From the UHGV virus genome UHGV-0277313: a DNA stretch of 64,000 nt. One strand, 5' to 3'. The notes under the pieces are model-generated. The model searched no databases. It saw nothing but the letters and a program-made list of their open reading frames with translations, and was not told where the DNA came from. Of this stretch, positions 1 through 64,000 are shown piece by piece. How positions within the stretch are numbered: position 1 is the stretch's first letter; the number at the start of each line of letters is the position of its first letter. This DNA is from a virus. The position numbers were made by a program, and so were the translations under genes.

Positions 1-259
1 GACTTCGCCTTTGAACGCAACCCAGAGTGGTGTTCTTTAATTTCTTTATCACTCATGTTTTTTAGTTCAGGAAAAATATTTCTGGCCGTATTACAATGCA
101 GATCAGCACCTGACAGTAGTACATCTCGAAGTGTTGGATCACAACTAATAGCTGAAAAAATTCGAATTTCCAAAGTACTGTAGTCGTACGAAACTATTAT
201 ACCACCACCGTTGTGTCTTGTCAAGCTTTTTATTTTCTTTTTTGCAAAATTTTTATTTT

Positions 260-1387
260 TTATTTCCATTTTTCTAGCCAATCAGTAAAATCTTTCATGT
301 TAAAGAATTCGAGATATTTTAAGTTGTTTTGTTTAGCTACTTCTCGTTTTTTGACATCCAAAACAGTCCAATTATGAATTGCTAAATTATAAAAATTTTT
401 ACTTCTGCCTTTGAAATTGTTTTCATCAGCTGAAGCCTTCCATTTATTAACGAGTTTAATGTCTTCAATATTGTTTTTATCAAAAGGATGAGGTCCATGC
501 GTCCACATTCCTTGATATTCAATAAATAAATCCAAAGAAGGAATATAAAAGTCACATTTATACGGATATCTGTCTTCCATATATTGATCTTTAACCTCGT
601 TACCAAATTTTTCTTGTAATAGTTTTAATATTTCAACTTCTTCACTTGAGTAGTTAAAAGAGTTGTTTAACTTTTTAGTTGCATACTCTTTTTCACGAAT
701 TTTTTTATTAAACTCGTCACCGCCGCCATTAGAAGGCCACAGTTGTTTAAACTGATCTGATTGTGAAAAGTATTCGACACCGTAACGTTCCTTCATGGTT
801 TCTTTACGTTTGTTAATATCGCCGAATTTGTTGCCATATTTTTCGAGACGAGTTTCCTGACTTTTTTCTTGAAATTCTTTTACTTGCATAGCATTTTCGA
901 CACCATAACGTTCTTTAATGGTTTCTTTAGCTTTTTTCTGATTTTCAGCATTAGAAAAAGGTGATTTTCCGTCCCATTTTTCAAGTGTCTTTTTATGAGT
1001 ATCTTTATTTTGAAGATTATATGCAACACCGTATTTTTTAATTGTAGATTGAACGCTACGTTTCAAGCGAAAATCTTTAGCGTGTTCAGCGCAGCAAGCA
1101 CTGTAAGTGACTTTAGCTTTATTAAACATGCCAATTTTACCGCAAGTACATGTTGCAGTTTCTACGATTTCTTCGACATTACCAATACTTTTCCACAAAA
1201 ACAATTCAAGATTGTTTGGAATATATTTAGTATGCAAGTTATCAAGAATTTGCTTGCATGCAGCTTTGTTTATAGAATTACCACGTTGTAATTCATCATG
1301 AAGTGTATGAAGATTAGGAAGGCATGTTTCCACACATTCTTTAAATTCTTCAACAGTCACATCTTGTCGTTTATTATAGTCAACCAT
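260..1387 (-). CDS. homing-endonuclease-like protein (N-terminal Cys/His cluster, tandem K-rich ERYGV repeats, C-terminal Vsr/PD-(D/E)XK-like nuclease motif)
   Basis: 375-aa ORF; repeats KKAKETIKERYGVEN / QETRLEKYGNKFGD / RKETMKERYGVEY; C-terminal YPYKCDFYIPSLDLFIEYQGMWTH resembles Vsr/DUF559-type endonuclease core. Confidence 0.55.
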   Translation of the reverse strand: MVDYNKRQDVTVEEFKECVETCLPNLHTLHDELQRGNSINKAACKQILDNLHTKYIPNNLELFLWKSIGNVEEIVETATCTCGKIGMFNKAKVTYSACCAEHAKDFRLKRSVQSTIKKYGVAYNLQNKDTHKKTLEKWDGKSPFSNAENQKKAKETIKERYGVENAMQVKEFQEKSQETRLEKYGNKFGDINKRKETMKERYGVEYFSQSDQFKQLWPSNGGGDEFNKKIREKEYATKKLNNSFNYSSEEVEILKLLQEKFGNEVKDQYMEDRYPYKCDFYIPSLDLFIEYQGMWTHGPHPFDKNNIEDIKLVNKWKASADENNFKGRSKNFYNLAIHNWTVLDVKKREVAKQNNLKYLEFFNMKDFTDWLEKWK

Positions 1388-1466
1388 TTCGCGAATAGCC
1401 TTTATCTGTTTCAGTACATGTATTTATACTATATTTCAAAACAAATGTCAACAGTTTATATAATGG

Positions 1467-2408
1467 TTATTTCTTTTTCCAAATCAAAAGGACTTCACCA
1501 TTTCTTGAAACATTACCTTTACGTTGAAAATGATTATTATTTGTATGGGAACCTATTTCTTGTTCTTTAATGAAATCGAAAACAGTATCATCCACCACGC
1601 TCATCATTTTTTCTTTAAATTTATTACTGATGATGAATGCGAAGATTTTGCAAGAATCTTTAGAAGTAGCTGTTTTTACAACATTACTCCACCAAATCAG
1701 AAAGTCTTTTTTGGAAAGGTGTTCAGCGCCTTTATCTGAATAGATTTCTTGATTAAAGTAAGGGGGACAAGTGAATACAGCTTCATAAGCTTGATCGGGA
1801 ATAAAATCTTCTGCATCATTGTTATTGAAGAAAACGCTATCAGAAATGTTATTATCAAGTGTTTTCATATCTTTATACATTTCTTTAACATTATTATATG
1901 TAGCTGTATTAATGTCATTGTATATGTATGTAATATCTGGAATTGAGATAGCTCCTAAACAACGGTGTCCCCACCCACCACAAGGGTCATATATAGATTT
2001 AACATTAAAATCTTTAATGAATTGTTTAATATAAAATGGTGAATGATAACTTTTGCCACGGTAGATTCCGGCTTTGCGAAACCCTTGAATAACTTCACCT
2101 TTAGTTAATTCACCAAAACCTTTATTGATATATTGTTTGCGATTTTGATATAGCCAATCACGCAAAGGCATTCCGTGATAGTTTTCATTTTTATTCCACA
2201 TATCAATTTCATGTTTAAACATTTCTTTTGATTGATATTTATTGACGATTTTATTTGTATTGTATAATGCAGAATATCCACGATCTTCTTTTTTAATATG
2301 TTTCCATTCTTGTAGAATTGATTTGTCAGAAACTTCGATATAAAGATCATCATAATAAGAAGCGGGGTAATTAGGTTGTGTTTTAGTTATCATTTTAGTT
2401 ATTTCCAC
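1467..2408 (-). CDS. DNA methyltransferase (amino-MTase: motif I DPCGGWG, motif IV TCPPY)
   Basis: 313-aa ORF with FxGxG-like DPCGGWGHR followed by FTCPPYF (DPPY-type catalytic motif of N6A/N4C MTases). Confidence 0.7.
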   Translation of the reverse strand: MEITKMITKTQPNYPASYYDDLYIEVSDKSILQEWKHIKKEDRGYSALYNTNKIVNKYQSKEMFKHEIDMWNKNENYHGMPLRDWLYQNRKQYINKGFGELTKGEVIQGFRKAGIYRGKSYHSPFYIKQFIKDFNVKSIYDPCGGWGHRCLGAISIPDITYIYNDINTATYNNVKEMYKDMKTLDNNISDSVFFNNNDAEDFIPDQAYEAVFTCPPYFNQEIYSDKGAEHLSKKDFLIWWSNVVKTATSKDSCKIFAFIISNKFKEKMMSVVDDTVFDFIKEQEIGSHTNNNHFQRKGNVSRNGEVLLIWKKK

Positions 2409-2553
2409 AAATTAGTGAATCTTTAAAGATATGAATAAATTATCAGAAACTTTATTAGCTGTCAATTTAAAAATTAATTAAATTGCGAATTTGTTTAGAA
2501 CAAATAACTAAAGTTCTAAATTTATAATTTAACACAACATATGGTGTATTAAA

Positions 2554-2838
2554 ATGTCTGATGAAACTTTAAATTTTGACAATCTTCCAGATATGGAAAA
2601 CTTAATGCAAGAAGATGATGCCGATTCAAATGTTGCTGAAATTGAAAACAACGATTCAGCAAACAATGAAAATGAAGCAGATGACATTGAAAATGAAATG
2701 GAAGCTTCCGAAGATAATGATGAAGATTTTGAAGAATCCGTGATTACATTATTCAATAAAAGTCTTGCTGAAATGGTTGAAAAAGAAACTTTCGATAATA
2801 AAGCGTTGCATGAAGCTTTTGTAAAAGCTTTAGGTTAA
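2554..2838 (+). CDS. highly acidic small protein (about 35 percent D/E), possible DNA mimic
   Basis: 94-aa ORF, SD upstream, runs of D/E/N (EDDADSNVAEIENNDSANNENEADDIENEMEASEDNDEDFEE). Confidence 0.55.
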   Translation: MSDETLNFDNLPDMENLMQEDDADSNVAEIENNDSANNENEADDIENEMEASEDNDEDFEESVITLFNKSLAEMVEKETFDNKALHEAFVKALG

Positions 2839-2858
2839 TTCTATAATAGGTAAGAACA

Positions 2859-3311
2859 ATGGCGGATAATAAACCAGTTGCATATCGTTATGATGATAAA
2901 GGGTATTATATTGGTGAGATTACTTGTCAATTAGATCCTCTAGAATCAAAACTAGCAGGAAAGTCTATATATTTAGTTCCAGGTGAATCAACTTTAGTAA
3001 AACCTTTAAAAGGAAAAGAAGGTTTTAAAGTTAAATGGGACAGTGATTCGTATAAATGGTTTTACGAAGAAGTAATAGTAGAAAAGCCTGAAGAATATGT
3101 TCCGACTGAAGCTGAAAAACTTCAAATGGAAATTTCACAGAAGAAAGGTGAATTGTATAAATCCGATTATAAAGCAATTAAATACGCCGAAGGCTGGATT
3201 TCAGAAGAAGAGTACGCACCTGTAAAAGCTGAAAGACAAGCGATTAGAGACGAAATAAACGCTCTAGAAGCAAAGTTAGCTGAAATCAACGGGAATACAG
3301 CTCAATCTTAA
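2859..3311 (+). CDS. hypothetical protein (weak resemblance to tail-fibre assembly/chaperone C-termini)
   Basis: 150-aa ORF with SD (taggtaagaacaATG); convergent with tail-fibre gene; followed by bidirectional terminator. Confidence 0.5.
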   Translation: MADNKPVAYRYDDKGYYIGEITCQLDPLESKLAGKSIYLVPGESTLVKPLKGKEGFKVKWDSDSYKWFYEEVIVEKPEEYVPTEAEKLQMEISQKKGELYKSDYKAIKYAEGWISEEEYAPVKAERQAIRDEINALEAKLAEINGNTAQS

Positions 3312-3331
3312 TTAAATTGTTGTGTTAATTA

Positions 3332-3358
3332 GAAAGGCCGCTTTAAGCGGCCTTTCTT
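3332..3358. terminator. bidirectional intrinsic terminator between convergent genes
   Basis: perfect hairpin gaaaggccgc-ttta-gcggcctttc flanked by A-run upstream and T-run downstream. Confidence 0.8.
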
Positions 3359-3365
3359 TTTATGT

Positions 3366-6005
3366 TTATGCAATGTTGAATGTTGGATAACGTGATTTGA
3401 CATAAGGATGAATTTTGTCATCTTTATCTGTATACACGTAGAACAACTGTTTATCAGCGATTTGCGAACCACAAACCAAAGGCATATCTTCTTCAGCAAT
3501 AGGTTGCATCATTTCACCATTTGGCATTCTGAAATTGTAAATATTGATTACAATTTTTTCAGGAGCGAACAGATTGTTTTCTTCAATTTTATCAAGTGGT
3601 GAAGTATAGTCTTGACAAATGATCATGCCAGCCCATTGTGGTGTTGTATCCCAATGGTCGCATGAACAATTTGTAAAGTTCACTGTCATTGAAGTGTTTG
3701 TTCTGTTTGACAAGCGCAATACGTTTGATACATGTTCAAAGTAGCAATTATTAAAGTTAACAATTGCACCAGCTTGAGTACCAAAAATTGAAACAGCATT
3801 GTTTGTAAAGTTACCACGGAAGTTGCAATTTTCAAACAAGATGTTTTTAGCTAATTTATCACCAGCCAAACCAATTTCAATACAGTTATATAAGGTTGCA
3901 TCAATATTCATATTTCTGAAAGTAATTGTTTCAGAATCGCTGACAGCAACAACTGTATTTCCGCTAGATTTCTTGAATTCACCAGTGATTGTTGTATCAA
4001 TCATACGAGTTTCTTCAGCAGCAGAAACTTTTACACGGGCGTCGTTTGTGACTGTAGCGCCTTTTAGATCAACTGATTTACCTGTTGCACTCAATGTTGC
4101 AGCAACGTTACCTGAAATAACATAGTCTTTTGTTGTATCAGACAATGTTGTAGGTTCAGTTGTTTCAATTGTAACAGGTTCAATTGATGTTTTCGACAAT
4201 TGAGAAACACGTTCTTCAAGAGCAGTTAAGCGTGTCAAAGCGGATTCAGCTGAACCAGACGCTGATACAGCAGTTTGTTTAACTGAATTCAATTCTGATT
4301 TATCAGCTTTCAGATTGATAGAACCGTTCAAACCTTCAACTTCTGTCGTTAATTCAGCTTTATCAGCTTTTGTATTAACGGTTTCAGTTAAGGCTTCAAC
4401 ATCAGCTTTAGCAGCTTTTGTTTCTAATGTTGAATTGATACCTGAAACAGAGGATGTCAATTCATCTTTATCAGCCTTCAGAGCCAAACCAGAAGTTAAT
4501 TCTTCTTTAGAAGCGAGGCCTGAAAGATCAATACTCGCAACTTTTTCATCAACTTCAGATTTTGAATAAACTTCAGATTTTGCAGCTTTCAGTTCGACTT
4601 TTCCTGACAGTGCTTCGACTTCGGTTTTATCGGCTTTTAAAGCTAAATCTTTATCTGTTGCAATAACGTCATTGTCATTGATGGTAGCCGCGTCTTTTGA
4701 ATTCAGGTTCAAGTGAACTTTAACTGAACCAAAATCAGCAACGTCCCATTTTGACAACATAGCTAGATTTGCACCGTCACCATTTGTCATGACACCAGAA
4801 AGAGCACCATGATTTTCCATCTGAATAAATTTGCGACCTTCATAATCACTGAAAGTAACAACTTTATCTTTATTGACATCAAGCTGATTCTCGTTGAGGG
4901 TTAAGTTTTCAGACGCTGCTAATTTGTCTTGCTTTTTAGCAACTTCATCCATCGCGGCTTTTTCAGCAGCTTTAGCACGTTCAGCTTCTAGTTGTAGATC
5001 TGAAGCAACAGCGCCAACTTTTTCATTGACTTCTGTCTTTTCAGCAAATGTTGACAGATCAATTGTTTCAGAAAGTTTATCCCATTCTGAACCATCCCAT
5101 GCATAATTGGCACCAGTTGATTTAACATTGTAAACATCGCCAATTTCAGCATCAGAAGGTAAGTCATTTGTTGTTTCCACTTGACCTTTATATTTCATAA
5201 AGGAACTTGTTTTAGCATCAATTTCCGCTTTTGTGTAAGCATCGGTGATACCATAACCTTCAAGTGTTGTTGCTTTATCAGCTTTTTTGTTTAGTGTTAC
5301 TGACAGTTCAGCTTTCACAGTTTCAGCAGATGATTCAATTTGAGAAGTTGTTGTATCTGAATTCCAATAATTATCAGCAAGATTCTTTTTATCAGCATTC
5401 AAATCAGATTCGATTTTAGATAAATTTGAACCTAAAGTGTTAACTGTTGTTTGGTCAGCCTTTAGATCTAATTTTTCAGAAATAGTTGTCATTTCTGATT
5501 TGTCAGCTTTTTCAGCTAAAGAAGAATCAAGCTTGCCATCTAAATCTGAAACTGAAAGTTTAACTTCAGCAATAGCAGAAGTATTTTCAGCAACTTTCCG
5601 TTCCAATTCAGCTGTTGAACCACCACTTCCAGATTGTTCAACCCAATTAACAAACCCACCTTCAACAACAGAAAGGACTTTCCCTTCCATTCCTTCAGAA
5701 GAAGGTAAGCATTTTCCGGTTGTTGTTAAATCAGTATTTTCAGCAACATACCGACCGTCTTCTTTATACAGTTTTGTGTATGTGTTTTTGACACGAGCAC
5801 CATTACGAGCTAAATGAACTGTAATAGCAACACTGCTATCAAGTTTAATTTCACCCATATCAGATTGATAGCCTTCACGCGAAACGATCCATTTAACAAT
5901 CGTTCCTTCAGGGACTTCAATTTGATTGCGAGCAACTTCATTTAACTTAACGCTTGCGTCAGAAACGTTATCCACGAATAATTTAAACTTGCAAGTTGTA
6001 GCCAT
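3366..6005 (-). CDS. tail fibre / tailspike protein (long coiled-coil with LKADK repeats, C-terminal right-handed beta-helix-like domain)
   Basis: 879-aa ORF; repeated LKADK/ LAEKADK heptad-like segments; C-terminal NCNFRGNFTNNAVSIFG...NCYFEHV...NFTNCSCDHW typical of pectate-lyase-like beta-helix. Confidence 0.7.
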   Translation of the reverse strand: MATTCKFKLFVDNVSDASVKLNEVARNQIEVPEGTIVKWIVSREGYQSDMGEIKLDSSVAITVHLARNGARVKNTYTKLYKEDGRYVAENTDLTTTGKCLPSSEGMEGKVLSVVEGGFVNWVEQSGSGGSTAELERKVAENTSAIAEVKLSVSDLDGKLDSSLAEKADKSEMTTISEKLDLKADQTTVNTLGSNLSKIESDLNADKKNLADNYWNSDTTTSQIESSAETVKAELSVTLNKKADKATTLEGYGITDAYTKAEIDAKTSSFMKYKGQVETTNDLPSDAEIGDVYNVKSTGANYAWDGSEWDKLSETIDLSTFAEKTEVNEKVGAVASDLQLEAERAKAAEKAAMDEVAKKQDKLAASENLTLNENQLDVNKDKVVTFSDYEGRKFIQMENHGALSGVMTNGDGANLAMLSKWDVADFGSVKVHLNLNSKDAATINDNDVIATDKDLALKADKTEVEALSGKVELKAAKSEVYSKSEVDEKVASIDLSGLASKEELTSGLALKADKDELTSSVSGINSTLETKAAKADVEALTETVNTKADKAELTTEVEGLNGSINLKADKSELNSVKQTAVSASGSAESALTRLTALEERVSQLSKTSIEPVTIETTEPTTLSDTTKDYVISGNVAATLSATGKSVDLKGATVTNDARVKVSAAEETRMIDTTITGEFKKSSGNTVVAVSDSETITFRNMNIDATLYNCIEIGLAGDKLAKNILFENCNFRGNFTNNAVSIFGTQAGAIVNFNNCYFEHVSNVLRLSNRTNTSMTVNFTNCSCDHWDTTPQWAGMIICQDYTSPLDKIEENNLFAPEKIVINIYNFRMPNGEMMQPIAEEDMPLVCGSQIADKQLFYVYTDKDDKIHPYVKSRYPTFNIA

Positions 6006-6062
6006 AGGCTTTCTCCGTTAAGAATTTAGTTTCTTCAAATTCAAGAACGGTTTTTTAATTGT

Positions 6063-6467
6063 TCAATCTTGCTTTAGCTTCGTTTCGTCAACTGCACCAA
6101 ATTGAATATGAGTTATTGTACCGTCATCATCAGAATAATAAACGTTTTTAATTCCAACATGCCTAATGATTTTTTCACACATAGGGCAAGGTTTTGCACA
6201 ACCAACAACTTTATCTTTAGAGTAACGATACACTAGAATTGAACAACCTTTTAGTTTATTCCAATCAACTTTTAACAGGGCAGATTGTTCAGCATGCAAA
6301 GATTCAGGCCAATGACGATGTTTCATAGGAATGCTAGAGCTACGAATGTCATTATAACCACGAGAAAAAATTCGTTTTCCTTTAAAAATAATAGCTCCAA
6401 TACGAGGGTAGCAAGTAGATTTTTTAGCTTCTTCAATAGCTGCATTAACAATAGATTGATAGATCAT
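6063..6467 (-). CDS. dCMP (cytidine/deoxycytidylate) deaminase
   Basis: 134-aa ORF with zinc-binding HAEQSAL and PCPMCEK (H[AC]E ... PCxxC) motifs of the CDA/dCMP deaminase family. Confidence 0.8.
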   Translation of the reverse strand: MIYQSIVNAAIEEAKKSTCYPRIGAIIFKGKRIFSRGYNDIRSSSIPMKHRHWPESLHAEQSALLKVDWNKLKGCSILVYRYSKDKVVGCAKPCPMCEKIIRHVGIKNVYYSDDDGTITHIQFGAVDETKLKQD

Positions 6468-6539
6468 TTAGTTCGTCTTTGTTCCTGTTAAACAATAAAT
6501 AATTTATATCACACACATAGGATATTGTCAACAGTAATT

Positions 6540-7040
6540 TTAAATTTTATCTAAAACGTCTTCATAGCTTTTAAAAACAATATCGCTTAGTGCATCTTTT
6601 GCGTTGTAGTATGTTTTGCAATAGTCATGCTCAAAGTCAATTGGTTCATTTATTTGATGTTTGCAAAAATCTTTTGTTTTGGGTTCGTATAGAAGAAAAG
6701 TTGTAGGAAGTCTAACAACTAACATTGGAGGATTTTGTTCAGTTGCACTTTTCCATGCAAAGAATTGTACTATAAATCCTTTGTATTGTTGTTTGATAAA
6801 AGAAGACATTTCATTAAATAAATCATAGTCTGTATCAAAATAAATTGTTGTACTATCAGTGTCTTCAGTAAAGCTTTTGATTGTTTCAAAATTAGCGAAA
6901 TTGTCTTCAAAATTTAGTTCGTTAGTTAAATTGTCTTTAGAAATAGTTAGACAGATAGCTTTACCGTTAATCGCATAGTAGCTAAACAGATAATAGACGT
7001 CATCAAATTTTGATTCATTGCAAACTTTAAAATATTCCAT
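6540..7040 (-). CDS. paralog-array protein 1 (C-terminus ...FKSYEDVLDKI)
   Basis: 166-aa ORF, member of 7-gene tandem family sharing the C-terminal block AF.DPIF.NYIDVLNEI. Confidence 0.6.
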   Translation of the reverse strand: MEYFKVCNESKFDDVYYLFSYYAINGKAICLTISKDNLTNELNFEDNFANFETIKSFTEDTDSTTIYFDTDYDLFNEMSSFIKQQYKGFIVQFFAWKSATEQNPPMLVVRLPTTFLLYEPKTKDFCKHQINEPIDFEHDYCKTYYNAKDALSDIVFKSYEDVLDKI

Positions 7041-7049
7041 AAAAATCCT

Positions 7050-7529
7050 TTAAATTTCATTAAGAACATCTTGATAGCTGAACATTTCAGGTGATTTCAA
7101 TGCATCAGAAACAGTATCATAGTATTCAATGATTTTAAAATTTTCTGTATTCTTTCCAGACCATAGCGGTTTGGCATCAAAATCATTTGCTAATCTATAT
7201 ACTTGAACAGCATCAATGTCAATTATAATTATTGAAGTATGCAACAAACCAATCACAGTGTGTCCGGTATTTTTATCAAGTAATGTGCAAATTACAGGTT
7301 CAATATTATTTTCCTCTAAAGTATCGTCTAAATGTGACAGCATTTCTTTCAAGGAATTGTTGTGAATAATTTTATATTCTTTATTTGGAATTTTAGAAGG
7401 AAATATATATAGACGATTGTCGTCTATATAAAGTGCTTGAACTGTTGTTGTATCTTCTGTTTTATTAAACACTTCTAAAACATAAATAATATTTTTTGAG
7501 AAGATAATATCAAATTGTTTTATTTGCAT
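7050..7529 (-). CDS. paralog-array protein 2 (C-terminus ...FSYQDVLNEI)
   Basis: 159-aa ORF, tandem family member. Confidence 0.6.
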   Translation of the reverse strand: MQIKQFDIIFSKNIIYVLEVFNKTEDTTTVQALYIDDNRLYIFPSKIPNKEYKIIHNNSLKEMLSHLDDTLEENNIEPVICTLLDKNTGHTVIGLLHTSIIIIDIDAVQVYRLANDFDAKPLWSGKNTENFKIIEYYDTVSDALKSPEMFSYQDVLNEI

Positions 7530-7541
7530 GTCCTGTTCCTT

Positions 7542-8054
7542 TTAGATTTCGTTTAAAATGTCAATATAATTTTTAAAGATAGGATCTTGAAAGGCGTCTT
7601 CTATGTTTGTATAAAGTTTAACATAATTATTTTCATCTTGTAATTTAGATTCAGCGCTTGTTGAACTTAAGACTTCGAACTTTTTACTGTTTGGTGAATA
7701 AATTAAATATTGGTCATCAATGTTAATTAACAATTTTGGTTTACTGTATGCACTATCACAAAATACAAATACGTCAGAAGTATTAAGCTTGAATATTCTT
7801 TTATACGATTGTTGTATGTCATTCAACATTTCAACATCTGTATCAAAATCTGTTTTGACATAATCGTCCAAATGTTCGTCAGTAAAGTTTTTAATAATCC
7901 AGATGTTAGCATGGTGATAATCACGATTATTTGTTGTAAGAGAGAAGTTTAATGTGTTGTTAACTTCAACACCTTCAATAACATAAAATGTAATGAATGT
8001 GTCAAGTACATCAATAGTTTGTCTTGTTTTTGAATACTTACAATATTTTGTCAT
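7542..8054 (-). CDS. paralog-array protein 3 (N-terminus MTKYCKYSKTRQT, C-terminus NYIDILNEI)
   Basis: 170-aa ORF; first 13 codons plus upstream region identical at DNA level to gene at 9101..9604. Confidence 0.65.
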   Translation of the reverse strand: MTKYCKYSKTRQTIDVLDTFITFYVIEGVEVNNTLNFSLTTNNRDYHHANIWIIKNFTDEHLDDYVKTDFDTDVEMLNDIQQSYKRIFKLNTSDVFVFCDSAYSKPKLLINIDDQYLIYSPNSKKFEVLSSTSAESKLQDENNYVKLYTNIEDAFQDPIFKNYIDILNEI

Positions 8055-8080
8055 TGTTATATTCCTATTTAAATTTCGTT
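8017..8080. repeat. 64-bp exact direct repeat, copy A (spans a gene start, RBS and the preceding gene's end)
   Basis: tttgtcttgtttttgaatacttacaatattttgtcattgttatattcctatttaaatttcgtt identical to 9567..9630. Confidence 0.85.
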
Positions 8081-8584
8081 AAGTACATCAACATAGTTTT
8101 TAAAAATAGGATCGTTGAAAGCTTGCAGAATATCACTGTATTCTCGTATGTAATAATCTTCATTTTGAAGTTTCATGTTTAAAAGATATCGTGACGTAAA
8201 AAAGATTGTTTGTTTTTTAGGTGTATAAACTAAAGAATTGTTTTTATAATTTATAGCAATATTTGGTATACTTTTAAGTGATTCAGCATATACCATAATG
8301 TTGTTTGTATCAATATTATTTGCTTTCTTTATGGAATTTTCAAGATCTTCGAACATTTTGATGTCATTGTCAAAATCAACCTTCTGTAAATTTTCATTTG
8401 GAGTTTTAGGGTCGAAATTAAAACTTTGCGAAATGAGTAAATCATAGTAGTTATCTTTTTTATAATAAGTCAATAAAGTTTGAATTACACTACATTCGTT
8501 GTTCGTTGAAATACAATAATAGCTTTCATACATATCAACAAATTGTAAATGCTCTTCTCGATAATATTTATAAAAATTGCTCAT
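8069..8584 (-). CDS. paralog-array protein 4 (C-terminus NYVDVLNEI)
   Basis: 171-aa ORF, tandem family member. Confidence 0.6.
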   Translation of the reverse strand: MSNFYKYYREEHLQFVDMYESYYCISTNNECSVIQTLLTYYKKDNYYDLLISQSFNFDPKTPNENLQKVDFDNDIKMFEDLENSIKKANNIDTNNIMVYAESLKSIPNIAINYKNNSLVYTPKKQTIFFTSRYLLNMKLQNEDYYIREYSDILQAFNDPIFKNYVDVLNEI

Positions 8585-8593
8585 GTCAAACCT

Positions 8594-9100
8594 TTAAATT
8601 TCATCTAAAACATTTATATAACTTAAAAAGATTGGATCTTTAAAAGCATCTGAAATATCACTATATGTCTTAAAATAATCATATTGTTTATTGATTTCTT
8701 CTCGAATGTTGGCAACAAAATCCAAAATGATATTTTTATAAATTGGGGAGTATATCAAAATATCATTTTCAATAGGTATAATGATTTTAGGAGTTTCTTT
8801 CAGATCTGCCATTTGCCAGACATATACTTCATAATTCTTTATTTTATACATATCTGTATATAAACGTTGTATATCTTCAAATAATTCGACATCACTTGAA
8901 AAGTTGATTCTTTTATAATCATTATCTAAACTATTAAGAATTTGTATGTTGCTGCTAGTGTTGACAACATACCCATTAGAACCGTCAACGTATTGTGAAC
9001 ATACAAAAGCAAAACATTGTTTATCAATCACATAAAAATTTCTTACGTGATGTCCGCTTTTATTTGTATTCTCAAAAACATATTTACAAAATTTTGTCAT
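8594..9100 (-). CDS. paralog-array protein 5 (N-terminus MTKFCKY, C-terminus SYINVLDEI)
   Basis: 168-aa ORF, tandem family member. Confidence 0.6.
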   Translation of the reverse strand: MTKFCKYVFENTNKSGHHVRNFYVIDKQCFAFVCSQYVDGSNGYVVNTSSNIQILNSLDNDYKRINFSSDVELFEDIQRLYTDMYKIKNYEVYVWQMADLKETPKIIIPIENDILIYSPIYKNIILDFVANIREEINKQYDYFKTYSDISDAFKDPIFLSYINVLDEI

Positions 9101-9604
9101 TTAAATCTCGTTTAATACGTCAATGTAATTTGTGAATATTAAATCTTTTAAAGCAGTTTCAACAAAGTTGTATTTTTGATGATAGGCAATCTCATTTTCA
9201 TCAAACCATTGATCAACGACATATCCACTGACAGCATTAACATCGTCTGTTGCAGGTGTATATATAATAGCGTCACTTTGAATGAACATTATAAGTTTAG
9301 GTTTAGAATAGATATCATTGAATTGAATTACTAAATTCTCAACTGTCTTCTTTTCATAAAAGCTTTTATATTGATTTTGTAAATCAGAAAACAACTCTAT
9401 TGCATTATTAAAATCTGTTTTGTTTTTTTCATCTAAAGAGACAATAATTTCATCCGCATTTCCTGAAGTAATATTATATGTAGGAAAGACACGCTCAACA
9501 GAAAATTGTACTAAAATATATTTTTTATTAATAATATAATAGGCTGTATAATGTTTTCCTGTATTTGTTTGTCTTGTTTTTGAATACTTACAATATTTTG
9601 TCAT
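9101..9604 (-). CDS. paralog-array protein 6 (N-terminus MTKYCKYSKTRQT, C-terminus NYIDVLNEI)
   Basis: 167-aa ORF; zero-nt spacing to next paralog; shares the 64-bp repeat. Confidence 0.65.
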   Translation of the reverse strand: MTKYCKYSKTRQTNTGKHYTAYYIINKKYILVQFSVERVFPTYNITSGNADEIIVSLDEKNKTDFNNAIELFSDLQNQYKSFYEKKTVENLVIQFNDIYSKPKLIMFIQSDAIIYTPATDDVNAVSGYVVDQWFDENEIAYHQKYNFVETALKDLIFTNYIDVLNEI

Positions 9605-9630
9605 TGTTATATTCCTATTTAAATTTCGTT
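9567..9630. repeat. 64-bp exact direct repeat, copy B
   Basis: identical to 8017..8080; copies are 1550 bp (three gene units) apart. Confidence 0.85.
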
Positions 9631-10137
9631 TAAAACATCAATGTAATTTATAATAGAAGGGTCTTTGAAAGCTTCAGCAACTGTTTCATAACGTTTCAAA
9701 TATACAGCATCTTCTGTCATAAATTTAGGTATTTTGGTTGCTTTTATACTATTAACAGAATCATTCTCAAATGAATAGTAAAAACTATAATCAGTATCAT
9801 TTATTGCAAATAATATGGCAGGACGCTTGTTAATATCGGTTAAAATAACAAAAATTTGTAAAGGTAAATTTTCGAAATGTTTTTTAAACCCATTGACAAA
9901 GTCTTTAAACAATTCCTCAACATTATCAAACATGATGGTTTTATAATCTAAAAATGAAAGAGGTACATCTAGTGTAGGTGATGTATGTACGTCATATTTT
10001 AAATAATCATCTTTTAAATACTTTGTAAAAACAGATATAAATGCCGTTTTGTTAACTATGTATTTATTATATTCAGATTCTTCTTTAAATCGTGACGAAG
10101 TTGCTTCTTCATAATATTTAAAATATAGATTATTCAT
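9619..10137 (-). CDS. paralog-array protein 7 (C-terminus INYIDVLNEI)
   Basis: 172-aa ORF, tandem family member. Confidence 0.6.
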   Translation of the reverse strand: MNNLYFKYYEEATSSRFKEESEYNKYIVNKTAFISVFTKYLKDDYLKYDVHTSPTLDVPLSFLDYKTIMFDNVEELFKDFVNGFKKHFENLPLQIFVILTDINKRPAILFAINDTDYSFYYSFENDSVNSIKATKIPKFMTEDAVYLKRYETVAEAFKDPSIINYIDVLNEI

Positions 10138-10279
10138 TTTGATTCCAGTTATGAATTTACCTTTATGTTTGAAGAACCTTTTTTCTTGTTTTTTAGCTTA
10201 AAGTAAAACTAAAGGCGAGTCAATTAAAATTGGCTCGCCTTGATACTCATAAAAACACATTTCTTTAAAAAGAATAAAT

Positions 10280-11887
10280 TTAGACATTATTTTCAGCAAG
10301 TGAAACTTTTGTATAAGAATTGATAACATCAGTAGTATTACCAACACCTAAGTTACCAAGTTTGTTATAACCAACTAAATAAGCATCACCTTTTGTTGTT
10401 ACATACCCAGAGTTGTACATTGTCATTCCGTGTACATAATTTAGCGTGAAATCTGCAACATTACTGTTAATAAGTACAAGACCTGTTTCAGCAGAATTTC
10501 CAACGACATTGTTTGATGTATTATTAGAATATTTATATAATTCACCGTTTTCAGTTAAAGCTAACAGTGCATATTTATTATTTTGCCCACCAGATGAAAC
10601 ATCAAAAATGTGTTGCAATTTTTTCACTTTTGCTATTAAAACATTTGACGGATAGTAACTATATGTATTGATATAGGAAAGGTGACATAAAGAACCATCA
10701 TCTAATAAAACCAAACCACCAGAATATAGTGAATCTGTTAAGCTAAGTATATTTTTAATATTTTTAGCAATTTCTTTTTTGGAAGAATCTGTATAAATAG
10801 AATAACTATGGCTTCCAGGGCTATTTGAAGAGTAGTAATATTCTTTTATATTTATTTTATTGTTAGCTTCATAAAGGACATCCAAATGATAAACTGTCGA
10901 ACTATAATGTTTATATACAATTGATAGTATCTTCATACTTCCTGACATTAATTTGAAAGAGTATGATTTAGGTGAATATTTTGCCGAAAAATCAGAATAA
11001 GGGCCAGTACAGTATAATTTATGATCATTAGTAATGTAATAAGTCGCCCAATCAGCAAATTGGTATATGTCTTTTACGTTTGTCGCTAGTTCAATAAATG
11101 TTGTTGCTTCTTGTCCATTATTGCTTAACAGACGATCAGAGTCACTTCCGATACCAAAAAGTGTATCATCATTTGTTATATAGAAAGCATTCACGTAACC
11201 TTCATATATTGTTTTTACATAATCAGCAATTTTTTCAAAATCCCCAGTTTTTGAATAATATTGCTTTGAAGATATAAATAATTCATCGTTTTCTGTTACA
11301 TACATTGGCATTAAATATGTCCCAGAGTATGACATTCCCAAACAAGCATCGCGAACATTTTCAGCCACTTTTGTAAATTCAGTAACTGCATTTGTTGATG
11401 AAGGATTACCTAAAAGACGTGAATGACCAGCGGCATATAAATCACCATTATCCATAATCAAATAAGTGCCATATTGGCCACATAATTTAATTTTCTTAAC
11501 GCCTTGACCTAAACGTTGCAACAGAATTTGAATCTCTTTATTTGTATCAGCAATTGTTGAGCCTGATAAGTCTTGCATGCCGACATGTTTTGCAGTATAG
11601 TTAATTTGTTCGTTTTGGTTCGTAATAACCATATTACCGAAATTCAATAACTCATTACCGTCATTATCTGTAAATGTCATTTCAGAATCATTTGGTTTAG
11701 GAGAGAATTTAGTAATCTTTAAATCACCTAAATCAACTTTTCCTGATGTTGTTTTAATTTCAGAAATCTTTTGTGCATAGTTTTCAAAAGGTGCAGTTTT
11801 ATTAATATCTGAACCTTTTTTCACAATAGACTGATATATGTCTTTTTTAATTTTAAGAATTTCTTTAATCTGCTCAATATTTGACAT
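10280..11887 (-). CDS. RCC1-like beta-propeller repeat protein (possible structural/receptor-binding protein)
   Basis: 535-aa ORF with repeated G.N..G.LG-like units (LYAAGHSRLLGN, LFGIGSDSDRLLSNNG, LVGYNKLGNLGVGNT) characteristic of RCC1 blades. Confidence 0.55.
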   Translation of the reverse strand: MSNIEQIKEILKIKKDIYQSIVKKGSDINKTAPFENYAQKISEIKTTSGKVDLGDLKITKFSPKPNDSEMTFTDNDGNELLNFGNMVITNQNEQINYTAKHVGMQDLSGSTIADTNKEIQILLQRLGQGVKKIKLCGQYGTYLIMDNGDLYAAGHSRLLGNPSSTNAVTEFTKVAENVRDACLGMSYSGTYLMPMYVTENDELFISSKQYYSKTGDFEKIADYVKTIYEGYVNAFYITNDDTLFGIGSDSDRLLSNNGQEATTFIELATNVKDIYQFADWATYYITNDHKLYCTGPYSDFSAKYSPKSYSFKLMSGSMKILSIVYKHYSSTVYHLDVLYEANNKINIKEYYYSSNSPGSHSYSIYTDSSKKEIAKNIKNILSLTDSLYSGGLVLLDDGSLCHLSYINTYSYYPSNVLIAKVKKLQHIFDVSSGGQNNKYALLALTENGELYKYSNNTSNNVVGNSAETGLVLINSNVADFTLNYVHGMTMYNSGYVTTKGDAYLVGYNKLGNLGVGNTTDVINSYTKVSLAENNV

Positions 11888-12318
11888 ATCTTTTATATTA
11901 AATCTTTTTAAATTAGTGTGTTCAATACATAGAACAATAATTTAAACAATTCTAAACTATTCGTCATTATGTCAGTTGATTTTTAACAGACCATACATTG
12001 GCATTACGTTTAAATGTACCCTCATCACATATTTTATTTAGACCGTTTTAGGAGGTCTTTAAAATGCCAGCAACAGCTATTTTAAAACACTTCATAATCT
12101 TTAATGAAGTTTGAATGTAAAATCTAGATTTTGAATCTATTGCAGTACAATATAATGCATTTGCACTATGTCAACATATGTGTTAATATATAATAGATAT
12201 TGCTGTTTTCGTCTAATTTGTCTACAATATAAAATACAAACATTTGTCAAGAAGTGTATATAATAAAATAAATTCTTTTTTGTTGACATAGTCTGACATT
12301 GGTATAGTTTTAATTTTC

Positions 12319-12347
12319 TTGACAATTTTTTGTAAGTTTGTTATTGT
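12319..12347 (+). promoter_or_regulatory. sigma70-like promoter (TTGACA-N17-TATTGT) in divergent AT-rich control region
   Basis: ttgacaattttttgtaagtttgttattgt about 40 nt upstream of the 12387 start; region 11888..12386 separates divergent gene blocks. Confidence 0.5.
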
Positions 12348-12386
12348 TTAAAAAATCTAAAATTTTAACTATTCACGGATTTTAAA

Positions 12387-13442
12387 ATGACTTATTTGAC
12401 TGAAGAAGAAAGAGCTGCTAGAAAACAGTTGGCCCAACAAAAATACAAAAACAAAGAAGAAGTAAAAATAAGAAAAAGATTCAATGATTGCAACAGTCGA
12501 AGAAGACGGTTGGGTCTTTCTGTTTTCACATTTAATGAATGGCAGGAGTGGTATAAAAACAAGCATGCGCCAAAAGGATCATTGCTTCATAAATATAAAC
12601 AGTTTATTCAAGGTAGAAAAAAGAGAAAGTTGGAAATAATTTCGTTTGAAAAATATTGCGAATTGATTGCTGAACGTAATAGAAACAAATCAGCTAATGC
12701 TGAAGAGAGACGTTTACGCGCAAATCAAAAGGCAAAAGAAAGATATCATTCCAACGAAGAAGTGCGAAAAAGAAAAATGGAATATAGTAAGAAATACAGA
12801 AAAGAACATCCAGAAGTTCGAAGTAAATGTTATTATAAAAAGGCATACGAAAAGTATAAAGAAAAAGTTGCAAACATGTCTGAAGCAGAACGTGAGCTGT
12901 TGAAAAGAAAAATTTATGAAAATAAACAGAGATTTTTAAAAAATATGTCCGAAGAAAAACGTTTGGAATATAAAAAGAAACATGCTGCTCGTTCAAGAGA
13001 CTATTGGCGTAATTTGTCACCTGAAAAACGTCTGGAACTTAAAGAGAGAAAAGCTGAATACTATAAAAATCGTTGCAAAAATAATTTGGAAAAAGTATAT
13101 GAACATTTGGTAAAACAACGTGAAAGAACAGGTATAAAGAAAAAGGATAGTTTTGAAGATTACTTGAAAAAGAAACGTGATATGGATAATAAAACAAATC
13201 ACTATAATGAAGACTTAAGTTTTCTTAATGAAAAATTCCCGTTAAGTCAAAAATTATTGTCTATTGAAGAATACAATAGAAGAACATTTATAATGCAAAA
13301 ATTACAACGTGTCCTTAAACATTTAGGTTTATCAACTAAAATTTTGATGAATTATAAAAGAGGTCACTATACAATGCAACAACTAAAGACTTTTTTAGAA
13401 ATGTACCAAAATAAAGAATGGAAAAATAATGAACGAAAATGA
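12387..13442 (+). CDS. highly basic K/R/E-rich repeat protein (possible nucleic-acid-binding)
   Basis: 351-aa ORF; about 45 percent K/R/E; recurring units such as AKERYHSNEEVRKRKMEYSKKYRKEHPE and KRLEYKKKHAARSRDYWRNLSPEKRLELKERKAEYYKNR. Confidence 0.6.
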   Translation: MTYLTEEERAARKQLAQQKYKNKEEVKIRKRFNDCNSRRRRLGLSVFTFNEWQEWYKNKHAPKGSLLHKYKQFIQGRKKRKLEIISFEKYCELIAERNRNKSANAEERRLRANQKAKERYHSNEEVRKRKMEYSKKYRKEHPEVRSKCYYKKAYEKYKEKVANMSEAERELLKRKIYENKQRFLKNMSEEKRLEYKKKHAARSRDYWRNLSPEKRLELKERKAEYYKNRCKNNLEKVYEHLVKQRERTGIKKKDSFEDYLKKKRDMDNKTNHYNEDLSFLNEKFPLSQKLLSIEEYNRRTFIMQKLQRVLKHLGLSTKILMNYKRGHYTMQQLKTFLEMYQNKEWKNNERK

Positions 13443-13749
13443 GATCAGAGCTTTTCTAAAAGAAAACATTTATAACATTAAAAAGTTTGCAAACGGAAGT
13501 CCATATGATGGTGAAACAGTTTCCTATAATTTGGGAAACACTTTTGTTGTAACTTGTGAAGAATATTTTGATAAAGCATCATATCAATTAAGGTTTAATA
13601 ATAAAATTTCAGAAGATATATTGGCAAAAATTATCTTTGAGTATGTTGATAAACTTTATAAAGAGGTTGTTGAAAAGCCTGATAAAGATTCAGATTGGAA
13701 TTGGCGTTTGTCGCAAGCAACAAATACAACCTTAAGAAATCAGTGGTAG
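13429..13749 (+). CDS. hypothetical protein
   Basis: 106-aa ORF, ATGA start/stop overlap with upstream gene. Confidence 0.5.
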   Translation: MNENEIRAFLKENIYNIKKFANGSPYDGETVSYNLGNTFVVTCEEYFDKASYQLRFNNKISEDILAKIIFEYVDKLYKEVVEKPDKDSDWNWRLSQATNTTLRNQW

Positions 13750-13751
13750 AT

Positions 13752-14261
13752 ATGCAATATAGATGTGTTGGTTTCGAAAGACTTGCCTTTAGCGGCTTTG
13801 ATCTTTTTATAAACGATTATCGTGATCACGATAATTTATTCGCATCAGGTTGTATTATCTTTTACAAAAAAGATAATTTGTTTCATTTTGTGCTATTAGG
13901 TCGATTAGGAATTTATGTATTAGCACCAGTTGTACAGTATATTTTAAAAGATATTGTAGAGGGCAGCATTTTAGATGCCGATAATTTCTATGCTTATGGT
14001 TTTAATAGTAAAGAAGAGGATCGATATATCACAAATAATTTTGTAAAAGTTAAACCTTTTTATGTGCTTTACGAAAAATTATCAGACGGAAACAACTTAT
14101 ATTGCGATTGTGAAAAGTTTTGTATAGGTTTAGAAAGAAATCAGTCTTTGATATTTAATAGTAAAAAAGATGCTCAAACGTTTATCAAAGATAATCAATT
14201 AAAGAATAACATTATTAAAGTTGATAGGTTGTTTCAAATGAAATTTGGGGATGCTATATGA
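13752..14261 (+). CDS. hypothetical protein
   Basis: ORF trimmed to internal ATG (MQYRCVG...) directly after the upstream stop. Confidence 0.5.
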   Translation: MQYRCVGFERLAFSGFDLFINDYRDHDNLFASGCIIFYKKDNLFHFVLLGRLGIYVLAPVVQYILKDIVEGSILDADNFYAYGFNSKEEDRYITNNFVKVKPFYVLYEKLSDGNNLYCDCEKFCIGLERNQSLIFNSKKDAQTFIKDNQLKNNIIKVDRLFQMKFGDAI

Positions 14262-14812
14262 GGTTTGCTAATTTAAATTATTTGGGTGCGACATATCTAA
14301 CAGAAAATGAAATACAGAGAGTGTTTTTCTATAAGATAGATAACACCTTAATTCCTATATCCCTAAACTTTATTGATTTTATGAAGATTTTTTATATCGA
14401 TGCGAAGTGCGATCTGAATAGTTGCCTGACTAATATTTATTGCTATGATCTAAATGATGTAGACGACAATGATGTTTCTGTAGATAACAAAATATATATG
14501 ACGAAATCTTTTACAAACTATTCAAGACCTGTAGAAAATGTCTGTTTCTTCTATTATAAAAAGAAACGGTATTTGCAAATGCAAAAGATTTTATCATGGC
14601 AACAATCAGATGATTTTAACATTACAATATCTTCTGTAAAAAAAGTGCACCATTTCGAGAATGTTCAATTGATTGTTGTAGAAAATCAGTTTCAACATTA
14701 TGTTAGTGTGAATTCAATTGAGTACAATAAAAATGTTTACGGGTTACCTAGATATGAGACTGTGAAACTTTTAAAATACAATTCAAGTTTAAAGCAATAT
14801 GTTGAAGCTTGA
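14258..14812 (+). CDS. hypothetical protein
   Basis: 184-aa ORF with ATGA overlap to upstream gene. Confidence 0.5.
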   Translation: MRFANLNYLGATYLTENEIQRVFFYKIDNTLIPISLNFIDFMKIFYIDAKCDLNSCLTNIYCYDLNDVDDNDVSVDNKIYMTKSFTNYSRPVENVCFFYYKKKRYLQMQKILSWQQSDDFNITISSVKKVHHFENVQLIVVENQFQHYVSVNSIEYNKNVYGLPRYETVKLLKYNSSLKQYVEA

Positions 14813-14865
14813 CAATGTTTGTTTTATGTGATAGATTGAACTATCAAATTATGAAAGGAACCTAA

Positions 14866-15213
14866 ATGCTGCATTTGTTTGGAAAACTGTTTTCGAATAA
14901 ACCTATTTATATTAAAAAGAAAAAGGATACAATTTTTTATTCAGTTAACTTTCCATTTGTAACAAGTGATTGGTTAACTTTTCACATTTTAGGTTTGAAG
15001 AAAATAAACGATCGTAGGGTTGTAGCAGTTATCAGAAACATTTTAACATGTGATATTTATGAGGTTGATATCGACGAGTTGAACCACTTTTATAAAAAGT
15101 TTGATAAATATAATTTGTTGTTTAAAAGTCAATTAAGTATTTATAATAAAAAGATTCACGATGGAACAATTCCTGTGATAGAATATAAAAAGTTTGAAAC
15201 TCTGTTTGTTTAA
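14866..15213 (+). CDS. hypothetical protein
   Basis: 115-aa ORF, SD gaaaggaacctaaATG. Confidence 0.5.
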   Translation: MLHLFGKLFSNKPIYIKKKKDTIFYSVNFPFVTSDWLTFHILGLKKINDRRVVAVIRNILTCDIYEVDIDELNHFYKKFDKYNLLFKSQLSIYNKKIHDGTIPVIEYKKFETLFV

Positions 15214-15224
15214 AGGATTAAAAA

Positions 15225-15446
15225 ATGTCTGAAGATGATATCAATAATTTTTTTGTAAATTATATTAATGAAAATGGATCAAATGAAACAACAAGTTACC
15301 CTAAAAGTGTTTGTGGTAATATTATTTGTCCTAAATGTCATCATGATACAGGTTATCCGATGGTAACATGTGAAGTTGTTTATGCAGATAAACATTGTCC
15401 ATTTTGTGGAAATGTCGTTGTACATGCTATGAATATCATGTGTTGA
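15225..15446 (+). CDS. small zinc-ribbon protein
   Basis: 73-aa ORF with two CxxC pairs (CPKCHHD ... CPFCG). Confidence 0.55.
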   Translation: MSEDDINNFFVNYINENGSNETTSYPKSVCGNIICPKCHHDTGYPMVTCEVVYADKHCPFCGNVVVHAMNIMC

Positions 15447-15453
15447 GGATTTA

Positions 15454-15834
15454 ATGGAATATAGTTATTTGCTTTGTGAAGTAGGTACTCAAGATAGAGT
15501 TATATTTTTTAAGACTTCAAGAAAGTTCAGAAAAACAAATGTCGTAACTACAGTAAACGAGTTTATGGATTTATGTGAATTGGAATTACAACAAAATAAT
15601 GTAATAAAAGTTCATGGGTACTATACAAAAAGAACACATGTTATTCATTATTATATAGACAACACAACTGTTTATACTGAAAGATCTTTGACTGTTACAG
15701 TTGGCTGGAAAACTTTACGTGATAAGTTTAAAAGAAGATTTGGATGTGATGTAGAGATACTTCATAAAAAATATTGTTCGTACATAATTGTCCAAAATGC
15801 TAGTATTGGAAGTAATCTATTGAAAGATATTTAA
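15454..15834 (+). CDS. hypothetical protein, tandem duplicate A (C-terminus IGSNLLKDI)
   Basis: 126-aa ORF, about 60 percent identical to the adjacent 15852..16235 product. Confidence 0.6.
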   Translation: MEYSYLLCEVGTQDRVIFFKTSRKFRKTNVVTTVNEFMDLCELELQQNNVIKVHGYYTKRTHVIHYYIDNTTVYTERSLTVTVGWKTLRDKFKRRFGCDVEILHKKYCSYIIVQNASIGSNLLKDI

Positions 15835-15851
15835 ATAGTGTTGAGGTTTTA

Positions 15852-16235
15852 ATGGAATATTGTTTTTTGTTTGGTGAAGTAAGAGGAACTCAAGATAAAT
15901 TTATGTTTTTTAAATCTTCATGTAAGTTTAAAGAAACAAATATTGCCAACACAGTAAACGAGTTTATGAATTTATGTGAACTGGCATTGCAACAGAATAA
16001 TGTAATAAAAATTTATGGACATTATACAAAAAAGTCACATGTTACTCATTTTTATGCAGAAAGCACAACTATTTATACAGAAAAACCTCAACATGTCTAT
16101 GTTGGTTGGAAAGTTTTACGGGATAAGTTTAAAAGAAGGTTCGGGAGAGATGTAGAAATACTTCATGAAAAATATTATGGATCAATCATTGTTAAAAATA
16201 CTAATATTGGAAGTAATTTATTAAAAGATATTTAA
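15852..16235 (+). CDS. hypothetical protein, tandem duplicate B (C-terminus IGSNLLKDI)
   Basis: 127-aa ORF, paralog of 15454..15834. Confidence 0.6.
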   Translation: MEYCFLFGEVRGTQDKFMFFKSSCKFKETNIANTVNEFMNLCELALQQNNVIKIYGHYTKKSHVTHFYAESTTIYTEKPQHVYVGWKVLRDKFKRRFGRDVEILHEKYYGSIIVKNTNIGSNLLKDI

Positions 16236-16252
16236 ATAGCGTGGAGACTTTA

Positions 16253-16459
16253 ATGAACGATTATGATGTTAAAGAGAAGTTGTTGTTGATATTGATTCTA
16301 ATTATTATCATCGCATTGCCTGCCTCGTGCAGTTATGATATAGGTAAAATTGAAGGTAAAGCTGAAACGGTCCAAGAACTGTGTTCAAAAACTGAATACG
16401 ATTTCTGTGTAAAAGTACAACAGAAACCTATATATACTCTTAAAAATGATATTGACTAA
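16253..16459 (+). CDS. small predicted lipoprotein / signal-peptide protein
   Basis: hydrophobic LLLILILIIIIALPASC segment followed by Cys; 68 aa. Confidence 0.45.
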   Translation: MNDYDVKEKLLLILILIIIIALPASCSYDIGKIEGKAETVQELCSKTEYDFCVKVQQKPIYTLKNDID

Positions 16460-16851
16460 ATGAAAGAAACAATATGTTCCAAAACCGAGAAGAATTAAAA
16501 GAAGACTTCGATGAAGTTCCTGTGAACGAAAATCAAATTTGTTACCCTGATGAAGATTGTTTGGAAATCTTAAAGGAAAATGAAGATTGAATAGACATAG
16601 CTTTTTTAAATTATTTCCAATTCTATACGACGTAAAATGATTTGTAAAATGGTGGAAAAAAGCATTTAGTTGAAAAGTGTTATATCAGATTTGGAAGAAT
16701 TCCTAAAAATGAAAAAAGTGGAATTCATTTAGGTAAAGATATACGTTTTGAAAATGGGGTTTCTGTTTGGGATGCTGTAAAATTAAAGGACGGTTATCAT
16801 CTTGTTGCTCCTCTTCAAGGAAATACTTGCACTTATACCGATTTTATAAAA

Positions 16852-17046
16852 ATGGCGTTTCCTCAAGAGTGGTATGGAGATTTCGTTTCACATGAACCAA
16901 TTTATGTCGTTTCTGGTGATGAAGTCGGTCGTGGAAGTGATAATGAACCTTTACTGAAAAATATAAAAATAATTGAAGAATTACCTTTTGATTATTTTAA
17001 CTATGGCCCCACATATGAAAAGTATATGCCAAAGGAAAAAGAATGA
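16852..17046 (+). CDS. hypothetical protein; frame is open from 16648 without an ATG, upstream ATG at 16649 is in the +1 frame across an A6 run (possible frameshift or pseudogene)
   Basis: frame-1 ORF ...KHLVEKCYIRFGRIPKNEKSGIHLGKD...YVVSGDEVGRGSDNEPLL continues to 17046; MVEK start at 16649 joins it with a -1 shift at ggaaaaaag. Confidence 0.4.
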   Translation: MAFPQEWYGDFVSHEPIYVVSGDEVGRGSDNEPLLKNIKIIEELPFDYFNYGPTYEKYMPKEKE

Positions 17047-17099
17047 ATGATTGTTGGTAAAGGAAAATTTTAAAGTCCATGAAATGTTTATAAAAAAAT

Positions 17100-17520
17100 T
17101 CGTGAAGTTGAAAAATTGTGTGCACTTTAATAATAGGTAATGATAAGTGGTGCTTTGCGATAAAAGAAATGCTTTATGATAAAAAATAAAGAAAGATTAT
17201 AATAAAAGATAACTATAATAATGGTAAAAGAAAAAGAGAGTATTATAATGGGATGAATGAAAGTTAATGTTGTGTGAGTGATGATTAGGATGGGGTGATT
17301 TTGGTATGCAGGGAAAATGATGTATGAAGTAGTGAAGATGAAGACAGTAAGAGATGAAAGATATTAGTCTGAAGAAAGGGTAAGATGATTGGGGAAATGA
17401 GTGTGGGGGTTATGTGGTGGCAAAAGGTGAAGAAGATGAAGAATATGAATAACGGCGATGTTTATGGTGTTGCATGAAAATTGGATGAATCGAAGAGTAT
17501 TGTGTATTCTATCTCGTGCC
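17100..17520 (+). other. C-depleted purine-rich tract (G/A/T-rich, ORF-free on both strands)
   Basis: about 400 nt with very few C on the plus strand; reiterated gatgaag / gtgaagatgaag / gatgatt-gggg units; G-runs. Confidence 0.6.
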
Positions 17521-17713
17521 TGTTTTTCGGTATAACTATATTATCGAAAGGGAATAGAGCAGATAGGAAAACGGCAAGCGGGGCGCAAGCCCCTATACCG
17601 AAAGCCTTATTGACTATATAGGGATATATAGTAGAGTTAGGTATAAGGAAATCAGTATAACAGGCTTGATAGGTAGTTAATACCGAAAAACCCGCTTGCC
17701 GTTAAAATTCCTG

Positions 17714-17742
17714 TTGACAAGTTTCTGATTTTTTGATAGTAT
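17714..17742 (+). promoter_or_regulatory. sigma70-like promoter (TTGACA-N17-TAGTAT) inside ORF-free region
   Basis: ttgacaagtttctgattttttgatagtat; no ORF downstream for about 800 nt. Confidence 0.6.
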
Positions 17743-17748
17743 ATAACT

Positions 17749-18300
17749 ATCGAAAGGGAATAGAGGATAAACAGGGATTTAAGGTATCAGAGGAAACTGG
17801 TATCATAGGTAAAGCTTTTATTAAGCATTGTTTGACATATAAGACAGTGTTTAATAAAAGCTTTATTTGTTAATGGTACGGTATCCGATACCTGATAAAC
17901 AGTTAAGCTGTTGTATCACTTGTTAATAAAGAGTGGTATAGCGGGTTAACGACCTTTAATCAGTCATTATAAAGTGGTAAAGCAAAGTAATGACGAAATG
18001 ATTAAAGGAATTATCAGGTTCACGTGTGAAAAAGAAAGCACGGCGGAACTATATACAGAATAAATAAAGTGAATGAAATGTCGTTTCAATTTTGTTGAGT
18101 TTAGAAACGACTGAAAACTTTAATCTTAAAATCAATTAAGGTTAAAGTGAAACAATCTATATTATTTAATATAGATTTAAACAGTTAAGGCAAGACTGAA
18201 AAGAAATGCCTTGATAGGTAATAACTCAACGGGATCAAATTCCCTTAATGAAAATAGATGAATTAAAAATAGTTTGTTTATTTTTCGTTAAGGGTGAAAA
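17749..18300 (+). ncRNA. candidate large structured ncRNA (boundaries uncertain; structured sequence also upstream 17531..17710)
   Basis: nested helices: cggcaagcggg(17572)/cccgcttgccg(17693); ggggc-GCAA-gcccc GNRA hairpin; aaagcttttatt(17808)/aataaaagcttt(17853) 12-bp closing helix; ggtatc-c-gatacc; aacag-ttaag-ctgtt; direct repeat ataactat(att)atcgaaagggaatagag at 17531 and 17740. Confidence 0.35.
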
Positions 18301-18549
18301 TACGGTGGTGAGCCAATCGACAAAAAGTTTCACGACCGTAAAACAAACCGTCTGAAATGGTTTGGATTTGTCTAGGTCAGTTTACTGATTTGAACTCACT
18401 CCTGCTTTAAGTGTATGTGAGAAGTAGGCTGTGGAACAAATCTGTATTGAAATAGATTACTCTAAGTCATTTCAGATATTTTAAGAACAGATTGGAATAA
18501 ACTAAAATAGAATGAAATGGTTTATTCCGAAACAAGAAAGGAAAAGAAA

Positions 18550-18963
18550 ATGATTAGAAACTTCACGCCGCATAAAATCAATCTGTTCGCCGAAGACGGC
18601 AGAATATTGAAAGTATTCGAGCCGGAAGGGCTTGCAAGGGCGGAACAAAAGGCCATCATCGTTGACGAAATTCAATTCGGGAACGACATTGTTCCCGTCA
18701 AAAAGATGATTTTCGGGAGCGTCGAAGGACTTCCCGAAACGGCGGGAGAATACGATAAATTTATCGTGTCGTCCATCGCCGCACAGGCGGCGATGGAGAC
18801 GAACCATCCGTTGAAAAATCAGCTCTTGGTCGTTGCAGACCCTGTTCGCAACGAAGACGGACAAATTATAGGCTGTAAAGCCTTTTCGACTTTCCGAGAT
18901 GAGAATGATCTCGGCGAGATTATGAGCTTGGCTAACAAGCTCAACGACAAATACGCTCGGTAA
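18550..18963 (+). CDS. hypothetical protein
   Basis: ORF with SD aaggaaaagaaaATG; first gene of the GC-richer plus-strand block. Confidence 0.55.
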   Translation: MIRNFTPHKINLFAEDGRILKVFEPEGLARAEQKAIIVDEIQFGNDIVPVKKMIFGSVEGLPETAGEYDKFIVSSIAAQAAMETNHPLKNQLLVVADPVRNEDGQIIGCKAFSTFRDENDLGEIMSLANKLNDKYAR

Positions 18964-18971
18964 TATTAGAT

Positions 18972-19010
18972 TTAACAAGGTGGGAGTTGTCCAGATTCCC
19001 ACCCTTTAAA
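18972..19010 (+). terminator. conserved intergenic hairpin element 1 (TTTAACAAG-stem-loop-stem-CTTTAAA)
   Basis: ggtggga...tcccacc stem between ttaacaag and ctttaaa. Confidence 0.55.
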
Positions 19011-19054
19011 TCTATTCCACAGTGGGGTGGATCCAACCAGAAAGGGAAAATAAT

Positions 19055-19348
19055 ATGACAATCAAAAAAGAAAAAAATTTCACCGTCACCGTAACTTACT
19101 TCAATGATTATAAAGGGGAATGGGTGACTGTTCCCCTGTCCGAAGCCCCGGACGAGTTGATAAACCCGTCTGCAACCGTGGCAGATATTGCCAATATGCA
19201 CGCTGAAATGCGTGCAAGTTTAAAGGCGTTGTACGACGCCTACGATGAAATGGAGCAAATAGAGTATCAGGAATGGTACTCTGAACAACAGGCGGCGGCG
19301 CAGAAAGCCGCCGAAATAGAAATGGCGTACAAACAAAGGTACGCCTAA
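19055..19348 (+). CDS. hypothetical protein
   Basis: ORF from internal ATG with SD agggaaaataatATG. Confidence 0.5.
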   Translation: MTIKKEKNFTVTVTYFNDYKGEWVTVPLSEAPDELINPSATVADIANMHAEMRASLKALYDAYDEMEQIEYQEWYSEQQAAAQKAAEIEMAYKQRYA

Positions 19349-19367
19349 ATGTTAATGATAGGACAAG

Positions 19368-19464
19368 ATTGGACAGAAATTGTTTAGTCTTGCCCTATCT
19401 AGTTTCATTTAGTGTAACTAGTTTTTATAATTGCACTAAATGAAACTAGATCAGAGTGATCTAG
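19368..19464 (+). promoter_or_regulatory. three consecutive hairpins/palindromes in the leader of the 19485 gene
   Basis: gataggacaaga...tcttgccctatc; 12-bp stem tttcatttagtg/cactaaatgaaa with loop containing tataat; perfect palindrome ctagatca-gag-tgatctag. Confidence 0.45.
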
Positions 19465-19484
19465 TACAGCAAGGAGTTGCAAAA

Positions 19485-19832
19485 ATGAAAGCACAAAATT
19501 ACACATATAGAACGCCGTTCGGAGACGAACTGGCGATCATAACAGGAAAATCAGCAGCACGGGGACGTGATAACCTTCGCAACACCCGCAAAGCCCTAGC
19601 AGCTGCAAACGATATCATATCCACTTTACAAGCGGATGTTAAAGAAAGGCACGCTTGTACAGTTCGTTTGCGTCTTCGCAAGAACAAAGAAATTGCCAGT
19701 TTGTTGGCAGAGGTTGCCAGTTTGAAAGCTGAAAATGAAGCTTTGAAAGATGCGGCGGAGATGTGGCAAACTATTGCCAAATCGAGTGTGACGGCATCTG
19801 GAGAGCTGTTGGATGCTCTCGAAAATGACTAG
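19485..19832 (+). CDS. hypothetical coiled-coil protein
   Basis: ORF from ATG after aaggagttgcaaaa; ASLLAEVASLKAENEALKDAAEM segment. Confidence 0.5.
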   Translation: MKAQNYTYRTPFGDELAIITGKSAARGRDNLRNTRKALAAANDIISTLQADVKERHACTVRLRLRKNKEIASLLAEVASLKAENEALKDAAEMWQTIAKSSVTASGELLDALEND

Positions 19833-19838
19833 ATTGAA

Positions 19839-19880
19839 TTTAACAAGATGGGGATTTGAATAAGATCCCCATCCTTTAAG
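19839..19880 (+). terminator. conserved intergenic hairpin element 2
   Basis: tttaacaag-gatggggat-ttgaataa-atccccatc-ctttaag. Confidence 0.55.
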
Positions 19881-19904
19881 TTCAACTAATGAAAGGAAAC
19901 AGAA

Positions 19905-20198
19905 ATGAATATGGAAAAATACAACTATCGTTTCGGGGCAACAATGACCGAGATTATCAAAAATCTCGGTGTTGAAACGGCATTGCCAAACCCTGATTTG
20001 TCTCTGACGAACTTGACACGTGCTGTCAAGACGCACGTGCTTCAAACGCTTGAAAAAGACGGAAAGCAATACGTTATCGTCTCTGATTGCGGCGAGTATG
20101 CTATCGCCGAAATTAAGGCGATTGGTTCTGCGGAAGATGTTGCCAAATTCGTCAAAGAAAATGACTTGGGAGAGGAGTTGATCTCCGAAGTCATTTAA
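19905..20198 (+). CDS. hypothetical protein
   Basis: 97-aa ORF, SD aaggaaacagaaATG. Confidence 0.55.
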   Translation: MNMEKYNYRFGATMTEIIKNLGVETALPNPDLSLTNLTRAVKTHVLQTLEKDGKQYVIVSDCGEYAIAEIKAIGSAEDVAKFVKENDLGEELISEVI

Positions 20199-20203
20199 TC
20201 AGC

Positions 20204-20246
20204 TTAACAAGGTGGAATTGAATTTGATTTAGTTCCACTCTTTAAA
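20204..20246 (+). terminator. conserved intergenic hairpin element 3
   Basis: ttaacaag-gtggaa...ttccac-tctttaaa. Confidence 0.5.
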
Positions 20247-20272
20247 CTGATTTTTAATTAGGGGGTGCGCAA

Positions 20273-20476
20273 ATGATAAAAAAGATCTTGAAGTTTATGA
20301 ATGATGAAATGATGATCCGTTATGACATAATGTATCCCATAGAATATGGGTACATTGAGAACGGTAAAGTGATATGTTCGAAATGGCGTGCACGGCGTCG
20401 TTTGGTCATTGATTGGTTTTTCGACGTGTGGATGAAAGGCCTTTCTGCTTACTCTTTGAAGAAAGTTGAGGAGTGA
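20273..20476 (+). CDS. hypothetical protein
   Basis: 67-aa ORF with SD gggggtgcgcaaATG. Confidence 0.5.
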   Translation: MIKKILKFMNDEMMIRYDIMYPIEYGYIENGKVICSKWRARRRLVIDWFFDVWMKGLSAYSLKKVEE

Positions 20477-20751
20477 TTAAAATGAAGCAATTCGAAATAA
20501 AGATTGTCAATGAACTTTGTGGTGTGCCAGACGAGATGTCGCCTGATACATCACTGACAGCATCACTAAAAGTTGCTATTAACTTTTACGAATGCATTGT
20601 GGAATATCTGTATTTTTCCTATATGCGATTGGAGAATTCGAATTTTCTGAAACGTCCGTGGTGGATGTTTTGGAAAAGTAAAGAAGAATACTTTCGGGAA
20701 CAATACATTCTCGATCGTAAAAGAAGAGGATTAGATCGAAATGCTTTATAG
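20473..20751 (+). CDS. hypothetical protein
   Basis: 92-aa ORF, overlapping start/stop with neighbours. Confidence 0.5.
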   Translation: MIKMKQFEIKIVNELCGVPDEMSPDTSLTASLKVAINFYECIVEYLYFSYMRLENSNFLKRPWWMFWKSKEEYFREQYILDRKRRGLDRNAL

Positions 20752-20968
20752 TCTTCTTTTAATTGCGGTTGTTTTGTCAACGACTGCCTTTGTGTGTTAC
20801 AGTATGATTTCTGATTTTATTCAGAAACCGTACAGAAAAGAAAATTCGGGGAAAGTTTTGGTTGACAGAAGTTATTTCCCCGAAAAACGAACCGTTCGTC
20901 CTGAATTGGTCGCCTTGGCAAAAAGGTTGTCGATTGAGGATGAACTTGATTACAGAAGATGGAAATGA
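20741..20968 (+). CDS. small membrane protein
   Basis: 75-aa ORF with N-terminal TM segment LLLIAVVLSTTAFVCYSMI. Confidence 0.5.
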   Translation: MLYSLLLIAVVLSTTAFVCYSMISDFIQKPYRKENSGKVLVDRSYFPEKRTVRPELVALAKRLSIEDELDYRRWK

Positions 20969-21057
20969 ATGCTTCTGTAATAGTTGTCACTGAATTTGGT
21001 GTGCTAAATAGTAAGTGAGGAAAATTCTTCCTTACTTTACTTTTAAGGAGAAAGAAA

Positions 21058-21249
21058 ATGGTGAAATTCAAGAATACAAAATTTGTTAATTGGTGTTATT
21101 ATCACTGGAAACAGTTGAGGGGCACATTAACAAAGACAGACATCGCTGTTCATTGTGCTATTTTCAATAACCAAAAAGTTGTTGAATTGCACGCGGCTCA
21201 ATTGAAACCGTCTGATTATACAGGCGTTGTGAAAAGAGGTGTAAGATGA
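21058..21249 (+). CDS. hypothetical protein
   Basis: 63-aa ORF, SD aaggagaaagaaaATG. Confidence 0.5.
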   Translation: MVKFKNTKFVNWCYYHWKQLRGTLTKTDIAVHCAIFNNQKVVELHAAQLKPSDYTGVVKRGVR

Positions 21250-21464
21250 GTAGTTTTATCAAAATCGACTATGGTATCGTGAGAAAAGAATCGATTTCTG
21301 GTTTAACAAGGGCAAAGGGACAATACCCTTGGAACGGGAAGACGCACTGGGACATCGAAGTGCATCTTCAAGGCACAAAAGTGTGTTTGGAATTTGATTC
21401 GGAATTTGAACGAAACACGGAGTTCAGCCGAATTGCAAACGAACTCAAAAAAGAGGGTGATTAA
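21246..21464 (+). CDS. hypothetical protein
   Basis: 72-aa ORF, ATGA overlap. Confidence 0.5.
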   Translation: MSSFIKIDYGIVRKESISGLTRAKGQYPWNGKTHWDIEVHLQGTKVCLEFDSEFERNTEFSRIANELKKEGD

Positions 21465-21465
21465 A

Positions 21466-21978
21466 ATGGCCAAACAAATTGAAGATTACACAGCGGATGA
21501 ACTGTCCGCGAAGATTAAGGCGATTAAGGCGGAACGCGAACGCACGGCAAATGCACTCAAGCGATATGAGGAAGAACTGGAACGGAGGAAAAACAAAAAC
21601 TGGCTTCCGTTGAAAGAAGAAGTTAACTTTACCATAAATAAGCTAACCCTTAGTACAGCTTGTATCGAAATAAAAGTTCGAGAAGGATTTTATGATGAAG
21701 ATTCGTTTCATAAATATCTTTCCGCCTTAAAATCCATTAGAAAGGCGTGGTTTGCTAATTCTAAAGGCGAACCGATTGATATTGAAGTTTTGAAGCCGTT
21801 ATTGCGGAAAGGCTGGGTTGCAATGGATAAAGACGGGGGTTGGTATTGGTATGAAAAAAAGCCGCGTAGATCGTATGCCAATTGGGGGACTGGGATTTGC
21901 CTTTCTAGAACTCTGGAAGGTTTCAATATCAAACCCGTAGAAAATTGGGAAAACAGTTTGCAGGAGTGTGGGTCATGA
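21466..21978 (+). CDS. hypothetical protein
   Basis: ORF trimmed to ATG after gggtgattaaaATG. Confidence 0.5.
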   Translation: MAKQIEDYTADELSAKIKAIKAERERTANALKRYEEELERRKNKNWLPLKEEVNFTINKLTLSTACIEIKVREGFYDEDSFHKYLSALKSIRKAWFANSKGEPIDIEVLKPLLRKGWVAMDKDGGWYWYEKKPRRSYANWGTGICLSRTLEGFNIKPVENWENSLQECGS

Positions 21979-22220
21979 AAAAAGATGAAAAGATATTCCT
22001 GCAAGCACGAAACCAAAAGAAGATGAAGCTTAACAAATGGTGGAAAAAGCTTCTGGAAAAATACCCTTTTATGGGATATGAACATGGAAGCATGAAATAT
22101 CTTTCTATAATGGGAAAAGATACAGGGCTTAAAATAAATTCACCAAGGTTGATTAAAAAGAACATCCTGAAACGGTCAAACGACCAAACCAAGTGGATTG
22201 TAGGAGGTGGGAATGAATAA
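21975..22220 (+). CDS. hypothetical basic protein
   Basis: ORF trimmed to ATG overlapping upstream stop. Confidence 0.45.
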   Translation: MKKDEKIFLQARNQKKMKLNKWWKKLLEKYPFMGYEHGSMKYLSIMGKDTGLKINSPRLIKKNILKRSNDQTKWIVGGGNE

Positions 22221-22461
22221 TCCTATAATCATTGACGTTGAATGGAGAGAAGTTTCCTGTTCAACGGAAGCGGTTATTGAACCGAAAGTAATGGTTCAGA
22301 AACAAAAGTGGAACAAGGTGGATAAAGTGATATTCACCTTGTTTTATTCAGAAATCGCCTTTATTGTTCTGCGGTTCATGTATGAGTGTTATACAAATTA
22401 CATGTTCTGGTCTGAACATGGTGGTGTAACTTTACATAAGGTGTTCTTTGGAATGCCTTAA
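22213..22461 (+). CDS. hypothetical protein
   Basis: SD taggaggtgggaATG. Confidence 0.5.
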   Translation: MNNPIIIDVEWREVSCSTEAVIEPKVMVQKQKWNKVDKVIFTLFYSEIAFIVLRFMYECYTNYMFWSEHGGVTLHKVFFGMP

Positions 22462-22471
22462 GGAGAAAACA

Positions 22472-23275
22472 ATGTTAACTATTGAAAAATTGAAAAAAAT
22501 CGCATCCACATGTCCTTATGGTGGTTGGTTGGCAGTAACCGAAGGTACTGGTGAACTTGTGTGGTCATGGTTTAAAAGAAAACCGTATTTTAACGGTGAT
22601 GCTTGGGTGCGAGACGAAGATGAAGACGTAGAATGCTGTGAAGTATTTGATTGGCTCAACGAGCAGGGTGTAAAGTGGCATCAACTTGATGACTTGCTCG
22701 ACTTGATTGATACATCACCGGAAAGCGTTTGCATCAAGTGTGGAACTGCTAAAAAACAAAAACCTTTTAAACCGATTATAGACAAATTGAAACCGGAGAT
22801 AAAAGATGGCTTTCTGTGTGATGACGGTAAGAACATTTATTGGTCACCGGGTAATTTTGGTTTCGAAATCGCAGACCAAAATTTGGCATTCCCTGAAAAT
22901 GAATTCGTTTTCAAATTGGTGAAAAAACCTAAGGGGACGAAATATTGTCATACAAAAGAAAAGACGGTGATGATGTGCAGGGGCAATGGTTACCGTACTG
23001 TATATTTGTTCTCAACATTTAAAATGTTTGAGACAAATCTTTGCGAACAAAAGGTGTCGTTTGACGATTTGAATAAAGACTTCGCAAAAATTGAAAAAGG
23101 CACGGTAAGTTTTGCAAAGGTGTACCGTGATTACGGAACGTGGGGGTCTCCGAAATGGGTCGAGTGTAATAAAGAAGATTACATTCGCATTGTTAAAGAT
23201 TTTGACGAGTACAGCAAAACTTGGAAAGCAAAATACGACGAAGACCAAAAACAGTTAAAACTGGTTCACTTGTAA
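22472..23275 (+). CDS. hypothetical protein
   Basis: ORF from ATG after aaggagaaaacaATG. Confidence 0.55.
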   Translation: MLTIEKLKKIASTCPYGGWLAVTEGTGELVWSWFKRKPYFNGDAWVRDEDEDVECCEVFDWLNEQGVKWHQLDDLLDLIDTSPESVCIKCGTAKKQKPFKPIIDKLKPEIKDGFLCDDGKNIYWSPGNFGFEIADQNLAFPENEFVFKLVKKPKGTKYCHTKEKTVMMCRGNGYRTVYLFSTFKMFETNLCEQKVSFDDLNKDFAKIEKGTVSFAKVYRDYGTWGSPKWVECNKEDYIRIVKDFDEYSKTWKAKYDEDQKQLKLVHL

Positions 23276-23297
23276 CAACAAAGGAGAAAAACGAGAG

Positions 23298-23678
23298 ATG
23301 TTAGAAAAAATCAAAAAAGAGATGGGTTTCGAATTCATGGATTTGGAACCCTTGTTCTACGAGGCTGTCTTAAGCCTTGAATTCGTACCGAACCCGTATG
23401 GCATTGTACGGGTGTTAAGTGCGCTCGACATGAAAAACATCTGCACGTGGGCGGACAGATGGATTGAGGGCATCGAGGAATTCAATCAATACCGCGAAAA
23501 AAAGTACGCGGCAAACACCTTGGAAAAGTTCAAGACGTTTGCCGAAATGTTGTATTCGGAACTGGAGAGCGACAGTGAAAAGAAGACGTATTTTATTTAT
23601 ACGCCTTCTGAAGAAGCAATCAATGCGTTCAAAAAAGAAAACGGGATTGCCGAAGACGACGACGGACTTCAGTGGTAA
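23298..23678 (+). CDS. hypothetical protein
   Basis: 126-aa ORF, SD aaaggagaaaaacgagagATG. Confidence 0.55.
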   Translation: MLEKIKKEMGFEFMDLEPLFYEAVLSLEFVPNPYGIVRVLSALDMKNICTWADRWIEGIEEFNQYREKKYAANTLEKFKTFAEMLYSELESDSEKKTYFIYTPSEEAINAFKKENGIAEDDDGLQW

Positions 23679-23679
23679 A

Positions 23680-23723
23680 TTTAACAAGAAGTGCATTGGG
23701 GTTACTGATGCACTTCCTTTAAG
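23680..23723 (+). terminator. conserved intergenic hairpin element 4
   Basis: tttaacaag-aagtgcat-tggggttactg-atgcactt-cctttaag. Confidence 0.55.
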
Positions 23724-23751
23724 TTTACAACATCAACAAAGGAGAAAGATC

Positions 23752-23973
23752 ATGAAACGTATGGGTCGTGAATTTTACAGAACGGGAAAAATCGAAGCAC
23801 AGAATGATGTGCTGAAAGGACGGTATGCGATTTATAAAACCCGTCAAGGGTTGGAAATCGTTTTTCATGAGTCGTATCGTGCGGACATTATGTCTGACAT
23901 TGAACGACAGATTGAAAAGAACCCGCGCGGAACGTGGTATTGTGAAAAGAAATATCACGTACTCAAGAAGTGA
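23752..23973 (+). CDS. hypothetical protein
   Basis: ORF trimmed to internal ATG (MKRMGREF...) with SD aaaggagaaagatcATG; upstream part of listed ORF overlaps previous gene. Confidence 0.5.
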   Translation: MKRMGREFYRTGKIEAQNDVLKGRYAIYKTRQGLEIVFHESYRADIMSDIERQIEKNPRGTWYCEKKYHVLKK

Positions 23974-24043
23974 AATTATAAAGAAGACATCTGAAATATG
24001 GTGTCTTCCTATAATTTCACTTGACAAGGAAAGGAGTAAGACG

Positions 24044-24214
24044 ATGAAAAAACAATTTCACAGATTACTTCTGACAAAGAGTCAGATGGAAAAACAAGCT
24101 AGACTGTATGCTGAACAGTTTGGCGATGATTATGATGAAGCTTTTGACGAGATGATAAAGTCTTGCCAAAAGTATAACAAATTTATTCTAGAAGGGAGTA
24201 AATGTGATGAATGA
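24044..24214 (+). CDS. small hypothetical protein
   Basis: 56-aa ORF with SD aaaggagtaagacgATG. Confidence 0.45.
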   Translation: MKKQFHRLLLTKSQMEKQARLYAEQFGDDYDEAFDEMIKSCQKYNKFILEGSKCDE

Positions 24215-24380
24215 GAAGGAAAGAATTTTCAGTCGTCTTAAACCGATTTCCTGCGTTGTCATGCTGATAGGTTTTATTCCTGCAATGATAACAGCTTTTG
24301 GCGACACGTATCTGACTTTTGTTGATTACGTGTCAGCGTTCGGTGGGTTCTTCGGAGCCTGTCTTATTAATGAAATTTAG
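24207..24380 (+). CDS. small membrane protein ending ...CLINEI
   Basis: 57-aa ORF below the track cutoff; TM segment SCVVMLIGFIPAMITAF; C-terminal LINEI. Confidence 0.4.
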   Translation: MNEKERIFSRLKPISCVVMLIGFIPAMITAFGDTYLTFVDYVSAFGGFFGACLINEI

Positions 24381-24389
24381 GAGGAAGAA

Positions 24390-25049
24390 ATGAGTGTTAG
24401 CTTCGGGACAAAGTACGAACGCGAATTTACGGAACTGCAAATGGACGAAACCGGAGGGTTGCCCAAAGAAAAGTTCGAAAAGTTGTATAAAAACAATAAA
24501 CCGTCTGTACGGTATTTTTTATATCGTGCATACGGTTTGATGAAGAAAGCAAACGAAGCCTTTGCTGTTTCGTCGTGTGTGTCGAAAGCGACGAAAGACA
24601 AATCCAAAAAAATATGTTCGGAAGTCAGAGAATGTCTGATAAATATGTTGGTAGAGTGTGACGAAATGGAAAGATTTTTCGACACTGTAAAAACATATGG
24701 CGACATGCTGAAGAGCAATGCCGGATTTGTTAAAATCAGGACAGAGAATGATTTACGTTCAGTTTGTAATGATCATTCTGTGTTTTTTACAACGGACATG
24801 GAAAAGGCATGGTCTTTCTGGGAAAGAAAACAAAGTCTTGAACATTTTAAAGACACTTGTTACAACTCAAAAGAAATGCTCAATTTCTTTAAAGAGTTGG
24901 AACAGTCTTCGAGTGATACAGAGGTTAAGAAACATGCGAAACGTCTGTATGAAACAATCGAAGAACAGTTGAGGTTTTTCAAGGTATGTTATGGTGAGAC
25001 GTACCTTGATAACGCAAAAACTTTTGTCATATTTAACAAAGGAGAATGA
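24390..25049 (+). CDS. hypothetical protein
   Basis: 219-aa ORF, SD ggaggaagaaATG. Confidence 0.55.
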   Translation: MSVSFGTKYEREFTELQMDETGGLPKEKFEKLYKNNKPSVRYFLYRAYGLMKKANEAFAVSSCVSKATKDKSKKICSEVRECLINMLVECDEMERFFDTVKTYGDMLKSNAGFVKIRTENDLRSVCNDHSVFFTTDMEKAWSFWERKQSLEHFKDTCYNSKEMLNFFKELEQSSSDTEVKKHAKRLYETIEEQLRFFKVCYGETYLDNAKTFVIFNKGE

Positions 25050-25051
25050 CA

Positions 25052-25201
25052 ATGGAACCGAAACATGTTTCTAAAGGCATGAATGCCTATTTGGCCGAAA
25101 TGTTCAATAAGTGGGAAAGTGAAAACACACCCGCTTGGCAAAACAAAGAAATCCGCAAAAGCATTCTGGAATGGCGTGAAAAACATCCGGAATTGAAGTG
25201 A
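25052..25201 (+). CDS. small hypothetical protein
   Basis: 49-aa ORF with SD aaaggagaatgacaATG. Confidence 0.35.
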   Translation: MEPKHVSKGMNAYLAEMFNKWESENTPAWQNKEIRKSILEWREKHPELK

Positions 25202-25208
25202 GGGTAAA

Positions 25209-25919
25209 ATGGGAGAAACAGAAACAAAAACAAACACAAGATATAATCGTTCGGGTATTGAAACATATCTGAAACGAAATAAAGTGTTGCCGACAAAAAT
25301 CGGTTTTAAGGATTGTACCTTGACCGATGAAGACGTGGAACTTGTGAAAGGTCATAAGTTCGAGTCTGTCACTTTAAAAGATTGTCATATTCCAAGATTA
25401 TCAATGTTACCGAGATCTGAACAATACGTATTCAAGTATTCGGTTATTGATGAATACGACAGTCTTGCATTGACAAGTGAAAAACGAAGATTGGTTAAGT
25501 TTGACACTTGTCCGACAGTTATTCCGCATCTGAAGTGGTTGAAAGATTGGTTTCATATGTTGTTAATTATTGAAACACCGATCTTGACCGCAGATGGTTT
25601 GGAAAACATAACGTTGAAGTACAACAACGAAATTGCACTGATGGAATATACCTATTGGGACGCTTTTTATGTTTCAACATGTACGAAAGGTTTCGTACAG
25701 TCTGTGTTGGATCATTTACCCAAAGGTATTGTTCCTGATTACGACAACATGTACTTGCCCGTGACAAAGAAGACTTACTTGTATGATGGTGACGGTGTCT
25801 TTGCAACACACGTTCACATCGGCGCAAAAGATTGTGTGAAGTTACGGAACAAGTTGCAAAAAGCCTTGTCGAACATTGCAAACGGAAGATTAGGAGAGAA
25901 CAGTCTAGAAAGGATCTGA
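25209..25919 (+). CDS. hypothetical protein
   Basis: 236-aa ORF. Confidence 0.55.
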   Translation: MGETETKTNTRYNRSGIETYLKRNKVLPTKIGFKDCTLTDEDVELVKGHKFESVTLKDCHIPRLSMLPRSEQYVFKYSVIDEYDSLALTSEKRRLVKFDTCPTVIPHLKWLKDWFHMLLIIETPILTADGLENITLKYNNEIALMEYTYWDAFYVSTCTKGFVQSVLDHLPKGIVPDYDNMYLPVTKKTYLYDGDGVFATHVHIGAKDCVKLRNKLQKALSNIANGRLGENSLERI

Positions 25920-26086
25920 AAAATGATAACACTGATGATTGTGTTGTTATACCGTTACACAACTATGTCAGGATTTATGGCAACCGTCTTAACGGTATGT
26001 TTGTGTTCATATCCGTCGTCTTTGGTGACTTTAGCTATTTTGACAATAGTTCCCAAAGACGACTTTTTTAATGAAGGAGAAAGAAA

Positions 26087-26458
26087 ATGAGTAAAGTTGA
26101 AACGATCTTCGAAGTGATGACGAGCAAAACGACAGGCGAAGAAAGCACGGTTCCGACGTTCGTTCGTAATTTCAAGTGTGGCTTTAAGGTCACAACGACG
26201 TATTACGAAAAATGGAAAGAAGCGATGACTGTCGTCTATTACAAAGACGTTCGTGTCAGCCGTCTTCACATTATGAAAGACATCGACGAAAAACAGGCGA
26301 AGAGTTTCCTGGAACATTTGCAGGATATGGACATCGCTGTTATTTTGGCGACAGGAAACGTCAAGCGGAAAAAAGAGGGTATTCGTACCGGAAACAAGAA
26401 ACGTTCGGTCAATGCCTATCTTGATAACACAATCGGACATAAAGCGTTCGGTAAATAA
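26087..26458 (+). CDS. hypothetical protein
   Basis: 123-aa ORF, SD aaggagaaagaaaATG. Confidence 0.55.
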   Translation: MSKVETIFEVMTSKTTGEESTVPTFVRNFKCGFKVTTTYYEKWKEAMTVVYYKDVRVSRLHIMKDIDEKQAKSFLEHLQDMDIAVILATGNVKRKKEGIRTGNKKRSVNAYLDNTIGHKAFGK

Positions 26459-26461
26459 TTG

Positions 26462-26490
26462 TTGACAAACATCAGGTGATTGTATATAAA
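26462..26490 (+). promoter_or_regulatory. sigma70 consensus promoter (TTGACA-N17-TATAAA) embedded in a 15-bp-arm hairpin
   Basis: ttgacaaacatcaggtgattgtatataaa; inverted repeat tcaggtgattgtata / tatacagtcacctga straddles the -10. Confidence 0.6.
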
Positions 26491-26520
26491 TTATACAGTC
26501 ACCTGATATGGAGGTTAAAA

Positions 26521-27792
26521 ATGGAAAAAGAAAAGAAACTGACTGTCGAGAGCGTTCATGAAGAAGAAAAGGTCATGGACGAATTTGACATGACGGAGAT
26601 AGCCAAGAACATTGGTTGTTTTACCCCCGCCCCCAAACAACAGAAACAGCAATTGAATGCACAAGACGTACAGGTGATTGCTGATAAAGTTCTGACTGAA
26701 ATGGACAATGAAGATTTGTCTGATTTGTCTGATGATGAAGTCAAGAAAGAATTTGAAGAACGTCTAGCCAAAGAACGTCAAGAAAAACAAAAGGAGCTTG
26801 ACAAACAAAATGGCAAGACGGCTGTCAAAGTGAAGAAGAAATTAACCAAAGATGAAGACAAGTTTATTGCAAGCAATGATGCGGAAGTTGAAGATTTCCG
26901 TGTCAGAAAGTTGCAAGGCAAGGATCTTCATCATTTGAAGATTGAACGCAATTGTCCGAGAAATACTGTTCTGGATATTTTGCGGACGATGTGTTTGGAG
27001 GTGGAAGCTTTTACGAAAGGGAAGCAGCCTTCAGACTTCAGTGAAACGCCGTGTTTCCTGTCAGTCAAAGATTGGAACAACGACATTCAAGAACTTGCCG
27101 ATGACGAATATTGGGAAGTTGACTTGAAAGAACCGTATGATCTGACAGACGAAACAAAAGGAAAGATTGACGATGATTTGTATCCGTTAATCAATCTTGC
27201 CGTACATTGTTTTTCCTTTTATCGTAAAAAGTCGAATTTCACCGAAGAAGATGGGATTTGGCTTGAAAAGGGTGAAGACGGTGAATGGCAACCGATGTTG
27301 ACGTTTGCAATGAACGTTAACAAACAAATTCGTTCGGTCATGCCGGAGAATGTTGACAAACTGTTTGGCTTTAATTTGATGGACATGTTTTCGAAGAAGT
27401 CTATGGAAGCAATGGCCAAACGTGAAGCGATGTTCAATGACGAAGAGCGTCGTACAGTGGACAGGTTGTTCAAGTACTTTGATCATCTGTTGTTTGATGT
27501 CACGAAAGAAGATTTGATAAAAGAAGTTAAGAACAAATTGCTTGATGTTCCGAAAGCTTTGTACACAACTGTTCAAATCGACATCGACGAAACGGAAGTT
27601 CACTTGATGATGTTCATTGCGATGATGTTGAATAAACTGTCAACAGTCTATACCGGAATGGACATCAAAACATTGGCGAAAACAAAAAGTGGTAACGAGA
27701 AGGTTGATGACAGGTTCAAGACATTTTTCGAAGCCTTTAACGTTGGCAAACAATTGAAAAAGGCGATGAAAGATGGTAAGAATAAAGTTTAA
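26521..27792 (+). CDS. hypothetical protein
   Basis: ORF trimmed to ATG after tggaggttaaaaATG; acidic N-terminal region. Confidence 0.55.
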   Translation: MEKEKKLTVESVHEEEKVMDEFDMTEIAKNIGCFTPAPKQQKQQLNAQDVQVIADKVLTEMDNEDLSDLSDDEVKKEFEERLAKERQEKQKELDKQNGKTAVKVKKKLTKDEDKFIASNDAEVEDFRVRKLQGKDLHHLKIERNCPRNTVLDILRTMCLEVEAFTKGKQPSDFSETPCFLSVKDWNNDIQELADDEYWEVDLKEPYDLTDETKGKIDDDLYPLINLAVHCFSFYRKKSNFTEEDGIWLEKGEDGEWQPMLTFAMNVNKQIRSVMPENVDKLFGFNLMDMFSKKSMEAMAKREAMFNDEERRTVDRLFKYFDHLLFDVTKEDLIKEVKNKLLDVPKALYTTVQIDIDETEVHLMMFIAMMLNKLSTVYTGMDIKTLAKTKSGNEKVDDRFKTFFEAFNVGKQLKKAMKDGKNKV

Positions 27793-27920
27793 ACCGAACA
27801 ACACCACATACAAAGTAATGGTAGACGACCTTGATATGGCAATCAAGGTCGCCTATACAGTTTTGGAATGTCGAAAGGAAGACATTCTTGTCATATCATA
27901 CAATAAGAAAGGAAACAAAA

Positions 27921-28253
27921 ATGACGAAAGCTTTGAATGAAACGAACACGAAACTGTTCTTTATCGACCACATCGAACCTGATTTCAAACTGAACGACGG
28001 AACGATGATTGTGTTCTGTCTTCCGCAGGAAAGTGGTCGTTCGGAAAAATTTGTGAAATTCAAAGTCAGTCCCGATCAGGTTCACGAAGATATTGTAGAT
28101 GGTATCGCGTGTGAAATGGGTTGGGAAGATGTTCACGGCAGTCCCGATGGTTTGTATGACGGATTGTTCATTCGTGTCAGTGATGATGTCATTGGCACAA
28201 AATCCAAAACCCCTGTGGATTTGGATGAAACAAAATTCCAAGTTGAAGAATAA
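27921..28253 (+). CDS. hypothetical protein
   Basis: ORF trimmed to ATG after aaagaaaggaaacaaaaATG. Confidence 0.5.
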   Translation: MTKALNETNTKLFFIDHIEPDFKLNDGTMIVFCLPQESGRSEKFVKFKVSPDQVHEDIVDGIACEMGWEDVHGSPDGLYDGLFIRVSDDVIGTKSKTPVDLDETKFQVEE

Positions 28254-28265
28254 GGGAGGTTAAAC

Positions 28266-28631
28266 ATGAAGCCTGAAACGAAACTGTTTAAACTGATCGA
28301 CGAAATCTTGACAGCCAAAAAGGCGAAGAAAGAGTTGGACAGTAAGATTGAAAAAGCCGAAGAGACGATTGTCAAACTTGTCGGCGATGTTCAGAAAACA
28401 TCTGTTGAACGTGACGGGGTGGTTTATTCCGTCACGATTGGTGAAAACGTCCGATACGCTTTGGTTGAAGAGGGCAAACGGAAAATGTTGAATGACGTTC
28501 CGTTTGAGTCAGCCTTGTGGAAGAAGACGCCTGACATTGGTGAATGTCTTGAGGATGATGTGATGAAAGAATATGTCATTCGAAAGGACTTTACACCGAA
28601 AGTCATCATCAAAACGGATAAAATCAAATAG
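28266..28631 (+). CDS. hypothetical protein
   Basis: 121-aa ORF, SD gggaggttaaacATG. Confidence 0.55.
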   Translation: MKPETKLFKLIDEILTAKKAKKELDSKIEKAEETIVKLVGDVQKTSVERDGVVYSVTIGENVRYALVEEGKRKMLNDVPFESALWKKTPDIGECLEDDVMKEYVIRKDFTPKVIIKTDKIK

Positions 28632-28646
28632 GAAAATAATTTCCTA

Positions 28647-28675
28647 TTGACAAACAACGAGTAACCGTATAGATA
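28647..28675 (+). promoter_or_regulatory. sigma70-like promoter (TTCCTATTGACAAA box, -10 TAGATA) overlapping a terminator hairpin
   Basis: ttgacaaacaacgagtaaccgtatagata; hairpin aaccgtataga...tctatacggtt followed by tttt. Confidence 0.5.
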
Positions 28676-28726
28676 TAGTGTCTATACGGTTTTGTTATAC
28701 AACCCAAACTTAAAGGAGTAATTATC

Positions 28727-30025
28727 ATGGGTATGTCTTTTAACGAATCGATCAAAGCCATTGACACCATTCGTGCTTGCACGATCAACAACGGAGCGTC
28801 GATTGTTCCGTTGCTGTTGGGTGAAACAGGTATTGGTAAAACCGAACTGGTTCGTGAATATTGTCAAGAGAACAACTTGACGTTGATTACAATTCACGTT
28901 TCGCAGATTGAACCGTCTGACTTGACTGGCTTGTTCAAAATCAACAAGTACGGTAAGACGGATAACTGTTCACCGTCTTGGTTGCCGTGGCTGTCTGAAG
29001 CCGAGTTTGCGAAAATTCAAGAAAGCGGTGCCGTCGAGGTGGAAGTGTTGAATACCTTGAAAGAAGGTGTCATTAACCCGAACGGTGGTATCGTCTTTTT
29101 GGATGAAGTCAACCGTGGTCATGAAGACATCAGACAGTCTTTGTATCAGCTGATTAACGAACGTCGTATGCATACGTTCACCTTGCCGAACAATTACACG
29201 ATTGTGGCAGCGGCGAACCCGTCAAACGGTTATGAAACGTATGACTTCGATAGAGCGTTGGTCAACCGTTTCGCATGGATTGATTTTCAACCGAAAGCGA
29301 AAGAAACTGTTGATTACTTGACGGGTAAGTATTCGACTTCGCCTGTGGTTCAATGGTTGAAGAACAACGAAGAAATGATTGAACTGTGTGCTGTTGACAA
29401 GAATGGTGCGCCGATTTCGAATGACATGGACGATCAGAAAACTATGTCACCCCGTATTTTGGAACAGGGTATCATCTTGTTGGAAGAAATGCACCGTCGT
29501 CATTATCCGCAGAAGTTGAAAAATCAGATTTTGCGGTCAATCTGGAAGAAGAGCGATGTGGAAAGCTACTTGTCTTTCGATGAAGAAGCTGAAAACGCTA
29601 TTGAACTGGAAGACATCTTTACCGGAAAATGGAAGGAACCTGTCAAGAAGTATGTTGAACAACAGAAACTTGATTTGTTGTCGGTCATTGTTTCCCGTAT
29701 GGCGCGGTTCTTTGTTGATTATGAATTCAGCAAGCCGCGTACTGACAAGGAAAGCAAAATGGTCGAGAACGTGGTCGCTTTCTATCACGCCGTTCCTGAA
29801 GAATTGTGTGTAACGTTCTTGAGTGCTTGCACGAATAAATACTTTGAGACGAAAGATGGTCGGAAGTATTTCGGCAAGAATTGCAAGGACGGCAAGTTGA
29901 TTGTCAATGAACATCACTTGTGCATGCAGCCGGAATTTTCTGGTGGCAAAACACAGTATTCCGACAAGGAAATCGGTTCGGTTTTGAAAGGTTCGAAGAA
30001 CATCGGAGCCGCAACGAATAAGTAA
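28727..30025 (+). CDS. MoxR-family AAA+ ATPase
   Basis: Walker A GETGIGKT, Walker B IVFLDEVNR, sensor VAAANP and ALVNRF motifs. Confidence 0.75.
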   Translation: MGMSFNESIKAIDTIRACTINNGASIVPLLLGETGIGKTELVREYCQENNLTLITIHVSQIEPSDLTGLFKINKYGKTDNCSPSWLPWLSEAEFAKIQESGAVEVEVLNTLKEGVINPNGGIVFLDEVNRGHEDIRQSLYQLINERRMHTFTLPNNYTIVAAANPSNGYETYDFDRALVNRFAWIDFQPKAKETVDYLTGKYSTSPVVQWLKNNEEMIELCAVDKNGAPISNDMDDQKTMSPRILEQGIILLEEMHRRHYPQKLKNQILRSIWKKSDVESYLSFDEEAENAIELEDIFTGKWKEPVKKYVEQQKLDLLSVIVSRMARFFVDYEFSKPRTDKESKMVENVVAFYHAVPEELCVTFLSACTNKYFETKDGRKYFGKNCKDGKLIVNEHHLCMQPEFSGGKTQYSDKEIGSVLKGSKNIGAATNK

Positions 30026-30035
30026 AACAAATAAA

Positions 30036-30068
30036 GGGAAGGAGTTGAAACATATTCCTTCCCTTTTC
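30036..30068 (+). terminator. intrinsic terminator
   Basis: gggaagga-gttgaaacatat-tccttccc followed by tttt. Confidence 0.7.
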
Positions 30069-30088
30069 ACAACATTAAGGAGAACACA

Positions 30089-31363
30089 ATGACGACACAT
30101 ACCCTTGATGAACTGATTACCGCGACATTTGTTGCAACAGATGCAGACGGTAAAACGAATTCATACTATGCATTGGTCTTGAGTAAATGCAAGAAATATG
30201 CAAGTAAAGAAGTTCCGACGATGGGCGTTTGTTTCGACCAACGTGGAAAATTGGTTCTGTTGTGGAACCCTGACTTTCTTCGAAAGTTAACAGATGGTGA
30301 AGCGATTGCAGTGCTGAAACATGAAGCGATGCATATCTTCTTTAAACATCTGGCAAGGTTTCAGACAAAGAAAAATCACGAACGTGTGAACATCGCAACT
30401 GATATGGCAATCAATCAGTATTTGAGAGGATTGCCCGCAGGTTGTCAATTGCCTGAAACATACAATCTTCCGAGAGGTTTGTCAGCTGATGCATACTTGA
30501 AAGCATTGGAAGAACAAAACATCGCCGATCAGAAAAAGATGAAAGCATCAGGTGGTCAGGCAGGACAATCTGGTAAAGGTGGTAAAGGCGATAAAGACGA
30601 TGAAGGTGACGGTGATGGAAGCAGCGCCGGAACTGACAATCACGATACGTGGGATAAAGTCGTTGATGAAAATGGTAAAATCATCGGCGATACTGAAAGT
30701 GAAGGAGTTGATACACAATCGACACTGGATCGTATTTCACGAGCTGTTGCACAACGAATGAAAGAGAAAGGTGATACACCTGCATGGGCAACAGCAGTGG
30801 TTGACAATATGGATAAGAAATCAAAACACAATTGGAAAAACGAATTGCGGGTTTTGGTTAATTCCGTCTTGTCAACTGATAAACGTCGTTCGCAGAAACA
30901 TGTGGACAGAAGAATGATTTGTATCACAGATGACTTCTTGTTTCCTGGTAAAAAGAAAGACAGAAAGCCGTCAGTGTTATTGGTCAGAGATACTTCTGGT
31001 TCAATGTTTAATCCTGAAACACAAGCAGCGGTTTTGACTGAAATGGTGGCAATCAGTCGCAGGGCAGAGGTTCTGGTTTGCGATTGTGATGTGACCGTTC
31101 ATCAAGTCTATAAAGTCAGAAAACAATCTGATTTTAAAGAATATAAAGGTGGCGGTGGAACATCGTTCGTGCAACCTTTTGAGGAAGCCAAGAAACGAAA
31201 CGTTGATGCGGTCATTTATTTGACAGACTTGTATGGTGAATTTCCTGATCCGAGAAACATCGGGAAGTATGCAAGAAACACCGTATGGGTGACTGTTGAA
31301 AAAGATGCTGATACAAGAGACCCGCCGTTTGGTAAGGTTGTTCGTATTCAGGACGAGTTGTAA
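30089..31363 (+). CDS. VWA-domain protein with N-terminal HExxH metallopeptidase-like region (partner of MoxR ATPase)
   Basis: VLKHEAMHIFFKH (HExxH) near N-terminus; MIDAS motif LLVRDTSGSM in C-terminal half; Gly/Asp-rich linker. Confidence 0.65.
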   Translation: MTTHTLDELITATFVATDADGKTNSYYALVLSKCKKYASKEVPTMGVCFDQRGKLVLLWNPDFLRKLTDGEAIAVLKHEAMHIFFKHLARFQTKKNHERVNIATDMAINQYLRGLPAGCQLPETYNLPRGLSADAYLKALEEQNIADQKKMKASGGQAGQSGKGGKGDKDDEGDGDGSSAGTDNHDTWDKVVDENGKIIGDTESEGVDTQSTLDRISRAVAQRMKEKGDTPAWATAVVDNMDKKSKHNWKNELRVLVNSVLSTDKRRSQKHVDRRMICITDDFLFPGKKKDRKPSVLLVRDTSGSMFNPETQAAVLTEMVAISRRAEVLVCDCDVTVHQVYKVRKQSDFKEYKGGGGTSFVQPFEEAKKRNVDAVIYLTDLYGEFPDPRNIGKYARNTVWVTVEKDADTRDPPFGKVVRIQDEL

Positions 31364-31371
31364 ACATAATT

Positions 31372-31402
31372 GGGGGAGGAGTGAAAATTCCTTCCCTTTT
31401 TC
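31372..31402 (+). terminator. intrinsic terminator (imperfect hairpin + T-run)
   Basis: ggggaggagtgaaaattccttccc then tttttcttt. Confidence 0.5.
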
Positions 31403-31421
31403 TTTATATGGGAGAAAAACA

Positions 31422-31946
31422 ATGGAAGAAAATGCAAATGAGATTAAACCTGTTGTTGGTCATTGTTTGGTCAATGGTGCAAGTTATTCTTTACCGATTA
31501 ACGGAAATACGATTATCGAACGTTGTGCTTCAGATAAAAAGTATATCAACCAAAGAAGTGTCATCTGTGAAAAGGAAGACAATGCCGCTAAAATTGTTGT
31601 CGGGTTGAGTGCTTTCTTCAATACTGATGAACGAACACAATTGTTCAGTATCACTGACCCGAAAGACAAACAAAAGAAAATCTTAATCATTCGAGTCAAT
31701 GGAGATTTCGCCGTTGTGTTATTTCATGACTTCGAATGTGTTGTAGCAACAAACGCTTCCAAAACAAAATACAATTCATTTGTATTCAACGATAAATTGA
31801 AATACGAAACTTTCCGTCACGGTGATCATTGCACAATCACCTTAACGAAATCCAAACGTTTCTATGGGACAATCAAAGAATACTTCGAACAGAATGGTTG
31901 TCACTTCGATATCGTTTTGGGTGAATTGATGATGGAGATGTTATAA
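31422..31946 (+). CDS. hypothetical protein
   Basis: ORF trimmed to ATG after gggagaaaaacaATG. Confidence 0.5.
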   Translation: MEENANEIKPVVGHCLVNGASYSLPINGNTIIERCASDKKYINQRSVICEKEDNAAKIVVGLSAFFNTDERTQLFSITDPKDKQKKILIIRVNGDFAVVLFHDFECVVATNASKTKYNSFVFNDKLKYETFRHGDHCTITLTKSKRFYGTIKEYFEQNGCHFDIVLGELMMEML

Positions 31947-31957
31947 GGGAGGTTAAA

Positions 31958-32662
31958 ATGTTAACCAAAGAACAACGTGAACATTTCGACAGCTTGAATG
32001 CAAGAGTTCAGTTAGAATATGACTATGAACAAGCAGGGTTCGATTTTGCGGACATATTTAAAAAAGTCAGAGAGACCGGAGAGAATGGCAATATTTATAT
32101 GTTGGCATTTGACAATCCGTTTGGTGACAGTGATGATCCTGATTTACAAGACATCGTCGATGCAAAGAAGCTTGCTTGTGAGTCATTCAATACGTTGCGT
32201 GAAGTGGCAAGCGATGCGGCTGATTTTTCCTTTGACAAACAGGAATATGATGATGATTTCTGTCACAACATGAGCGACATCTTAAGCAGTCTTCAATGGA
32301 CTGAAAAGGCAATCGAAGCCTTGCAACCGTATTTCGTAATACCCGTGGAAATATATGAAACATGTGGGTATAGTCAAGGTGATTATGCATACGTTGTTTT
32401 ATTTGATAAAGACGTTACAGATAAAAAGCGTAACGAAGAAGTAAAACAATCTATCGATCACGCTTTTTGGGACGCGCCTATCTATTGTCGATTGGCCTTT
32501 GGTGACGGTTCTGACTTTCTTGCTGATAGCGTTGACCGTTATGAGTACGATAAAGAAGAATACGCACATGATTTGGCAGAACAAGTAAAGAGTGAAATTC
32601 CTGACATTGAAGCATTCGAGGAATATCTTCTTGAAATAATGCCCGATGAACCAACAAGTTAA
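31958..32662 (+). CDS. acidic hypothetical protein
   Basis: 234-aa ORF, SD aagggaggttaaaATG. Confidence 0.55.
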   Translation: MLTKEQREHFDSLNARVQLEYDYEQAGFDFADIFKKVRETGENGNIYMLAFDNPFGDSDDPDLQDIVDAKKLACESFNTLREVASDAADFSFDKQEYDDDFCHNMSDILSSLQWTEKAIEALQPYFVIPVEIYETCGYSQGDYAYVVLFDKDVTDKKRNEEVKQSIDHAFWDAPIYCRLAFGDGSDFLADSVDRYEYDKEEYAHDLAEQVKSEIPDIEAFEEYLLEIMPDEPTS

Positions 32663-32673
32663 TGGAGGTTAAA

Positions 32674-33270
32674 ATGAAAACAATAACAGTGAAAACATTG
32701 CAAGGTTTAAAAGAAGCTTTGCAAAGTGAAGAAAAGAACTTGCAGATTTCATTCATCAACAAAAAGATACAATCTTTTCCGAAGATGAATATCGAACGTA
32801 AGGCAGGTGTGATTATCTTGAAGTTATACACACCTAAACTGAAAACCTTGAAGAATGTTCCGGTTGTGTCACCGACTATAAATTGGCTCGATGTTGAGGA
32901 AGCCAACTTGACGAAAATCGAAACAGCGGCTGAATGTAACATCACAAATCCTTGTGTGTGCTATTTGTCTTGTCTGAAAGATGACGATGTGGAAGTCACA
33001 AAAGAATCGGTTTTAAATTCAGGATTTCTCAGGATTGTGTTTGCATGGCAACAATTCACAAAAGGTTATATGCATGCAATCTTTGAAAAGGAATTGACGC
33101 CAAGAGCTTGTATCCCTGAAATGATATGTTCGGATTACAGTAACCTTAAAATCATCGATGCCTTCAAGGATATTGTTAAACAGGAAAACATGTTGACAAC
33201 AATAGAAATATTGATGGCACGCAGGGTTTTGGAAACGGACATTGGAGAGTTAACCTTTTCAACAATATGA
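32674..33270 (+). CDS. hypothetical protein
   Basis: ORF from second ATG after atggaggttaaaATG. Confidence 0.5.
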   Translation: MKTITVKTLQGLKEALQSEEKNLQISFINKKIQSFPKMNIERKAGVIILKLYTPKLKTLKNVPVVSPTINWLDVEEANLTKIETAAECNITNPCVCYLSCLKDDDVEVTKESVLNSGFLRIVFAWQQFTKGYMHAIFEKELTPRACIPEMICSDYSNLKIIDAFKDIVKQENMLTTIEILMARRVLETDIGELTFSTI

Positions 33271-33280
33271 GAGGTGTGAT

Positions 33281-33877
33281 ATGTCAAAATATAAAAGTCG
33301 ATTATTGCAATCGGTTGAAGGAAAAGAAAGGATCGCTTTTTTAGATGTTTTCGATCCTCTCGTGAGGGAAGCAGTTGACTTTAATGACTTTCCTAAAGCA
33401 ATGACACGTATCACAGCGTTGTGTGACAGTTGTGATGGTATCAAGTATGATGAAAATATCGAAGCAATCGATTTGGCATCAGATAGTCACACAATCAAAC
33501 ATTTGGAACTGTTAGATAAAGCACCCGATATGAGTTTATATCTGACAGTTAAATTGACTGGCAAACCTGAAGACAATGATGAATTGTTGGAAGATTTGAA
33601 ACAGTTGAAAAAGGTTCAGGTACGACAGTTTATTCTTATTCTTACTGCTGGTGAAGATATGACTTGGCAACAAGAAAAAGAAGCTTTGTTGTATATCCTT
33701 CCTAAAATAACTTTGCCGCACATTCAAGAATTGTGTAGTATTAATATCGGGTCAGATAGAGCACTATTCTTTATGCCAAGAGAAAAGGATGAAACGGATT
33801 TATTACTGGAAGGGGCAATTAAACAAGCGGAAGATTTTCGTCGAACAGTTGGAGAAGATTGTTTGATAACGCTTTGA
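33281..33877 (+). CDS. hypothetical protein
   Basis: 198-aa ORF, SD gagaggtgtgatATG. Confidence 0.55.
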   Translation: MSKYKSRLLQSVEGKERIAFLDVFDPLVREAVDFNDFPKAMTRITALCDSCDGIKYDENIEAIDLASDSHTIKHLELLDKAPDMSLYLTVKLTGKPEDNDELLEDLKQLKKVQVRQFILILTAGEDMTWQQEKEALLYILPKITLPHIQELCSINIGSDRALFFMPREKDETDLLLEGAIKQAEDFRRTVGEDCLITL

Positions 33878-33891
33878 AAGGTAGGTGTATT

Positions 33892-34335
33892 ATGTTACCT
33901 TTATACGGTTACGCCTGTGAAGTCGATAAGACGTATAAACAATCTTGGTTGAGTATGTATCAAGATAAAAAATATAATATCGTTTTATCGAAGACTGTGA
34001 TGATGGGTGGACATCGCAGATTTCAAGTGATACAGCACCCAAGATGTGAATTAGAATGTCTGAAACAATTCAAAACTTGTGAAGAGGGAATAGATTTCAT
34101 CTGTGAACTAAACCCGTATTCCGAAGATGTTTGGGTTGTAAAAAAGGACGAACGATTTGGGTTATACATCAGAAGTGTTGGAATTGTCAACATGTATAAC
34201 ACACCGTCTTGGCAGCCCGTTTTCAGTGAAAGTTTTTTTGAACTGATTGAACAGTGGCGTGGGACATTATCATCGGCAACAGAACACTATAAACATATAA
34301 ATGATGATGGTGTTGGTTGCCTTTATACAATATGA
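33892..34335 (+). CDS. hypothetical protein
   Basis: ORF trimmed to ATG after aaggtaggtgtattATG. Confidence 0.5.
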   Translation: MLPLYGYACEVDKTYKQSWLSMYQDKKYNIVLSKTVMMGGHRRFQVIQHPRCELECLKQFKTCEEGIDFICELNPYSEDVWVVKKDERFGLYIRSVGIVNMYNTPSWQPVFSESFFELIEQWRGTLSSATEHYKHINDDGVGCLYTI

Positions 34336-34347
34336 AAGGGAAAAGCA

Positions 34348-34608
34348 ATGAAACAGTTTTATCAGCGTTGGGCAATGGATTGCACAGTGGAAAAAGGAAC
34401 AGGACAATGGTGGGTGTTAACGGACCCCGAAGGAACTAAAACTTTGGTATCGTATGATACACCCGTCGTGCGTCAGTATAAAGACGGAACGATGGTTCGA
34501 TTTGTTGAGAATTGTTCAATGACAACATTTCAACACATCAGAAAGTGGTCAGGTTTAAGAGCAGACGAATTCCGCGAATTGCCGATTGTCCCTATTGAAA
34601 GAGGTTAA
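34348..34608 (+). CDS. hypothetical protein
   Basis: 86-aa ORF, SD gaaagggaaaagcaATG. Confidence 0.5.
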   Translation: MKQFYQRWAMDCTVEKGTGQWWVLTDPEGTKTLVSYDTPVVRQYKDGTMVRFVENCSMTTFQHIRKWSGLRADEFRELPIVPIERG

Positions 34609-34611
34609 ACA

Positions 34612-34800
34612 ATGCCGAATGTAAGTAAGGTAAGACAACTTGCACGACAAACACTGGAAATGATGCAAACTGATTTGACTGATGAAGAAAAAGAGGATTG
34701 CATTGATTACGCATGGACATTGAACGATTTGGGAATGTCTGAACGTGAAGCAGTGATTGCCGCGTGTAAAGAATTTGTTTTGAAAGAAAGGAGTTTCTGA
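34612..34800 (+). CDS. hypothetical protein
   Basis: 62-aa ORF, SD agaggttaaacaATG. Confidence 0.45.
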   Translation: MPNVSKVRQLARQTLEMMQTDLTDEEKEDCIDYAWTLNDLGMSEREAVIAACKEFVLKERSF

Positions 34801-34801
34801 A

Positions 34802-35290
34802 ATGTCATACACGCCTTTATCAGAAAAATCAAGAAAGAACATAGCGAAGGAAATCGAGTCAGTGCAACATCTTATCACACTGATTCCGCAGGTTCAAGAA
34901 GTCATTAAGAAGTATGACGGAGCGGAACCGACGACACGAACGATTAACAAAATCAGAAAGGAATTAAGCAAGATCGACAAATACCTTGACTATAGCTATG
35001 CATACAGTCACATCAAGGTTGATCACAACGATTATCAAAATGAAATTGAGACTTATCATTGCCTGTATTCCGTATATGATGTGACTGATAAGCTGATATA
35101 CAAGGAAGAATCCTTTGAAGAACATAAGGAATACTTTCAAAAGTATATTAAAAAGTTTCAGAACTTCCTTGTGAGGGAAAAGTTGTTGTTGGAAAGCTTG
35201 CAACAGATTACGGAAACATACAATGCAGTGGTTGAGGAAATCCCGACAGTTTGTCAAAGACTGATTGGTGTAAGGGTTTCACGCTTTTAA
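34802..35290 (+). CDS. hypothetical protein
   Basis: 162-aa ORF, SD aaggagtttctgaaATG. Confidence 0.55.
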   Translation: MSYTPLSEKSRKNIAKEIESVQHLITLIPQVQEVIKKYDGAEPTTRTINKIRKELSKIDKYLDYSYAYSHIKVDHNDYQNEIETYHCLYSVYDVTDKLIYKEESFEEHKEYFQKYIKKFQNFLVREKLLLESLQQITETYNAVVEEIPTVCQRLIGVRVSRF

Positions 35291-35303
35291 AAGGAGTTTG
35301 ACA

Positions 35304-35753
35304 ATGATTAAAGAGTGTGATAAGAAAGATGCAACGTTAGCTTTTATCATTCAGTCATTGGCTGAAGAAGGCGGTGTACAGTTGCACGGAAAACAAACAG
35401 ATGTGAACCGTATCAAAGGGAATATTGGTTCACAATTAACAATCAAGACTAAAGTTCCTATTACTAAAAGTCTGATTGATGCACTGAACGAAATGGAAGA
35501 TACAGCAACAATAAGCTTGACTTCTTTATCAGAAACGGTCAATATGTTTAAACAAAAACAAGAAGCTATGGAAAACAGTATGAAAAAACTGTTGGACATT
35601 GTTACACGATTGACAAATGCTGTTGATAACTTCGCAGCAGAGAATTGTGAAAGCCTTGACGATGTGAAAGAGTTTGAAGAAACATACAACGTAAAGGTCA
35701 GTAACACACTGAAAGAGGAATTCAAAGCGATTGAAGAAATACGCGAGAGGTGA
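35304..35753 (+). CDS. hypothetical protein
   Basis: ORF from ATG after aaaaggagtttgacaATG. Confidence 0.55.
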   Translation: MIKECDKKDATLAFIIQSLAEEGGVQLHGKQTDVNRIKGNIGSQLTIKTKVPITKSLIDALNEMEDTATISLTSLSETVNMFKQKQEAMENSMKKLLDIVTRLTNAVDNFAAENCESLDDVKEFEETYNVKVSNTLKEEFKAIEEIRER

Positions 35754-35755
35754 AT

Positions 35756-35947
35756 ATGAAATCTAAAGAAAAGAGTAATGAAACATTGACAATGGCAAGG
35801 TTGGAAGGAACGAGTATAGCTTTACATCGTTTCAGTATAGTCCTTGCCGTTGTCGTGTTTTTTGGGGCAATGACTTTACAAGGAACATATGATCCTGTCA
35901 GTAAAGCAATTCAACAGATACGGTTGCAAGAAATACGGGGAGAATAA
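35756..35947 (+). CDS. small membrane protein
   Basis: TM segment FSIVLAVVVFFGAMTL. Confidence 0.45.
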   Translation: MKSKEKSNETLTMARLEGTSIALHRFSIVLAVVVFFGAMTLQGTYDPVSKAIQQIRLQEIRGE

Positions 35948-35950
35948 ACA

Positions 35951-37279
35951 ATGTCAAACAACCAAAACATGCACAAGGCAAAAACGGAAAAGAATGACGA
36001 GTTTTACACAAGAAGGGAGGATATCGAAAAGGAACTTAAAAATTACAAAGATTACTTTAAAGGCAAAAGAGTGCTGTGTAATTGTGATGACCCGTTTGAA
36101 AGTTACTTCTTTAAATTCTTTGCTTCGCAATTCAAAGAGTTGAAATTAAAAAAGTTAATCACAACAAGCTATTATGACAGCGCTATCAAAAAGCAGAATA
36201 TCAATATGTTTGATGTTGGCGCTTACGCTGTTGTTATGGACAAAAAGGCAGGTTTTTTTAAACAACGAACATATGATTTGCAAGATGTTGAATGCTGGTT
36301 GGAAGAACAAAAGAACCTTTCGATACAAGGATCAGATTCTGCTTTAAAGTCGTTGACGACAGGGGACTTTGCAAGTAAAGAATGTGTGAAGTTCCTTGAT
36401 GAAGCTGATATTGTTGTGACAAATCCGCCGTTTTCAAAATTCCGTGAGTTTGTTGCCTTGCTGATGGAACATAAAAAACAGTTCCTAATTATCGGGAATA
36501 TGAATGCAATCACATATAAAGAAATTTTCCCGTTGATTAAGGAAAACAAATTGTGGTTGGGATATGAATCACCGAAAGAGTTTGTACAACCTGATGGAAC
36601 AACTAAAAAGTTTGGTAACATTTGTTGGTTCACAAACTTGCCGACCGAGAAACGTGAAGAGTATTTGGATTTGTTCGAAAATTACAGTCCTGACAAATAC
36701 CCGATGTACGACAACTATCTTGCAATCAATGTTGACCGTGTGTCTGACATTCCGTGCAATGAATGGTTTATCATGACGGTTGGTGAAGACCGTTATAACA
36801 AACTGAAAGCGACGTATGGTGACGATTGCGTGCTGATTGATGGTGATGATGTTAATAAACAGTATCGCATCAAGGTTCGTAACATTGTCATGGGTGTTCC
36901 TATTACGTTCCTTGACAAGTATTGCCCAGAACAGTTTGAGATTGTATCATTCCGTAAAGGCGATAACGGTGAAGACTTAATCTTTACGAGAGAGAGAGAG
37001 AAAGAGTTCAATCGTACTTTCGAGTCCTTATACGACATCGATAGCAGGAGTGATCAAGAACAAAGAAGGATTGATAAATGGGAAGCCTACATACGCGAGA
37101 ATAACAATAAGAAAGGTGGTTTAACAAGAGAACCTATTGATTGTTTTCATGTGTTGTTAACAAATGGAAATTGTGCTTCACATGGTAAAGAAGTAAGGAG
37201 GATTGAGAATGAAAGCCCTTGTATTAATGGAAAGTGGCTTTATACCAGAATAACAATTCGTAAGAAACCTAAACAATAA
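35951..37279 (+). CDS. N6-adenine DNA methyltransferase (EcoRI-methylase-like; NDEFYT and TNPPF motifs)
   Basis: N-terminal KNDEFYTRREDIE and catalytic VVTNPPFS (NPPF/Y motif IV). Confidence 0.65.
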   Translation: MSNNQNMHKAKTEKNDEFYTRREDIEKELKNYKDYFKGKRVLCNCDDPFESYFFKFFASQFKELKLKKLITTSYYDSAIKKQNINMFDVGAYAVVMDKKAGFFKQRTYDLQDVECWLEEQKNLSIQGSDSALKSLTTGDFASKECVKFLDEADIVVTNPPFSKFREFVALLMEHKKQFLIIGNMNAITYKEIFPLIKENKLWLGYESPKEFVQPDGTTKKFGNICWFTNLPTEKREEYLDLFENYSPDKYPMYDNYLAINVDRVSDIPCNEWFIMTVGEDRYNKLKATYGDDCVLIDGDDVNKQYRIKVRNIVMGVPITFLDKYCPEQFEIVSFRKGDNGEDLIFTREREKEFNRTFESLYDIDSRSDQEQRRIDKWEAYIRENNNKKGGLTREPIDCFHVLLTNGNCASHGKEVRRIENESPCINGKWLYTRITIRKKPKQ

Positions 37280-37291
37280 ACCTTAACAAAT

Positions 37292-37328
37292 AAAAGCGGT
37301 ATCATTCATTGGTATCGCTTTTATTTTA
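37292..37328 (+). terminator. intrinsic terminator
   Basis: aaaagcg...cgctttt stem followed by attttat. Confidence 0.5.
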
Positions 37329-37374
37329 TCAAACATTCAACAAATTGTCAACATCTAAATGAAAGGAAAAAGAG

Positions 37375-38550
37375 ATGACGATGAAAATTACGAAAACCGA
37401 AATTGCAGTTCGCGATTTGGTGAAGAATTACAAGGAGGATAAGAAGACGCATGAAGTCGTTGGTTACGGCAAGAAGCTGAACATTCGTCCGAAGTATCAG
37501 AGGGAATTTGTTTATGAAGGCAAAAAGGAAAAACAGAAGTTCGCTGTTATTGAAACAGTGATGAAAGGTTTCCCGCTGAATACCGTTTATTGGGCAAAGT
37601 CTGATGAGGATGGATTCGATTGGGAAGTTCTTGATGGGCAGCAGCGTACAATTTCGCTTTGTCGTTTCTGTACAAATCAGTTTTCGATTGAGTTGGAAAA
37701 AGGTTTCCCGATGACTTTTGCGAACCTTTCAGAAGAAGACCAGAACAAGATTTTGGATTACAAGCTTGACGTGTATCAGTGCGAAGGAACTGATGCAGAA
37801 AAGCTTGAATGGTTTAAAGTCATTAACATTGCAGGTGAAAAACTGTTTCCGCAGGAATTGAGAAATGCGGTTTATGCAGGTGAATGGTTGACCCGTGCAA
37901 AAGAATTGTTTTCCAAACGGACAGGTTGGGTGTATCGCAAATACAAAGACCTTTTGTCTGGAGAAGTCATTCGACAGGATTACCTTGAAACGGCATTGAG
38001 TTGGATTGGTGCGAAGGAAGGCAAGAGTATTGAGGAATACATGGCAGCGCACCAGTTTGACGAAGTGAACAAAGAAGGAACACCTGAAGGATTCCCGTTG
38101 TTCAAATATGTGAAAGATGTGTTTGATTGGGTTGACAAGACATTCCCGACAGCGCGGTCATATTTGAAAGAAGCGAAGAAAGTGGAATGGGGTTTGTTGT
38201 ACAATCGGTTTGGTACAGAGTCGCCTGACATTGAAGAAATCAATGATGAGGTCAACCGCCTGATGATGGACAGTGATGTTCAGAAAAAATCAGGGATTTG
38301 GGAATATGTGTTATCGAATGATGAGAGTGCATTGAACATTCGCACGTTTGATGACAATACCAAACGGGAAGTATATGAACGCCAAAATCACAAATGTCCG
38401 TATTGTGTACGGGAAGGAAATGACAAGGAGTACAACATCGAAGATATGGAAGCTGATCATATAACGCCGTGGTCACAGGGCGGGAAGACGACAGCTAATA
38501 ACTGTCAGATGTTGTGTAAGAAACACAATCGAAAGAAGAGTGACAAGTAA
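37375..38550 (+). CDS. DUF262 (ParB-like NTPase/nuclease, DGQQR motif) + C-terminal HNH nuclease; GmrSD-like type IV restriction-type enzyme
   Basis: KYQREFVYE ... VLDGQQRTISLCRF N-domain; C-terminal CPYCV...ADHITPWSQGG...NCQMLCKKHNRKK HNH. Confidence 0.7.
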   Translation: MTMKITKTEIAVRDLVKNYKEDKKTHEVVGYGKKLNIRPKYQREFVYEGKKEKQKFAVIETVMKGFPLNTVYWAKSDEDGFDWEVLDGQQRTISLCRFCTNQFSIELEKGFPMTFANLSEEDQNKILDYKLDVYQCEGTDAEKLEWFKVINIAGEKLFPQELRNAVYAGEWLTRAKELFSKRTGWVYRKYKDLLSGEVIRQDYLETALSWIGAKEGKSIEEYMAAHQFDEVNKEGTPEGFPLFKYVKDVFDWVDKTFPTARSYLKEAKKVEWGLLYNRFGTESPDIEEINDEVNRLMMDSDVQKKSGIWEYVLSNDESALNIRTFDDNTKREVYERQNHKCPYCVREGNDKEYNIEDMEADHITPWSQGGKTTANNCQMLCKKHNRKKSDK

Positions 38551-38557
38551 GAACATG

Positions 38558-38586
38558 TTGACAAATGGAACGGGTGGTAGTAATAT
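38558..38586 (+). promoter_or_regulatory. sigma70 consensus promoter (TTGACA-N17-TAATAT) overlapping hairpin aacgggtg...cacccgtt
   Basis: ttgacaaatggaacgggtggtagtaatat; hairpin followed by tttt. Confidence 0.6.
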
Positions 38587-38624
38587 CACCCGTTTTCAAT
38601 AAAAATGGTGGAAGGAGTAAAGAG

Positions 38625-38894
38625 ATGATTAAGGTTGGCGATATTTGCAAAGAGACAGTAAGTGATGATAAGGAAGTTATGTATGTCATCACGAAGATAG
38701 CGTCATCGGAAGTGACAGATGTTCACATGATAACATCGGACGGAGAGACGCAGTGTTTGTCGTTTGTTGATGAAGAAACGATGAATGACACGTTAGAAGC
38801 GAATCGAATCATCAGTAATGATGAAGACAAGGATTGGTTGACAATGGCGAGTGTAGTCTTTACTGACGGGTTAAGAACGATACATTCGATATAA
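38625..38894 (+). CDS. hypothetical protein (C-terminus ...DGLRTIHSI)
   Basis: ORF trimmed to ATG after ggaaggagtaaagagATG. Confidence 0.5.
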   Translation: MIKVGDICKETVSDDKEVMYVITKIASSEVTDVHMITSDGETQCLSFVDEETMNDTLEANRIISNDEDKDWLTMASVVFTDGLRTIHSI

Positions 38895-38909
38895 TAAGGA
38901 GTGAAGACG

Positions 38910-39584
38910 ATGGGACAGCGTTTAATTGTGGAATTTAAGTATCAAGATAAAACAATTGCAGGATTGTATCAACATTGGTCAGCCTATACATTGGACGCTT
39001 TCAATACATTGGAATGTCTGATGGGTATAGGATATCGTGAAAAGCCCCAGAATGAGAAACAGGCTTTATTGCAAGCTTTGGAGATGATTAGCAACATTGA
39101 AGGTGTTGCGTGGGACAGTTATGACCCGACAGAGAAAAACAGTGATGACGAGGATAACGGTTGGGTATATATCCGAAAGAACTTTACAGGGAACGATGAC
39201 GAATCGAACGATATTCGTGAGATATCAAAATCGTTTTGTTTTGTGGGAGACCGTTCAACAGGGTTAGCAATCGTAGGCAAGCCAGCTGAAGATTGTTTGG
39301 GTTTAGGTGAGTATAGTATAGCGATTAGACTTGATGAACATGTAATCGAGTTTGACGTATATAACAGATACGACAACATGGTTGAGTATGTGGATTGTTG
39401 TGGCAATCCTTCAAAAAGACCGTCGCGAGTAATCTTGCCTAAAGGTGTGTACGTTGACTATTTCAAATTTGATGATATGCATTATATATCATCGTTTTTG
39501 GAAAAGTTGGGTGATGGAACAGCCTATTTTGCACCAAGTGTTGGCTATTGTGATGACGACACGATTTTTAGTGCAATAGGATAA
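38910..39584 (+). CDS. hypothetical protein
   Basis: ORF from ATG after aaggagtgaagacgATG. Confidence 0.55.
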   Translation: MGQRLIVEFKYQDKTIAGLYQHWSAYTLDAFNTLECLMGIGYREKPQNEKQALLQALEMISNIEGVAWDSYDPTEKNSDDEDNGWVYIRKNFTGNDDESNDIREISKSFCFVGDRSTGLAIVGKPAEDCLGLGEYSIAIRLDEHVIEFDVYNRYDNMVEYVDCCGNPSKRPSRVILPKGVYVDYFKFDDMHYISSFLEKLGDGTAYFAPSVGYCDDDTIFSAIG

Positions 39585-39606
39585 CTTTAACAAAGGAGTA
39601 AAAGAT

Positions 39607-41916
39607 ATGGAAGTTAAAACGTCGAATGTGGTTATGGAAAGCAGTGAACAGTTGCAAGAAAAACAATTTACGATTGCAACGAATGCGAAAGCGTTTGAAA
39701 TCCTGACGAGTACATTGTATAAGAATGTTCCGTCGTCAATCGTTCGGGAATTGATTTCGAATGGTTATGATGGACATGTTCGTGCGGGGAATGTCGATAA
39801 AGAAATTGAGGTACATGCCCCGTTTGTTTTTGAACCGACTTTTGAAGTTCGTGATTTTGGTTGTTCGATGGACGAAGAAACGATGATGAATGTATATACG
39901 ACATTCTTTTCATCGACCAAAAACGCGGATAACAATGAAGTCGGCGGTTTCGGGTTGGGTTGTAAATTGCCGTTTGCATATACGGATATGTTCACTATTA
40001 CAACGTATCTGAATGGCAAACAGCAAGATTATATCGCCAGCAAGAACAATGGTGTTCCGACATTGAGCAAGTTGGGAGATGCAACTGATACGTCTGAACC
40101 GAATGGCGTTAAGGTGTGTGTTCCTGTTCAAGAAGACGACATTGATGCCTTCTGTGGGGCTGTCAAGTATATGGTGAGATATTCCAAGTTTAAAATCAAA
40201 TCAAATTTGGAATGTGAAGCTGTGAAAGAATATGACAACTTCGGGTTGACAAACTTTCACAATTATGGTCAAATCACTGAAGAAGATAGATGTTTCAAAT
40301 GGAAACAGATTATCAGAGTTGGTGGTGTGCCGTATGCCTTTGACAAAAGCACGATGGAGCAAGACTTCATTGGTTGGCAAGATGTCAAGTACTTCAAGCT
40401 TGAAAAAACCTATGAGGGAAACAACGCATTGTTGCATGAAGCTTTGGCTGAATGTAATGATACGGAATTTCTTGAATGTAACATGTCGCAGCTGTTTAAC
40501 TTCAATGGCTGTTTGGATTTTGAAGTGGGTGAATTGGATATTACGGCATCGAGAGAATCCTTGCAGTATTCAAAGAAAACCCGTAAAGCGTTATTCAAAC
40601 GATTGGTTGAAGTGCAAACTGCTTTGTCGAAACGTCTGACAAAGATGTTAGATAAGTGGAACAATAACGTTGGAACGTTTCAGGAAGCGTTGGAGAAGTT
40701 AAAATACTTCAAACAAATTCAATGGGGAGCGTTTTCGTATGTTGTCAGAAACCGCCCGTTCAAATACAGATGCGGTCGTCATGAAAACAAAGTTAATTTG
40801 GATTCGTGTGACGTGTCGCTGGTTTGTTATGGGGATCAGGTGTTGAAAGAAAACGATTTGTTGAAAGGTTTGATTACGCCTAAACTTCATACGTTAAATG
40901 GAGATACAAAACGTATTCAACATTCAGCAAGATTGACGACGTTTAATCCTTGTAAGGGTTTGAAACAGATTGAGGTTTATTTGACAAATGCCCCTTTGAA
41001 ACATTCGGGCATTTCAATAAGCCAAGAAGAGATTAACTTGTTAGGTCGGTATTCGGCGTGCAAGGCAATCATTTCTGTTTCGAGTCGTTCAAACGTTAAA
41101 GAGCAAGGAGAGTGGCTGCAAAAACAGTTTGATGAAATTTGTCCAGACCTGTATAAAGTAATCACGGTTGACAAGAAAGATTGTTTCATTCCGAAAGTTG
41201 AAAAGGAAAGAAACGGTAAGACTGTCACAGTGGTTGCTGAAGACGAACGCCCGATGACGATTGCCGCCAAAGAGTTGATTGAACAGATGAAACCGATCAG
41301 CGATTGTTTTGGTCAAATCTATCTGTTCAAATCAAACAGTATTCAATATCAAGTACAACGGGTATTGGAGAGTTTGGTGATGGCAAAAGACTTAACGGGT
41401 ATTCCTGACTTAACCCCGATTCTTGAATGTGTCAAGATTCATGGAACGGCAAGAAAGATGGTTGAGAAATACACTGATATTCCTGTTGTCTTCTTTGAAG
41501 ATGAAATGGAAAACGACAGAAACGGTGATGTTATCTTCCGTCATGAATTGTTCCGTAAATTGAAACATGTCTTGCAAAGAATATGTTTCTTTATAAACAT
41601 GGATTCTGATACTGCAAAACTTGGAAGGGCTATCGTTAAATATGGCAAAGACCTTAATGTGAACATGGATACATTGAAGGTGATGGCACAATATAAGGAG
41701 ATGGCTTTCCCGAATTTGTATCTGTCGGAAGTCAATATGGATTCTGATCATGTTCAAGAGGTTTGGGTGAATGTCTGTCGGAATTGTCTTAACCGTTTGG
41801 ATAATGAACAAAGGTTCAAACTGTTGGCACAAATCTTCTTGAACTGTAGCTTCTATTTGCCGAATAAGCCGTTCAGGAAACTGATTGCAAGTTTCGGCTT
41901 GACAACGGACAGGTAA
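39607..41916 (+). CDS. GHKL-superfamily (Hsp90/MutL/histidine-kinase-like) ATPase domain protein, 769 aa
   Basis: N-box RELISNGYDG and G-box GGFGLGCK in N-terminal 160 aa; long uncharacterised C-terminal region. Confidence 0.65.
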   Translation: MEVKTSNVVMESSEQLQEKQFTIATNAKAFEILTSTLYKNVPSSIVRELISNGYDGHVRAGNVDKEIEVHAPFVFEPTFEVRDFGCSMDEETMMNVYTTFFSSTKNADNNEVGGFGLGCKLPFAYTDMFTITTYLNGKQQDYIASKNNGVPTLSKLGDATDTSEPNGVKVCVPVQEDDIDAFCGAVKYMVRYSKFKIKSNLECEAVKEYDNFGLTNFHNYGQITEEDRCFKWKQIIRVGGVPYAFDKSTMEQDFIGWQDVKYFKLEKTYEGNNALLHEALAECNDTEFLECNMSQLFNFNGCLDFEVGELDITASRESLQYSKKTRKALFKRLVEVQTALSKRLTKMLDKWNNNVGTFQEALEKLKYFKQIQWGAFSYVVRNRPFKYRCGRHENKVNLDSCDVSLVCYGDQVLKENDLLKGLITPKLHTLNGDTKRIQHSARLTTFNPCKGLKQIEVYLTNAPLKHSGISISQEEINLLGRYSACKAIISVSSRSNVKEQGEWLQKQFDEICPDLYKVITVDKKDCFIPKVEKERNGKTVTVVAEDERPMTIAAKELIEQMKPISDCFGQIYLFKSNSIQYQVQRVLESLVMAKDLTGIPDLTPILECVKIHGTARKMVEKYTDIPVVFFEDEMENDRNGDVIFRHELFRKLKHVLQRICFFINMDSDTAKLGRAIVKYGKDLNVNMDTLKVMAQYKEMAFPNLYLSEVNMDSDHVQEVWVNVCRNCLNRLDNEQRFKLLAQIFLNCSFYLPNKPFRKLIASFGLTTDR

Positions 41917-41925
41917 CATGATAAA

Positions 41926-41960
41926 GAAAAGGGGTAATGAAAATTATCCCTTTTCTTTTT
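41926..41960 (+). terminator. intrinsic terminator
   Basis: gaaaaggg-gtaatgaaaattat-cccttttc + ttttt. Confidence 0.65.
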
Positions 41961-41991
41961 AACTGATGAATTTTAATGAAAGGGCAAGACA

Positions 41992-42651
41992 ATGATTAAA
42001 TACTTTATTACTCCGAAAGTCTTGACTATGATTATTAACGGTAAGCAGATGTTCGTTCCGCAAAGTCATCTGAATTACGATACAATGTGCAATGCATTAC
42101 GTCAAGGTTGTAAAGATGAAAAGGTCATTATGGAATTGTTTGACCTTAAGAAATGTATGCTGGTGGAATTTCCGAACTATGTGGAAATTGATGAAAACGG
42201 TATGCTGGTATTGAAATACTGTCATGAAATCAACATGGAGAAATTCACAAAAGAAACGTTGTTGCAAAAACGCGATGGGGCTTGTGTTGAAAGTTTCTTC
42301 ATATTGCTGGCAAACATGAGCCAAAACAAAAGTGTGGATACATATCAGTTTTTACAATGGCTGAAAAAGAAGGGATATACCTATTCACACATGGGTACGA
42401 TTCTGTGTTATGCAAGAGTCTTTGATAACATGGGTGACGTTTTGCTTACTGACAAGAGAGATGCAAATGCAATTATCAGTATTCACCCGAAATACATTGA
42501 ATTCGTGACAGTGGACGGGGCGTTGAGAGAGAAAACGTTAGTCCAAAGCGAAGCAAGTTTAGAAATTGAATGGCACGGTAACAATGAGCCTGTTCCTTCG
42601 TTGGAAAACTTCAATGTCTTCAATGGGAACGATATGTTGGGTTGCATCTAA
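41992..42651 (+). CDS. hypothetical protein (C-terminus ...NGNDMLGCI)
   Basis: 219-aa ORF, SD gaaagggcaagacaATG. Confidence 0.55.
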   Translation: MIKYFITPKVLTMIINGKQMFVPQSHLNYDTMCNALRQGCKDEKVIMELFDLKKCMLVEFPNYVEIDENGMLVLKYCHEINMEKFTKETLLQKRDGACVESFFILLANMSQNKSVDTYQFLQWLKKKGYTYSHMGTILCYARVFDNMGDVLLTDKRDANAIISIHPKYIEFVTVDGALREKTLVQSEASLEIEWHGNNEPVPSLENFNVFNGNDMLGCI

Positions 42652-42665
42652 AGGGAGTAAAGACA

Positions 42666-43058
42666 ATGGATCAAGATACAATAAAAGAGCTGAACGAATT
42701 GATGAAACAAGGTTTGTATGATGACATTGAAGAAATAATGAACGAACAGTTCCCGTTGTATTCTATTGCCTATTTCAGACCGTTTCAGAAATTTGTAATC
42801 ATTGTTCCTGGTGAATGTGATGGCGTGTCATACGACGACGATGGTACGGCAGTGTTTCGTATGACGTATCAAGAGAAGGGCGGGTTTGTCGAATCAATCT
42901 ATTGGTATCTTAGTTATGAGATAAAAACTTCGCCGCTGGTTACGCCCAAAGGTAAGGCAAACTTGTTAGTTGTCAAACAGTGCAAAAATTTTATAGAGGC
43001 TGTACAATGTATTCAAAACATTGACATTGATGGTGAGAAAGCTTTGAAGGAGATTTGA
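42666..43058 (+). CDS. hypothetical protein (C-terminus DGEKALKEI)
   Basis: ORF from ATG after aaagggagtaaagacaATG. Confidence 0.55.
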   Translation: MDQDTIKELNELMKQGLYDDIEEIMNEQFPLYSIAYFRPFQKFVIIVPGECDGVSYDDDGTAVFRMTYQEKGGFVESIYWYLSYEIKTSPLVTPKGKANLLVVKQCKNFIEAVQCIQNIDIDGEKALKEI

Positions 43059-43060
43059 CA

Positions 43061-43372
43061 ATGACTTTTGAAGAAGCTATCGAAGGATTACCTATCATTA
43101 TCATGGGAAGCTGTTGCACGATTGGAGAGGTGATAGCAAAAGAAGAAAGAGGAGATGTCGTTTGCTTTTTGGCAGAAGCCAAATATCATGGAACATTAAG
43201 TTTAACAGGTGAGCTTAATGTCAGCAAGAAACTTTATGACGAGAACAAAACTGATTATGAAAAAACAGATTTCAAGATAATCAGAAAATCCGTCATAACG
43301 GAGGGGAACAATTTCCCTGAATATTATGTTGTTTTGAATGACATTGGCGAACGAACAATAGGGAGGATCTGA
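43061..43372 (+). CDS. hypothetical protein (C-terminus IGERTIGRI)
   Basis: SD aaggagatttgacaATG lies within previous gene's last codons. Confidence 0.55.
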   Translation: MTFEEAIEGLPIIIMGSCCTIGEVIAKEERGDVVCFLAEAKYHGTLSLTGELNVSKKLYDENKTDYEKTDFKIIRKSVITEGNNFPEYYVVLNDIGERTIGRI

Positions 43373-43375
43373 AAT

Positions 43376-43729
43376 ATGAAATTTTCCGAATTATTGAAAC
43401 ACATAAAACGCTTGGCGTTAAAACAAAGCTGTGATGTATGGAAAAATTACACATGGCATTGTGATAAAATCATATCTAACACCGACGAACTTAAGGTTAT
43501 GTTGGCTGATGGAGTTCAATACTTCACAGCTGTTGGTCGGGCTATTAATAATAACAACCGTAATGACTTCCTAAAACAACAGGCAATAGTGCGTATCAGT
43601 CGCGATGTCTTTGAATATATTGACAAATTGACTGAAAATGATGTAAAGCTTGTATGGGTTTCATCGAGCAAACTTTATTTGAGTCTGGAGATGGCACATT
43701 GTGGTGAGGTCATTTTAGAAAGAATCTAA
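43376..43729 (+). CDS. hypothetical protein (C-terminus CGEVILERI)
   Basis: 117-aa ORF, SD gggaggatctgaaatATG. Confidence 0.55.
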   Translation: MKFSELLKHIKRLALKQSCDVWKNYTWHCDKIISNTDELKVMLADGVQYFTAVGRAINNNNRNDFLKQQAIVRISRDVFEYIDKLTENDVKLVWVSSSKLYLSLEMAHCGEVILERI

Positions 43730-43742
43730 AAGGAGTGAAACA

Positions 43743-44120
43743 ATGGCATGGAGTAGAAGACAAATCTGTCAAGAATTGAAAAGAATTTTCAACGGGCAGT
43801 TTTTAGATATCATTGGTTCAGACAAACCTTTAAACATACACGTTTTAAAAGTTCAAGAAAACTTTCATGAGTATGATCTGAAAAGTATTTGGGGAAAGGA
43901 AGGGAAAGATTATAAACTGTGGTTTTATGGGAAGAATCTTGCCGGAGGGTCGTCGATTACAGTCTGTATGGTGTTGACAAAAAAGTTAGCAAGAGAATTA
44001 CAAAATTATTGTATAGGTGATTTTGTTTTAACTTTTATGAAAAAAGAAAGCACTGAAAAATATCCTTTTGTCAGGTTGGAACTTTTGTCAACAGGAAAAC
44101 AAACATTACAGGAGATTTAA
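43743..44120 (+). CDS. hypothetical protein (C-terminus TGKQTLQEI)
   Basis: 125-aa ORF, SD aaaggagtgaaacaATG. Confidence 0.55.
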   Translation: MAWSRRQICQELKRIFNGQFLDIIGSDKPLNIHVLKVQENFHEYDLKSIWGKEGKDYKLWFYGKNLAGGSSITVCMVLTKKLARELQNYCIGDFVLTFMKKESTEKYPFVRLELLSTGKQTLQEI

Positions 44121-44122
44121 GA

Positions 44123-44332
44123 ATGAAGAATGAAATCACGTTAAAAATGTGGACGCTTATGTTAGGTCTTACAGTGTCATTCGTTTTAGGAATAGTCAGT
44201 CAAGGACATAATAAATTACGTTATGTCAAATTGATTGACGAACAGTTTGAGGTGATGGGAAAGATGCAAGCCGTGAACAATCGGTGTATCAATCAGGTTA
44301 TCGCGTTAATGGAGGAGAAGAATGTCAGATAA
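44123..44332 (+). CDS. small membrane protein
   Basis: TM segment WTLMLGLTVSFVLGIV; SD caggagatttaagaATG. Confidence 0.5.
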   Translation: MKNEITLKMWTLMLGLTVSFVLGIVSQGHNKLRYVKLIDEQFEVMGKMQAVNNRCINQVIALMEEKNVR

Positions 44333-44627
44333 AATGATCAATTTGTTTCTTGCCGTTATCACGACATTGTTTTTGAAATGGTGTTGGGAGAAGATTCAAG
44401 GAGTGGTTATCAATTCAGATCAAGAAGTGTTGTTTCCTAAAGTGAAAATCAAATTGGTTAAACGACGCTTCGAGAGCAGAGATGATTTGATATCCTATTG
44501 CGGCGCTATGATGATTAAGGCAGGATATGGAAAAGAAGACGTGACAAAGTTTTTAGTTGAAGCAAAGAAGGCTAAAGACATTCCTGAATTGTTGAGCTAT
44601 TGCTATCAGTGTTTTTACATTTACTAA
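44322..44627 (+). CDS. small membrane protein
   Basis: N-terminal TM segment LFLAVITTLFL. Confidence 0.5.
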   Translation: MSDKMINLFLAVITTLFLKWCWEKIQGVVINSDQEVLFPKVKIKLVKRRFESRDDLISYCGAMMIKAGYGKEDVTKFLVEAKKAKDIPELLSYCYQCFYIY

Positions 44628-44639
44628 AGGAGAGTACAA

Positions 44640-45191
44640 ATGAGAAACGTAGAATTGTTGAGCAAGAACAAAGATATGACAAAACAAATCGAAGCTGTCA
44701 ATAAGGCTATCGAAAAGTTTGGTCATAAAGACAATGAAACCGTGCAGATAGATTCTGTTGACAACGTAGCCAAAGATGATGTAGTCTTTATCTATGATTA
44801 CAGTTGTTTAGGAAAGAGCTTTCACGCTTTTATCGAAGCCTTCAAAGTTTTGGTATGGAAGAAAGCAGAGGTTCATTTTGTTGTTGAGAACTTGAATTAT
44901 TGGAACGATGTGCAATTGCAAGGATCCTTGACAGCATTGACATTTGCAGAAGAGTGTGAAAGAAGACTTCGCAGCGCGGTGTCAAAAGAGAACCTTGCAG
45001 AAGCAGCAACAAGAGGAAAGTTTGCAGGCCGTCCTAAAGGTTCAAAGAACAAAGAAAGTCTGATTATCACGAAAGCCGCTGAAATTGAATTTTGGTTGCA
45101 GCAAGGAGAAACCAAAAAATGGATTGCTAAACAGTTGGGTATTTCGGTGGGTACGATATATAACTATATCAAATCCAAAACAGAAGCTTAA
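44640..45191 (+). CDS. serine-recombinase (resolvase/invertase)-like protein with C-terminal HTH; N-terminal catalytic Ser motif apparently absent
   Basis: internal DYSCLGKS...ALTFAEECERRLRS resembles resolvase DRLGRS/E-helix region; GRPKGSKNKES then HTH KKWIAKQLGISVGTIYNYI. Confidence 0.5.
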   Translation: MRNVELLSKNKDMTKQIEAVNKAIEKFGHKDNETVQIDSVDNVAKDDVVFIYDYSCLGKSFHAFIEAFKVLVWKKAEVHFVVENLNYWNDVQLQGSLTALTFAEECERRLRSAVSKENLAEAATRGKFAGRPKGSKNKESLIITKAAEIEFWLQQGETKKWIAKQLGISVGTIYNYIKSKTEA

Positions 45192-45216
45192 CACTATCAA
45201 ACAAAGGAGAAAAGGG

Positions 45217-46245
45217 ATGTACTATGATGGTAAATTAAAAGAGTTGGAACAGAAAATCGAAACTCTGGAAGATAAAGTTTTTGGTATGAATCGCAGCACG
45301 GAGAAGAATGAACAATCCTTTGCTGATCAAATTAAAACACTCAGACAAAAAACACAAAGCTGTTACAGACAGTTTGATGCCGCTCAAAGTGATGCCGAAA
45401 TGGACAAAAGTAAACAAGTTTGGCAATCCGAGATATCTGAATTAGAGACACTGCTTATTAAGGAATATGAGCGTATTAAAGAAGCAGTGAAAAATATTCC
45501 TTTTGGTTACATTGCTGAAAGTGTTGGTATTGATCCTGTGACAGGATATTGCAAGTGTATTTGGAAATGGTCAGCGACTGAACCGACCAAAGATACTGAA
45601 GGTGCTGGCTATGTAGATTTCAATACTAAAGATGTCAGTCGCGATGAATTCAAAAAGATTCGAGGCTTGATGAAAAAATATGGTCTCGATAAATTCTGTC
45701 TTTATGAAATCTCTGGTAAAAAGGAATATCCCTTGTGCTTCAAATGTGGTAAAGATGATTTGGTGACTAAAGAATCTGAAGAATCTAAATCATTAAATGA
45801 AGTTGCAAAGATGTTCAAACACGGTTGGTTGTGTCAAGATGAAGAACGAATCATGTGGGTTCCTAAACGTCCTAAAGGTTTGTCTTTGTGGAATAAACAG
45901 AAAGGCGGTGTGGAATTAAATGTTGAAATTGAGAAAACCAAAAACCCGTGTTACGTCGATTGCAAAACAGGAAAAAAGTTTTCCAGAATTTGGTTGAAAG
46001 ATGTGGAATTCCAAGAGTACGATGATTATCGATGCAGAACATTCACTCTTGACGAACTGGAAGAACATTTTATATGCGCCGGTAATAGCTTTACAGTGAA
46101 AGTAATGAAAGGTAATGAGGTCTTGCGCGATGATGAAACATTGGAACATTTAATCGACGAAATCAATTCCACGTATGAAGACTGGAATGCTATAAAAGGA
46201 AGATTTCCTGAAACGATTTGCTTAATCAAAATGTGGGGAGGCTGA
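45217..46245 (+). CDS. hypothetical protein
   Basis: ORF trimmed to ATG after aaaggagaaaagggATG; listed N-terminal extension overlaps previous gene. Confidence 0.55.
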   Translation: MYYDGKLKELEQKIETLEDKVFGMNRSTEKNEQSFADQIKTLRQKTQSCYRQFDAAQSDAEMDKSKQVWQSEISELETLLIKEYERIKEAVKNIPFGYIAESVGIDPVTGYCKCIWKWSATEPTKDTEGAGYVDFNTKDVSRDEFKKIRGLMKKYGLDKFCLYEISGKKEYPLCFKCGKDDLVTKESEESKSLNEVAKMFKHGWLCQDEERIMWVPKRPKGLSLWNKQKGGVELNVEIEKTKNPCYVDCKTGKKFSRIWLKDVEFQEYDDYRCRTFTLDELEEHFICAGNSFTVKVMKGNEVLRDDETLEHLIDEINSTYEDWNAIKGRFPETICLIKMWGG

Positions 46246-46247
46246 AG

Positions 46248-47108
46248 ATGATTGAATTCAACGGAACGGTGAAAGAGTTTTTGAAGAATTACCCGAAAGA
46301 AGAAAGAAAGGTCGGGGAAACGTATCGTATCATTACAACTAAAGGAAGTAATGATTATCAGTTTGTTGGCAGCGTGTCTGAAAAGAATTTCAAGAGGATT
46401 GAAAATAACAGCACTGTTGACAATGAAATTGATGGTGCAGAATTGGAACGTCAAGAAGATGAAAGACAGTTGTCTGAATTGAAACGGTTGGCTAAAAAGA
46501 TTTTAGAGGCTGAACCGACGTATGAAAGAGATTTGGGATCAATGTGTGAAAAAGTCTTGGCTTGTATCAATGCTGAAGATTTGGCATGTATCGCAAATGT
46601 TGCAGCAGTCAATCGTTTGATGGGACGTGTCGTATATATCCAAAATGATGAGGCATGTTGGGAAGTTAAGAAGAATGTTGATTGTGATATCTATGACTTC
46701 ATTGATAAGTTGGCAGAGACTATCAGATTGCAAAGTATCGGCGATAAAGAATTCACATTGCTTAACAAACTGTTGTATCAAGAAGATGCCGATAACTTTG
46801 CACGATTCTGTGATGAATGGAGAGACAAATGTTGTGATATCATGGAGTGTTGCAAACAGTTTTGCGGGTTTGACTTGAAAAAAGTTATTCGTCTGAATAA
46901 TTTGATACATCATTTATCAAACATTGAGGACGGGTATCTGGAATATTTGAACGAAATTGTCGATGATTATGCATGGTTTGGGGAAACGTTTAAGACCTAT
47001 TCCAAAAATACGGACGATTTCATTGTTCATAATATCGCAGAAGAGTTCAAAGACTTAAACCGGTATCTGATTAAACTGTTTGTAAATTACGGGGAGTTGG
47101 ACAAATGA
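46248..47108 (+). CDS. MIEF-family paralog 1 (conserved N-domain MIEFNGTVKEFLKNYPKEERK...EKNFKR)
   Basis: ORF from ATG after gggaggctgaagATG; N-terminal 60 aa shared with 52961 and 54993 genes. Confidence 0.6.
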   Translation: MIEFNGTVKEFLKNYPKEERKVGETYRIITTKGSNDYQFVGSVSEKNFKRIENNSTVDNEIDGAELERQEDERQLSELKRLAKKILEAEPTYERDLGSMCEKVLACINAEDLACIANVAAVNRLMGRVVYIQNDEACWEVKKNVDCDIYDFIDKLAETIRLQSIGDKEFTLLNKLLYQEDADNFARFCDEWRDKCCDIMECCKQFCGFDLKKVIRLNNLIHHLSNIEDGYLEYLNEIVDDYAWFGETFKTYSKNTDDFIVHNIAEEFKDLNRYLIKLFVNYGELDK

Positions 47109-47455
47109 CAAAGAAAGGTATCTTCAAAGAAATAGGTATTTCACCGTATATGGTGTTTCGCCTTAAAGATGAATATGACGAAGGATACTATTACAATGGA
47201 TTTGGTTGTCCGTATCAGAAAGGACATATCTATTGGGCAGTATCGAATGTTGTTCAAGAGAAGACAAGAGAGATTGCATCTTTTGTCAGCAAGTATCGCG
47301 GTGTGATGCAAGCACCTTCAACCGAATGCAAACAGCGTAAATGGATTGAAGAAGTGTTGCTGAAAGAATATGATATGGTATATCAAGGCAGATCGTTGGC
47401 AGATGCGATCGACTTCATGGAAAGACAAACGGATCAAGAAAGGATCGGAGAATGA
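47105..47455 (+). CDS. hypothetical protein
   Basis: 116-aa ORF, ATGA overlap. Confidence 0.5.
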   Translation: MTKKGIFKEIGISPYMVFRLKDEYDEGYYYNGFGCPYQKGHIYWAVSNVVQEKTREIASFVSKYRGVMQAPSTECKQRKWIEEVLLKEYDMVYQGRSLADAIDFMERQTDQERIGE

Positions 47456-47631
47456 AGACATTTCATATCAATATCAAACAGACAGTCAAGGGTTATTACA
47501 TTATCCGGGCTGATTCTGAAGAAGATGCACTTGATTTGGCACAAGGTTATCTTGAATTAGGTGAACATCTTGATAAAGAAACAGTTGTTGATGGGGAGGT
47601 TGTTGATGTCGAAGAGGTTGGAAAGTCTTGA
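47452..47631 (+). CDS. small hypothetical protein (59 aa)
   Basis: ATGA overlap with previous stop; below track cutoff. Confidence 0.35.
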   Translation: MKTFHINIKQTVKGYYIIRADSEEDALDLAQGYLELGEHLDKETVVDGEVVDVEEVGKS

Positions 47632-47920
47632 AGAGCTTGTAGATTTTCTGATGTCATCAACAATATCGGAAATAGATGAGGTCGGCTTTGATCCTGGTTT
47701 CAAAGACGGCCTCTTCTGTATATCCTATAAAGACATATCAGTTGCGTTTGACTTGAATGATAAATACATAGAACATCTGTATGTGTCTTTACAAGGAAAT
47801 CCAAAAGTGCAAAAAATCGACATTAATGATGATGTCGATGATGATGTCAGTCAGATAATCATAGACAAGTTCAACAAAATAATTGTTCCGATAGGTGAAC
47901 AATGTTTAGAAGGAGTTTAA
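47606..47920 (+). CDS. hypothetical protein (C-terminus IGEQCLEGV)
   Basis: ORF trimmed to ATG with SD ggggaggttgttgATG. Confidence 0.5.
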   Translation: MSKRLESLEELVDFLMSSTISEIDEVGFDPGFKDGLFCISYKDISVAFDLNDKYIEHLYVSLQGNPKVQKIDINDDVDDDVSQIIIDKFNKIIVPIGEQCLEGV

Positions 47921-47924
47921 AACA

Positions 47925-48503
47925 ATGGGACAGTATTTTTTGGCATACGTTCGCAAAAAGAACGCTAAAAGAGGAAAAGCTTTTAAAAGCCTTTGTGGTT
48001 TGAAATTGATGGAACATTCCTATATTGGGAATAAGTTAATGCAAGGGGTATGTAAATTGATTTATAAAACCCCTTCATATGTTGTGTGGAGTGGTGATTA
48101 CTTTGACTGTACAGAGGATCAAGAAAAGGCTGAGATGTCTTCGAATGATGTCTTTGTGGACTTCGCAAGATTGTGGAATAAGAGTGTCAAAGGGTTGTCA
48201 GAAGAGTTTGATATCACAAACAAGTTTCTTGTCAATCATGATATGAAGGTATATATCAATATGAGAGATTATATCGACATGTTAAAATGTGGCAAGATGA
48301 TTGATGAGGGTTGGGTTATTCACCCGTTATCATTGTTGACTGCAAATAGCAATGGTAAAGGCGGTGGCGACTATTGGGACAATTGTTTGAATTACGATCA
48401 GGTTGGGTCTTGGAATAATTGTTTGTTGGAGGTTACGGACGATATTCCTAAAGGCTATACAGACGTAACAGACGATGTGTTGTTCGACGATGGCGAAGAG
48501 TAA
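47925..48503 (+). CDS. hypothetical protein
   Basis: 192-aa ORF, SD gaaggagtttaaaacaATG. Confidence 0.55.
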   Translation: MGQYFLAYVRKKNAKRGKAFKSLCGLKLMEHSYIGNKLMQGVCKLIYKTPSYVVWSGDYFDCTEDQEKAEMSSNDVFVDFARLWNKSVKGLSEEFDITNKFLVNHDMKVYINMRDYIDMLKCGKMIDEGWVIHPLSLLTANSNGKGGGDYWDNCLNYDQVGSWNNCLLEVTDDIPKGYTDVTDDVLFDDGEE

Positions 48504-48695
48504 AACAAACTTTTATACAATTTGTGTGAATGATGTTGAAACGTTTTGTGATAATGGTATGATATTAGGTGTCTATGATTATCGAACAAGACGTTTCACA
48601 CAAATTGTCTGCCGTTTAAAAGAGGCACAAAAGGTTCCTTTTCAAGAATGGCGTTCTTCAAAAGAAGACCTTTTAATATAAAGGAGATGAAGACA

Positions 48696-49037
48696 ATGGA
48701 AAAAGAATTAATTGTTTGCGATAACTTTGGTAAACAGGTGCAGATAGGGGATATCATTGTCTTCGTTGAAACCTTCAAATATCGCGGTATAGAAAAATAT
48801 GGTTCAGCCTTGACGGTGGCAACAGTTATGGAAATAACAAACCGTAGGTTTAAATTGGCCCCTGTATACTTTTCTAAAGACGAGTATGAAGCATTAAAGA
48901 AACGCGGTGGTTACGCCGTATACAGTCCTTCCAAAAAACAATACATATCAACAGAAAAGAAATTCCTTGAACATCAATACAATGCTTTCTATATTGTTGG
49001 TCATGGTGATGGAAGTGTTGTACTAAACATTATATAA
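48696..49037 (+). CDS. hypothetical protein (C-terminus GDGSVVLNII)
   Basis: ORF trimmed to ATG after aaaggagatgaagacaATG. Confidence 0.55.
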   Translation: MEKELIVCDNFGKQVQIGDIIVFVETFKYRGIEKYGSALTVATVMEITNRRFKLAPVYFSKDEYEALKKRGGYAVYSPSKKQYISTEKKFLEHQYNAFYIVGHGDGSVVLNII

Positions 49038-49049
49038 AGGAGGGTCATT

Positions 49050-49382
49050 ATGTCAATGTACTATATCGATGACTTTGATGAAGAACGTTTTAAACAAATG
49101 AAGGAATGGTTAAAAGGTCGAGAACTTCCTGATGGTGAAGGACTTTTTATGTCTGTATTAGATAATGCCCCTATGTATACAGATCAAAACCCTGATGACT
49201 ATTTCAATATTGTTCATGCCCAAACAAAAGACCCTGATGATATCGGATTAAAAATTGTTCGTATCAATCAGAATCTGTTTAAATCCGATTATAGTTTCGA
49301 TAAATGTGAGCTGGTCCCTCAAGGCGAGGTATTATATATCGAACCTATCAATGCGGGTAAAAATACCCTGAACACAATCTGA
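49050..49382 (+). CDS. hypothetical protein (C-terminus AGKNTLNTI)
   Basis: 110-aa ORF, SD aaaggagggtcattATG. Confidence 0.55.
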   Translation: MSMYYIDDFDEERFKQMKEWLKGRELPDGEGLFMSVLDNAPMYTDQNPDDYFNIVHAQTKDPDDIGLKIVRINQNLFKSDYSFDKCELVPQGEVLYIEPINAGKNTLNTI

Positions 49383-49394
49383 ACCTCTTTCCTA

Positions 49395-49423
49395 TTGACA
49401 AATCGTTTAAATTAATATAACAA
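49395..49423 (+). promoter_or_regulatory. possible promoter sharing the TTCCTATTGACAAA box
   Basis: tttcctattgacaaatcg identical over 14 nt to 28641..28654; -10 weak (tataac/taacaa). Confidence 0.35.
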
Positions 49424-49460
49424 TTATCTTGAATGATGGTTGTTGTATAGGAGGTGTTGC

Positions 49461-49796
49461 ATGACGAAAGATATCAATGAGCTTTTAAGGTGGAAGTCGT
49501 TAATCAACATGTTGAAGGATAAGTGTCCTTTAACAACCAGTAACGGTTATGACGTATATGACATTGGCCTTGATGATATCGGCTATTGTTATGATGATAG
49601 AATTGTCCGCGTCAATTGTACTTTAAAGAGCAGGACGTTTTGTGAGCCGTTTATCGTGCAGCTTTACATCAATTTGGAATTGTTGACGAGATTGAGTCGT
49701 GTACCAGGTGAGCTTTTGGAATTTCATCACATATACAGAACAACATACAAATTGATGGAGAAACATATTGGCACACACACCTTAAACAATCTGTGA
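49461..49796 (+). CDS. hypothetical protein (C-terminus IGTHTLNNL)
   Basis: ORF from ATG after ataggaggtgttgcATG. Confidence 0.55.
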   Translation: MTKDINELLRWKSLINMLKDKCPLTTSNGYDVYDIGLDDIGYCYDDRIVRVNCTLKSRTFCEPFIVQLYINLELLTRLSRVPGELLEFHHIYRTTYKLMEKHIGTHTLNNL

Positions 49797-49810
49797 AAGA
49801 GTGGTGAACA

Positions 49811-50176
49811 ATGAAAAAGGAATTGGTGGAATTATGGGAGAAACGAAGAGAGAACATTAACAAAACTTTAAGAGATGTTCAGTTTTCTATTGTCGAGAAA
49901 AATGTTCTTTATCGATTTTCTTTTGGTCGCGTAATGGAATCAGCAGAAAAAGCCTTGAAGGGCAATGATGACCCTAAAAATTTGGTGCTGGATTGTTTGT
50001 GTATTTGGTATAGAAAAGACAGTGTAGCAACAATCACATTTGCTATTAGCTTTAAATCAGATTTTGTGGATCGTATATCAACAGTCCCTAGAGAGAATAT
50101 CGAAATTGTTGATTCAGACGACGGTATTGTCTGTCAAGAAAAAGAAATTGGAACAGTCGTGATGGAGATGGTATGA
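49811..50176 (+). CDS. hypothetical protein (C-terminus IGTVVMEMV)
   Basis: 121-aa ORF, SD agagtggtgaacaATG. Confidence 0.55.
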   Translation: MKKELVELWEKRRENINKTLRDVQFSIVEKNVLYRFSFGRVMESAEKALKGNDDPKNLVLDCLCIWYRKDSVATITFAISFKSDFVDRISTVPRENIEIVDSDDGIVCQEKEIGTVVMEMV

Positions 50177-50541
50177 TGAAGGATAAGAAATTGGAAAGAG
50201 AAACTAAACAGTTCGCAAGGTATATACGTAACCTGGAAAAAGTGTTGGCTGATAAGCAAGTATTCGTTGAGGACGAACGATATAAATTTCTGTTTGTTTT
50301 GCTTAATGAAACCGAAGCGTATAAACGGAATGCACTTTATCATAATCCTTCACATTACGAATTCAAGAGTTGTTTTCTAAGATACACTGGAGAGTGTGAA
50401 TATTTCAATGTGTATGTGGAGATTGAACTTTTGACACGTATCAGAAAATGTAAGAAGAAATCTTTACAATTACATGCGAAGGATAAAGATGTTATATTAG
50501 AGGAAATTCCTTGCGGGGAAGTGGTGTTGGGAGGGATATGA
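50173..50541 (+). CDS. hypothetical protein (C-terminus CGEVVLGGI)
   Basis: 122-aa ORF, ATGA overlap. Confidence 0.55.
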   Translation: MMKDKKLERETKQFARYIRNLEKVLADKQVFVEDERYKFLFVLLNETEAYKRNALYHNPSHYEFKSCFLRYTGECEYFNVYVEIELLTRIRKCKKKSLQLHAKDKDVILEEIPCGEVVLGGI

Positions 50542-50879
50542 TGAAAATAAGTACAGATACAGAGAAGTTCCGAAGGTTGCAAAATGTTTTAGTAGGTAAA
50601 CCTATTCTTGATACAGTCGTTTCACATGTTTCGAAGTCGGCAGATGTTTTAGCTGACTTTAATGACAATGCACAATATATCGTATTGAACATAGTACCTA
50701 AAACACGCAATTCATGGGAACTGATGAGTTGGACTGTGTATATGAAGGTAGAACTTTATAAACGCCCTAAACTTTTTCCGCTTTTGGAATTAGCTATACG
50801 TGATGATATGTTTCATTCCGGAAAGTGGATAGAGGTTGTCTTGCCAAGCATCGGGGAAACAACCTTAAACAAAATATAG
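50538..50879 (+). CDS. hypothetical protein (C-terminus IGETTLNKI)
   Basis: ATG overlapping previous stop; SD gggaggg. Confidence 0.55.
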   Translation: MMKISTDTEKFRRLQNVLVGKPILDTVVSHVSKSADVLADFNDNAQYIVLNIVPKTRNSWELMSWTVYMKVELYKRPKLFPLLELAIRDDMFHSGKWIEVVLPSIGETTLNKI

Positions 50880-50881
50880 TG

Positions 50882-50910
50882 TTGACAATTGTCTGACACT
50901 TTTATACAAT
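50882..50910 (+). promoter_or_regulatory. sigma70 consensus promoter (TTGACA-N17-TACAAT)
   Basis: ttgacaattgtctgacacttttatacaat, 30 nt upstream of 50942 start. Confidence 0.65.
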
Positions 50911-50941
50911 CAACCTTAACAAACCTTAAAGGAGAATAGCT

Positions 50942-51277
50942 ATGAGCAACAAACAGACCTATACGACATCTGAACTGATGTTTTCGATTGTTGAGAATTT
51001 GGAGAGACAGATTGTCAACATCAACGCGGTTATTGGTGTATTGAAAGAAACCGCTGAGGAAATGAAAGCACGTGAAGAAGACAATGTGTATGGTATTAAA
51101 CGTGAACAGTTTGAAGAAATTGCTAAACTGATTCATATGAAAAACAAGATGCAGAATGCCTTGAACAACATTGCACATGGTGAAATGACAGTTAAACCGT
51201 ATGGTACAGTGTTCATGGGTCGCGAAGAAGAAATCACTTTGCAACAATACGCAGAGGAAGCTTTAAAGGAGGATTGA
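50942..51277 (+). CDS. hypothetical protein
   Basis: 111-aa ORF, SD aaaggagaatagctATG. Confidence 0.55.
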   Translation: MSNKQTYTTSELMFSIVENLERQIVNINAVIGVLKETAEEMKAREEDNVYGIKREQFEEIAKLIHMKNKMQNALNNIAHGEMTVKPYGTVFMGREEEITLQQYAEEALKED

Positions 51278-51624
51278 ATATGAAGAATTGGGTAGGATAC
51301 AAAGGTCGATTGAAAAGCCTTTTATTGGCCGTTGATGAAATCTTGTATGCACAATATCAGGTACACGTCAGAGATTTCGACAAAGTTATCCGGTCCAATA
51401 TTCATTTCACCGATCAGTTGAAAAATAAAGAAGACACCGTGATGGTTTTAATCGACTTTAAATCCGAGACAGATGAAAGTTTGTTGTTGTCACAATGGTT
51501 TTACATTGATAAATCATTATTAAGACGATATAAAACCTTCACGGCCAGTATGATTGATTATTCAGATGATGAAAGTACAATCAAGGAAAAAGATATAGGG
51601 TGCCAAACCCTTTTCTCTGTATGA
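51274..51624 (+). CDS. hypothetical protein
   Basis: 116-aa ORF, ATGA overlap. Confidence 0.5.
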   Translation: MNMKNWVGYKGRLKSLLLAVDEILYAQYQVHVRDFDKVIRSNIHFTDQLKNKEDTVMVLIDFKSETDESLLLSQWFYIDKSLLRRYKTFTASMIDYSDDESTIKEKDIGCQTLFSV

Positions 51625-51649
51625 TTCTATCTGTATGAAAGGAAAAACA

Positions 51650-52168
51650 ATGACAAAGTTTTGTAAGTGCAACTTTAAGAAACCGTTAACAGAACAAACG
51701 TTAGATGGTGATTGGGTTGTTTCTTGTCATAATTGTGGTAAGGAAGTATCAGCTGAAACGAAGTTTGATGCGATTGCCAAATGGGATAAACAATACGGTA
51801 CGAATGTTTGTTTCTGTTGTGAATCAAGCAAGGTATTACCGAAGAATATCAACGCTGCTGAAAGTAATCTGTCTGTAAGTGAAATTGAAAAACGAGCTAA
51901 AAAAGATGCAACTGAAGGGGTTTGTATCTATACATTAAGCCCGTTATATTTACGGACATTAATTTCAAATATTAAGTGTTATGATGTATCGAATGATTGG
52001 TCTTTTGTCATTCTGAAAAACAATGGCGAAAAAATTAATGTTGATACATTCACGTTGTGTAAAGCAGTCGAGGACGATTACGGATATATGTTGTCTATTC
52101 CTATTGATGTGTTTATGCAACATGTTTTAGATGACAACAAAGCTGAAGACAAAGAAGAAGAGGAGTAA
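51650..52168 (+). CDS. Cys-rich hypothetical protein, paralog of 60415..60744 product
   Basis: MTKFCKCNF...CHNCGK...CFCCESSKVLPK...; shares CxxCESS-LPK...YT(L/M)SP(L/F)(Y/F)L block with 60415 gene. Confidence 0.55.
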   Translation: MTKFCKCNFKKPLTEQTLDGDWVVSCHNCGKEVSAETKFDAIAKWDKQYGTNVCFCCESSKVLPKNINAAESNLSVSEIEKRAKKDATEGVCIYTLSPLYLRTLISNIKCYDVSNDWSFVILKNNGEKINVDTFTLCKAVEDDYGYMLSIPIDVFMQHVLDDNKAEDKEEEE

Positions 52169-52174
52169 AGAATC

Positions 52175-52462
52175 ATGTCAAGAATTGAACGGTTGCGTGA
52201 AGACTATTTTAAAGCTGTTGAAGAAGACAATCAAGAACAGATGAATGAATTGTCTGATAAGATTTCTGAGATTCAACGTAGGCGCGTCTATCAAGCTTGT
52301 GTCGGATGTTTACGTATGTCTGATAATTTCAGTAACTATATGTCATATGTCAAACATTTCACTGAAGAAGCAATGAAGGAGATTTCACCGGCTGATGAAT
52401 CATATGAAATCGGAAGTTATTATACCAAAAACAAACGTCCGTGTGTAGTTGATTTTGATTAG
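52175..52462 (+). CDS. hypothetical protein
   Basis: 95-aa ORF, SD ggagtaaagaatcATG. Confidence 0.5.
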   Translation: MSRIERLREDYFKAVEEDNQEQMNELSDKISEIQRRRVYQACVGCLRMSDNFSNYMSYVKHFTEEAMKEISPADESYEIGSYYTKNKRPCVVDFD

Positions 52463-52472
52463 GTAGGTAAAC

Positions 52473-52784
52473 ATGACATTCCTAGAGATGATTCAAAATA
52501 TACATAACAATCTTAAATCAGGTCAATCAGCTGGTACATATATCCGCGATGAACAGGGTGAAAAACGTATCTTAGGTGAAGACTTGTGTTACATGGATAA
52601 ACCGTTGATTTATGAGATTGATGTGGAACACGTATATCCTGACGATGAAGTCAATAATGGTGATGTGGAAATGATTCGTCATAAAACATGTGCCCCTATT
52701 ACTTCAAATGACTTGATTGCGAATGATTGGCGTCAGTTGACTGATAAAGAAATTGAGGAGTATCAGGGACGCTTTCCAGGTTAA
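52473..52784 (+). CDS. hypothetical protein
   Basis: 103-aa ORF, SD ttaggtaggtaaacATG. Confidence 0.5.
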   Translation: MTFLEMIQNIHNNLKSGQSAGTYIRDEQGEKRILGEDLCYMDKPLIYEIDVEHVYPDDEVNNGDVEMIRHKTCAPITSNDLIANDWRQLTDKEIEEYQGRFPG

Positions 52785-52817
52785 GTTAACAATATCATAA
52801 GGAAACCAAAAAGAGGA

Positions 52818-52845
52818 ATTTTGCAAGTTGACAATTTTCCTCTTT
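52818..52845 (+). promoter_or_regulatory. sigma70 consensus promoter (TTGACA-N16-TATAAT) flanked by inverted repeat
   Basis: ttgacaattttcctctttttgttataat; aaagaggaatt / aattttcctcttt inverted repeat spans the -35. Confidence 0.65.
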
Positions 52846-52960
52846 TTGTTATAATAAACATGTAACATTAAGGAGATTGGTCATGAGAATGAAAATCAAG
52901 TTGAAAAAAGTCAGGATTCGTTAATCATCAAATCGCGACAACCTTAAGGAGATTAAAACA

Positions 52961-53740
52961 ATGATTGAATTTAAAGGTTCACAAAAGGCATTCTTCAAGG
53001 CATATCCGAAGGATAAAAGAAGTCTGAATGAAGTGTATCGTCTGATTTCCTATAACATCATTACTAAACAGGAAACCAAAACATGCTATCAGTTCATTGG
53101 TTCGTTGGGTGAAAAGAACTTTAAGAAAGTTGAAACACCTGAAGATGTTACAGTAACTGAAACTGTTACCGTTAATACAAAAGATACAAATGATACGAAC
53201 GTATCTGATGTACAAAAGGTAGATGATTTAGAATTTGCTAATCCTGATGATGACGTTAAAGAGAAGACTGAAGAAGTAACAGAAGTCAGTGAAGCAAAGG
53301 TGGAAGAAAAGACTGAAGCTGTTAAAGAAGAAAAGCCGAAAAAGAAAACAATCACCGCCAAAAGAAAAGAATTGTTGGACGCTTTTGATGTGTTGAGTGG
53401 AGTTATCGGCATTGAAATTGACGCCGATTGCCCTGTGGATTTCTTTGCATTGATGAATGTTATATCTGAATTCGAACGTGGTGACTTTAGTACTGAACCT
53501 TCGACATATGTTGATATGTTCAAGTATTTCCTGAACAAGTATCCTAAACACGCTAAAGAAATTCAGGTATGCATTGATTATCTGGAAGAAGTTTATAACG
53601 ACATTAGACAAAAGAAAAGCAGCTATGATAAACATGTTTATAACTTCTATAGTCATTGCGGTTTAGGTGCCGAAAAGGAGAAGAAGGAACAACGAAAAAG
53701 TAAAAGTCAAAGCAAGAGTCAGAGGGTACGTAAACGATGA
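52961..53740 (+). CDS. MIEF-family paralog 2 (acidic/Lys-rich middle, basic C-terminal tail)
   Basis: MIEFKGSQKAFFKAYPKDKRSLNEVYRLI...GEKNFKK N-domain. Confidence 0.6.
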   Translation: MIEFKGSQKAFFKAYPKDKRSLNEVYRLISYNIITKQETKTCYQFIGSLGEKNFKKVETPEDVTVTETVTVNTKDTNDTNVSDVQKVDDLEFANPDDDVKEKTEEVTEVSEAKVEEKTEAVKEEKPKKKTITAKRKELLDAFDVLSGVIGIEIDADCPVDFFALMNVISEFERGDFSTEPSTYVDMFKYFLNKYPKHAKEIQVCIDYLEEVYNDIRQKKSSYDKHVYNFYSHCGLGAEKEKKEQRKSKSQSKSQRVRKR

Positions 53741-53808
53741 TAATTGAAAATGCTTATGTACGGTTTTGAGATTGTTGGCAACATTCACAAAAACAATGGT
53801 GTTGAGAA

Positions 53809-54063
53809 ATGAAGATACAAGATATTTTAAATCAATCCAAGCCGTGTTGGAAATACGCGGCAATGGACCAAAATAAAAGGTGGCGTTGTTATACGGACAA
53901 ACCAAAATTATTATGGAGTTCTTTGGCAGAACAGCAAGGCTTCGACCCTTTTGAATGGGTTATGGTTGACGGCTATAAAATGCCTTGTCTTTCTGATTTC
54001 TTTGACATTGAACCGTTTGACGGTGATTGGAAAGACAGTCTGATTTGTAGAGAGGAGTGCTGA
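53809..54063 (+). CDS. hypothetical protein
   Basis: 84-aa ORF. Confidence 0.45.
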   Translation: MKIQDILNQSKPCWKYAAMDQNKRWRCYTDKPKLLWSSLAEQQGFDPFEWVMVDGYKMPCLSDFFDIEPFDGDWKDSLICREEC

Positions 54064-54224
54064 CTATGATTTGGTGTTTTGTAGTTAGAGTTGTATTTAA
54101 AGACGGAAGAATCGAGGAACAGAGCTTTGCCAGAGAAAGAGACGCATGTGTGTTTTTCGGCGAACTAAAAAATAGAGAAGATGTCAGTAGTGTTAGCTTT
54201 TATATCAAATAAGGATTGCGGATT

Positions 54225-54455
54225 ATGGCAACGTTTGAAGAAATGACCGATGAAGAACGCAAAGCCGTTTATGATGAAACATACAAAGACATAGATGGTT
54301 GTTGCTATCCCTGGGAAGAACCTTTTGAAGCTATGAATGGGGTTTGTCCTGATTGCGGGAGGGCCACAACAAATGGCAAATGTGTTTGTGGCTGTTGCTA
54401 TTCTGGGTGTGTTTGTGATACTTGCGGGGCGTGTCCGTGTGATATGTCTTGTTGA
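54225..54455 (+). CDS. Cys-rich small protein (metal-binding-like)
   Basis: C-terminal 50 aa contain 15 Cys (CCYPWEE...CPDCGRATTNGKCVCGCCYSGCVCDTCGACPCDMSC). Confidence 0.5.
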   Translation: MATFEEMTDEERKAVYDETYKDIDGCCYPWEEPFEAMNGVCPDCGRATTNGKCVCGCCYSGCVCDTCGACPCDMSC

Positions 54456-54469
54456 ATGGAGTGCGAATT

Positions 54470-54691
54470 ATGACAACGTGGTTAGTAGCATTTAAAGAGA
54501 GAACCTTTCTTACAATGGTTGAAGGTGGTTGCATAAAAACTTCTTTGATCAGTGAAACAATAAAAACAGAAATAAATAATTGTTTTGAACCAACAGAAGA
54601 GGGAATTAAAATTTTCAAGAAGTTCCACGAAGGCGTAGATGGACATTATTCGATTGAAATAGAAGTTTTATCCTGGTCTGAAATAAAATAG
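54470..54691 (+). CDS. hypothetical protein
   Basis: ORF from ATG after ggagtgcgaattATG. Confidence 0.5.
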   Translation: MTTWLVAFKERTFLTMVEGGCIKTSLISETIKTEINNCFEPTEEGIKIFKKFHEGVDGHYSIEIEVLSWSEIK

Positions 54692-54702
54692 GAGTGCGGA
54701 CT

Positions 54703-54990
54703 ATGAACATAGAAAATGAATTAAAACACAAAGCTTGTAACATAGACTTATTCACAAAAAAGGCGGTTGAAGATGTTGCGGCTTTAGGGGAGTACACCGG
54801 TTTGTTGCTTGACCTGTCAAATCAAATTCAAATGGAAATGGAGATGTTGCGTGAGCAGAATAAAAAACTTAAAGAAACTCTGGAGTTCTATGCTTCCGGA
54901 CAGCACATCGACTCAATTTCAACCGGAAGTTCATATTCAATTAGAATTGAAGACGGAACGAAAGCTAAAGATTGCTTAAAGGAGATATGA
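54703..54990 (+). CDS. hypothetical coiled-coil protein (C-terminus KAKDCLKEI)
   Basis: ORF from ATG after ggagtgcggactATG. Confidence 0.5.
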   Translation: MNIENELKHKACNIDLFTKKAVEDVAALGEYTGLLLDLSNQIQMEMEMLREQNKKLKETLEFYASGQHIDSISTGSSYSIRIEDGTKAKDCLKEI

Positions 54991-54992
54991 AC

Positions 54993-55577
54993 ATGATTAC
55001 ATTTAACGGATCTCAAAAACAATTTTTTAAGGCTTATCCAAAAGAAAAGAGAAGCTTGAAAGAAACATATAAGCTTATCAATTCTGCTGGTGAAATTGAA
55101 TACAAATTTATCGGTGGTCTTGGTGAGAAATGTTTCAAGAAGTTCGTAAAGAATGATACTGAGTTGAAAGAAATAGAAAACATTAAAAAGAAAGAAACCA
55201 AACCAAAAAGAAAAATACTACTAAAATGGGAAGAAAAATGGGAAGAAAAATATGGTAGAAGCTTTGATGAAATGTGGAGCGAAATGGTGTGGGAACATGG
55301 TTTCACTACATCGAATGAAGATGCGTATTCTTGTTTAAAAGATGCATATGATAATATACAGGATATCCTGACAGATGAAGAAAAAGTATGTTGTGAACAT
55401 ATTCTTGAAATATTCAAAGTTTTTGGGAAACTTCCAACAGAAGATTACTATGACTTTTTTGTAAAGGTATCAAAAAGAATAAAAAAATCTAAGATAAAGG
55501 AAAAATGGGATAAAGCTTGTGTAAGTTATGTTTACTATTATTGGGATTATCAAAACTATCTTGAAAGTAGTTATTAA
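54993..55577 (+). CDS. MIEF-family paralog 3
   Basis: MITFNGSQKQFFKAYPKEKRSLKETYKLI...GEKCFKK N-domain. Confidence 0.6.
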   Translation: MITFNGSQKQFFKAYPKEKRSLKETYKLINSAGEIEYKFIGGLGEKCFKKFVKNDTELKEIENIKKKETKPKRKILLKWEEKWEEKYGRSFDEMWSEMVWEHGFTTSNEDAYSCLKDAYDNIQDILTDEEKVCCEHILEIFKVFGKLPTEDYYDFFVKVSKRIKKSKIKEKWDKACVSYVYYYWDYQNYLESSY

Positions 55578-55598
55578 TAAAAGAAAAGGAGGCTGAAT

Positions 55599-55799
55599 AT
55601 GAAGAAATGTAAAAATTGTTGCGGAAACGTCATTGATATTGTGGAAAAGGTGCGAACTATCATAACGCCTGTTGGACACAATGAACGGCCTTTTGGTAGT
55701 GTATTTGTAGCAAGATGTCCAAATTGTCGTTCGGAATCTTCACGCTATTTGACGGAAGAAGAAGCTGAAACAAAAGGCGTTGCCGAGGTGTTTGAATAG
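55599..55799 (+). CDS. small zinc-ribbon protein
   Basis: CKNCCGN ... CPNCRSE. Confidence 0.5.
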   Translation: MKKCKNCCGNVIDIVEKVRTIITPVGHNERPFGSVFVARCPNCRSESSRYLTEEEAETKGVAEVFE

Positions 55800-55810
55800 G
55801 TAGGTAAATC

Positions 55811-55993
55811 ATGAGTAATCAACGAGATATAATTATATGGAAGCTCGACAAAGACCTTGCTAAAGCTCGCTTAGCTTTGGCTAAGATACATGTGATAATA
55901 GACAAGATTCCCTTTTGGAATGCAGATATAGCAGAAATTGAAAAAGTTCTGCAGGAGTTTTTTGAAGATGATGAAAAGGCTGAAAGGAAATGA
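55811..55993 (+). CDS. hypothetical protein
   Basis: 60-aa ORF, SD ataggtaggtaaatcATG. Confidence 0.45.
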   Translation: MSNQRDIIIWKLDKDLAKARLALAKIHVIIDKIPFWNADIAEIEKVLQEFFEDDEKAERK

Positions 55994-56307
55994 ATATGAA
56001 TTTTAACATTGGTAAACCTTTAGATGAAGTGTTAAAAGACATCGCGAACATTGCTAGAAGTTATGACGATGATAAAAAGAAGCTTCCGTTGAATAATAAG
56101 TTTCTTCAAAAGGTAACAGAATACATTGCTAATTTCACAAAAGATGAACAGTGGACTGATGCCAAAAGAGACTTGTTGTTCGATTGTTTGATTTCGCAAG
56201 CTGCATGTGAACGTCATTTTTATGATTTGATTAATGAACCGGATCTAGCAATCTTTTATTATCATATTCAATGTTCTTTATCAACTGTGAAATGTAATAT
56301 GGTATGA
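55990..56307 (+). CDS. hypothetical protein
   Basis: 105-aa ORF, ATGA overlap. Confidence 0.5.
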   Translation: MNMNFNIGKPLDEVLKDIANIARSYDDDKKKLPLNNKFLQKVTEYIANFTKDEQWTDAKRDLLFDCLISQAACERHFYDLINEPDLAIFYYHIQCSLSTVKCNMV

Positions 56308-56630
56308 AGAAACTATTGACATTGGTCTTTTTTGTTGGTATACTATGTGTATCAAATAAAGCAAGGGGTGGATGGACATCTATTCAATCTGAAATGTTTT
56401 TTGCAGGGTGTAGTGATGAATGTATCAGTGCAAGTGAGACAGTATCGGATTTAGTGAATGTACATTCATATTGTGAATGTTTCTGTCATGAGATACTTCA
56501 TAATTCTAAATCATTTTATCAAGCGAATCAATTCGTTCAGAATGCTTTAGATGGTGTTGAGAAGGAAAGAAAGCGATTCGATGAAATGATGTATCAATGT
56601 TTTGTCATTAATCAAAAAGGAGAGTTTTAA
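56304..56630 (+). CDS. secreted/lipoprotein-like Cys-containing protein
   Basis: signal-peptide-like MKKLLTLVFFVGILCVS then 8 Cys in mature part. Confidence 0.5.
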   Translation: MKKLLTLVFFVGILCVSNKARGGWTSIQSEMFFAGCSDECISASETVSDLVNVHSYCECFCHEILHNSKSFYQANQFVQNALDGVEKERKRFDEMMYQCFVINQKGEF

Positions 56631-56732
56631 ATGACAACAGAGTTTAAAGAAATGCTGATGTTTATCGGCAAGTTCAGTCTTGCATCAATTGCAGGTGGTG
56701 TTCTTGTTTCGGCAATCATTTGGTATTTGTAA
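56631..56732 (+). CDS. 33-aa hydrophobic single-TM peptide
   Basis: MTTEFKEMLMFIGKFSLASIAGGVLVSAIIWYL, SD aaaaggagagttttaaATG; below track cutoff. Confidence 0.35.
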   Translation: MTTEFKEMLMFIGKFSLASIAGGVLVSAIIWYL

Positions 56733-56758
56733 GAATAATGTGAAAGGAAGAAAAAGAG

Positions 56759-57304
56759 ATGTTTAAGATTTGGAAATTAAAACAGGAAAAACGGGAAAGA
56801 AAAATGGTACTGGAACATCGCGAAAAGATGCATAATGATTTCGTGAAGAATGAATATCAGTGTTTCGAGATGGTTCGTAATCGTGGTAAACAGTTCAGTA
56901 AAGCTATTGATGCTTTGAATATATGTTTCGTAGAAATGTGTTGGGCAGTTTATCAAAAGAACGAAAGTTTTAATGACATTTATGCATTCATCAAAGCTTT
57001 ATATAATTATACACACACATCCGATCTTGTCAAAGATATTGTCGAGCTGAATGACAAATTGTTTAAAGTTGAAAGTTTGATGGAGAAACATCTTCGTGAA
57101 ACTTCTGAACTGAAAACGAAAAAGTTGAAAGCTATTGATATTTCTGAACCGGCTGAATTGGCTGAATTGCAAGAATGGGAAAATAAACGGGAAGAAGAAT
57201 ATAATGACCTGGCAACATTGTTTCATGAAATCGATTCTTCTGTAACAGCTAAACGTTCAGCTTGTGTTGACGAAATCTTTCGTATCTTTACCCGCATGAA
57301 ATGA
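56759..57304 (+). CDS. hypothetical protein
   Basis: 181-aa ORF, SD ggaagaaaaagagATG. Confidence 0.55.
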   Translation: MFKIWKLKQEKRERKMVLEHREKMHNDFVKNEYQCFEMVRNRGKQFSKAIDALNICFVEMCWAVYQKNESFNDIYAFIKALYNYTHTSDLVKDIVELNDKLFKVESLMEKHLRETSELKTKKLKAIDISEPAELAELQEWENKREEEYNDLATLFHEIDSSVTAKRSACVDEIFRIFTRMK

Positions 57305-57311
57305 CTTTAAG

Positions 57312-57385
57312 ACTCTAGGATAGCTTCTGGGATGATTTAGGTCTAGTTATACCTGAAACATTGTCCGGCTATTCTAGAGCCTTTA
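57312..57385 (+). terminator. terminator-like structure (long-range 12-bp pairing then T-run)
   Basis: ctctaggatagc ... gctattctagag followed by cctttattttgtcttt. Confidence 0.45.
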
Positions 57386-57412
57386 TTTTGTCTTTATGAA
57401 AGGATTAGACAA

Positions 57413-57583
57413 ATGAAGAAGAAGTTGTTGTTGAGTGTAATGATTGTTATGACATGTTTTGTCACTGATGCCTATGCACAACGCGGGTGTTGCAGTTGGC
57501 ATGGTGGTGTAAGTGGTTGTACTATCAGTGGCCGTGTCATATGCAATGATGGTACGCTGTCACCGAGTTGTACGTGCAGATAG
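57413..57583 (+). CDS. secreted Cys-rich peptide precursor (signal peptide + 34-aa, 6-Cys mature peptide)
   Basis: MKKKLLLSVMIVMTCFVTDAYA | QRGCCSWHGGVSGCTISGRVICNDGTLSPSCTCR; SD aaaggattagacaaATG; below track cutoff. Confidence 0.5.
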   Translation: MKKKLLLSVMIVMTCFVTDAYAQRGCCSWHGGVSGCTISGRVICNDGTLSPSCTCR

Positions 57584-57598
57584 TGAAAGATTAATTCT

Positions 57599-57922
57599 AT
57601 GTACCTGATTAACTTCTGGACACATATGTTTGACTTCAAAGGCAATATTGGGGTTTTTGAATTCTGGATTCCTATTGTCTTTTATCACTTTGCTTTTTAT
57701 GTAACAGGATTTTTACCTGAAAATTTGTTTGAAGTCGTCGTGTCTTTTTACATCATTGGATATCTGATTGCTTCTATTTCTTCCGGTGTTCGTAGATTGC
57801 ACGATATTGACTTTTCAGGGTTCTGGATCTTTTTAGGTTTTCTTCCTGTATTTAATGTGGCTTTGACTATGATGTGGCTTTTGCCGTCTAGTGTAGTAAA
57901 AGAAAATTGTTGCATAGAATAA
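57599..57922 (+). CDS. DUF805-family inner-membrane protein
   Basis: TM helices plus signature SGVRRLHDIDFSGFW (RRLHD..SGW motif). Confidence 0.6.
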   Translation: MYLINFWTHMFDFKGNIGVFEFWIPIVFYHFAFYVTGFLPENLFEVVVSFYIIGYLIASISSGVRRLHDIDFSGFWIFLGFLPVFNVALTMMWLLPSSVVKENCCIE

Positions 57923-57960
57923 TGACTGAAGAAAAAGGGTTGTTGAAGGAGATTCGAAAT

Positions 57961-58155
57961 ATGTCTGATTATGGTGCTAAACTTCCAATTATTATTCACA
58001 TCGGACAACAGTTTAAAAAGAATGGTATTGTCTATGAAGTGAAAGCTCAAACAACATCAAGCGTGTTAATAAAAAATACGACTACAGGAAAACAGGAATG
58101 GAAACCGATTGAATCTTTGGGAGGAAATGCAGGTGGCTGTGAAATTGTTGGCTGA
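57961..58155 (+). CDS. hypothetical protein (alternative start 57922)
   Basis: SD aaggagattcgaaatATG at 57961; listed ORF extends upstream overlapping previous gene. Confidence 0.45.
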   Translation: MSDYGAKLPIIIHIGQQFKKNGIVYEVKAQTTSSVLIKNTTTGKQEWKPIESLGGNAGGCEIVG

Positions 58156-58271
58156 ATGTAAATAAAATAATAGTGAAGAAAAACTGTTGACAAAGAATAG
58201 TAATTTGTGTTTTATTATTTTTTAGGGGTTAATCGTTAACTAAATTAAATTGCTATTAGGAGGAGAATTAC

Positions 58272-58637
58272 ATGGCACATTTAAGTTTTTGTTCTAATCT
58301 GTTCATCTATTTTGTGATCGGATTTTCAACATACAAATTAGGGGTTGAAACAACTTGGTCTATTGGTTTGTTTTATCTGTCTTCAGTGTTGTTGATTATC
58401 ATGTGTGTTGAACGTGAATTGGGTGCTAAAAGGGAAGATGAATTAGAAAGGTTGTTGAAAAAGAACAACATCGACTTTTATGATGAAGACGAAGAAAACA
58501 TTAATGCACTTGAAGAAGCTGTTACTCAATTGAAAAATTTGAGAAAAACATTTAAGAAGAATAAAGAAGCAGATAAAGTTAAAGATGATAAAGATGAAGT
58601 AACGTCTGTATCTGAAGAAACTAAACAGTCAGAATAA
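58272..58637 (+). CDS. membrane protein with acidic/basic C-terminal tail
   Basis: two N-terminal TM segments; SD ttaggaggagaattacATG. Confidence 0.55.
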   Translation: MAHLSFCSNLFIYFVIGFSTYKLGVETTWSIGLFYLSSVLLIIMCVERELGAKREDELERLLKKNNIDFYDEDEENINALEEAVTQLKNLRKTFKKNKEADKVKDDKDEVTSVSEETKQSE

Positions 58638-58667
58638 CTATCTTCTGTAATCATCTATCTAAACAAC

Positions 58668-58705
58668 AAAAAGCAAGAGTGTGAAATATAACCCTTGCTT
58701 TTATT
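58668..58705 (+). terminator. intrinsic terminator
   Basis: aagcaag-agtgtgaaatataaccc-ttgctt + ttattt. Confidence 0.55.
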
Positions 58706-58721
58706 TATGGGATGAAAGGTA

Positions 58722-59012
58722 ATGTTTGACATGTCTATTTACTCTTGGTTAAAAGCTATGACATTAAAAGCAGGTCATTTGCTTAATAAAGATAATGTTC
58801 GTTTTACTGGATGGACAACTGCAAGCTCGACTTTATATTTTCGTTTGTATTATCAATACGGGAATTTTCTCAGTTATGATTATATTCTTGCTGATCCTTT
58901 GATACAACAGCTGTCTATCGAACAAATATTGAGTGATGGGATTGTTTTTAAATACGAAGATAATTTCTTAACGATAGAAGAAATAGGAAACGAAGCGTTC
59001 AATAAAATTTAG
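58722..59012 (+). CDS. hypothetical protein (C-terminus IGNEAFNKI)
   Basis: 96-aa ORF, SD gaaaggtaATG. Confidence 0.55.
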   Translation: MFDMSIYSWLKAMTLKAGHLLNKDNVRFTGWTTASSTLYFRLYYQYGNFLSYDYILADPLIQQLSIEQILSDGIVFKYEDNFLTIEEIGNEAFNKI

Positions 59013-59029
59013 ATAGAAAGGAAATAGCA

Positions 59030-59329
59030 ATGCGAATAGGCGATGATAAAATTCTTGATATCTTAAATGAAAAAGCAGCAGATATCATCATTGAAGGGTG
59101 TAAGGTTCATTTCACTAAACTGATTCAATTTAATCTTAATCAATGGTACACTGTCTTTAATTACAAAAGAGGAAAAGGCTGCTGTGAAGAGTCAGATATT
59201 ATCTATATCGATCATGCGATTATGGATACTGATGTTGATGTTTTAGAAAGAGGTGCGACTACATTTAAATTTAAAAATAATTATTTAACAATAAGTAATA
59301 TAGGAAAAGAAACCCTTAACAACATTTAA
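59030..59329 (+). CDS. hypothetical protein (C-terminus IGKETLNNI)
   Basis: 99-aa ORF, SD gaaaggaaatagcaATG. Confidence 0.55.
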   Translation: MRIGDDKILDILNEKAADIIIEGCKVHFTKLIQFNLNQWYTVFNYKRGKGCCEESDIIYIDHAIMDTDVDVLERGATTFKFKNNYLTISNIGKETLNNI

Positions 59330-59493
59330 CATATATTTTACAGACACTCAACTTTAAGTTGCTGTTCTATAGTATATGCATTTTCGCCATTTTGGCTTTT
59401 TTGATTTCCACAAATGGTTGTATAAATATATGATGAATAATACGGTATTTATGTTTAAGTACCAATTATTCAGTTTTGGAATAGTTGATTGCT

Positions 59494-60144
59494 TCAGCTA
59501 TCAATCTTTCTGACAGGAACATTGATTCCTTCCTGTAACGAAGCAAGCAGGTACATCAGATTACCTTTAGTAAGATTAACGTCAGGCCAAATACCGTATT
59601 CAATCAACGGATAAGCTTTATGTAGTTCAGACCATCTGTCAATCTTCTTGATGAATGTTTCAATCTGAAGGATGTCACGGCTTTCTTCAAGTAAACGATC
59701 ACCTGCGTATTCAATTTTATTCCATTCATCAATAACCTGTTCTTTTGTCTTTGTCAGAACAGGTTTAGGAATCGTTACAATAACTTCATCATCACCGTCA
59801 GGTATGTGCGCAGGTTCTTCTTTAATCGTTGCTGTAGCGTCTTTATTTTCAATTGTAGACGGTGTTTCTGTTACTTCTGTGACTGTTGTAGCTTTACCTA
59901 ATTTTAAAGCTTTATAGTCAGCCCATCTTTTTGTTACAGCGGCACGTGCTTTATCACTTCTATCTTTATATTTTTTATTCTGTTTATCTAGCATGTATTT
60001 GATAATTGTCCATGCTTTGCAATCTTCAACAACATAATCAGGGTAATAAATAATTCCTTTCATTATTTCCATCTGTTTGTCTGTCGGCAATGTGGAAATG
60101 ATGTCTTTGAATTCCGGTTCAATCGAAACTTTATAGCTTCCCAT
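59494..60144 (-). CDS. hypothetical protein (isolated minus-strand gene)
   Basis: 216-aa ORF; own promoter at 60190..60218 on minus strand. Confidence 0.55.
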   Translation of the reverse strand: MGSYKVSIEPEFKDIISTLPTDKQMEIMKGIIYYPDYVVEDCKAWTIIKYMLDKQNKKYKDRSDKARAAVTKRWADYKALKLGKATTVTEVTETPSTIENKDATATIKEEPAHIPDGDDEVIVTIPKPVLTKTKEQVIDEWNKIEYAGDRLLEESRDILQIETFIKKIDRWSELHKAYPLIEYGIWPDVNLTKGNLMYLLASLQEGINVPVRKIDS

Positions 60145-60189
60145 TTTTTAAAATAGCCTTTATACAATTGTGAATAAAAATATAGGTAA

Positions 60190-60218
60190 ACTATATGAAA
60201 TAGAATCACTGTTGTCAA
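60190..60218 (-). promoter_or_regulatory. sigma70 consensus promoter on minus strand (TTGACA-N17-TATAGT)
   Basis: reverse complement reads ttgacaacagtgattctatttcatatagt, about 45 nt upstream of the 60144 start. Confidence 0.6.
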
Positions 60219-60354
60219 TATCTTTTTTTGTTCACTGTATCTTTTTACAATTATATGATAAGTGTACATTGTTTACATTTCATACGTTCGTATAATTCGT
60301 ATGGTATCTATAGGTGTGTAAAAATGTTTAATCATCATATTTAACAATAAAGAC

Positions 60355-60383
60355 TTGACAAATATGTGGCTATATGATAAGTT
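60355..60383 (+). promoter_or_regulatory. sigma70-like promoter (TTGACA-N17-TAAGTT)
   Basis: ttgacaaatatgtggctatatgataagtt upstream of 60415 gene; divergent from the minus promoter. Confidence 0.5.
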
Positions 60384-60414
60384 GATGTTTGTAAATTAAT
60401 AGAAAGGAAGACTA

Positions 60415-60744
60415 ATGCCTATTTGTTATGTGTGTGAATCAAGTTTAGCATTGCCTAAAGGAGTATCGACTGAAGAATGTAATTTGTCGATAGATGAAAC
60501 AATACAGAAAGCTGAAGAAGTTGCAATGACAGGAGAGTATGTTTATACTATGTCACCTTTCTTTCTTCAGTCGTTGGTTTTGTTTGCTGATCAAAAAGGT
60601 GTCTTGAATCGTTGGTATTTTATATTATTGCATGACAACGGTTCAAAAGAAGACAAGACAGATAAACGTGAAGATTTGTTTGCAATGATGACATCCCCGT
60701 TGGATCGTTTATTCATGGTCCCTTTTAATGAGGATAATGAATGA
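60415..60744 (+). CDS. hypothetical protein, paralog of 51650..52168 product
   Basis: MPICYVCESSLALPK...NLSIDE...YTMSPFFLQSL shared block. Confidence 0.55.
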   Translation: MPICYVCESSLALPKGVSTEECNLSIDETIQKAEEVAMTGEYVYTMSPFFLQSLVLFADQKGVLNRWYFILLHDNGSKEDKTDKREDLFAMMTSPLDRLFMVPFNEDNE

Positions 60745-60958
60745 GTATTGATTTATTTGGTTATTAATTACCTGTAGAATGTCGTACTATTTTAGCAAGA
60801 CTATTAAATGATATTCATTGTAAATCAGATTTGCTAGATCGTTTGATGAAAGAAGATATTTGTGTCACTGTTGAAGACTTTAAAGTTGTGGAAAGTACAA
60901 TCGGAAACAAGTGTTTAGATAGAGTGTAAACTATCATGACAACTTTGGAAGATGATAA

Positions 60959-61330
60959 ATGATTGAGAAAATTGATAAAGATGATTTGATAAAGCTCAAG
61001 AAGATTATACATAAACTTAAGGGTGTATCATTCAGCAGAAATATCCAATTGGATGATGGTCGTACTGTATTGTGTAAAGCTATCATGACGGGTAAGTTGA
61101 TGAAGCTAAAGGGTTTAGAAACAATATACACACAAAACAATATACTATTCATTGCCAATTGTGATGTCATTGTTAATGATGTAACTAAACATAGGAATCA
61201 AGGGTTTGAGATGTTTATCCAAAGAGATTTATTCAACTTAAAGGATGTAGATAAGGCTGACTTTAAACTGAATGATAAATTTAGAGTAATTCTAAAGGAT
61301 TTATCTGAAGAGACTTTAGACAATATTTGA
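60959..61330 (+). CDS. hypothetical protein (C-terminus LSEETLDNI)
   Basis: 123-aa ORF. Confidence 0.5.
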   Translation: MIEKIDKDDLIKLKKIIHKLKGVSFSRNIQLDDGRTVLCKAIMTGKLMKLKGLETIYTQNNILFIANCDVIVNDVTKHRNQGFEMFIQRDLFNLKDVDKADFKLNDKFRVILKDLSEETLDNI

Positions 61331-61340
61331 GGTGTCTTAA

Positions 61341-61799
61341 ATGATTGATAGAAATGATGGGTTATACATACAACAAACAAAGAAGTTGTGCAATGTCAAA
61401 AGCACAAAGAGTAGAGTTGTTGGTTGTAAAGGGTTTATTCTAAATAGATTTGATAGACGCCGTTTGAATAAGCTGATTGCTATTTTCGGTAATCGGTTCT
61501 TTTGTTTAAAGGTAAATTATTTAAGTAGGTCTTACACTTTTGAGTTTAATCTTCAGAGATGTGAACGTGTATCATATTTTGAACATGGCTCAGGATATTT
61601 TGAAAATGACTCAGAATATGAAGTGGTGTTTAGTTGTACAGATAGGAGAAATAGGTCATTCATTGTTCATGAATCTTTATGGAATGATTTGTTAAAATTT
61701 AGGAATGACTGTATAGAATTTACTTTAGAAGAATATTGTGATGATTTGCTATATGTGAAAACTTTAGATTTAGGTTCCTGTACATTAAACGAGATTTAG
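61341..61799 (+). CDS. hypothetical protein (C-terminus LGSCTLNEI)
   Basis: 152-aa ORF, SD gaggtgtcttaaATG. Confidence 0.55.
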   Translation: MIDRNDGLYIQQTKKLCNVKSTKSRVVGCKGFILNRFDRRRLNKLIAIFGNRFFCLKVNYLSRSYTFEFNLQRCERVSYFEHGSGYFENDSEYEVVFSCTDRRNRSFIVHESLWNDLLKFRNDCIEFTLEEYCDDLLYVKTLDLGSCTLNEI

Positions 61800-61807
61800 G
61801 TAGTTAC

Positions 61808-62152
61808 ATGTGTGACAAGAAGCTATTAATAGACAACATCGCTATTCTATCAGATTGGTTAAAAGGAAGGAAGGTTCCGGTTCTTGGTGGCAGTTTTACA
61901 ACATTACAAGAAACGGATCTTGATTTAGACCTTGAAACACATGATGGTTTGATCCTATTGGATTATGGCTTCACATTCTTGCAACAGGAATATGGCTGTT
62001 GTTCAGTGGCTATATCTAAAAAAGTACTTGAATCATTAAACAAAGTTGACAAAAGTCTGTTTAGGTTATATGTTAATGAAGATGATATCAGGAGATATTT
62101 CTTAAGGTTTGACATTGCGAATGTTAACGAAGAGTATTTAGAAGGATTGTGA
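61808..62152 (+). CDS. hypothetical protein (C-terminus EEYLEGL)
   Basis: 114-aa ORF. Confidence 0.5.
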   Translation: MCDKKLLIDNIAILSDWLKGRKVPVLGGSFTTLQETDLDLDLETHDGLILLDYGFTFLQQEYGCCSVAISKKVLESLNKVDKSLFRLYVNEDDIRRYFLRFDIANVNEEYLEGL

Positions 62153-62153
62153 C

Positions 62154-62501
62154 ATGATTGAAGATGTGACTGATGTAAAGTGTTTACAAAAGCTGACTGC
62201 TATTGTAGAAATTTTAAAAGACACTGTTGTTTTAAATACTTTGCGAGGTGTTACAATGTGTCCGAATAAATATGTTATTCTTGATCAAGCCGGTAGTGCG
62301 ACATATTGGACGAATATTTATTTCTATGAGATCCCCGTTTATGTAAAAATGACTGATGATGATAAAGAAGTTATTAGGGTTTCTTCTTTTTACATGAAGA
62401 AAGACGACGTAGATAATTATCGTATAGGTGATCCTTTATATGTGGATGACTATATTATTTACTTGAAGGATTTGGGCATTGCAGTTTTAGACGAGTTGTG
62501 A
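62154..62501 (+). CDS. hypothetical protein (C-terminus LGIAVLDEL)
   Basis: 115-aa ORF; SD gaaggattgtgacATG embedded in previous gene's last codons. Confidence 0.55.
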   Translation: MIEDVTDVKCLQKLTAIVEILKDTVVLNTLRGVTMCPNKYVILDQAGSATYWTNIYFYEIPVYVKMTDDDKEVIRVSSFYMKKDDVDNYRIGDPLYVDDYIIYLKDLGIAVLDEL

Positions 62502-62502
62502 T

Positions 62503-62874
62503 CTAAATGTTTTCTAAACATAAATGACCCACTTCCTTTTCGACTATTTTAGTAACTTCATCCGGATCATCTGTAACTATAATTTCATTCGCTTTGATTG
62601 TATCAAGTCGTTGTACAATATGATCACTGATATAAATAATCAATGTTCTATATTGTAATTTTTCATTTTGACATGTGACTTGAACAGGTTGAAAGTTTGG
62701 TATTTTGTTTGATATATATTTATCATACTGTCGTAATATAGCTGATTCAATATAGAATTTATATGTTACATAAGAATTGAGTATATGAAAATAAAAGTGA
62801 AACGGTATGCCTTTTAAAAGGTCAGTCAATAAAATATCTGTTTGTGTAGGATGAAGCATTTTTATTTCTGTCAC
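62503..62874 (-). CDS. hypothetical protein on minus strand (C-terminus VGHLCLENI)
   Basis: 123-aa ORF convergent with 62154 gene; own promoter 62896..62925. Confidence 0.5.
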   Translation of the reverse strand: MTEIKMLHPTQTDILLTDLLKGIPFHFYFHILNSYVTYKFYIESAILRQYDKYISNKIPNFQPVQVTCQNEKLQYRTLIIYISDHIVQRLDTIKANEIIVTDDPDEVTKIVEKEVGHLCLENI

Positions 62875-62895
62875 ATGTTATTTCTATATGTTTAA

Positions 62896-62925
62896 ACTAT
62901 AGAACAATATATGATAGTTTGTCAA
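62896..62925 (-). promoter_or_regulatory. sigma70-like promoter on minus strand (TTGACA-N18-TATAGT)
   Basis: reverse complement reads ttgacaaactatcatatattgttctatagt just upstream of 62874 start. Confidence 0.55.
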
Positions 62926-62998
62926 TGCATTTTTACAGGTTGACAAATAATTGTTTCCTGTGATAGTTTAATATAGTGTTTTTAAATAGGAATGTTAA

Positions 62999-63388
62999 AT
63001 GGTGTCTGATGCATTAAGAATAAAACAAAATCTTTGTATATTGAAAGATTGGTTATATAGTCAATATGTCATCGTATGCAATCCTTTTACAAATCAACAG
63101 GATGATGTAAGACATATCAAATTGTCTGATGAGATTGATGATATCATTTTAATGTTTTTAGGCGATTCAAAAAGTTATGTTGAGTTGATGTGTACAGGAA
63201 TGGTAAATGTTTATACCGTTAATGAAGAAGTGTTTTTAAGGTTGTTCATACCCAAAACATTACTAGAAAAACTAAATGCATTTAGCACAGATTGTTTCAG
63301 AATTAAAAGCAATGAAAAAACGTTTTACAATCACATCATTTATTTTGATCTTAAAGAGTGCAATCTTGTATTATTAGATAGCATTTAG
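62999..63388 (+). CDS. hypothetical protein (C-terminus CNLVLLDSI)
   Basis: 129-aa ORF. Confidence 0.5.
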   Translation: MVSDALRIKQNLCILKDWLYSQYVIVCNPFTNQQDDVRHIKLSDEIDDIILMFLGDSKSYVELMCTGMVNVYTVNEEVFLRLFIPKTLLEKLNAFSTDCFRIKSNEKTFYNHIIYFDLKECNLVLLDSI

Positions 63389-63397
63389 GAGTCAATC

Positions 63398-63847
63398 ATG
63401 AAATCTAAAATTGGTGGCAAGTTTTTTAAAAAGTTGTCTGAACAGTCAACGGGAAAAGATAAGTGGTTAGATAAGTGGTTGAGTTCGACAATCTTTTTAG
63501 GTAACCGTTACGATAGAAGACGATTAAAATTTCTAATTTCTTTTTTGTTTGAGAATTCGACAAACAGACCTATCATTTATGATCCGGTAGATAAAGAAGA
63601 ATTGATCCCTGAACGTCTTTTAATCGTGTCTTTTGATGCATCTAGTGAAACATTTTATTTCAATATAAAATACAAAAATCACGACGCAAATGATAGGTGT
63701 TGCAACCTTGTCGTTTCAAAAGAATTGTGGGATGAATTGATTCATTTAGAAAATAAATTTTTTGATTTATGTTTTGATATTGATAAAAACTATATCGTTC
63801 ATGTCGTTAAACAACATGTAGGTCAAGCGTGTTTATCTAGTATATAA
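63398..63847 (+). CDS. hypothetical protein (C-terminus VGQACLSSI)
   Basis: 149-aa ORF, SD ttaggagtcaatcATG. Confidence 0.55.
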   Translation: MKSKIGGKFFKKLSEQSTGKDKWLDKWLSSTIFLGNRYDRRRLKFLISFLFENSTNRPIIYDPVDKEELIPERLLIVSFDASSETFYFNIKYKNHDANDRCCNLVVSKELWDELIHLENKFFDLCFDIDKNYIVHVVKQHVGQACLSSI

Positions 63848-63852
63848 AATAG

Positions 63853-63881
63853 TTGACATTCACCGATTGTTGTTATAGTAT
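63853..63881 (+). promoter_or_regulatory. sigma70 consensus promoter (TTGACA-N17-TAGTAT)
   Basis: ttgacattcaccgattgttgttatagtat; same -10 hexamer as promoter at 17737. Confidence 0.6.
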
Positions 63882-63914
63882 ACTTAATATGATCAATGAG
63901 CGAAGGTGATTGGA

Positions 63915-64000
63915 ATGAAGTTAACGAACAAACAATTGAAAGTTTTTGCTGATAAGTTGTCTAAACATTTATCCGAATGCAAAGAGAAGTGGATATCTGA
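63915..64000 (+). CDS. hypothetical protein, 5' fragment (continues beyond window)
   Basis: ATG after gattggaATG; open to window end. Confidence 0.4.
   Translation, partial: MKLTNKQLKVFADKLSKHLSECKEKWIS

Follow-up and report, generated by a model that had tools for sequence, protein, structure and literature searches.

A shared C-terminal tail in a jumbo-phage genome

The genes analysed here lie on a 277-kb uncultured phage genome, of which the window (the whole 64,000-nucleotide stretch under study) carries rIIA/rIIB-like genes adjoined by tandem arrays of small genes behind sigma-70-like promoters and, further upstream, a MoxR AAA+/zincin-VWA pair (Table 1). Dozens of the phage's proteins end in one tail, hydrophobic-Gly-x-x-x-Leu-x-x-Ile-stop, with the consensus Phi-G-x-x-[T/C/V]-L-x-x-[I/L/V]-COOH.

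Table 1 Tail-bearing genes and context in the window
Position	Strand	Feature	C-terminal end	Remarks
6540..10137	-	Seven tandem paralogues, 159-172 aa	...Y[IV]D[VI]L[ND][EK]I	
15454..15834	+	Bearer, 126 aa	IGSNLLKDI	L001 orthologue keeps tail
15852..16235	+	Bearer, 127 aa	IGSNLLKDI	Tandem duplicate of 15454..15834, 67% identical
24204..24380	+	Hydrophobic (membrane-like) protein, 58 aa	FGACLINEI	Orthologue ends FGACFINEL; no small-family similarity
25209..25919	+	Conserved family A, 236 aa	LGENSLERI	Four other lineages: KGERLLREI, VGTACLEDI, AGAAVLEDI, IGDRVLGDV
28727..30025	+	MoxR-type AAA+ ATPase (AAA_5)		Context; E 2.9e-14; Walker A GETGIGKT
30089..31363	+	Zincin-like metallopeptidase-VWA fusion (DUF2201_N + DUF2201; phage N4 gp25-like)		Context; HEAMH residue 78; MIDAS-type DTSGS residue 301
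31421..31946	+	~174-aa protein	LGELMMEML	Directly downstream of zincin-VWA gene; orthologues: VGEFLMEML (L001/L002), IGQAVLDEI (L005), MGDLILEMI (L007)
32662..33270	+	Family B, 202 aa	IGELTFSTI	Tail kept in 8 database homologues, 4 lineages
33281..33877	+	Family C, 198 aa	VGEDCLITL	Orthologue comparison
33859..34335	+	Family D, 158 aa	DGVGCLYTI	Orthologue comparison
38565..38894	+	Family G, 109 aa	DGLRTIHSI	Orthologue comparison
39607-41916		rIIA-like gene		Adjoins rIIB-like gene
41992..42651	+	rIIB-like protein, 219 aa	NGNDMLGCI	PHROG 609 E 5.9e-7; orthologue ends SGDGLLDCF
42666..43058	+	Bearer, 130 aa	DGEKALKEI	Tail codons hold next gene's Shine-Dalgarno
43061..43372	+	Small family, 103 aa	IGERTIGRI	Tail-less leave-one-out score 7.0; 0/91 non-bearers as high
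43376..43729	+	Small family, 117 aa	CGEVILERI	Leave-one-out
43743..44120	+	Bearer, 125 aa	TGKQTLQEI	
47606..47920	+	Bearer, 104 aa	IGEQCLEGV	
48696..49037	+	Bearer, 113 aa	DGSVVLNII	Body: weak matches to PHROGs 2251, 3358
49050..49382	+	Bearer, 110 aa	AGKNTLNTI	
49461..49796	+	Small family, 111 aa	IGTHTLNNL	Leave-one-out
49811..50176	+	Small family, 121 aa	IGTVVMEMV	Leave-one-out
50173..50541	+	Small family, 122 aa	CGEVVLGGI	Leave-one-out
50541..50879	+	Bearer, 112 aa	IGETTLNKI	
50942..51277	+	Degenerate tail, 111 aa	YAEEALKED	G to A at -8, I to D at -1; orthologue ending identical
51280..51624	+	Small family, 114 aa	IGCQTLFSV	Leave-one-out
54703..54990	+	Loose tail, 95 aa	KAKDCLKEI	
58722..59012	+	Bearer, 96 aa	IGNEAFNKI	
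59030..59329	+	Small family, 99 aa	IGKETLNNI	Leave-one-out
60959..61330	+	Loose tail, 123 aa	LSEETLDNI	
61341..61799	+	Small family, 152 aa	LGSCTLNEI	Leave-one-out
61808..62152	+	Small family, loose tail, 114 aa	VNEEYLEGL	Tail-less score 20.9; AlphaFold2 target
62154..62501	+	Bearer, 115 aa	LGIAVLDEL	
62503..62874	-	Small family, 118-123 aa	VGHLCLENI	Leave-one-out; sigma-70-like promoter upstream 62925-62896
62999..63388	+	Small family, loose tail, 129 aa	CNLVLLDSI	Tail-less score 13.9
63398..63847	+	Small family, 149 aa	VGQACLSSI	Tail-less score 10.6

Under a mechanical gene call of the window, 26 of 118 proteins match the regular expression G...[LIMVF]..[ILV]$, against 0.43 expected from the internal frequency of the motif (66 sites in 18,113 positions). 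This is an enrichment of ~60-fold, and among 230 discarded ORFs there are only two matches. Two real genes missed by the caller (50541-50879 and 31421-31946) and four looser tails with S, N or A in place of G (54703, 60959, 61808 and 62999) bring the window total to 32, and the 10 kb of contig that follow the window add 13 strict and four loose tails among 22 genes. The shared ending described in the original prediction is therefore real and far above chance. Every tail listed there was present at its gene; overlooked were IGCQTLFSV (51280-51624) and seven upstream bearers (24204, 25209, 31421, 32662, 33281, 33859 and 38565), so that the phenomenon begins well before 41992.

The motif is strictly C-terminal: in 140 proteins, [LIVMC]G...[LIMF]..[ILV] occurs 47 times, of which 33 are at the extreme C-terminus, none at offsets 1–10 and 14 deeper, meaning that all 33 near-end occurrences lack any following residue. 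The seven paralogues at 6540..10137, related to one another with BLASTP E-values down to 2e-19, share the terminal pentapeptide but differ from the main tail in the absence of Gly at −8; HHalign comparisons, in which they served as controls, detected no resemblance between their bodies and the small family described below.

The tail is selected at the protein level, because synonymous codons vary at Gly (GGA, GGT, GGG, GGC), Leu (TTA, TTG, CTA, CTT, CTG) and Ile (ATT, ATC, ATA), all three stop codons follow it (TAA 10, TAG 5, TGA 15), and only 10 of 31 tails have a Shine-Dalgarno core in their final five codons. A by-product of nucleotide constraints (Shine-Dalgarno overlap, translational coupling, promoter or terminator), of mis-called or recoded stops, or of chance is highly improbable. 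The core in those ten tails, GGAG, GAGG or AGGA, does belong to the gene that follows (for example, ...TTGAAGGAGATTTGA-CAATG); the other 21 have none, and the Gly codon, 22–24 nt upstream of the stop, is too distant for a Shine-Dalgarno element. Moreover, tail ends match the independent gene calls of the ENA record codon for codon, and orthologues in four other lineages terminate at the identical residue, which rules out mis-called stops. Enrichment, codon and stop variety and the Shine-Dalgarno count together effectively refute a nucleotide artefact, as had been argued beforehand for nucleotide constraints. It had likewise been proposed that no described family fits, and this held: none of the families in Pfam, PHROG, NCBIfam or the PDB corresponds to the motif, and a C-terminal 52-residue profile searched against 1.84 billion representative proteins found nothing beyond this phage lineage.

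Most bearers resemble one expanded family of small proteins

Roughly three in four bearers appear to belong to a single hyper-divergent, fast-evolving and lineage-restricted family (95–150 aa), in which an N-terminal helix is followed by a sheet, a beta-alpha-beta-beta unit and, last, the tail. In alignments A2 and A3, these proteins share a C-terminal pattern of a beta strand, a helix xxLhxxL, two strands and hG-xxxLxxI, together with an ‘L..L..WLKG’-like N-terminal helix. When the last 10 residues were cut and BLAST-detectable relatives left out, ~22 of 49 bearers still outscored all, or almost all, of the 91 non-bearers in a leave-one-out test. Given this detectability and the wider shared pattern, most bearers are, judging from their sequences, probably paralogues of one lineage-specific expansion that inherited the tail. 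The original view of unrelated bodies joined by a tag is thus not supported for the small bearers. A search for a tail-less member of the family found none, and hence no separation of body and tail within it.

AlphaFold2 modelled the 61808..62152 protein with a pLDDT of 67 (H4-18, strands, E63-70, H71-76, E85-91, E97-103, H106-112). A strand precedes the tail, whose residues fall below 50 and are the lowest in an otherwise moderately confident model; a second model reached a pLDDT of only 44, which makes the AlphaFold2 evidence weak. The sigma-70-like promoters of the arrays lie in intergenic gaps (e.g., 52828-52855, 50882-50910 and 62940-62967), with a total count not above shuffled expectation (92 vs 84 ± 8).

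The tail also ends unrelated proteins and is conserved across lineages

At least nine further families end in the tail without detectable similarity to one another or to the small family, among them the rIIB-like protein, the 58-aa hydrophobic protein and conserved genes neighbouring the MoxR/zincin-VWA pair. Ten atypical or larger bearers (24204, 25209, 32662, 33281, 33859, 38565, the rIIB-like 41992, 42642, 48648 and 54694) and nine families of orthologues assembled from four lineages were compared by HHalign: with tails removed, probabilities stayed under 1% both with the small family and among themselves, no better than for 68 negative controls, although with the last 10 residues cut a shared C-terminal sub-domain of ~20 residues would escape this test. 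For this second set of bearers, the idea of a tag survives. Helix-like periodicity marks the 11-residue segment ahead of the tail in 14 of 17 larger-family cases, whereas in the small family this segment is mixed (20 of 39 strand-like; difference p = 0.013).

Across four to five diverged lineages, the tail is the best-conserved segment of its bearers. In a comparison of four lineages, invariant columns made up 11% of bodies versus 31% of tails, and 12 of the 15 Gly/Leu/Ile positions were invariant; identity to the closest relative was 62% in tails versus 49% in bodies, and syntenic genes kept their tails in lineages whose marker protein is only 41–46% identical. In lineage L020, the last residue has changed to Val in three of five unrelated orthologues, a joint change that faintly hints at co-variation.

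The synteny of the MoxR/zincin-VWA pair is kept in L001, L005, L007 and L020. Conserved tail-bearing genes flank the pair, in which the HExxH and MIDAS DxSGS motifs are intact; its N4 gp24/gp25 naming follows the RaK2 and Pollock annotations. RaK2, N4-like Pollock and phage G also have the pair, but there its neighbours lack a shared C-terminal motif, which speaks against a role for the tail in docking.

Possible roles of the tail

The original prediction had named a degron, a packaging or export signal and a docking strand as candidate functions. A purely structural tail, namely one small C-terminal sub-domain, inherited or fused, with no common partner, is the main rival to docking, though rather doubtful. 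Here, the last helix would cap the fold, with Gly forming a turn and Leu and Ile making core contacts, and the larger proteins would be N-terminal extensions or fusions whose relationship has decayed below detection. That the small family shares far more than the tail (N-terminal helix, beta-alpha-beta-beta, strand-G-helix ending), that ~22 of 49 bearers are recognisable without it, that AlphaFold2 places a short terminal helix after the last strand and that no tail-less member was found all fit this explanation, and jumbo phages are known for lineage-specific small-domain expansions, such as the ~35 zinc ribbons of phage G (PMC7824862). It accounts poorly for nine larger families dissimilar once tails are removed, for their differing pre-tail periodicity, for the low model confidence of the tail and for a stop position constant across >60 very divergent proteins in five lineages, since extra residues after a simple capping helix would usually be tolerated. 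In small-family members, the tail directly adjoins the conserved beta-alpha-beta-beta unit, and conservation of Gly and then of Leu and Ile is also what one would expect of a turn and residues packed into the core; both observations weigh against docking.

C-terminal degrons are established in bacteria, e.g., ssrA LAA and MuA RRKKAI, and with this precedent the tail might be read by a host AAA+ or PDZ-type tail-specific protease, limiting early phage proteins to a brief, synchronised lifetime. This sub-case of docking seems unlikely. An exactly terminal, hydrophobic ending with a free carboxylate and arrays behind sigma-70-like promoters, which fit early expression, would suit it; yet the composition table shows no ssrA-like or MuA-like match, terminal Ala-Ala and a basic run being absent, position −2, decisive for PDZ ligands, is variable, and the promoter total does not exceed its shuffled expectation.

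We tentatively favour, at somewhat less than even confidence, the tail as a portable C-terminal docking peptide through which many proteins of this jumbo-phage lineage engage one common putative partner. The excess of tails over expectation, their strictly terminal position, free codon use, conservation beyond that of the bodies, presence on bodies without HHalign similarity, helix-like approach in the larger families and occurrence in conserved genes flanking the MoxR/zincin-VWA pair argue for docking, as do the strand before the tail and, weakly, its low pLDDT in the small family; the lack of body/tail separation in that family argues against it. As some ten unrelated proteins bear the tail too, it probably connects many proteins to a single partner. 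The last seven residues would form a two-turn amphipathic helix starting at Gly, and residues −5, −4 and −1 plus the free terminal carboxylate would insert into a pocket on that partner. VWA domains bind carboxylate ligands at sites of the MIDAS kind, and gene neighbourhood points to the phage's own MoxR AAA+/zincin-VWA pair as the first-choice candidate; the second is a protease or chaperone of the host that recognises C-termini. With docking shared, the variable bodies may represent different specificities or different clients, and the placement of the arrays behind sigma-70-like promoters by rIIA/rIIB suggests that they may encode early, host-directed or counter-defence proteins.

A strictly terminal nonapeptide recurs on many proteins of a phage

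According to the original prediction, some 25 to 30 small proteins with unrelated bodies share one C-terminal nonapeptide, hydrophobic-G-x-x-x-L-x-x-I-COOH, as a terminal tag. The observation was confirmed and the interpretation in part. All of the quoted tails were found at their genes, and an enrichment check recovered the motif G...[LIMVF]..[ILV]$ in 26 of 118 mechanically called proteins, compared with 0.43 expected from the internal frequency of the same regular expression; only two of 230 discarded ORFs fit it. Two more proteins ending in the tail (hereafter, bearers) were found among genes that the mechanical caller had missed, and in the tails of four genes S, N or A replaces the Gly. 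The arrays of bearers occupy 42.6–51.6 kb and 58.7–63.8 kb of the window as well as the following 10 kb, where 17 of 22 genes end in the tail, strict or loose; to the left of the window, the block of genes for replication and nucleotide metabolism is free of tails. Seven tandem paralogues of 159–172 aa, flanked by an RCC1-like protein and a dCMP deaminase, end in ..Y[IV]D[VI]L[ND][EK]I, and have only the last five residues (VLNEI) in common with the main tail.

From 49 tails we derived a consensus, with positions counted back from the last residue (−1): I, V or L at −9; G at −8 (44/49); a polar residue, mostly E and in only six tails Q, at −7; T, C or V at −5; L at −4 (41/49); polar residues, mostly N, E, D or K, at −3 and −2; and I at −1 (34/49; I, L or V in 46, F in two, Y or W in none). 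The anchoring to the C-terminus is exact: among 140 proteins, the nine-residue pattern occurred 47 times, 33 of them precisely terminal and none at one to ten residues from the end, with the rest deep inside the proteins.

The constraint acts on the protein: at the conserved positions Gly is encoded in all four possible ways, Leu by five codons and Ile by three, and the genes end in any of the three stop codons. That tail codons may also hold the Shine-Dalgarno sequence of the next gene, as had been proposed, is correct for some junctions but applies to only 10 of 31 tails. Nor do the tails stem from mis-called stops—ENA gene calls agree with ours, and orthologues in every lineage stop at the same residue. 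On the strength of the codon and stop variety, the limited overlap, the ENA calls and the orthologue ends, we rejected nucleotide-level causes (Shine-Dalgarno overlap, coupling, recoded stops), and we regard a nucleotide artefact or chance as exceedingly improbable. The tail is a genuine functional element.

Source phage and gene setting

An identical copy of the window lies within a 276,920-bp metagenomic contig (ENA ERZ28615576 scaffold_19), and an INPHARED megablast search returned no near-identical cultured phage. The tail genes are present on at least eight strain-level contigs. IMG/VR holds a 313-kb relative (records L001 and L002) with 41–88% protein identity; three further lineages (L005, L007 and L020) are more distant, with a marker protein 41–46% identical to that of the window. 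Searching metagenomes and IMG/VR with the marker alignment yielded only the 313-kb relative again and one short fragment.

The genes that can be recognised are consistent with a jumbo phage of myovirus-like type. A GHKL ATPase of 769 aa (HATPase_c match; TBLASTN matches to annotated rIIA genes up to E 1e-48) is directly followed by an rIIB-like protein of 219 aa with a tail-like ending (PHROG 609 'RIIB', E 5.9e-7), the arrangement expected of an rIIA/rIIB pair; TBLASTN with the rIIB-like protein itself gave no match. The window also encodes a MoxR AAA+ ATPase (Pfam AAA_5; Walker A GETGIGKT) and a zincin-VWA protein (Pfam DUF2201_N and DUF2201; HExxH motif HEAMH, MIDAS motif DTSGS). With all three motifs intact, these two genes constitute a MoxR AAA+/zincin-VWA pair resembling gp24/gp25 of phage N4, a pair described in jumbo phages (PMC7824862).

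Several further features accompany these genes. An EcoRI-type adenine methyltransferase (E 3e-102) adjoins a GmrSD_N and HNH protein, so that a methylase is paired with a nuclease against modified DNA, here in a phage. The sequence just beyond the window encodes a family-A DNA polymerase split by an intein/HNH element, NrdD/NrdG, a T4-type spanin, an AAA_33/metallophosphatase/T4 RNA-ligase-1 fusion and an ankyrin-repeat protein of 289 aa, the last within the tail array. Coding density is low in one stretch with long hairpins and a 37-nt direct repeat; L001 has a comparable gene-poor stretch, and scans of the one in the window (about 16.5–21 kb) found no tRNA and no credible Rfam match.

Near-consensus sigma-70 promoters (TTGACA, 16–18 nt spacer, TATAAT-like) lie in what few gaps separate genes of the array; they face the downstream genes and suggest transcription of the array by the host RNA polymerase; the total count of sigma-70-like promoters shows no excess over the shuffled expectation.

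Coordinates of the features discussed in the text
Feature	Sequence	Coordinates	Strand
dCMP deaminase	window	6063-6467	
Seven tandem paralogues	window	6540-10137	-
RCC1-like protein	window	10280-11887	
Gene-poor stretch	window	16460-21400	
37-nt direct repeat (two copies)	window	17523 and 17729	
Long hairpins	window	17810-17865, 19397-19451	
MoxR AAA+ ATPase	window	28727-30025	+
Zincin-VWA protein	window	30089-31363	+
MoxR AAA+/zincin-VWA pair	window	28727-31363	+
Bearers missed by the mechanical caller	window	31421-31946, 50541-50879	
Bearer 32662	window	32662-33270	
Adenine methyltransferase and GmrSD_N/HNH protein	window	35951-38550	+
rIIA-like protein	window	39607-41916	+
rIIB-like protein	window	41992-42651	+
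rIIA/rIIB pair	window	39607-42651	+
Resolvase/HTH protein	window	44640-45191	+
Tail-less paralogue group	window	46218-47108, 52961-53740, 54972-55577	
Tail-less paralogue pair	window	51635-52168, 60415-60744	
Bearer 61808	window	61808-62152	
Sigma-70-like promoters	window	49395-49424, 50882-50910, 52828-52855, 62940-62967, 63853-63881	+
Sigma-70-like promoters	window	60218-60190, 62925-62896	-
Polymerase, ankyrin-repeat protein and RNA-ligase fusion	L013; L004	L013 11119-13482; L004 16744-17613, 19724-20450	
Orthologous tail genes	L020	7965-17004	
Genes downstream of the pair	AR9 (L009, KU878088.1)	13289-19550	
Genes downstream of the zincin-VWA gene	phiKT1024 (L010, OM249648.1)	13318-20381	
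Genes downstream of the pair	BpSp (L016)	14963-19772	

Many small bearers probably belong to one fast-diverging family

Pairwise BLASTP detects little similarity among bearers. Even so, the claim that their bodies are unrelated stood for ten atypical bearers and nine orthologue families, which show no mutual similarity, and not for the small bearers, among which alignments bring out a shared unit. An alignment of the last 52 residues comprises a beta strand, a helix of the form xxLhxxL and two strands, followed by hG-xxxLxxI; a full-length alignment adds an N-terminal helix with an 'L..L..WLKG'-like motif. In a leave-one-out HMM comparison, for which the last ten residues were cut and BLAST-detectable relatives left out, about 22 of 49 bearers outscored all or nearly all of 91 non-bearers, and the remaining bearers did not. 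We infer that most bearers of 95–150 aa probably represent one hyper-divergent lineage-specific expansion; once the tail is set aside, no more than about half of them show homology. The tandem arrays are confined to one phage lineage, as such an expansion implies; the family does not include every bearer, given that the ten atypical bearers and the nine orthologue families show no match to it.

Database searches returned little beyond the phage itself. Against 1.84 billion representative proteins, the profile of the last 52 residues retrieved 12 small proteins, identical or near-identical to window proteins or their close relatives, and two spurious eukaryotic FN3-repeat proteins (phosphatases), hence nothing genuine outside this phage lineage. 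A word-indexed search with the same profile found three fragments, and a single-protein search with the bearer starting at 32662 found close relatives only. Scans of 29 bearers against Pfam, PHROGs and NCBIfam identified no shared family; a sequence profile search of the PDB gave no match to the small family. AlphaFold2, supplied with 24 paralogues, modelled the bearer starting at 61808 (pLDDT 67) as a helix at the N-terminus, a sheet, then a beta-alpha-beta-beta unit and, at the end, a short helix, with confidence lowest in the tail; comparison of this fold with PDB and BFVD returned no match. The 32662 protein, modelled with eight homologues, reached a pLDDT of only 44 and no usable fold. 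Literature searches turned up no account of the tail motif or of the small family. The feature combines a protein family that is new and restricted to one lineage with a portable motif found strictly at the C-terminus.

Among known kinds, the nearest is the lineage-specific expansion seen in jumbo phages, exemplified by the roughly 35 zinc-ribbon paralogues of Bacillus phage G, an expansion of small domains (Iyer et al. 2021, PMC7824862). Common to both are dozens of small, fast-diverging paralogues in tandem arrays within a single lineage. Unlike the zinc ribbons, the small family has no recognisable fold and no Pfam or PHROG match, and is near-invariant only in a strictly terminal nonapeptide that ends unrelated proteins too.

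The position of these fast-diverging tandem arrays beside rIIA/rIIB and behind good sigma-70-like promoters suggests, on contextual grounds, that the small family consists of early, host-directed or counter-defence proteins. Tail-less genes are interspersed in the array region: three paralogues with a common N-terminal stretch of 60–90 aa (E 1e-11 to 1e-14) and a second group, a pair with about 110 aa in common (E 2e-17). The small-gene array also includes a protein of 183 aa that has a weak resolvase domain at its N-terminus and an HTH at its C-terminus.

The tail also ends proteins outside the small family

Ten larger or atypical bearers—named by their start coordinates, 24204 (58 aa, hydrophobic), 25209, 32662, 33281, 33859, 38565, 41992 (the rIIB-like protein), 42642, 48648 and 54694—scored below 1% HHalign probability against the tail-less family profile, the same as 68 negative controls. 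Likewise, among nine orthologue families from four lineages, compared with their tails removed, no pair reached 5% HHalign probability and none matched the small family. In 14 of 17 larger proteins the 11 residues that precede the tail show a helix-like periodicity; the small family is mixed, with 20 of 39 strand-like (p = 0.013), and hence the same ending occurs in different sequence contexts.

Conservation is concentrated in the tail. Relative to the closest relative, identity is 62% in tails versus 49% in bodies, and across five families in four lineages 11% of body columns are invariant compared with 31% of tail columns and 12 of 15 Gly/Leu/Ile positions. In L020, the fifth and most distant lineage, the tails are kept at the same orthologous genes; in three of the five the last residue is Val, against Ile or Leu in the other lineages, a weak hint of concerted change.

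Docking, capping and candidate partners

What the tail does can be read in two main ways. It may be a portable C-terminal peptide that docks its bearers to a common partner, which is our leading, if tentative, reading; or it may be structural, the capping helix of a shared sub-domain, which we consider quite possible and less probable. The capping helix suits the small family well. Docking better explains the invariant stop position in more than 60 very divergent proteins, the presence of the tail on at least nine unrelated families, the differing contexts before it and its standing as the best-conserved segment, and we favour docking because it accounts for all four together. Within docking, a degron is distinctly unlikely. 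Known C-terminal degrons include ssrA (LAA) and MuA (RRKKAI), and a ClpX degron of either type was rejected: the tail has neither a terminal Ala-Ala nor a basic run with Ala-Ile, its −3 and −2 positions being mostly N, E, D or K and its last residue I, L or V.

For the partner, gene neighbourhood offers one candidate. In all five lineages the conserved bearers cluster about the MoxR AAA+/zincin-VWA pair with synteny kept; along the window run 25209, three other genes, MoxR, zincin-VWA, 31421, one tail-less gene, 32662, 33281 and 33859. MIDAS sites bind carboxylate ligands. Conceivably, the tail would be a proteome-wide client or sorting signal that delivers more than 50 phage proteins to MoxR/zincin-VWA, the VWA MIDAS reading the C-terminal carboxylate, and the arrays of other phages would be lineage-specific versions of one hitherto undescribed mode of recognition. 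We judge this rather unlikely and treat the link as a lead rather than a finding, drawn from neighbourhood. A client signal for the pair might also be one that the zincin domain would cut.

Three other phages have arrays of the kind in question, each with a strictly C-terminal motif of its own. Directly downstream of the pair, Bacillus phage AR9 encodes g030, g031 and g033–g036 with the common terminus ..[RK]V[KR]xYEAxx[IL][LM][END]x[LI], and Bacillus phage BpSp encodes gp088–091 with ..N[KR][LM]xx[IL]; downstream of its zincin-VWA gene, Vibrio phage phiKT1024 carries about 14 small genes (86–139 aa) that all end in [YH]PEx[FL][IL]-COOH, for example YPEEFI. In AR9 and BpSp the endings look similar to the final five residues of the tail. 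Unlike the bearers, the AR9 proteins are paralogues of 380–415 aa with a longer conserved C-terminal region, and ordinary paralogy may lie behind their common ending. We rejected the idea that tail arrays always accompany the pair, as such arrays are absent from three phages that have it: RaK2, the N4-like Pollock and phage G.

Comparison with known terminal peptides

In its mode, the tail may be most analogous to terminal docking and sorting peptides—encapsulin cargo-loading peptides, the SSB tail, C-terminal degrons and T4 capsid targeting—and, at the family level, to the poxvirus ankyrin/PRANC proteins; wherever a comparison could be made, it has none of the sequence features that define those peptide systems. 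Encapsulin cargo-loading peptides have a C-terminal, GSLxIGSLK-like sequence through which cargo is docked to an HK97-fold shell, and they are, similarly, short C-terminal peptides with Gly and spaced Leu/Ile on otherwise unrelated proteins. The tail differs in consensus (h-G-x-x-[TCV]-L-x-x-I) and spacing, and we rejected an encapsulin-type cargo peptide on its composition and on finding no HK97-fold shell gene in the window; most bearers, moreover, resemble early genes more than capsid cargo. Among hub-docking termini, the SSB tail (DDDIPF-COOH), through which the C-terminus of one protein binds many partners, has the same exact anchoring and hydrophobic last residue, with a pocket that reads the free carboxylate. 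Here, by contrast, many proteins with one tail would bind one partner, and the sequences are unrelated.

The capsid targeting sequence of T4, which is N-terminal and cleaved, and the degrons are likewise short terminal peptides that send unrelated proteins to one machine. Poxvirus ankyrin/PRANC (F-box-like) proteins and the multigene families of ASFV combine variable bodies with a conserved terminal module that leads to one cellular machine or compartment. They resemble the present case as viral multigene families of that build; they differ in belonging to eukaryotic viruses and in using a domain of 40–50 aa or a KDEL-type signal, whereas the tail has nine residues and there is no homology.

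Three further motifs were compared. A PDZ ligand is defined by a hydrophobic last residue with a free carboxylate and by a class-defining residue at −2; the tail is exactly anchored and usually ends in I, L or V, its −2 position is variable, and −4, −5 and −8 are conserved instead. Its spacing resembles the 'IGxxAFxxC' consensus of the BspA-type LRR_5 repeat, but membership of that repeat family was rejected because none of 29 bearers matched an LRR family at E ≤ 1 and each protein has a single copy. A sliding-clamp motif (QL[SD]LF or PIP-like) was rejected on the scarcity of Q at −7 and of terminal aromatics.

Implications for jumbo phage biology

Jumbo phages encode many small genes of unassigned function and offer few handles on them; a tail on at least 50 proteins would be one. 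With one tail peptide as bait the common partner could be isolated, which would at once place at least a fifth of the genes in an 84-kb stretch in a shared pathway. If that partner were the phage's own MoxR/zincin-VWA pair, the tail would provide the first client-recognition rule for a chaperone–protease module that recurs in N4-, RaK2- and AR9-like phages. Should the partner instead be a protease or hub of the host, one would see in the small family a set of adaptors or inhibitors under diversification, the counterpart in a virus of bacteria to the ankyrin/PRANC proteins of poxviruses. The mundane reading still leaves a new phage protein family, very large and evolving extremely fast, for which databases have no model.

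Follow-up and report, generated by a model that had tools for sequence, protein, structure and literature searches.

A conserved block of small, putatively envelope-directed genes in an uncultured jumbo phage, including a predicted exported mini-protein of the YdcA/Dis2 superfamily

The window analysed here, a 64,000-nucleotide (64-kb) stretch of the virus genome UHGV-0277313, contains a block of small genes that all lie on the plus strand. The first gene of this tightly packed unit, orf105 (55990..56307), encodes a 105-aa protein with no signal sequence, and its stop codon overlaps the start codon of the next gene, orf108 (ATGA). The product of orf108 (56304..56630, 108 aa) carries an N-terminal signal or signal-anchor of ~20-22 aa and is predicted to be exported. 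It is directly followed after its stop by orf33 (56631..56732), which encodes a 33-aa micro-protein with a C-terminal transmembrane (TM) helix. The last gene of this upstream unit, orf181 (56759..57304), encodes a soluble, charged, helical protein of 181 aa. A conserved structured spacer (57309..57397) then precedes orf56 (57413..57583), whose 56-aa product consists of a signal (57413-57478) and a mature domain (57479-57580). Downstream of orf56, after 15 nt, lies the gene for a 107-aa inner-membrane protein of the DUF805 family, which has ~3 TM segments (57599..57922). Its stop overlaps the start of orf82 in the sequence TAATG (57922..58155; soluble product, 77 aa from the ATG at 57922), and the block continues with orf121 (58272..58637), which has its own strong Shine-Dalgarno (SD) sequence and encodes two TM segments followed by a long charged C-terminal tail.

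The ORFs described in the earlier note are all present at the coordinates it gave, and the good SD sequences that it claimed for the two shortest were found as well: AAGGAG, ~7 nt upstream of the orf33 start, and AAAGGA for orf56. Both of these ORFs are overlooked by gene callers in two relatives, and orf33 is annotated as a gene in L084 by a public pipeline. The order orf105-orf108-orf33-orf181-orf56 is kept in five diverged lineages (the window, L084, L085, L001 and L004/L005/L089). Homologues of orf105 occupy the matching position in L001, L004, L084 and L085 with 48-83% amino acid identity, and homologues of orf181 occur in all lineages at 28-79% identity. Across the block genes, dN/dS computed by the NG86 method ranges from 0.08 to 0.52, indicating purifying selection (orf105, 0.30-0.38; orf108, 0.25-0.32; orf33, 0.13-0.37; orf181, 0.17-0.52; orf56, 0.08-0.37; DUF805, 0.15). 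Within the 34 codons of mature orf56, variable sites are distributed 4/7/22 over the three codon positions. Because synteny in five lineages, low dN/dS and the codon-position bias of orf56 coincide, orf105, orf108, orf33, orf181 and orf56 are real genes and not chance ORFs, which establishes the 33-aa and 56-aa ORFs as conserved genes in their own right. Family searches with orf181 returned only sub-threshold matches, and PADLOC reported nothing relevant on the block, its sole match being a weak Csn2 hit on orf181.

The source of the window is an uncultured jumbo phage, and the block is part of an accessory small-gene region. The window encodes rIIA (E 6e-88; ~31% identical to known phages) together with HNH and homing endonucleases, and related loci sit on a 178-kb contig and on a 313,762-bp IMG/VR contig. 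A nucleotide search of positions 55000-59000 against 50,697 phage records gave no match, and no tRNAs were found in the window. Some related contigs carry labels of metagenome-assembled genomes (MAGs) assigned to Melainabacteria and Erysipelotrichaceae, which probably reflect mis-binning. Proteins with a hydrophobic segment account for four of the six block ORFs of at least 50 aa, compared with 15 of 110 across the window; the binomial probability is ~0.004 per position, and ~0.4 such clusters are expected once the window is scanned, so that the clustering is modestly unusual within the window. In L004, the block additionally gains a lipoprotein (LTGC lipobox) and two TM ORFs (35 and 62 aa).

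The spacer ahead of orf56 consists of a long hairpin (57309-57383) followed by an invariant U-rich block, TTTATTTTGTCTTTAT, a motif that occurs once in the window. The hairpin has a minimum free energy of -35.7 kcal/mol (z = -5.05). In the five-lineage alignment, 83% of hairpin cells are paired, compared with 39-51% when the partners are slid, and compensatory changes affect ten pairs compared with 2-3 in the slid controls. No Rfam family was matched by the spacer or anywhere in the block. Scans for sigma-70 promoters and simple terminators remained at background level, the large hairpin exceeding the loop limit of the scanner. In its features, the spacer resembles a terminator or attenuator, or else a site of RNA processing. 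Because the upstream genes overlap and a 75-nt hairpin with a U-tract stands ahead of orf56, the block is predicted to form two expression units, the first comprising orf105, orf108, orf33 and orf181 and the second orf56 (with DUF805). The genes of the first unit are probably translationally coupled.

The orf56 precursor begins with a 22-aa Sec signal with predicted cleavage at AYA↓Q (MKKKLLLSVMIVMTCFVTDAYA↓QRG...); signal-peptide calls in this analysis draw on two features, the n/h/c architecture and the conservation of the AYA↓Q motif in the five lineages. The mature product is, as had been proposed, a six-Cys peptide of 34 aa, with the spacing CC-x8-C-x7-C-x8-C-x-C. A lipoprotein reading was dropped, as the leader Cys is neither conserved nor located within a lipobox. 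The CCS-x2-G motif is characteristic of hevein, the chitin-binding type 1 domain, and this similarity was the source of a further lead; orf56 matched neither the Chitin_bind_1 profile nor the hevein fold, so that the lead found no support.

An exact-sequence look-up of orf56 returned no record, and profile methods place it in a large family. It matches PHROG 6000 (E 9.5e-8; profile of 56 positions) and NCBIfam PRK10040 (NF007462, E. coli YdcA; E 2e-9), the latter at 37.5 bits compared with an equivalog cutoff of 118, while hhalign pairs it with E. coli YdcA at a probability of 95.5%. The Pfam family PF27300 "YdcA" is recorded on orf56 homologues as "weak", and orf56 itself had no hit in a scan with a Pfam copy that lacks this family. 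These results suggest that membership in the YdcA family holds at the superfamily level, orf56 representing a distant subfamily and not an orthologue of YdcA. A single-sequence search retrieved 84 homologues, and a profile search at least 2,168 clusters. All YdcA/Dis2 clusters are short stand-alone "hypothetical" proteins, and the family spans diderm and monoderm bacteria as well as phages. The residues that do not vary across 85 sequences are C26, C27, S28, H30, G32, C44, D46, G47, S50, P51, S52, C53 and C55. The orf56 gene product is a Sec-type signal joined directly to a single ~34-residue YdcA/Dis2 domain.

The closest structural relative is Dis2 (Lpg0823) of the Legionella Dot/Icm system, an exported protein of two lobes and five disulfides located near the outer membrane, in which all Cys are bonded (PMC8486379). 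Dis2 touches the lipoproteins DotC, DotD and DotK and is non-essential, its deletion having subtle effects (PMC12716638). It has been called Legionella-specific and without structural relatives (PMC8486379, PMC12716638). The orf56 profile aligns with both lobes of Dis2 (PDB 7MUC, chain 7muc_AN; E 4.8e-12), with 24.5 bits for lobe 1 (residues 35-73) and 30.5 bits for lobe 2 (residues 83-120) against the orf56-family profile. The same chain is the top Foldseek match of the orf56 AF2 model (core pLDDT 89-91), at a probability of 0.99, and the predicted model superposes on Dis2 with an rmsd of 1.1 Å over 32 columns at 47% identity. Lobe 1 contains six Cys in the same order as orf56, with loops of 8, 8, 7 and 1 residues compared with 8, 7, 8 and 1. 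The two proteins differ in organization: Dis2 has two tandem lobes plus a long N-terminal region and belongs to a secretion machine, whereas orf56 is one lobe; no dot/icm or other type IV secretion system (T4SS) genes were found in the block or in the flanking ORFs scanned. The Dis2 lobe domain is thus the unit of E. coli YdcA, of PHROG 6000 and of more than 2,000 clusters, and is not species-specific as reported. This shared domain provides the YdcA family with an experimentally observed fold and Dis2 with an evolutionary origin. A link between Dis2, YdcA and phage peptides was not found in the searchable literature.

In the literature, E. coli YdcA (b1419) figures only as a predicted periplasmic protein (PMC11340327). 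Like orf56, it is a ~57-aa precursor with a Sec signal followed by one Cys domain, and the two share the core C-S-x-x-x-GG-x-x-x-C...G-(K/R)-x-x-C-N-D-G-x-x-S. YdcA differs in having four Cys, C53 and the first Cys of the CC pair being absent, as is the W-H of CCSWHGG. In the Haemophilus phages HP2/S2, an unannotated 60-aa ORF downstream of cI is a further phage-encoded member. The HP2 copy is of this 4-Cys type, consists of a signal peptide and the domain, and occupies an accessory position. Its start overlaps the cI stop (ATGA) within the pL lysogeny operon, and lysogens probably express it along with the repressor. Unlike the jumbo phage of the window, where no lysogeny genes were seen, HP2 is temperate and P2-like. 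Because Cys residues are co-lost in YdcA, in HP2 and in lobe 2 of Dis2, and because an 8-Cys subfamily of orf56 relatives gains two further, covarying Cys at positions 34 and 45, the disulfide pairs of orf56 are likely to be C26-C53, C27-C44 and C36-C55. After export, orf56 would fold into a three-stranded mini-domain with three disulfides.

Elsewhere, genes of the family occur in varied surroundings. A Helicobacter Mu-like prophage carries a member in a moron-like (accessory) position adjoining a secreted DNase, and in the integrative element L076 a member and a DUF805 gene are bordered by a resolvase on one side and an integrase on the other. Bacterial copies are mostly found among housekeeping genes. 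Among 150 flanking proteins, no gene family turned up more than four times and none that recurred was a transporter or immunity family, and clustering of 408 neighbour proteins likewise yielded no recurring transporter or immunity family. The closest non-phage copies belong to MAGs of gut Bacilli/Tenericutes, and also to diderms; for this reason, the term "periplasm" may not apply to the host compartment. Phages and integrative elements thus repeatedly carry an orf56-type mini-protein in accessory positions, and these copies, including that of HP2, make its function testable in E. coli ydcA and in H. influenzae HP2 lysogens.

In contrast to orf56, orf108 and orf33 appear from sequence searches to be orphans confined to this phage clade. 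The earlier note had counted eight Cys in orf108; there are seven, one within the signal and six in the mature part. The signal Cys is not conserved and lies outside any lipobox, so that a lipoprotein reading was dropped here as well, and the six mature Cys (motifs AGCSDEC, YCECFCH and YQCF) are kept in every lineage. A word-indexed search of 5.8 billion clusters returned three orf108 homologues, all members of the clade. An exhaustive HMMER search of 1.84 billion representatives added one further clade member and one 5,183-aa repetitive protein, which was judged a repeat-inflated artefact. No Pfam, PHROG or PDB entry matched orf108. Its AF2 model is helical and of low confidence (pLDDT 61.6), and a fold search of BFVD gave nothing below E 3.5. 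The single-TM character proposed for the 33-aa peptide is borne out by residues 12-33 of orf33, which form a C-terminal hydrophobic helix. Homologues of 33-43 aa occur in the five lineages and share the core F.(G/C)KFS..(S/C)I...V.VS.

Taken as a whole, we lean, with some reserve, towards reading the locus as an accessory block of envelope-targeted proteins of a jumbo phage, in which orf56 would not be a toxin of the bacteriocin type and DUF805 would not confer immunity to it. The block products would be sent to the host cell envelope, where the exported, helical orf108 with its six Cys and the tail-anchored orf33 would pair up as membrane and exoplasmic partners. There, orf56 would act as a compact, stable module that binds some component of the infected cell's envelope, most likely so as to bring about a change in cell surface or envelope that favours the phage. 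Candidate purposes include superinfection exclusion, masking of receptors or machines, and envelope stabilization in the long jumbo-phage cycle. A role in superinfection exclusion or surface modification is suggested by analogy and with low confidence. The best support for it comes from the HP2 homologue that overlaps the cI stop in the lysogeny operon. Since the effects of Dis2 deletion are subtle and no function has been assigned to the family, going from a binding module to a role in exclusion or masking relies on analogy.

In T-even phages such as T4, superinfection exclusion and lysis inhibition are the work of Sp (spackle), Imm and RI, all of them small and either exported or membrane-bound. 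These resemble the block in being products of small non-essential genes of a large lytic phage with rII that act on the envelope and carry signal or TM segments. Like Sp and RI in particular, orf108 is of similar size and has a helical exported domain, as judged from its low-confidence model. The likeness is one of layout only, as no sequence or profile similarity to Sp, Imm or RI is detectable. Because the architecture of orf108 and orf33 resembles that of these T4 proteins, the two probably cooperate as a membrane/exoplasmic pair; they have no detectable relatives beyond the clade, so their proposed role is drawn from architecture alone.

A more specific version of this reading is speculative and rather improbable. 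It holds that orf56 stands for phage-borne mini-proteins of a single Dis2/YdcA lobe which, once exported into the envelope of infected or lysogenic cells, dock on lipoprotein or peptidoglycan-associated complexes near the outer membrane and so block superinfection or DNA transfer, that Dis2 is a domesticated tandem of this widespread domain and did not arise within Legionella, and that the hairpin and U-tract gate expression of orf56. Docking targets could include receptors, pili and secretion machines.

A slightly less probable alternative, and an unlikely one, is that orf56 and DUF805 form a mobile two-gene cassette of an exported ligand and its membrane partner, with the rest of the block unrelated. 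The identification of DUF805 itself, already made in the earlier note, is confirmed by a match to Pfam PF05656 (47.0 bits compared with a cutoff of 25.7; E 3.9e-12). The match covers positions 1-102 of the 111-position profile and includes the conserved motif RRLHD..SG.W, the 107-aa window protein being short. The protein also matches phrog_12855 "membrane protein", and family membership of this kind offers no mechanistic explanation. The cassette would account for the same gene order with a 15-16 nt gap in three clade lineages and, independently, in L076 between the resolvase and integrase genes, and for the hairpin and U-tract that set orf56 apart from the upstream genes. However, DUF805 is present in L085, L004 and L089, while L001 and L084 have lost it by deletion and retain its first codons as scars, so that it appears ancestral yet dispensable, with two independent deletions in which orf56 was retained. 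When ~110 loci were searched by tblastn and a custom HMM for DUF805 next to family genes, L076 was the one case outside the clade, a single independent co-occurrence in ~100 family loci, and none of 22 viral contigs with a DUF805 hallmark had an orf56-like peptide nearby. A profile-based viral scan with DUF805, whose patterns performed poorly, returned a single, already known contig. The last codons of orf82 remain in the L001 deletion scar; orf82 is whole only in the window and has no homologues in any locus compared.

It is quite unlikely that the block serves lysis or its timing, with orf121 as holin, orf108 and orf33 as an antiholin- or spanin-like pair, and orf56 as an o-spanin-like protein or regulator. 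The architecture of orf121 is like that of a class-II holin, orf108 recalls T4 RI in its size and in its layout of a membrane signal at the N terminus and an exported helical domain, rIIA lies within the same window, and the block of one relative includes a lipoprotein. Nevertheless, no endolysin, holin or spanin family was found in the block or in 20 flanking ORFs, which agrees with the original impression that these are not classical lysis genes; the window covers 64 kb of a genome of at least 178-314 kb, and lysis genes may sit beyond it. The only lysis-type match of orf121 is insignificant (Rz-like spanin, E 0.29), and no copy of this gene, which is 97.5% identical in L001, 71% in L085 and 48% in L004, turned up in the 10-kb locus of L084. 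Furthermore, orf56 has no lipobox and no conserved leader Cys, the h-region of orf108 is strongly hydrophobic, unlike a signal-arrest-release (SAR) domain, and the lipoprotein is confined to one lineage.

Very unlikely, in our assessment, is the toxin-plus-immunity arrangement, in which mature orf56 is a secreted, disulfide-rich antibacterial peptide set free before or at lysis and DUF805 (or orf33) its membrane immunity protein. The earlier note had offered a bacteriocin-like module of this kind side by side with an envelope-remodelling one. The envelope-directed part is consistent with the evidence, and the toxin-plus-immunity half is not supported, since orf56 belongs to the YdcA/Dis2 family and DUF805 was lost twice with the peptide kept intact. 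Several features had made a toxin attractive: orf56 is small, predicted to be Sec-exported, rich in Cys (six) and of net charge ~+2, and a membrane protein gene begins directly downstream; the same order of peptide and DUF805 recurs in the unrelated element L076; and two orf56 homologues show weak, sub-threshold conotoxin-like matches. Against this stand 22 other viral DUF805 loci without the peptide and ~100 other peptide loci without DUF805, as well as a family of at least 2,168 clusters, many of them amid housekeeping genes and without a recurrent transporter or immunity neighbour. The sole structurally characterized member, Dis2, is a non-essential structural T4SS subunit (PMC8486379, PMC12716638). 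In addition, the orf56 leader is a Sec signal and not a double-glycine leader, and producer immunity would be of little use to a lytic phage. The idea of a phage toxin thus gives way to membership in a large uncharacterized family, a functionally modest outcome.

The least probable proposal is that orf56 is an inhibitor, cofactor or anchor for exported nucleases, the phage copy acting on a periplasmic nuclease of the host to modulate it. It draws on four Campylobacterota loci that otherwise differ in their neighbours (L088, L049, L044, L054), where the family gene adjoins an endonuclease-I-type DNase or lies no more than 2.6 kb from it, and on family genes adjoining an Endonuclease_NS gene in L139 and L140, but the association is found within one phylum only, both genes may be mobile-element cargo, and no nuclease is adjacent in the window, at E. 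coli ydcA or in most loci.

A minor observation concerns DUF3761 (PF12587). A few orf56-family members have precomputed PF12587 matches, and local scans gave sub-threshold values (E 0.06-0.3). The relation is at most remote or permuted: DUF3761 and the orf56 domain both contain C-x-DG-x-x-S and CS-x-HGGV, and in DUF3761 the two sub-motifs stand in the reverse order.

The five small genes orf105, orf108, orf33, orf181 and orf56 (each named for the length of its product in amino acids) follow one another in the same order in five diverged lineages, namely the window and the related phage loci L084, L085, L001 and L004/L005/L089, between which amino-acid identities of the homologues range from 28% to 91%. 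Every ORF named in the earlier note was found in place on the plus strand: orf108 at 56304-56630, beginning in an ATGA overlap with orf105; orf33 at 56631-56732, its first base directly after the orf108 stop; orf56 at 57413-57583; and a 107-aa DUF805 protein at 57599-57922. The good Shine-Dalgarno (SD) sequences attributed to the two short ORFs are present as well, AAGGAG for orf33 and AAAGGA, 8 nt from the ATG, for orf56. The eight cysteines ascribed to orf108 are actually seven, one in the leader, which is not conserved, and six in the mature part, which are kept in all relatives. For orf56, orf33, orf108 and the DUF805 gene, Nei-Gojobori dN/dS stays under 0.4. Across the five lineages the 34 codons of mature orf56 have 4, 7 and 22 variable sites at codon positions 1, 2 and 3, a signature of translation, which indicates that this frame is translated; an intact homologue was overlooked by the public gene caller in both L084 and L085. 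Homologues of orf33 measure 33-43 aa and share the core F-x-(G/C)-K-F-S...I...V-x-V-S. The genes of the block are demonstrably real and conserved, and the sequence features of their products predict that they are envelope-directed. Four of the six ORFs in the block encode proteins with hydrophobic segments, against 15 of 110 window-wide, an excess that is weak within the window alone given a chance expectation of about 0.4 such runs along it. The L004 block has gained a 102-aa lipoprotein with an LTGC lipobox and two further transmembrane micro-ORFs of 35 and 62 aa (L004/L005 2905-3213, 3248-3355 and 4650-4838, respectively), the 35-aa peptide being present also in L001. The block recurs and L004 adds further genes of this kind; evidently this is a site where envelope-directed genes settle.

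The product of orf56 consists of a signal peptide and exactly one domain of the type found in E. coli YdcA and in each lobe of Dis2, a subunit of the Legionella Dot/Icm system. Its 22-residue leader, with a predicted cleavage site at AYA|Q, has the predicted features of a Sec signal; a lipoprotein reading was rejected, as the leader cysteine lies outside any lipobox and is missing in L001. The six cysteines reported for the mature peptide were confirmed, with the spacing CC-x8-C-x7-C-x8-C-x-C. The peptide matches PHROG 6000, a family of unknown function (E 9.5e-8), and NCBIfam PRK10040, which corresponds to YdcA (E 2e-9, with a score below the equivalog cutoff), and comparison of the orf56 family profile with the YdcA sequence gave a probability of 95.5%. 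YdcA itself, 57 aa long, is a predicted periplasmic protein whose function is unknown (PMC11340327), and precomputed annotation places Pfam PF27300, named "YdcA", on some orf56 homologues. Searching with the single sequence recovered 84 relatives, and searching with a profile recovered 2,168 clusters; of these, the 120 best are without exception stand-alone "hypothetical proteins" of 73-114 aa. Thirteen residues are invariant in the alignment (C26, C27, S28, H30, G32, C44, D46, G47, S50, P51, S52, C53 and C55), and one subfamily gains Cys 34 and Cys 45 together, the pattern that one more disulfide in a compact fold should leave.

One solved structure, Dis2 (PDB 7MUC), is matched by the family profile (E 4.8e-12), and the domain aligns to both of its halves. 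The AlphaFold2 model of orf56, built from an 85-sequence alignment, has three short strands and a core pLDDT of 89-91; its top PDB match in Foldseek is the Dis2 chain (probability 0.99, rmsd 1.1 A over 32 columns, 47% identity). C26 and C53 are both absent from YdcA and from the member encoded by Haemophilus phage HP2, and C36 and C55 are both absent from Dis2 lobe 2. Since these cysteines go missing together in distant members, the pattern suggests disulfides C26-C53, C27-C44 and C36-C55. With this peptide, a known but uncharacterised family gains a new member carried by a phage. No paper linking Dis2 to YdcA, PF27300 or DUF3761 was found, and the unreported link between the Dis2 lobes, YdcA and the phage peptide is the most useful by-product of the analysis.

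The four upstream genes lie close together: the intervals between orf105, orf108, orf33 and orf181 are -4, 0 and 26 nt. Between orf181 and orf56 lies a 108-nt spacer (57305-57412) with a long hairpin at 57309-57383 (-35.7 kcal/mol, z = -5.05), for which Rfam holds no matching family. In the alignment of the five lineages the hairpin is paired in 83% of cells, and sliding the partners lowers this to 39-51%; compensatory double changes affect ten pairs, where the slid controls have 2-3. The sample behind these counts, five sequences, is small. The hairpin is followed by the invariant, U-rich TTTATTTTGTCTTTAT (about 57381-57397), which is unique within the window. Together, hairpin and tract look like a large intrinsic terminator or attenuator, or a processing site, in which case orf56, with the DUF805 gene, would be expressed apart from the four genes upstream. 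A second small hairpin could form by pairing of UCUUUAU with AUGAAGA at the start of orf56. The beginning of orf108 contains, at 56316-56344, a near-consensus sigma-70-like promoter (TTGACA-17-TATACT, upstream TG, 11/12 matches), in a region whose promoter count equals background.

The reading that is favoured, by a modest degree, is that of an accessory envelope block in which orf56 supplies a YdcA/Dis2 domain, and not that of a toxin and its immunity protein. Small non-lytic exported phage proteins most commonly serve to alter the host cell surface during infection or lysogeny; here such alteration might take the form of superinfection exclusion, or of masking of receptors or machines. After export, orf56 would become a disulfide-stapled mini-domain and may bind an envelope component; in Dis2, a domain of this type sits as a small adaptor between lipoproteins of the outer membrane (PMC12716638). 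A specific role of orf56 in exclusion or masking is proposed only tentatively. It fits the HP2 copy, an unannotated 60-aa YdcA-like ORF with a signal peptide that begins at the ATGA ending cI, overlapping its stop (L087 2998-3180, equivalent to about 2486-2668 of NC_003315.1, complement). This ORF lies within the pL operon, annotated as maintaining lysogeny. The adjacent HP2 gene, orf1, also encodes a signal peptide, with a tRNA_anti-like OB fold.

The DUF805 assignment of the membrane protein beside orf56 was upheld, at 47 bits against a Pfam gathering score of 25.7; DUF805 is a known family. The gene lies 15 nt 3' of orf56 in the window, and L085 and L004/L089 likewise carry it at this place. 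L001 lacks it: there a 535-bp deletion at a TGT microhomology (window 57603-58137, L001 6187) has joined its first four bases (ATGT) to the last codons of the downstream orf82. It is also missing from L084, where only ATGTACCTGATTAA is left (about 6266-6285) and everything up to orf96, orf121 included, has been removed. On the left of the L001 junction, identity to L001 is 80%, and on the right it is 95%, a jump that marks a recombination mosaic. The two losses are independent deletions, and orf56 is intact after both. Outside the phage clade, among about 100 family loci, the peptide adjoins DUF805 only in L076, an integrative element from an alphaproteobacterial MAG with the order resolvase, 64-aa eight-Cys YdcA-like peptide, DUF805 (156 aa) and integrase (3128-5863). 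None of 22 other viral contigs with a DUF805 hallmark carries a YdcA-like gene near it within the stretch fetched. Because of the two losses, the solitary L076 pairing and these 22 contigs, an obligate pair, whether toxin/immunity or ligand/receptor, is unlikely. A looser functional link may exist, and a cassette of orf56 with DUF805 is considered improbable.

Relatives of orf108 were confined to the clade in two very large searches; an extra match to a 5,183-aa repetitive protein was discarded as an artefact of its many repeats. The orf108 protein has an N-terminal hydrophobic segment, cleavable or anchoring, followed by an exported domain of some 85 aa, predicted to be helical, in which six cysteines are conserved. 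Its AlphaFold2 model is helical and of low confidence (pLDDT 61.6), and BFVD and PDB sequences gave no match. Directly 3' of it, orf33 encodes a predicted tail-anchored micro-protein. Both are orphans, resembling Sp, RI and Imm, the small exported proteins of T-even phages, in architecture only. A role of the block in lysis control is regarded as quite improbable. A toxin/immunity module, which the earlier note had put forward, is very unlikely, DUF805 having been lost twice while orf56 was kept.

In a scan of representative genomes, 230 loci of the YdcA/Dis2 family were confirmed, spread over gut Bacilli/"Tenericutes" MAGs, Muribaculaceae, Patescibacteria, Campylobacterota, Gammaproteobacteria, Desulfovibrio and Legionellales, and 26 viral contigs in IMG/VR carry a member. 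No recurrent partner gene emerged from clustering 408 neighbour proteins or from comparing 150 immediate neighbours with Pfam. The commonest neighbour families (MGDG synthase, a tRNA-editing domain, radical SAM and PBP5) each occur at no more than 2-4 loci and are explained mostly by synteny of the chromosomal surroundings. In mobile elements (HP2, a Helicobacter prophage and L076) the gene occupies accessory positions; in the Mu-like Helicobacter prophage it lies upstream of a secreted DNase gene. A nuclease-related role of the peptide, which draws on its repeated occurrence in Campylobacterota beside or near secreted nuclease genes of endonuclease-I (EndA) or Endonuclease_NS type, at loci otherwise without genes in common (L088 3863-4772, L049 4001-4860, L139 976-2109, L044 and L054), is given very little credence.

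The window has a GC content of 35%, a long run of small plus-strand ORFs and no tRNAs, and encodes an ATPase, several HNH/homing endonucleases and rIIA (39607-41916; PHROG 612, E 6e-88). Because no nucleotide match was found among 50,697 phage records, its rIIA shares only about 31% identity with those of known phages, and relatives lie on contigs of 178 kb (L001) and 313,762 bp (L089, UViG_3300013426_000013 from IMG/VR) in public assemblies, the source is taken to be an uncultured jumbo phage. The block sits in a region of small, mostly orphan genes, and ten of the ORFs flanking it have no PHROG matches. The strong SDs and low GC content speak against a Bacteroidota host, and the nearest bacterial copies of the orf56 family are in gut Bacilli MAGs. 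The syntenic contigs L004 and L005 (CALAFU010000170.1 and CALBJM010000331.1; 49 and 68 kb) were deposited in GenBank within Melainabacteria- and Erysipelotrichaceae-labelled MAGs, and are probably mis-binned phage DNA. Elsewhere in the window, seven tandem paralogous genes on the minus strand (6540-10137) encode products of 159-172 aa with 25-40% identity between pairs (E as low as 4e-24), each ending in ...Y(I/V)DVLNEI. Downstream of the block, orf96 and orf99 (58722-59012 and 59030-59329) are paralogous to each other, with more copies in the L004 lineage. Just upstream of the block in L084, the closest relative, a gene for a 164-aa protein (3383-3877) carries a Cas12f1-like_TNB (TnpB-type) domain.
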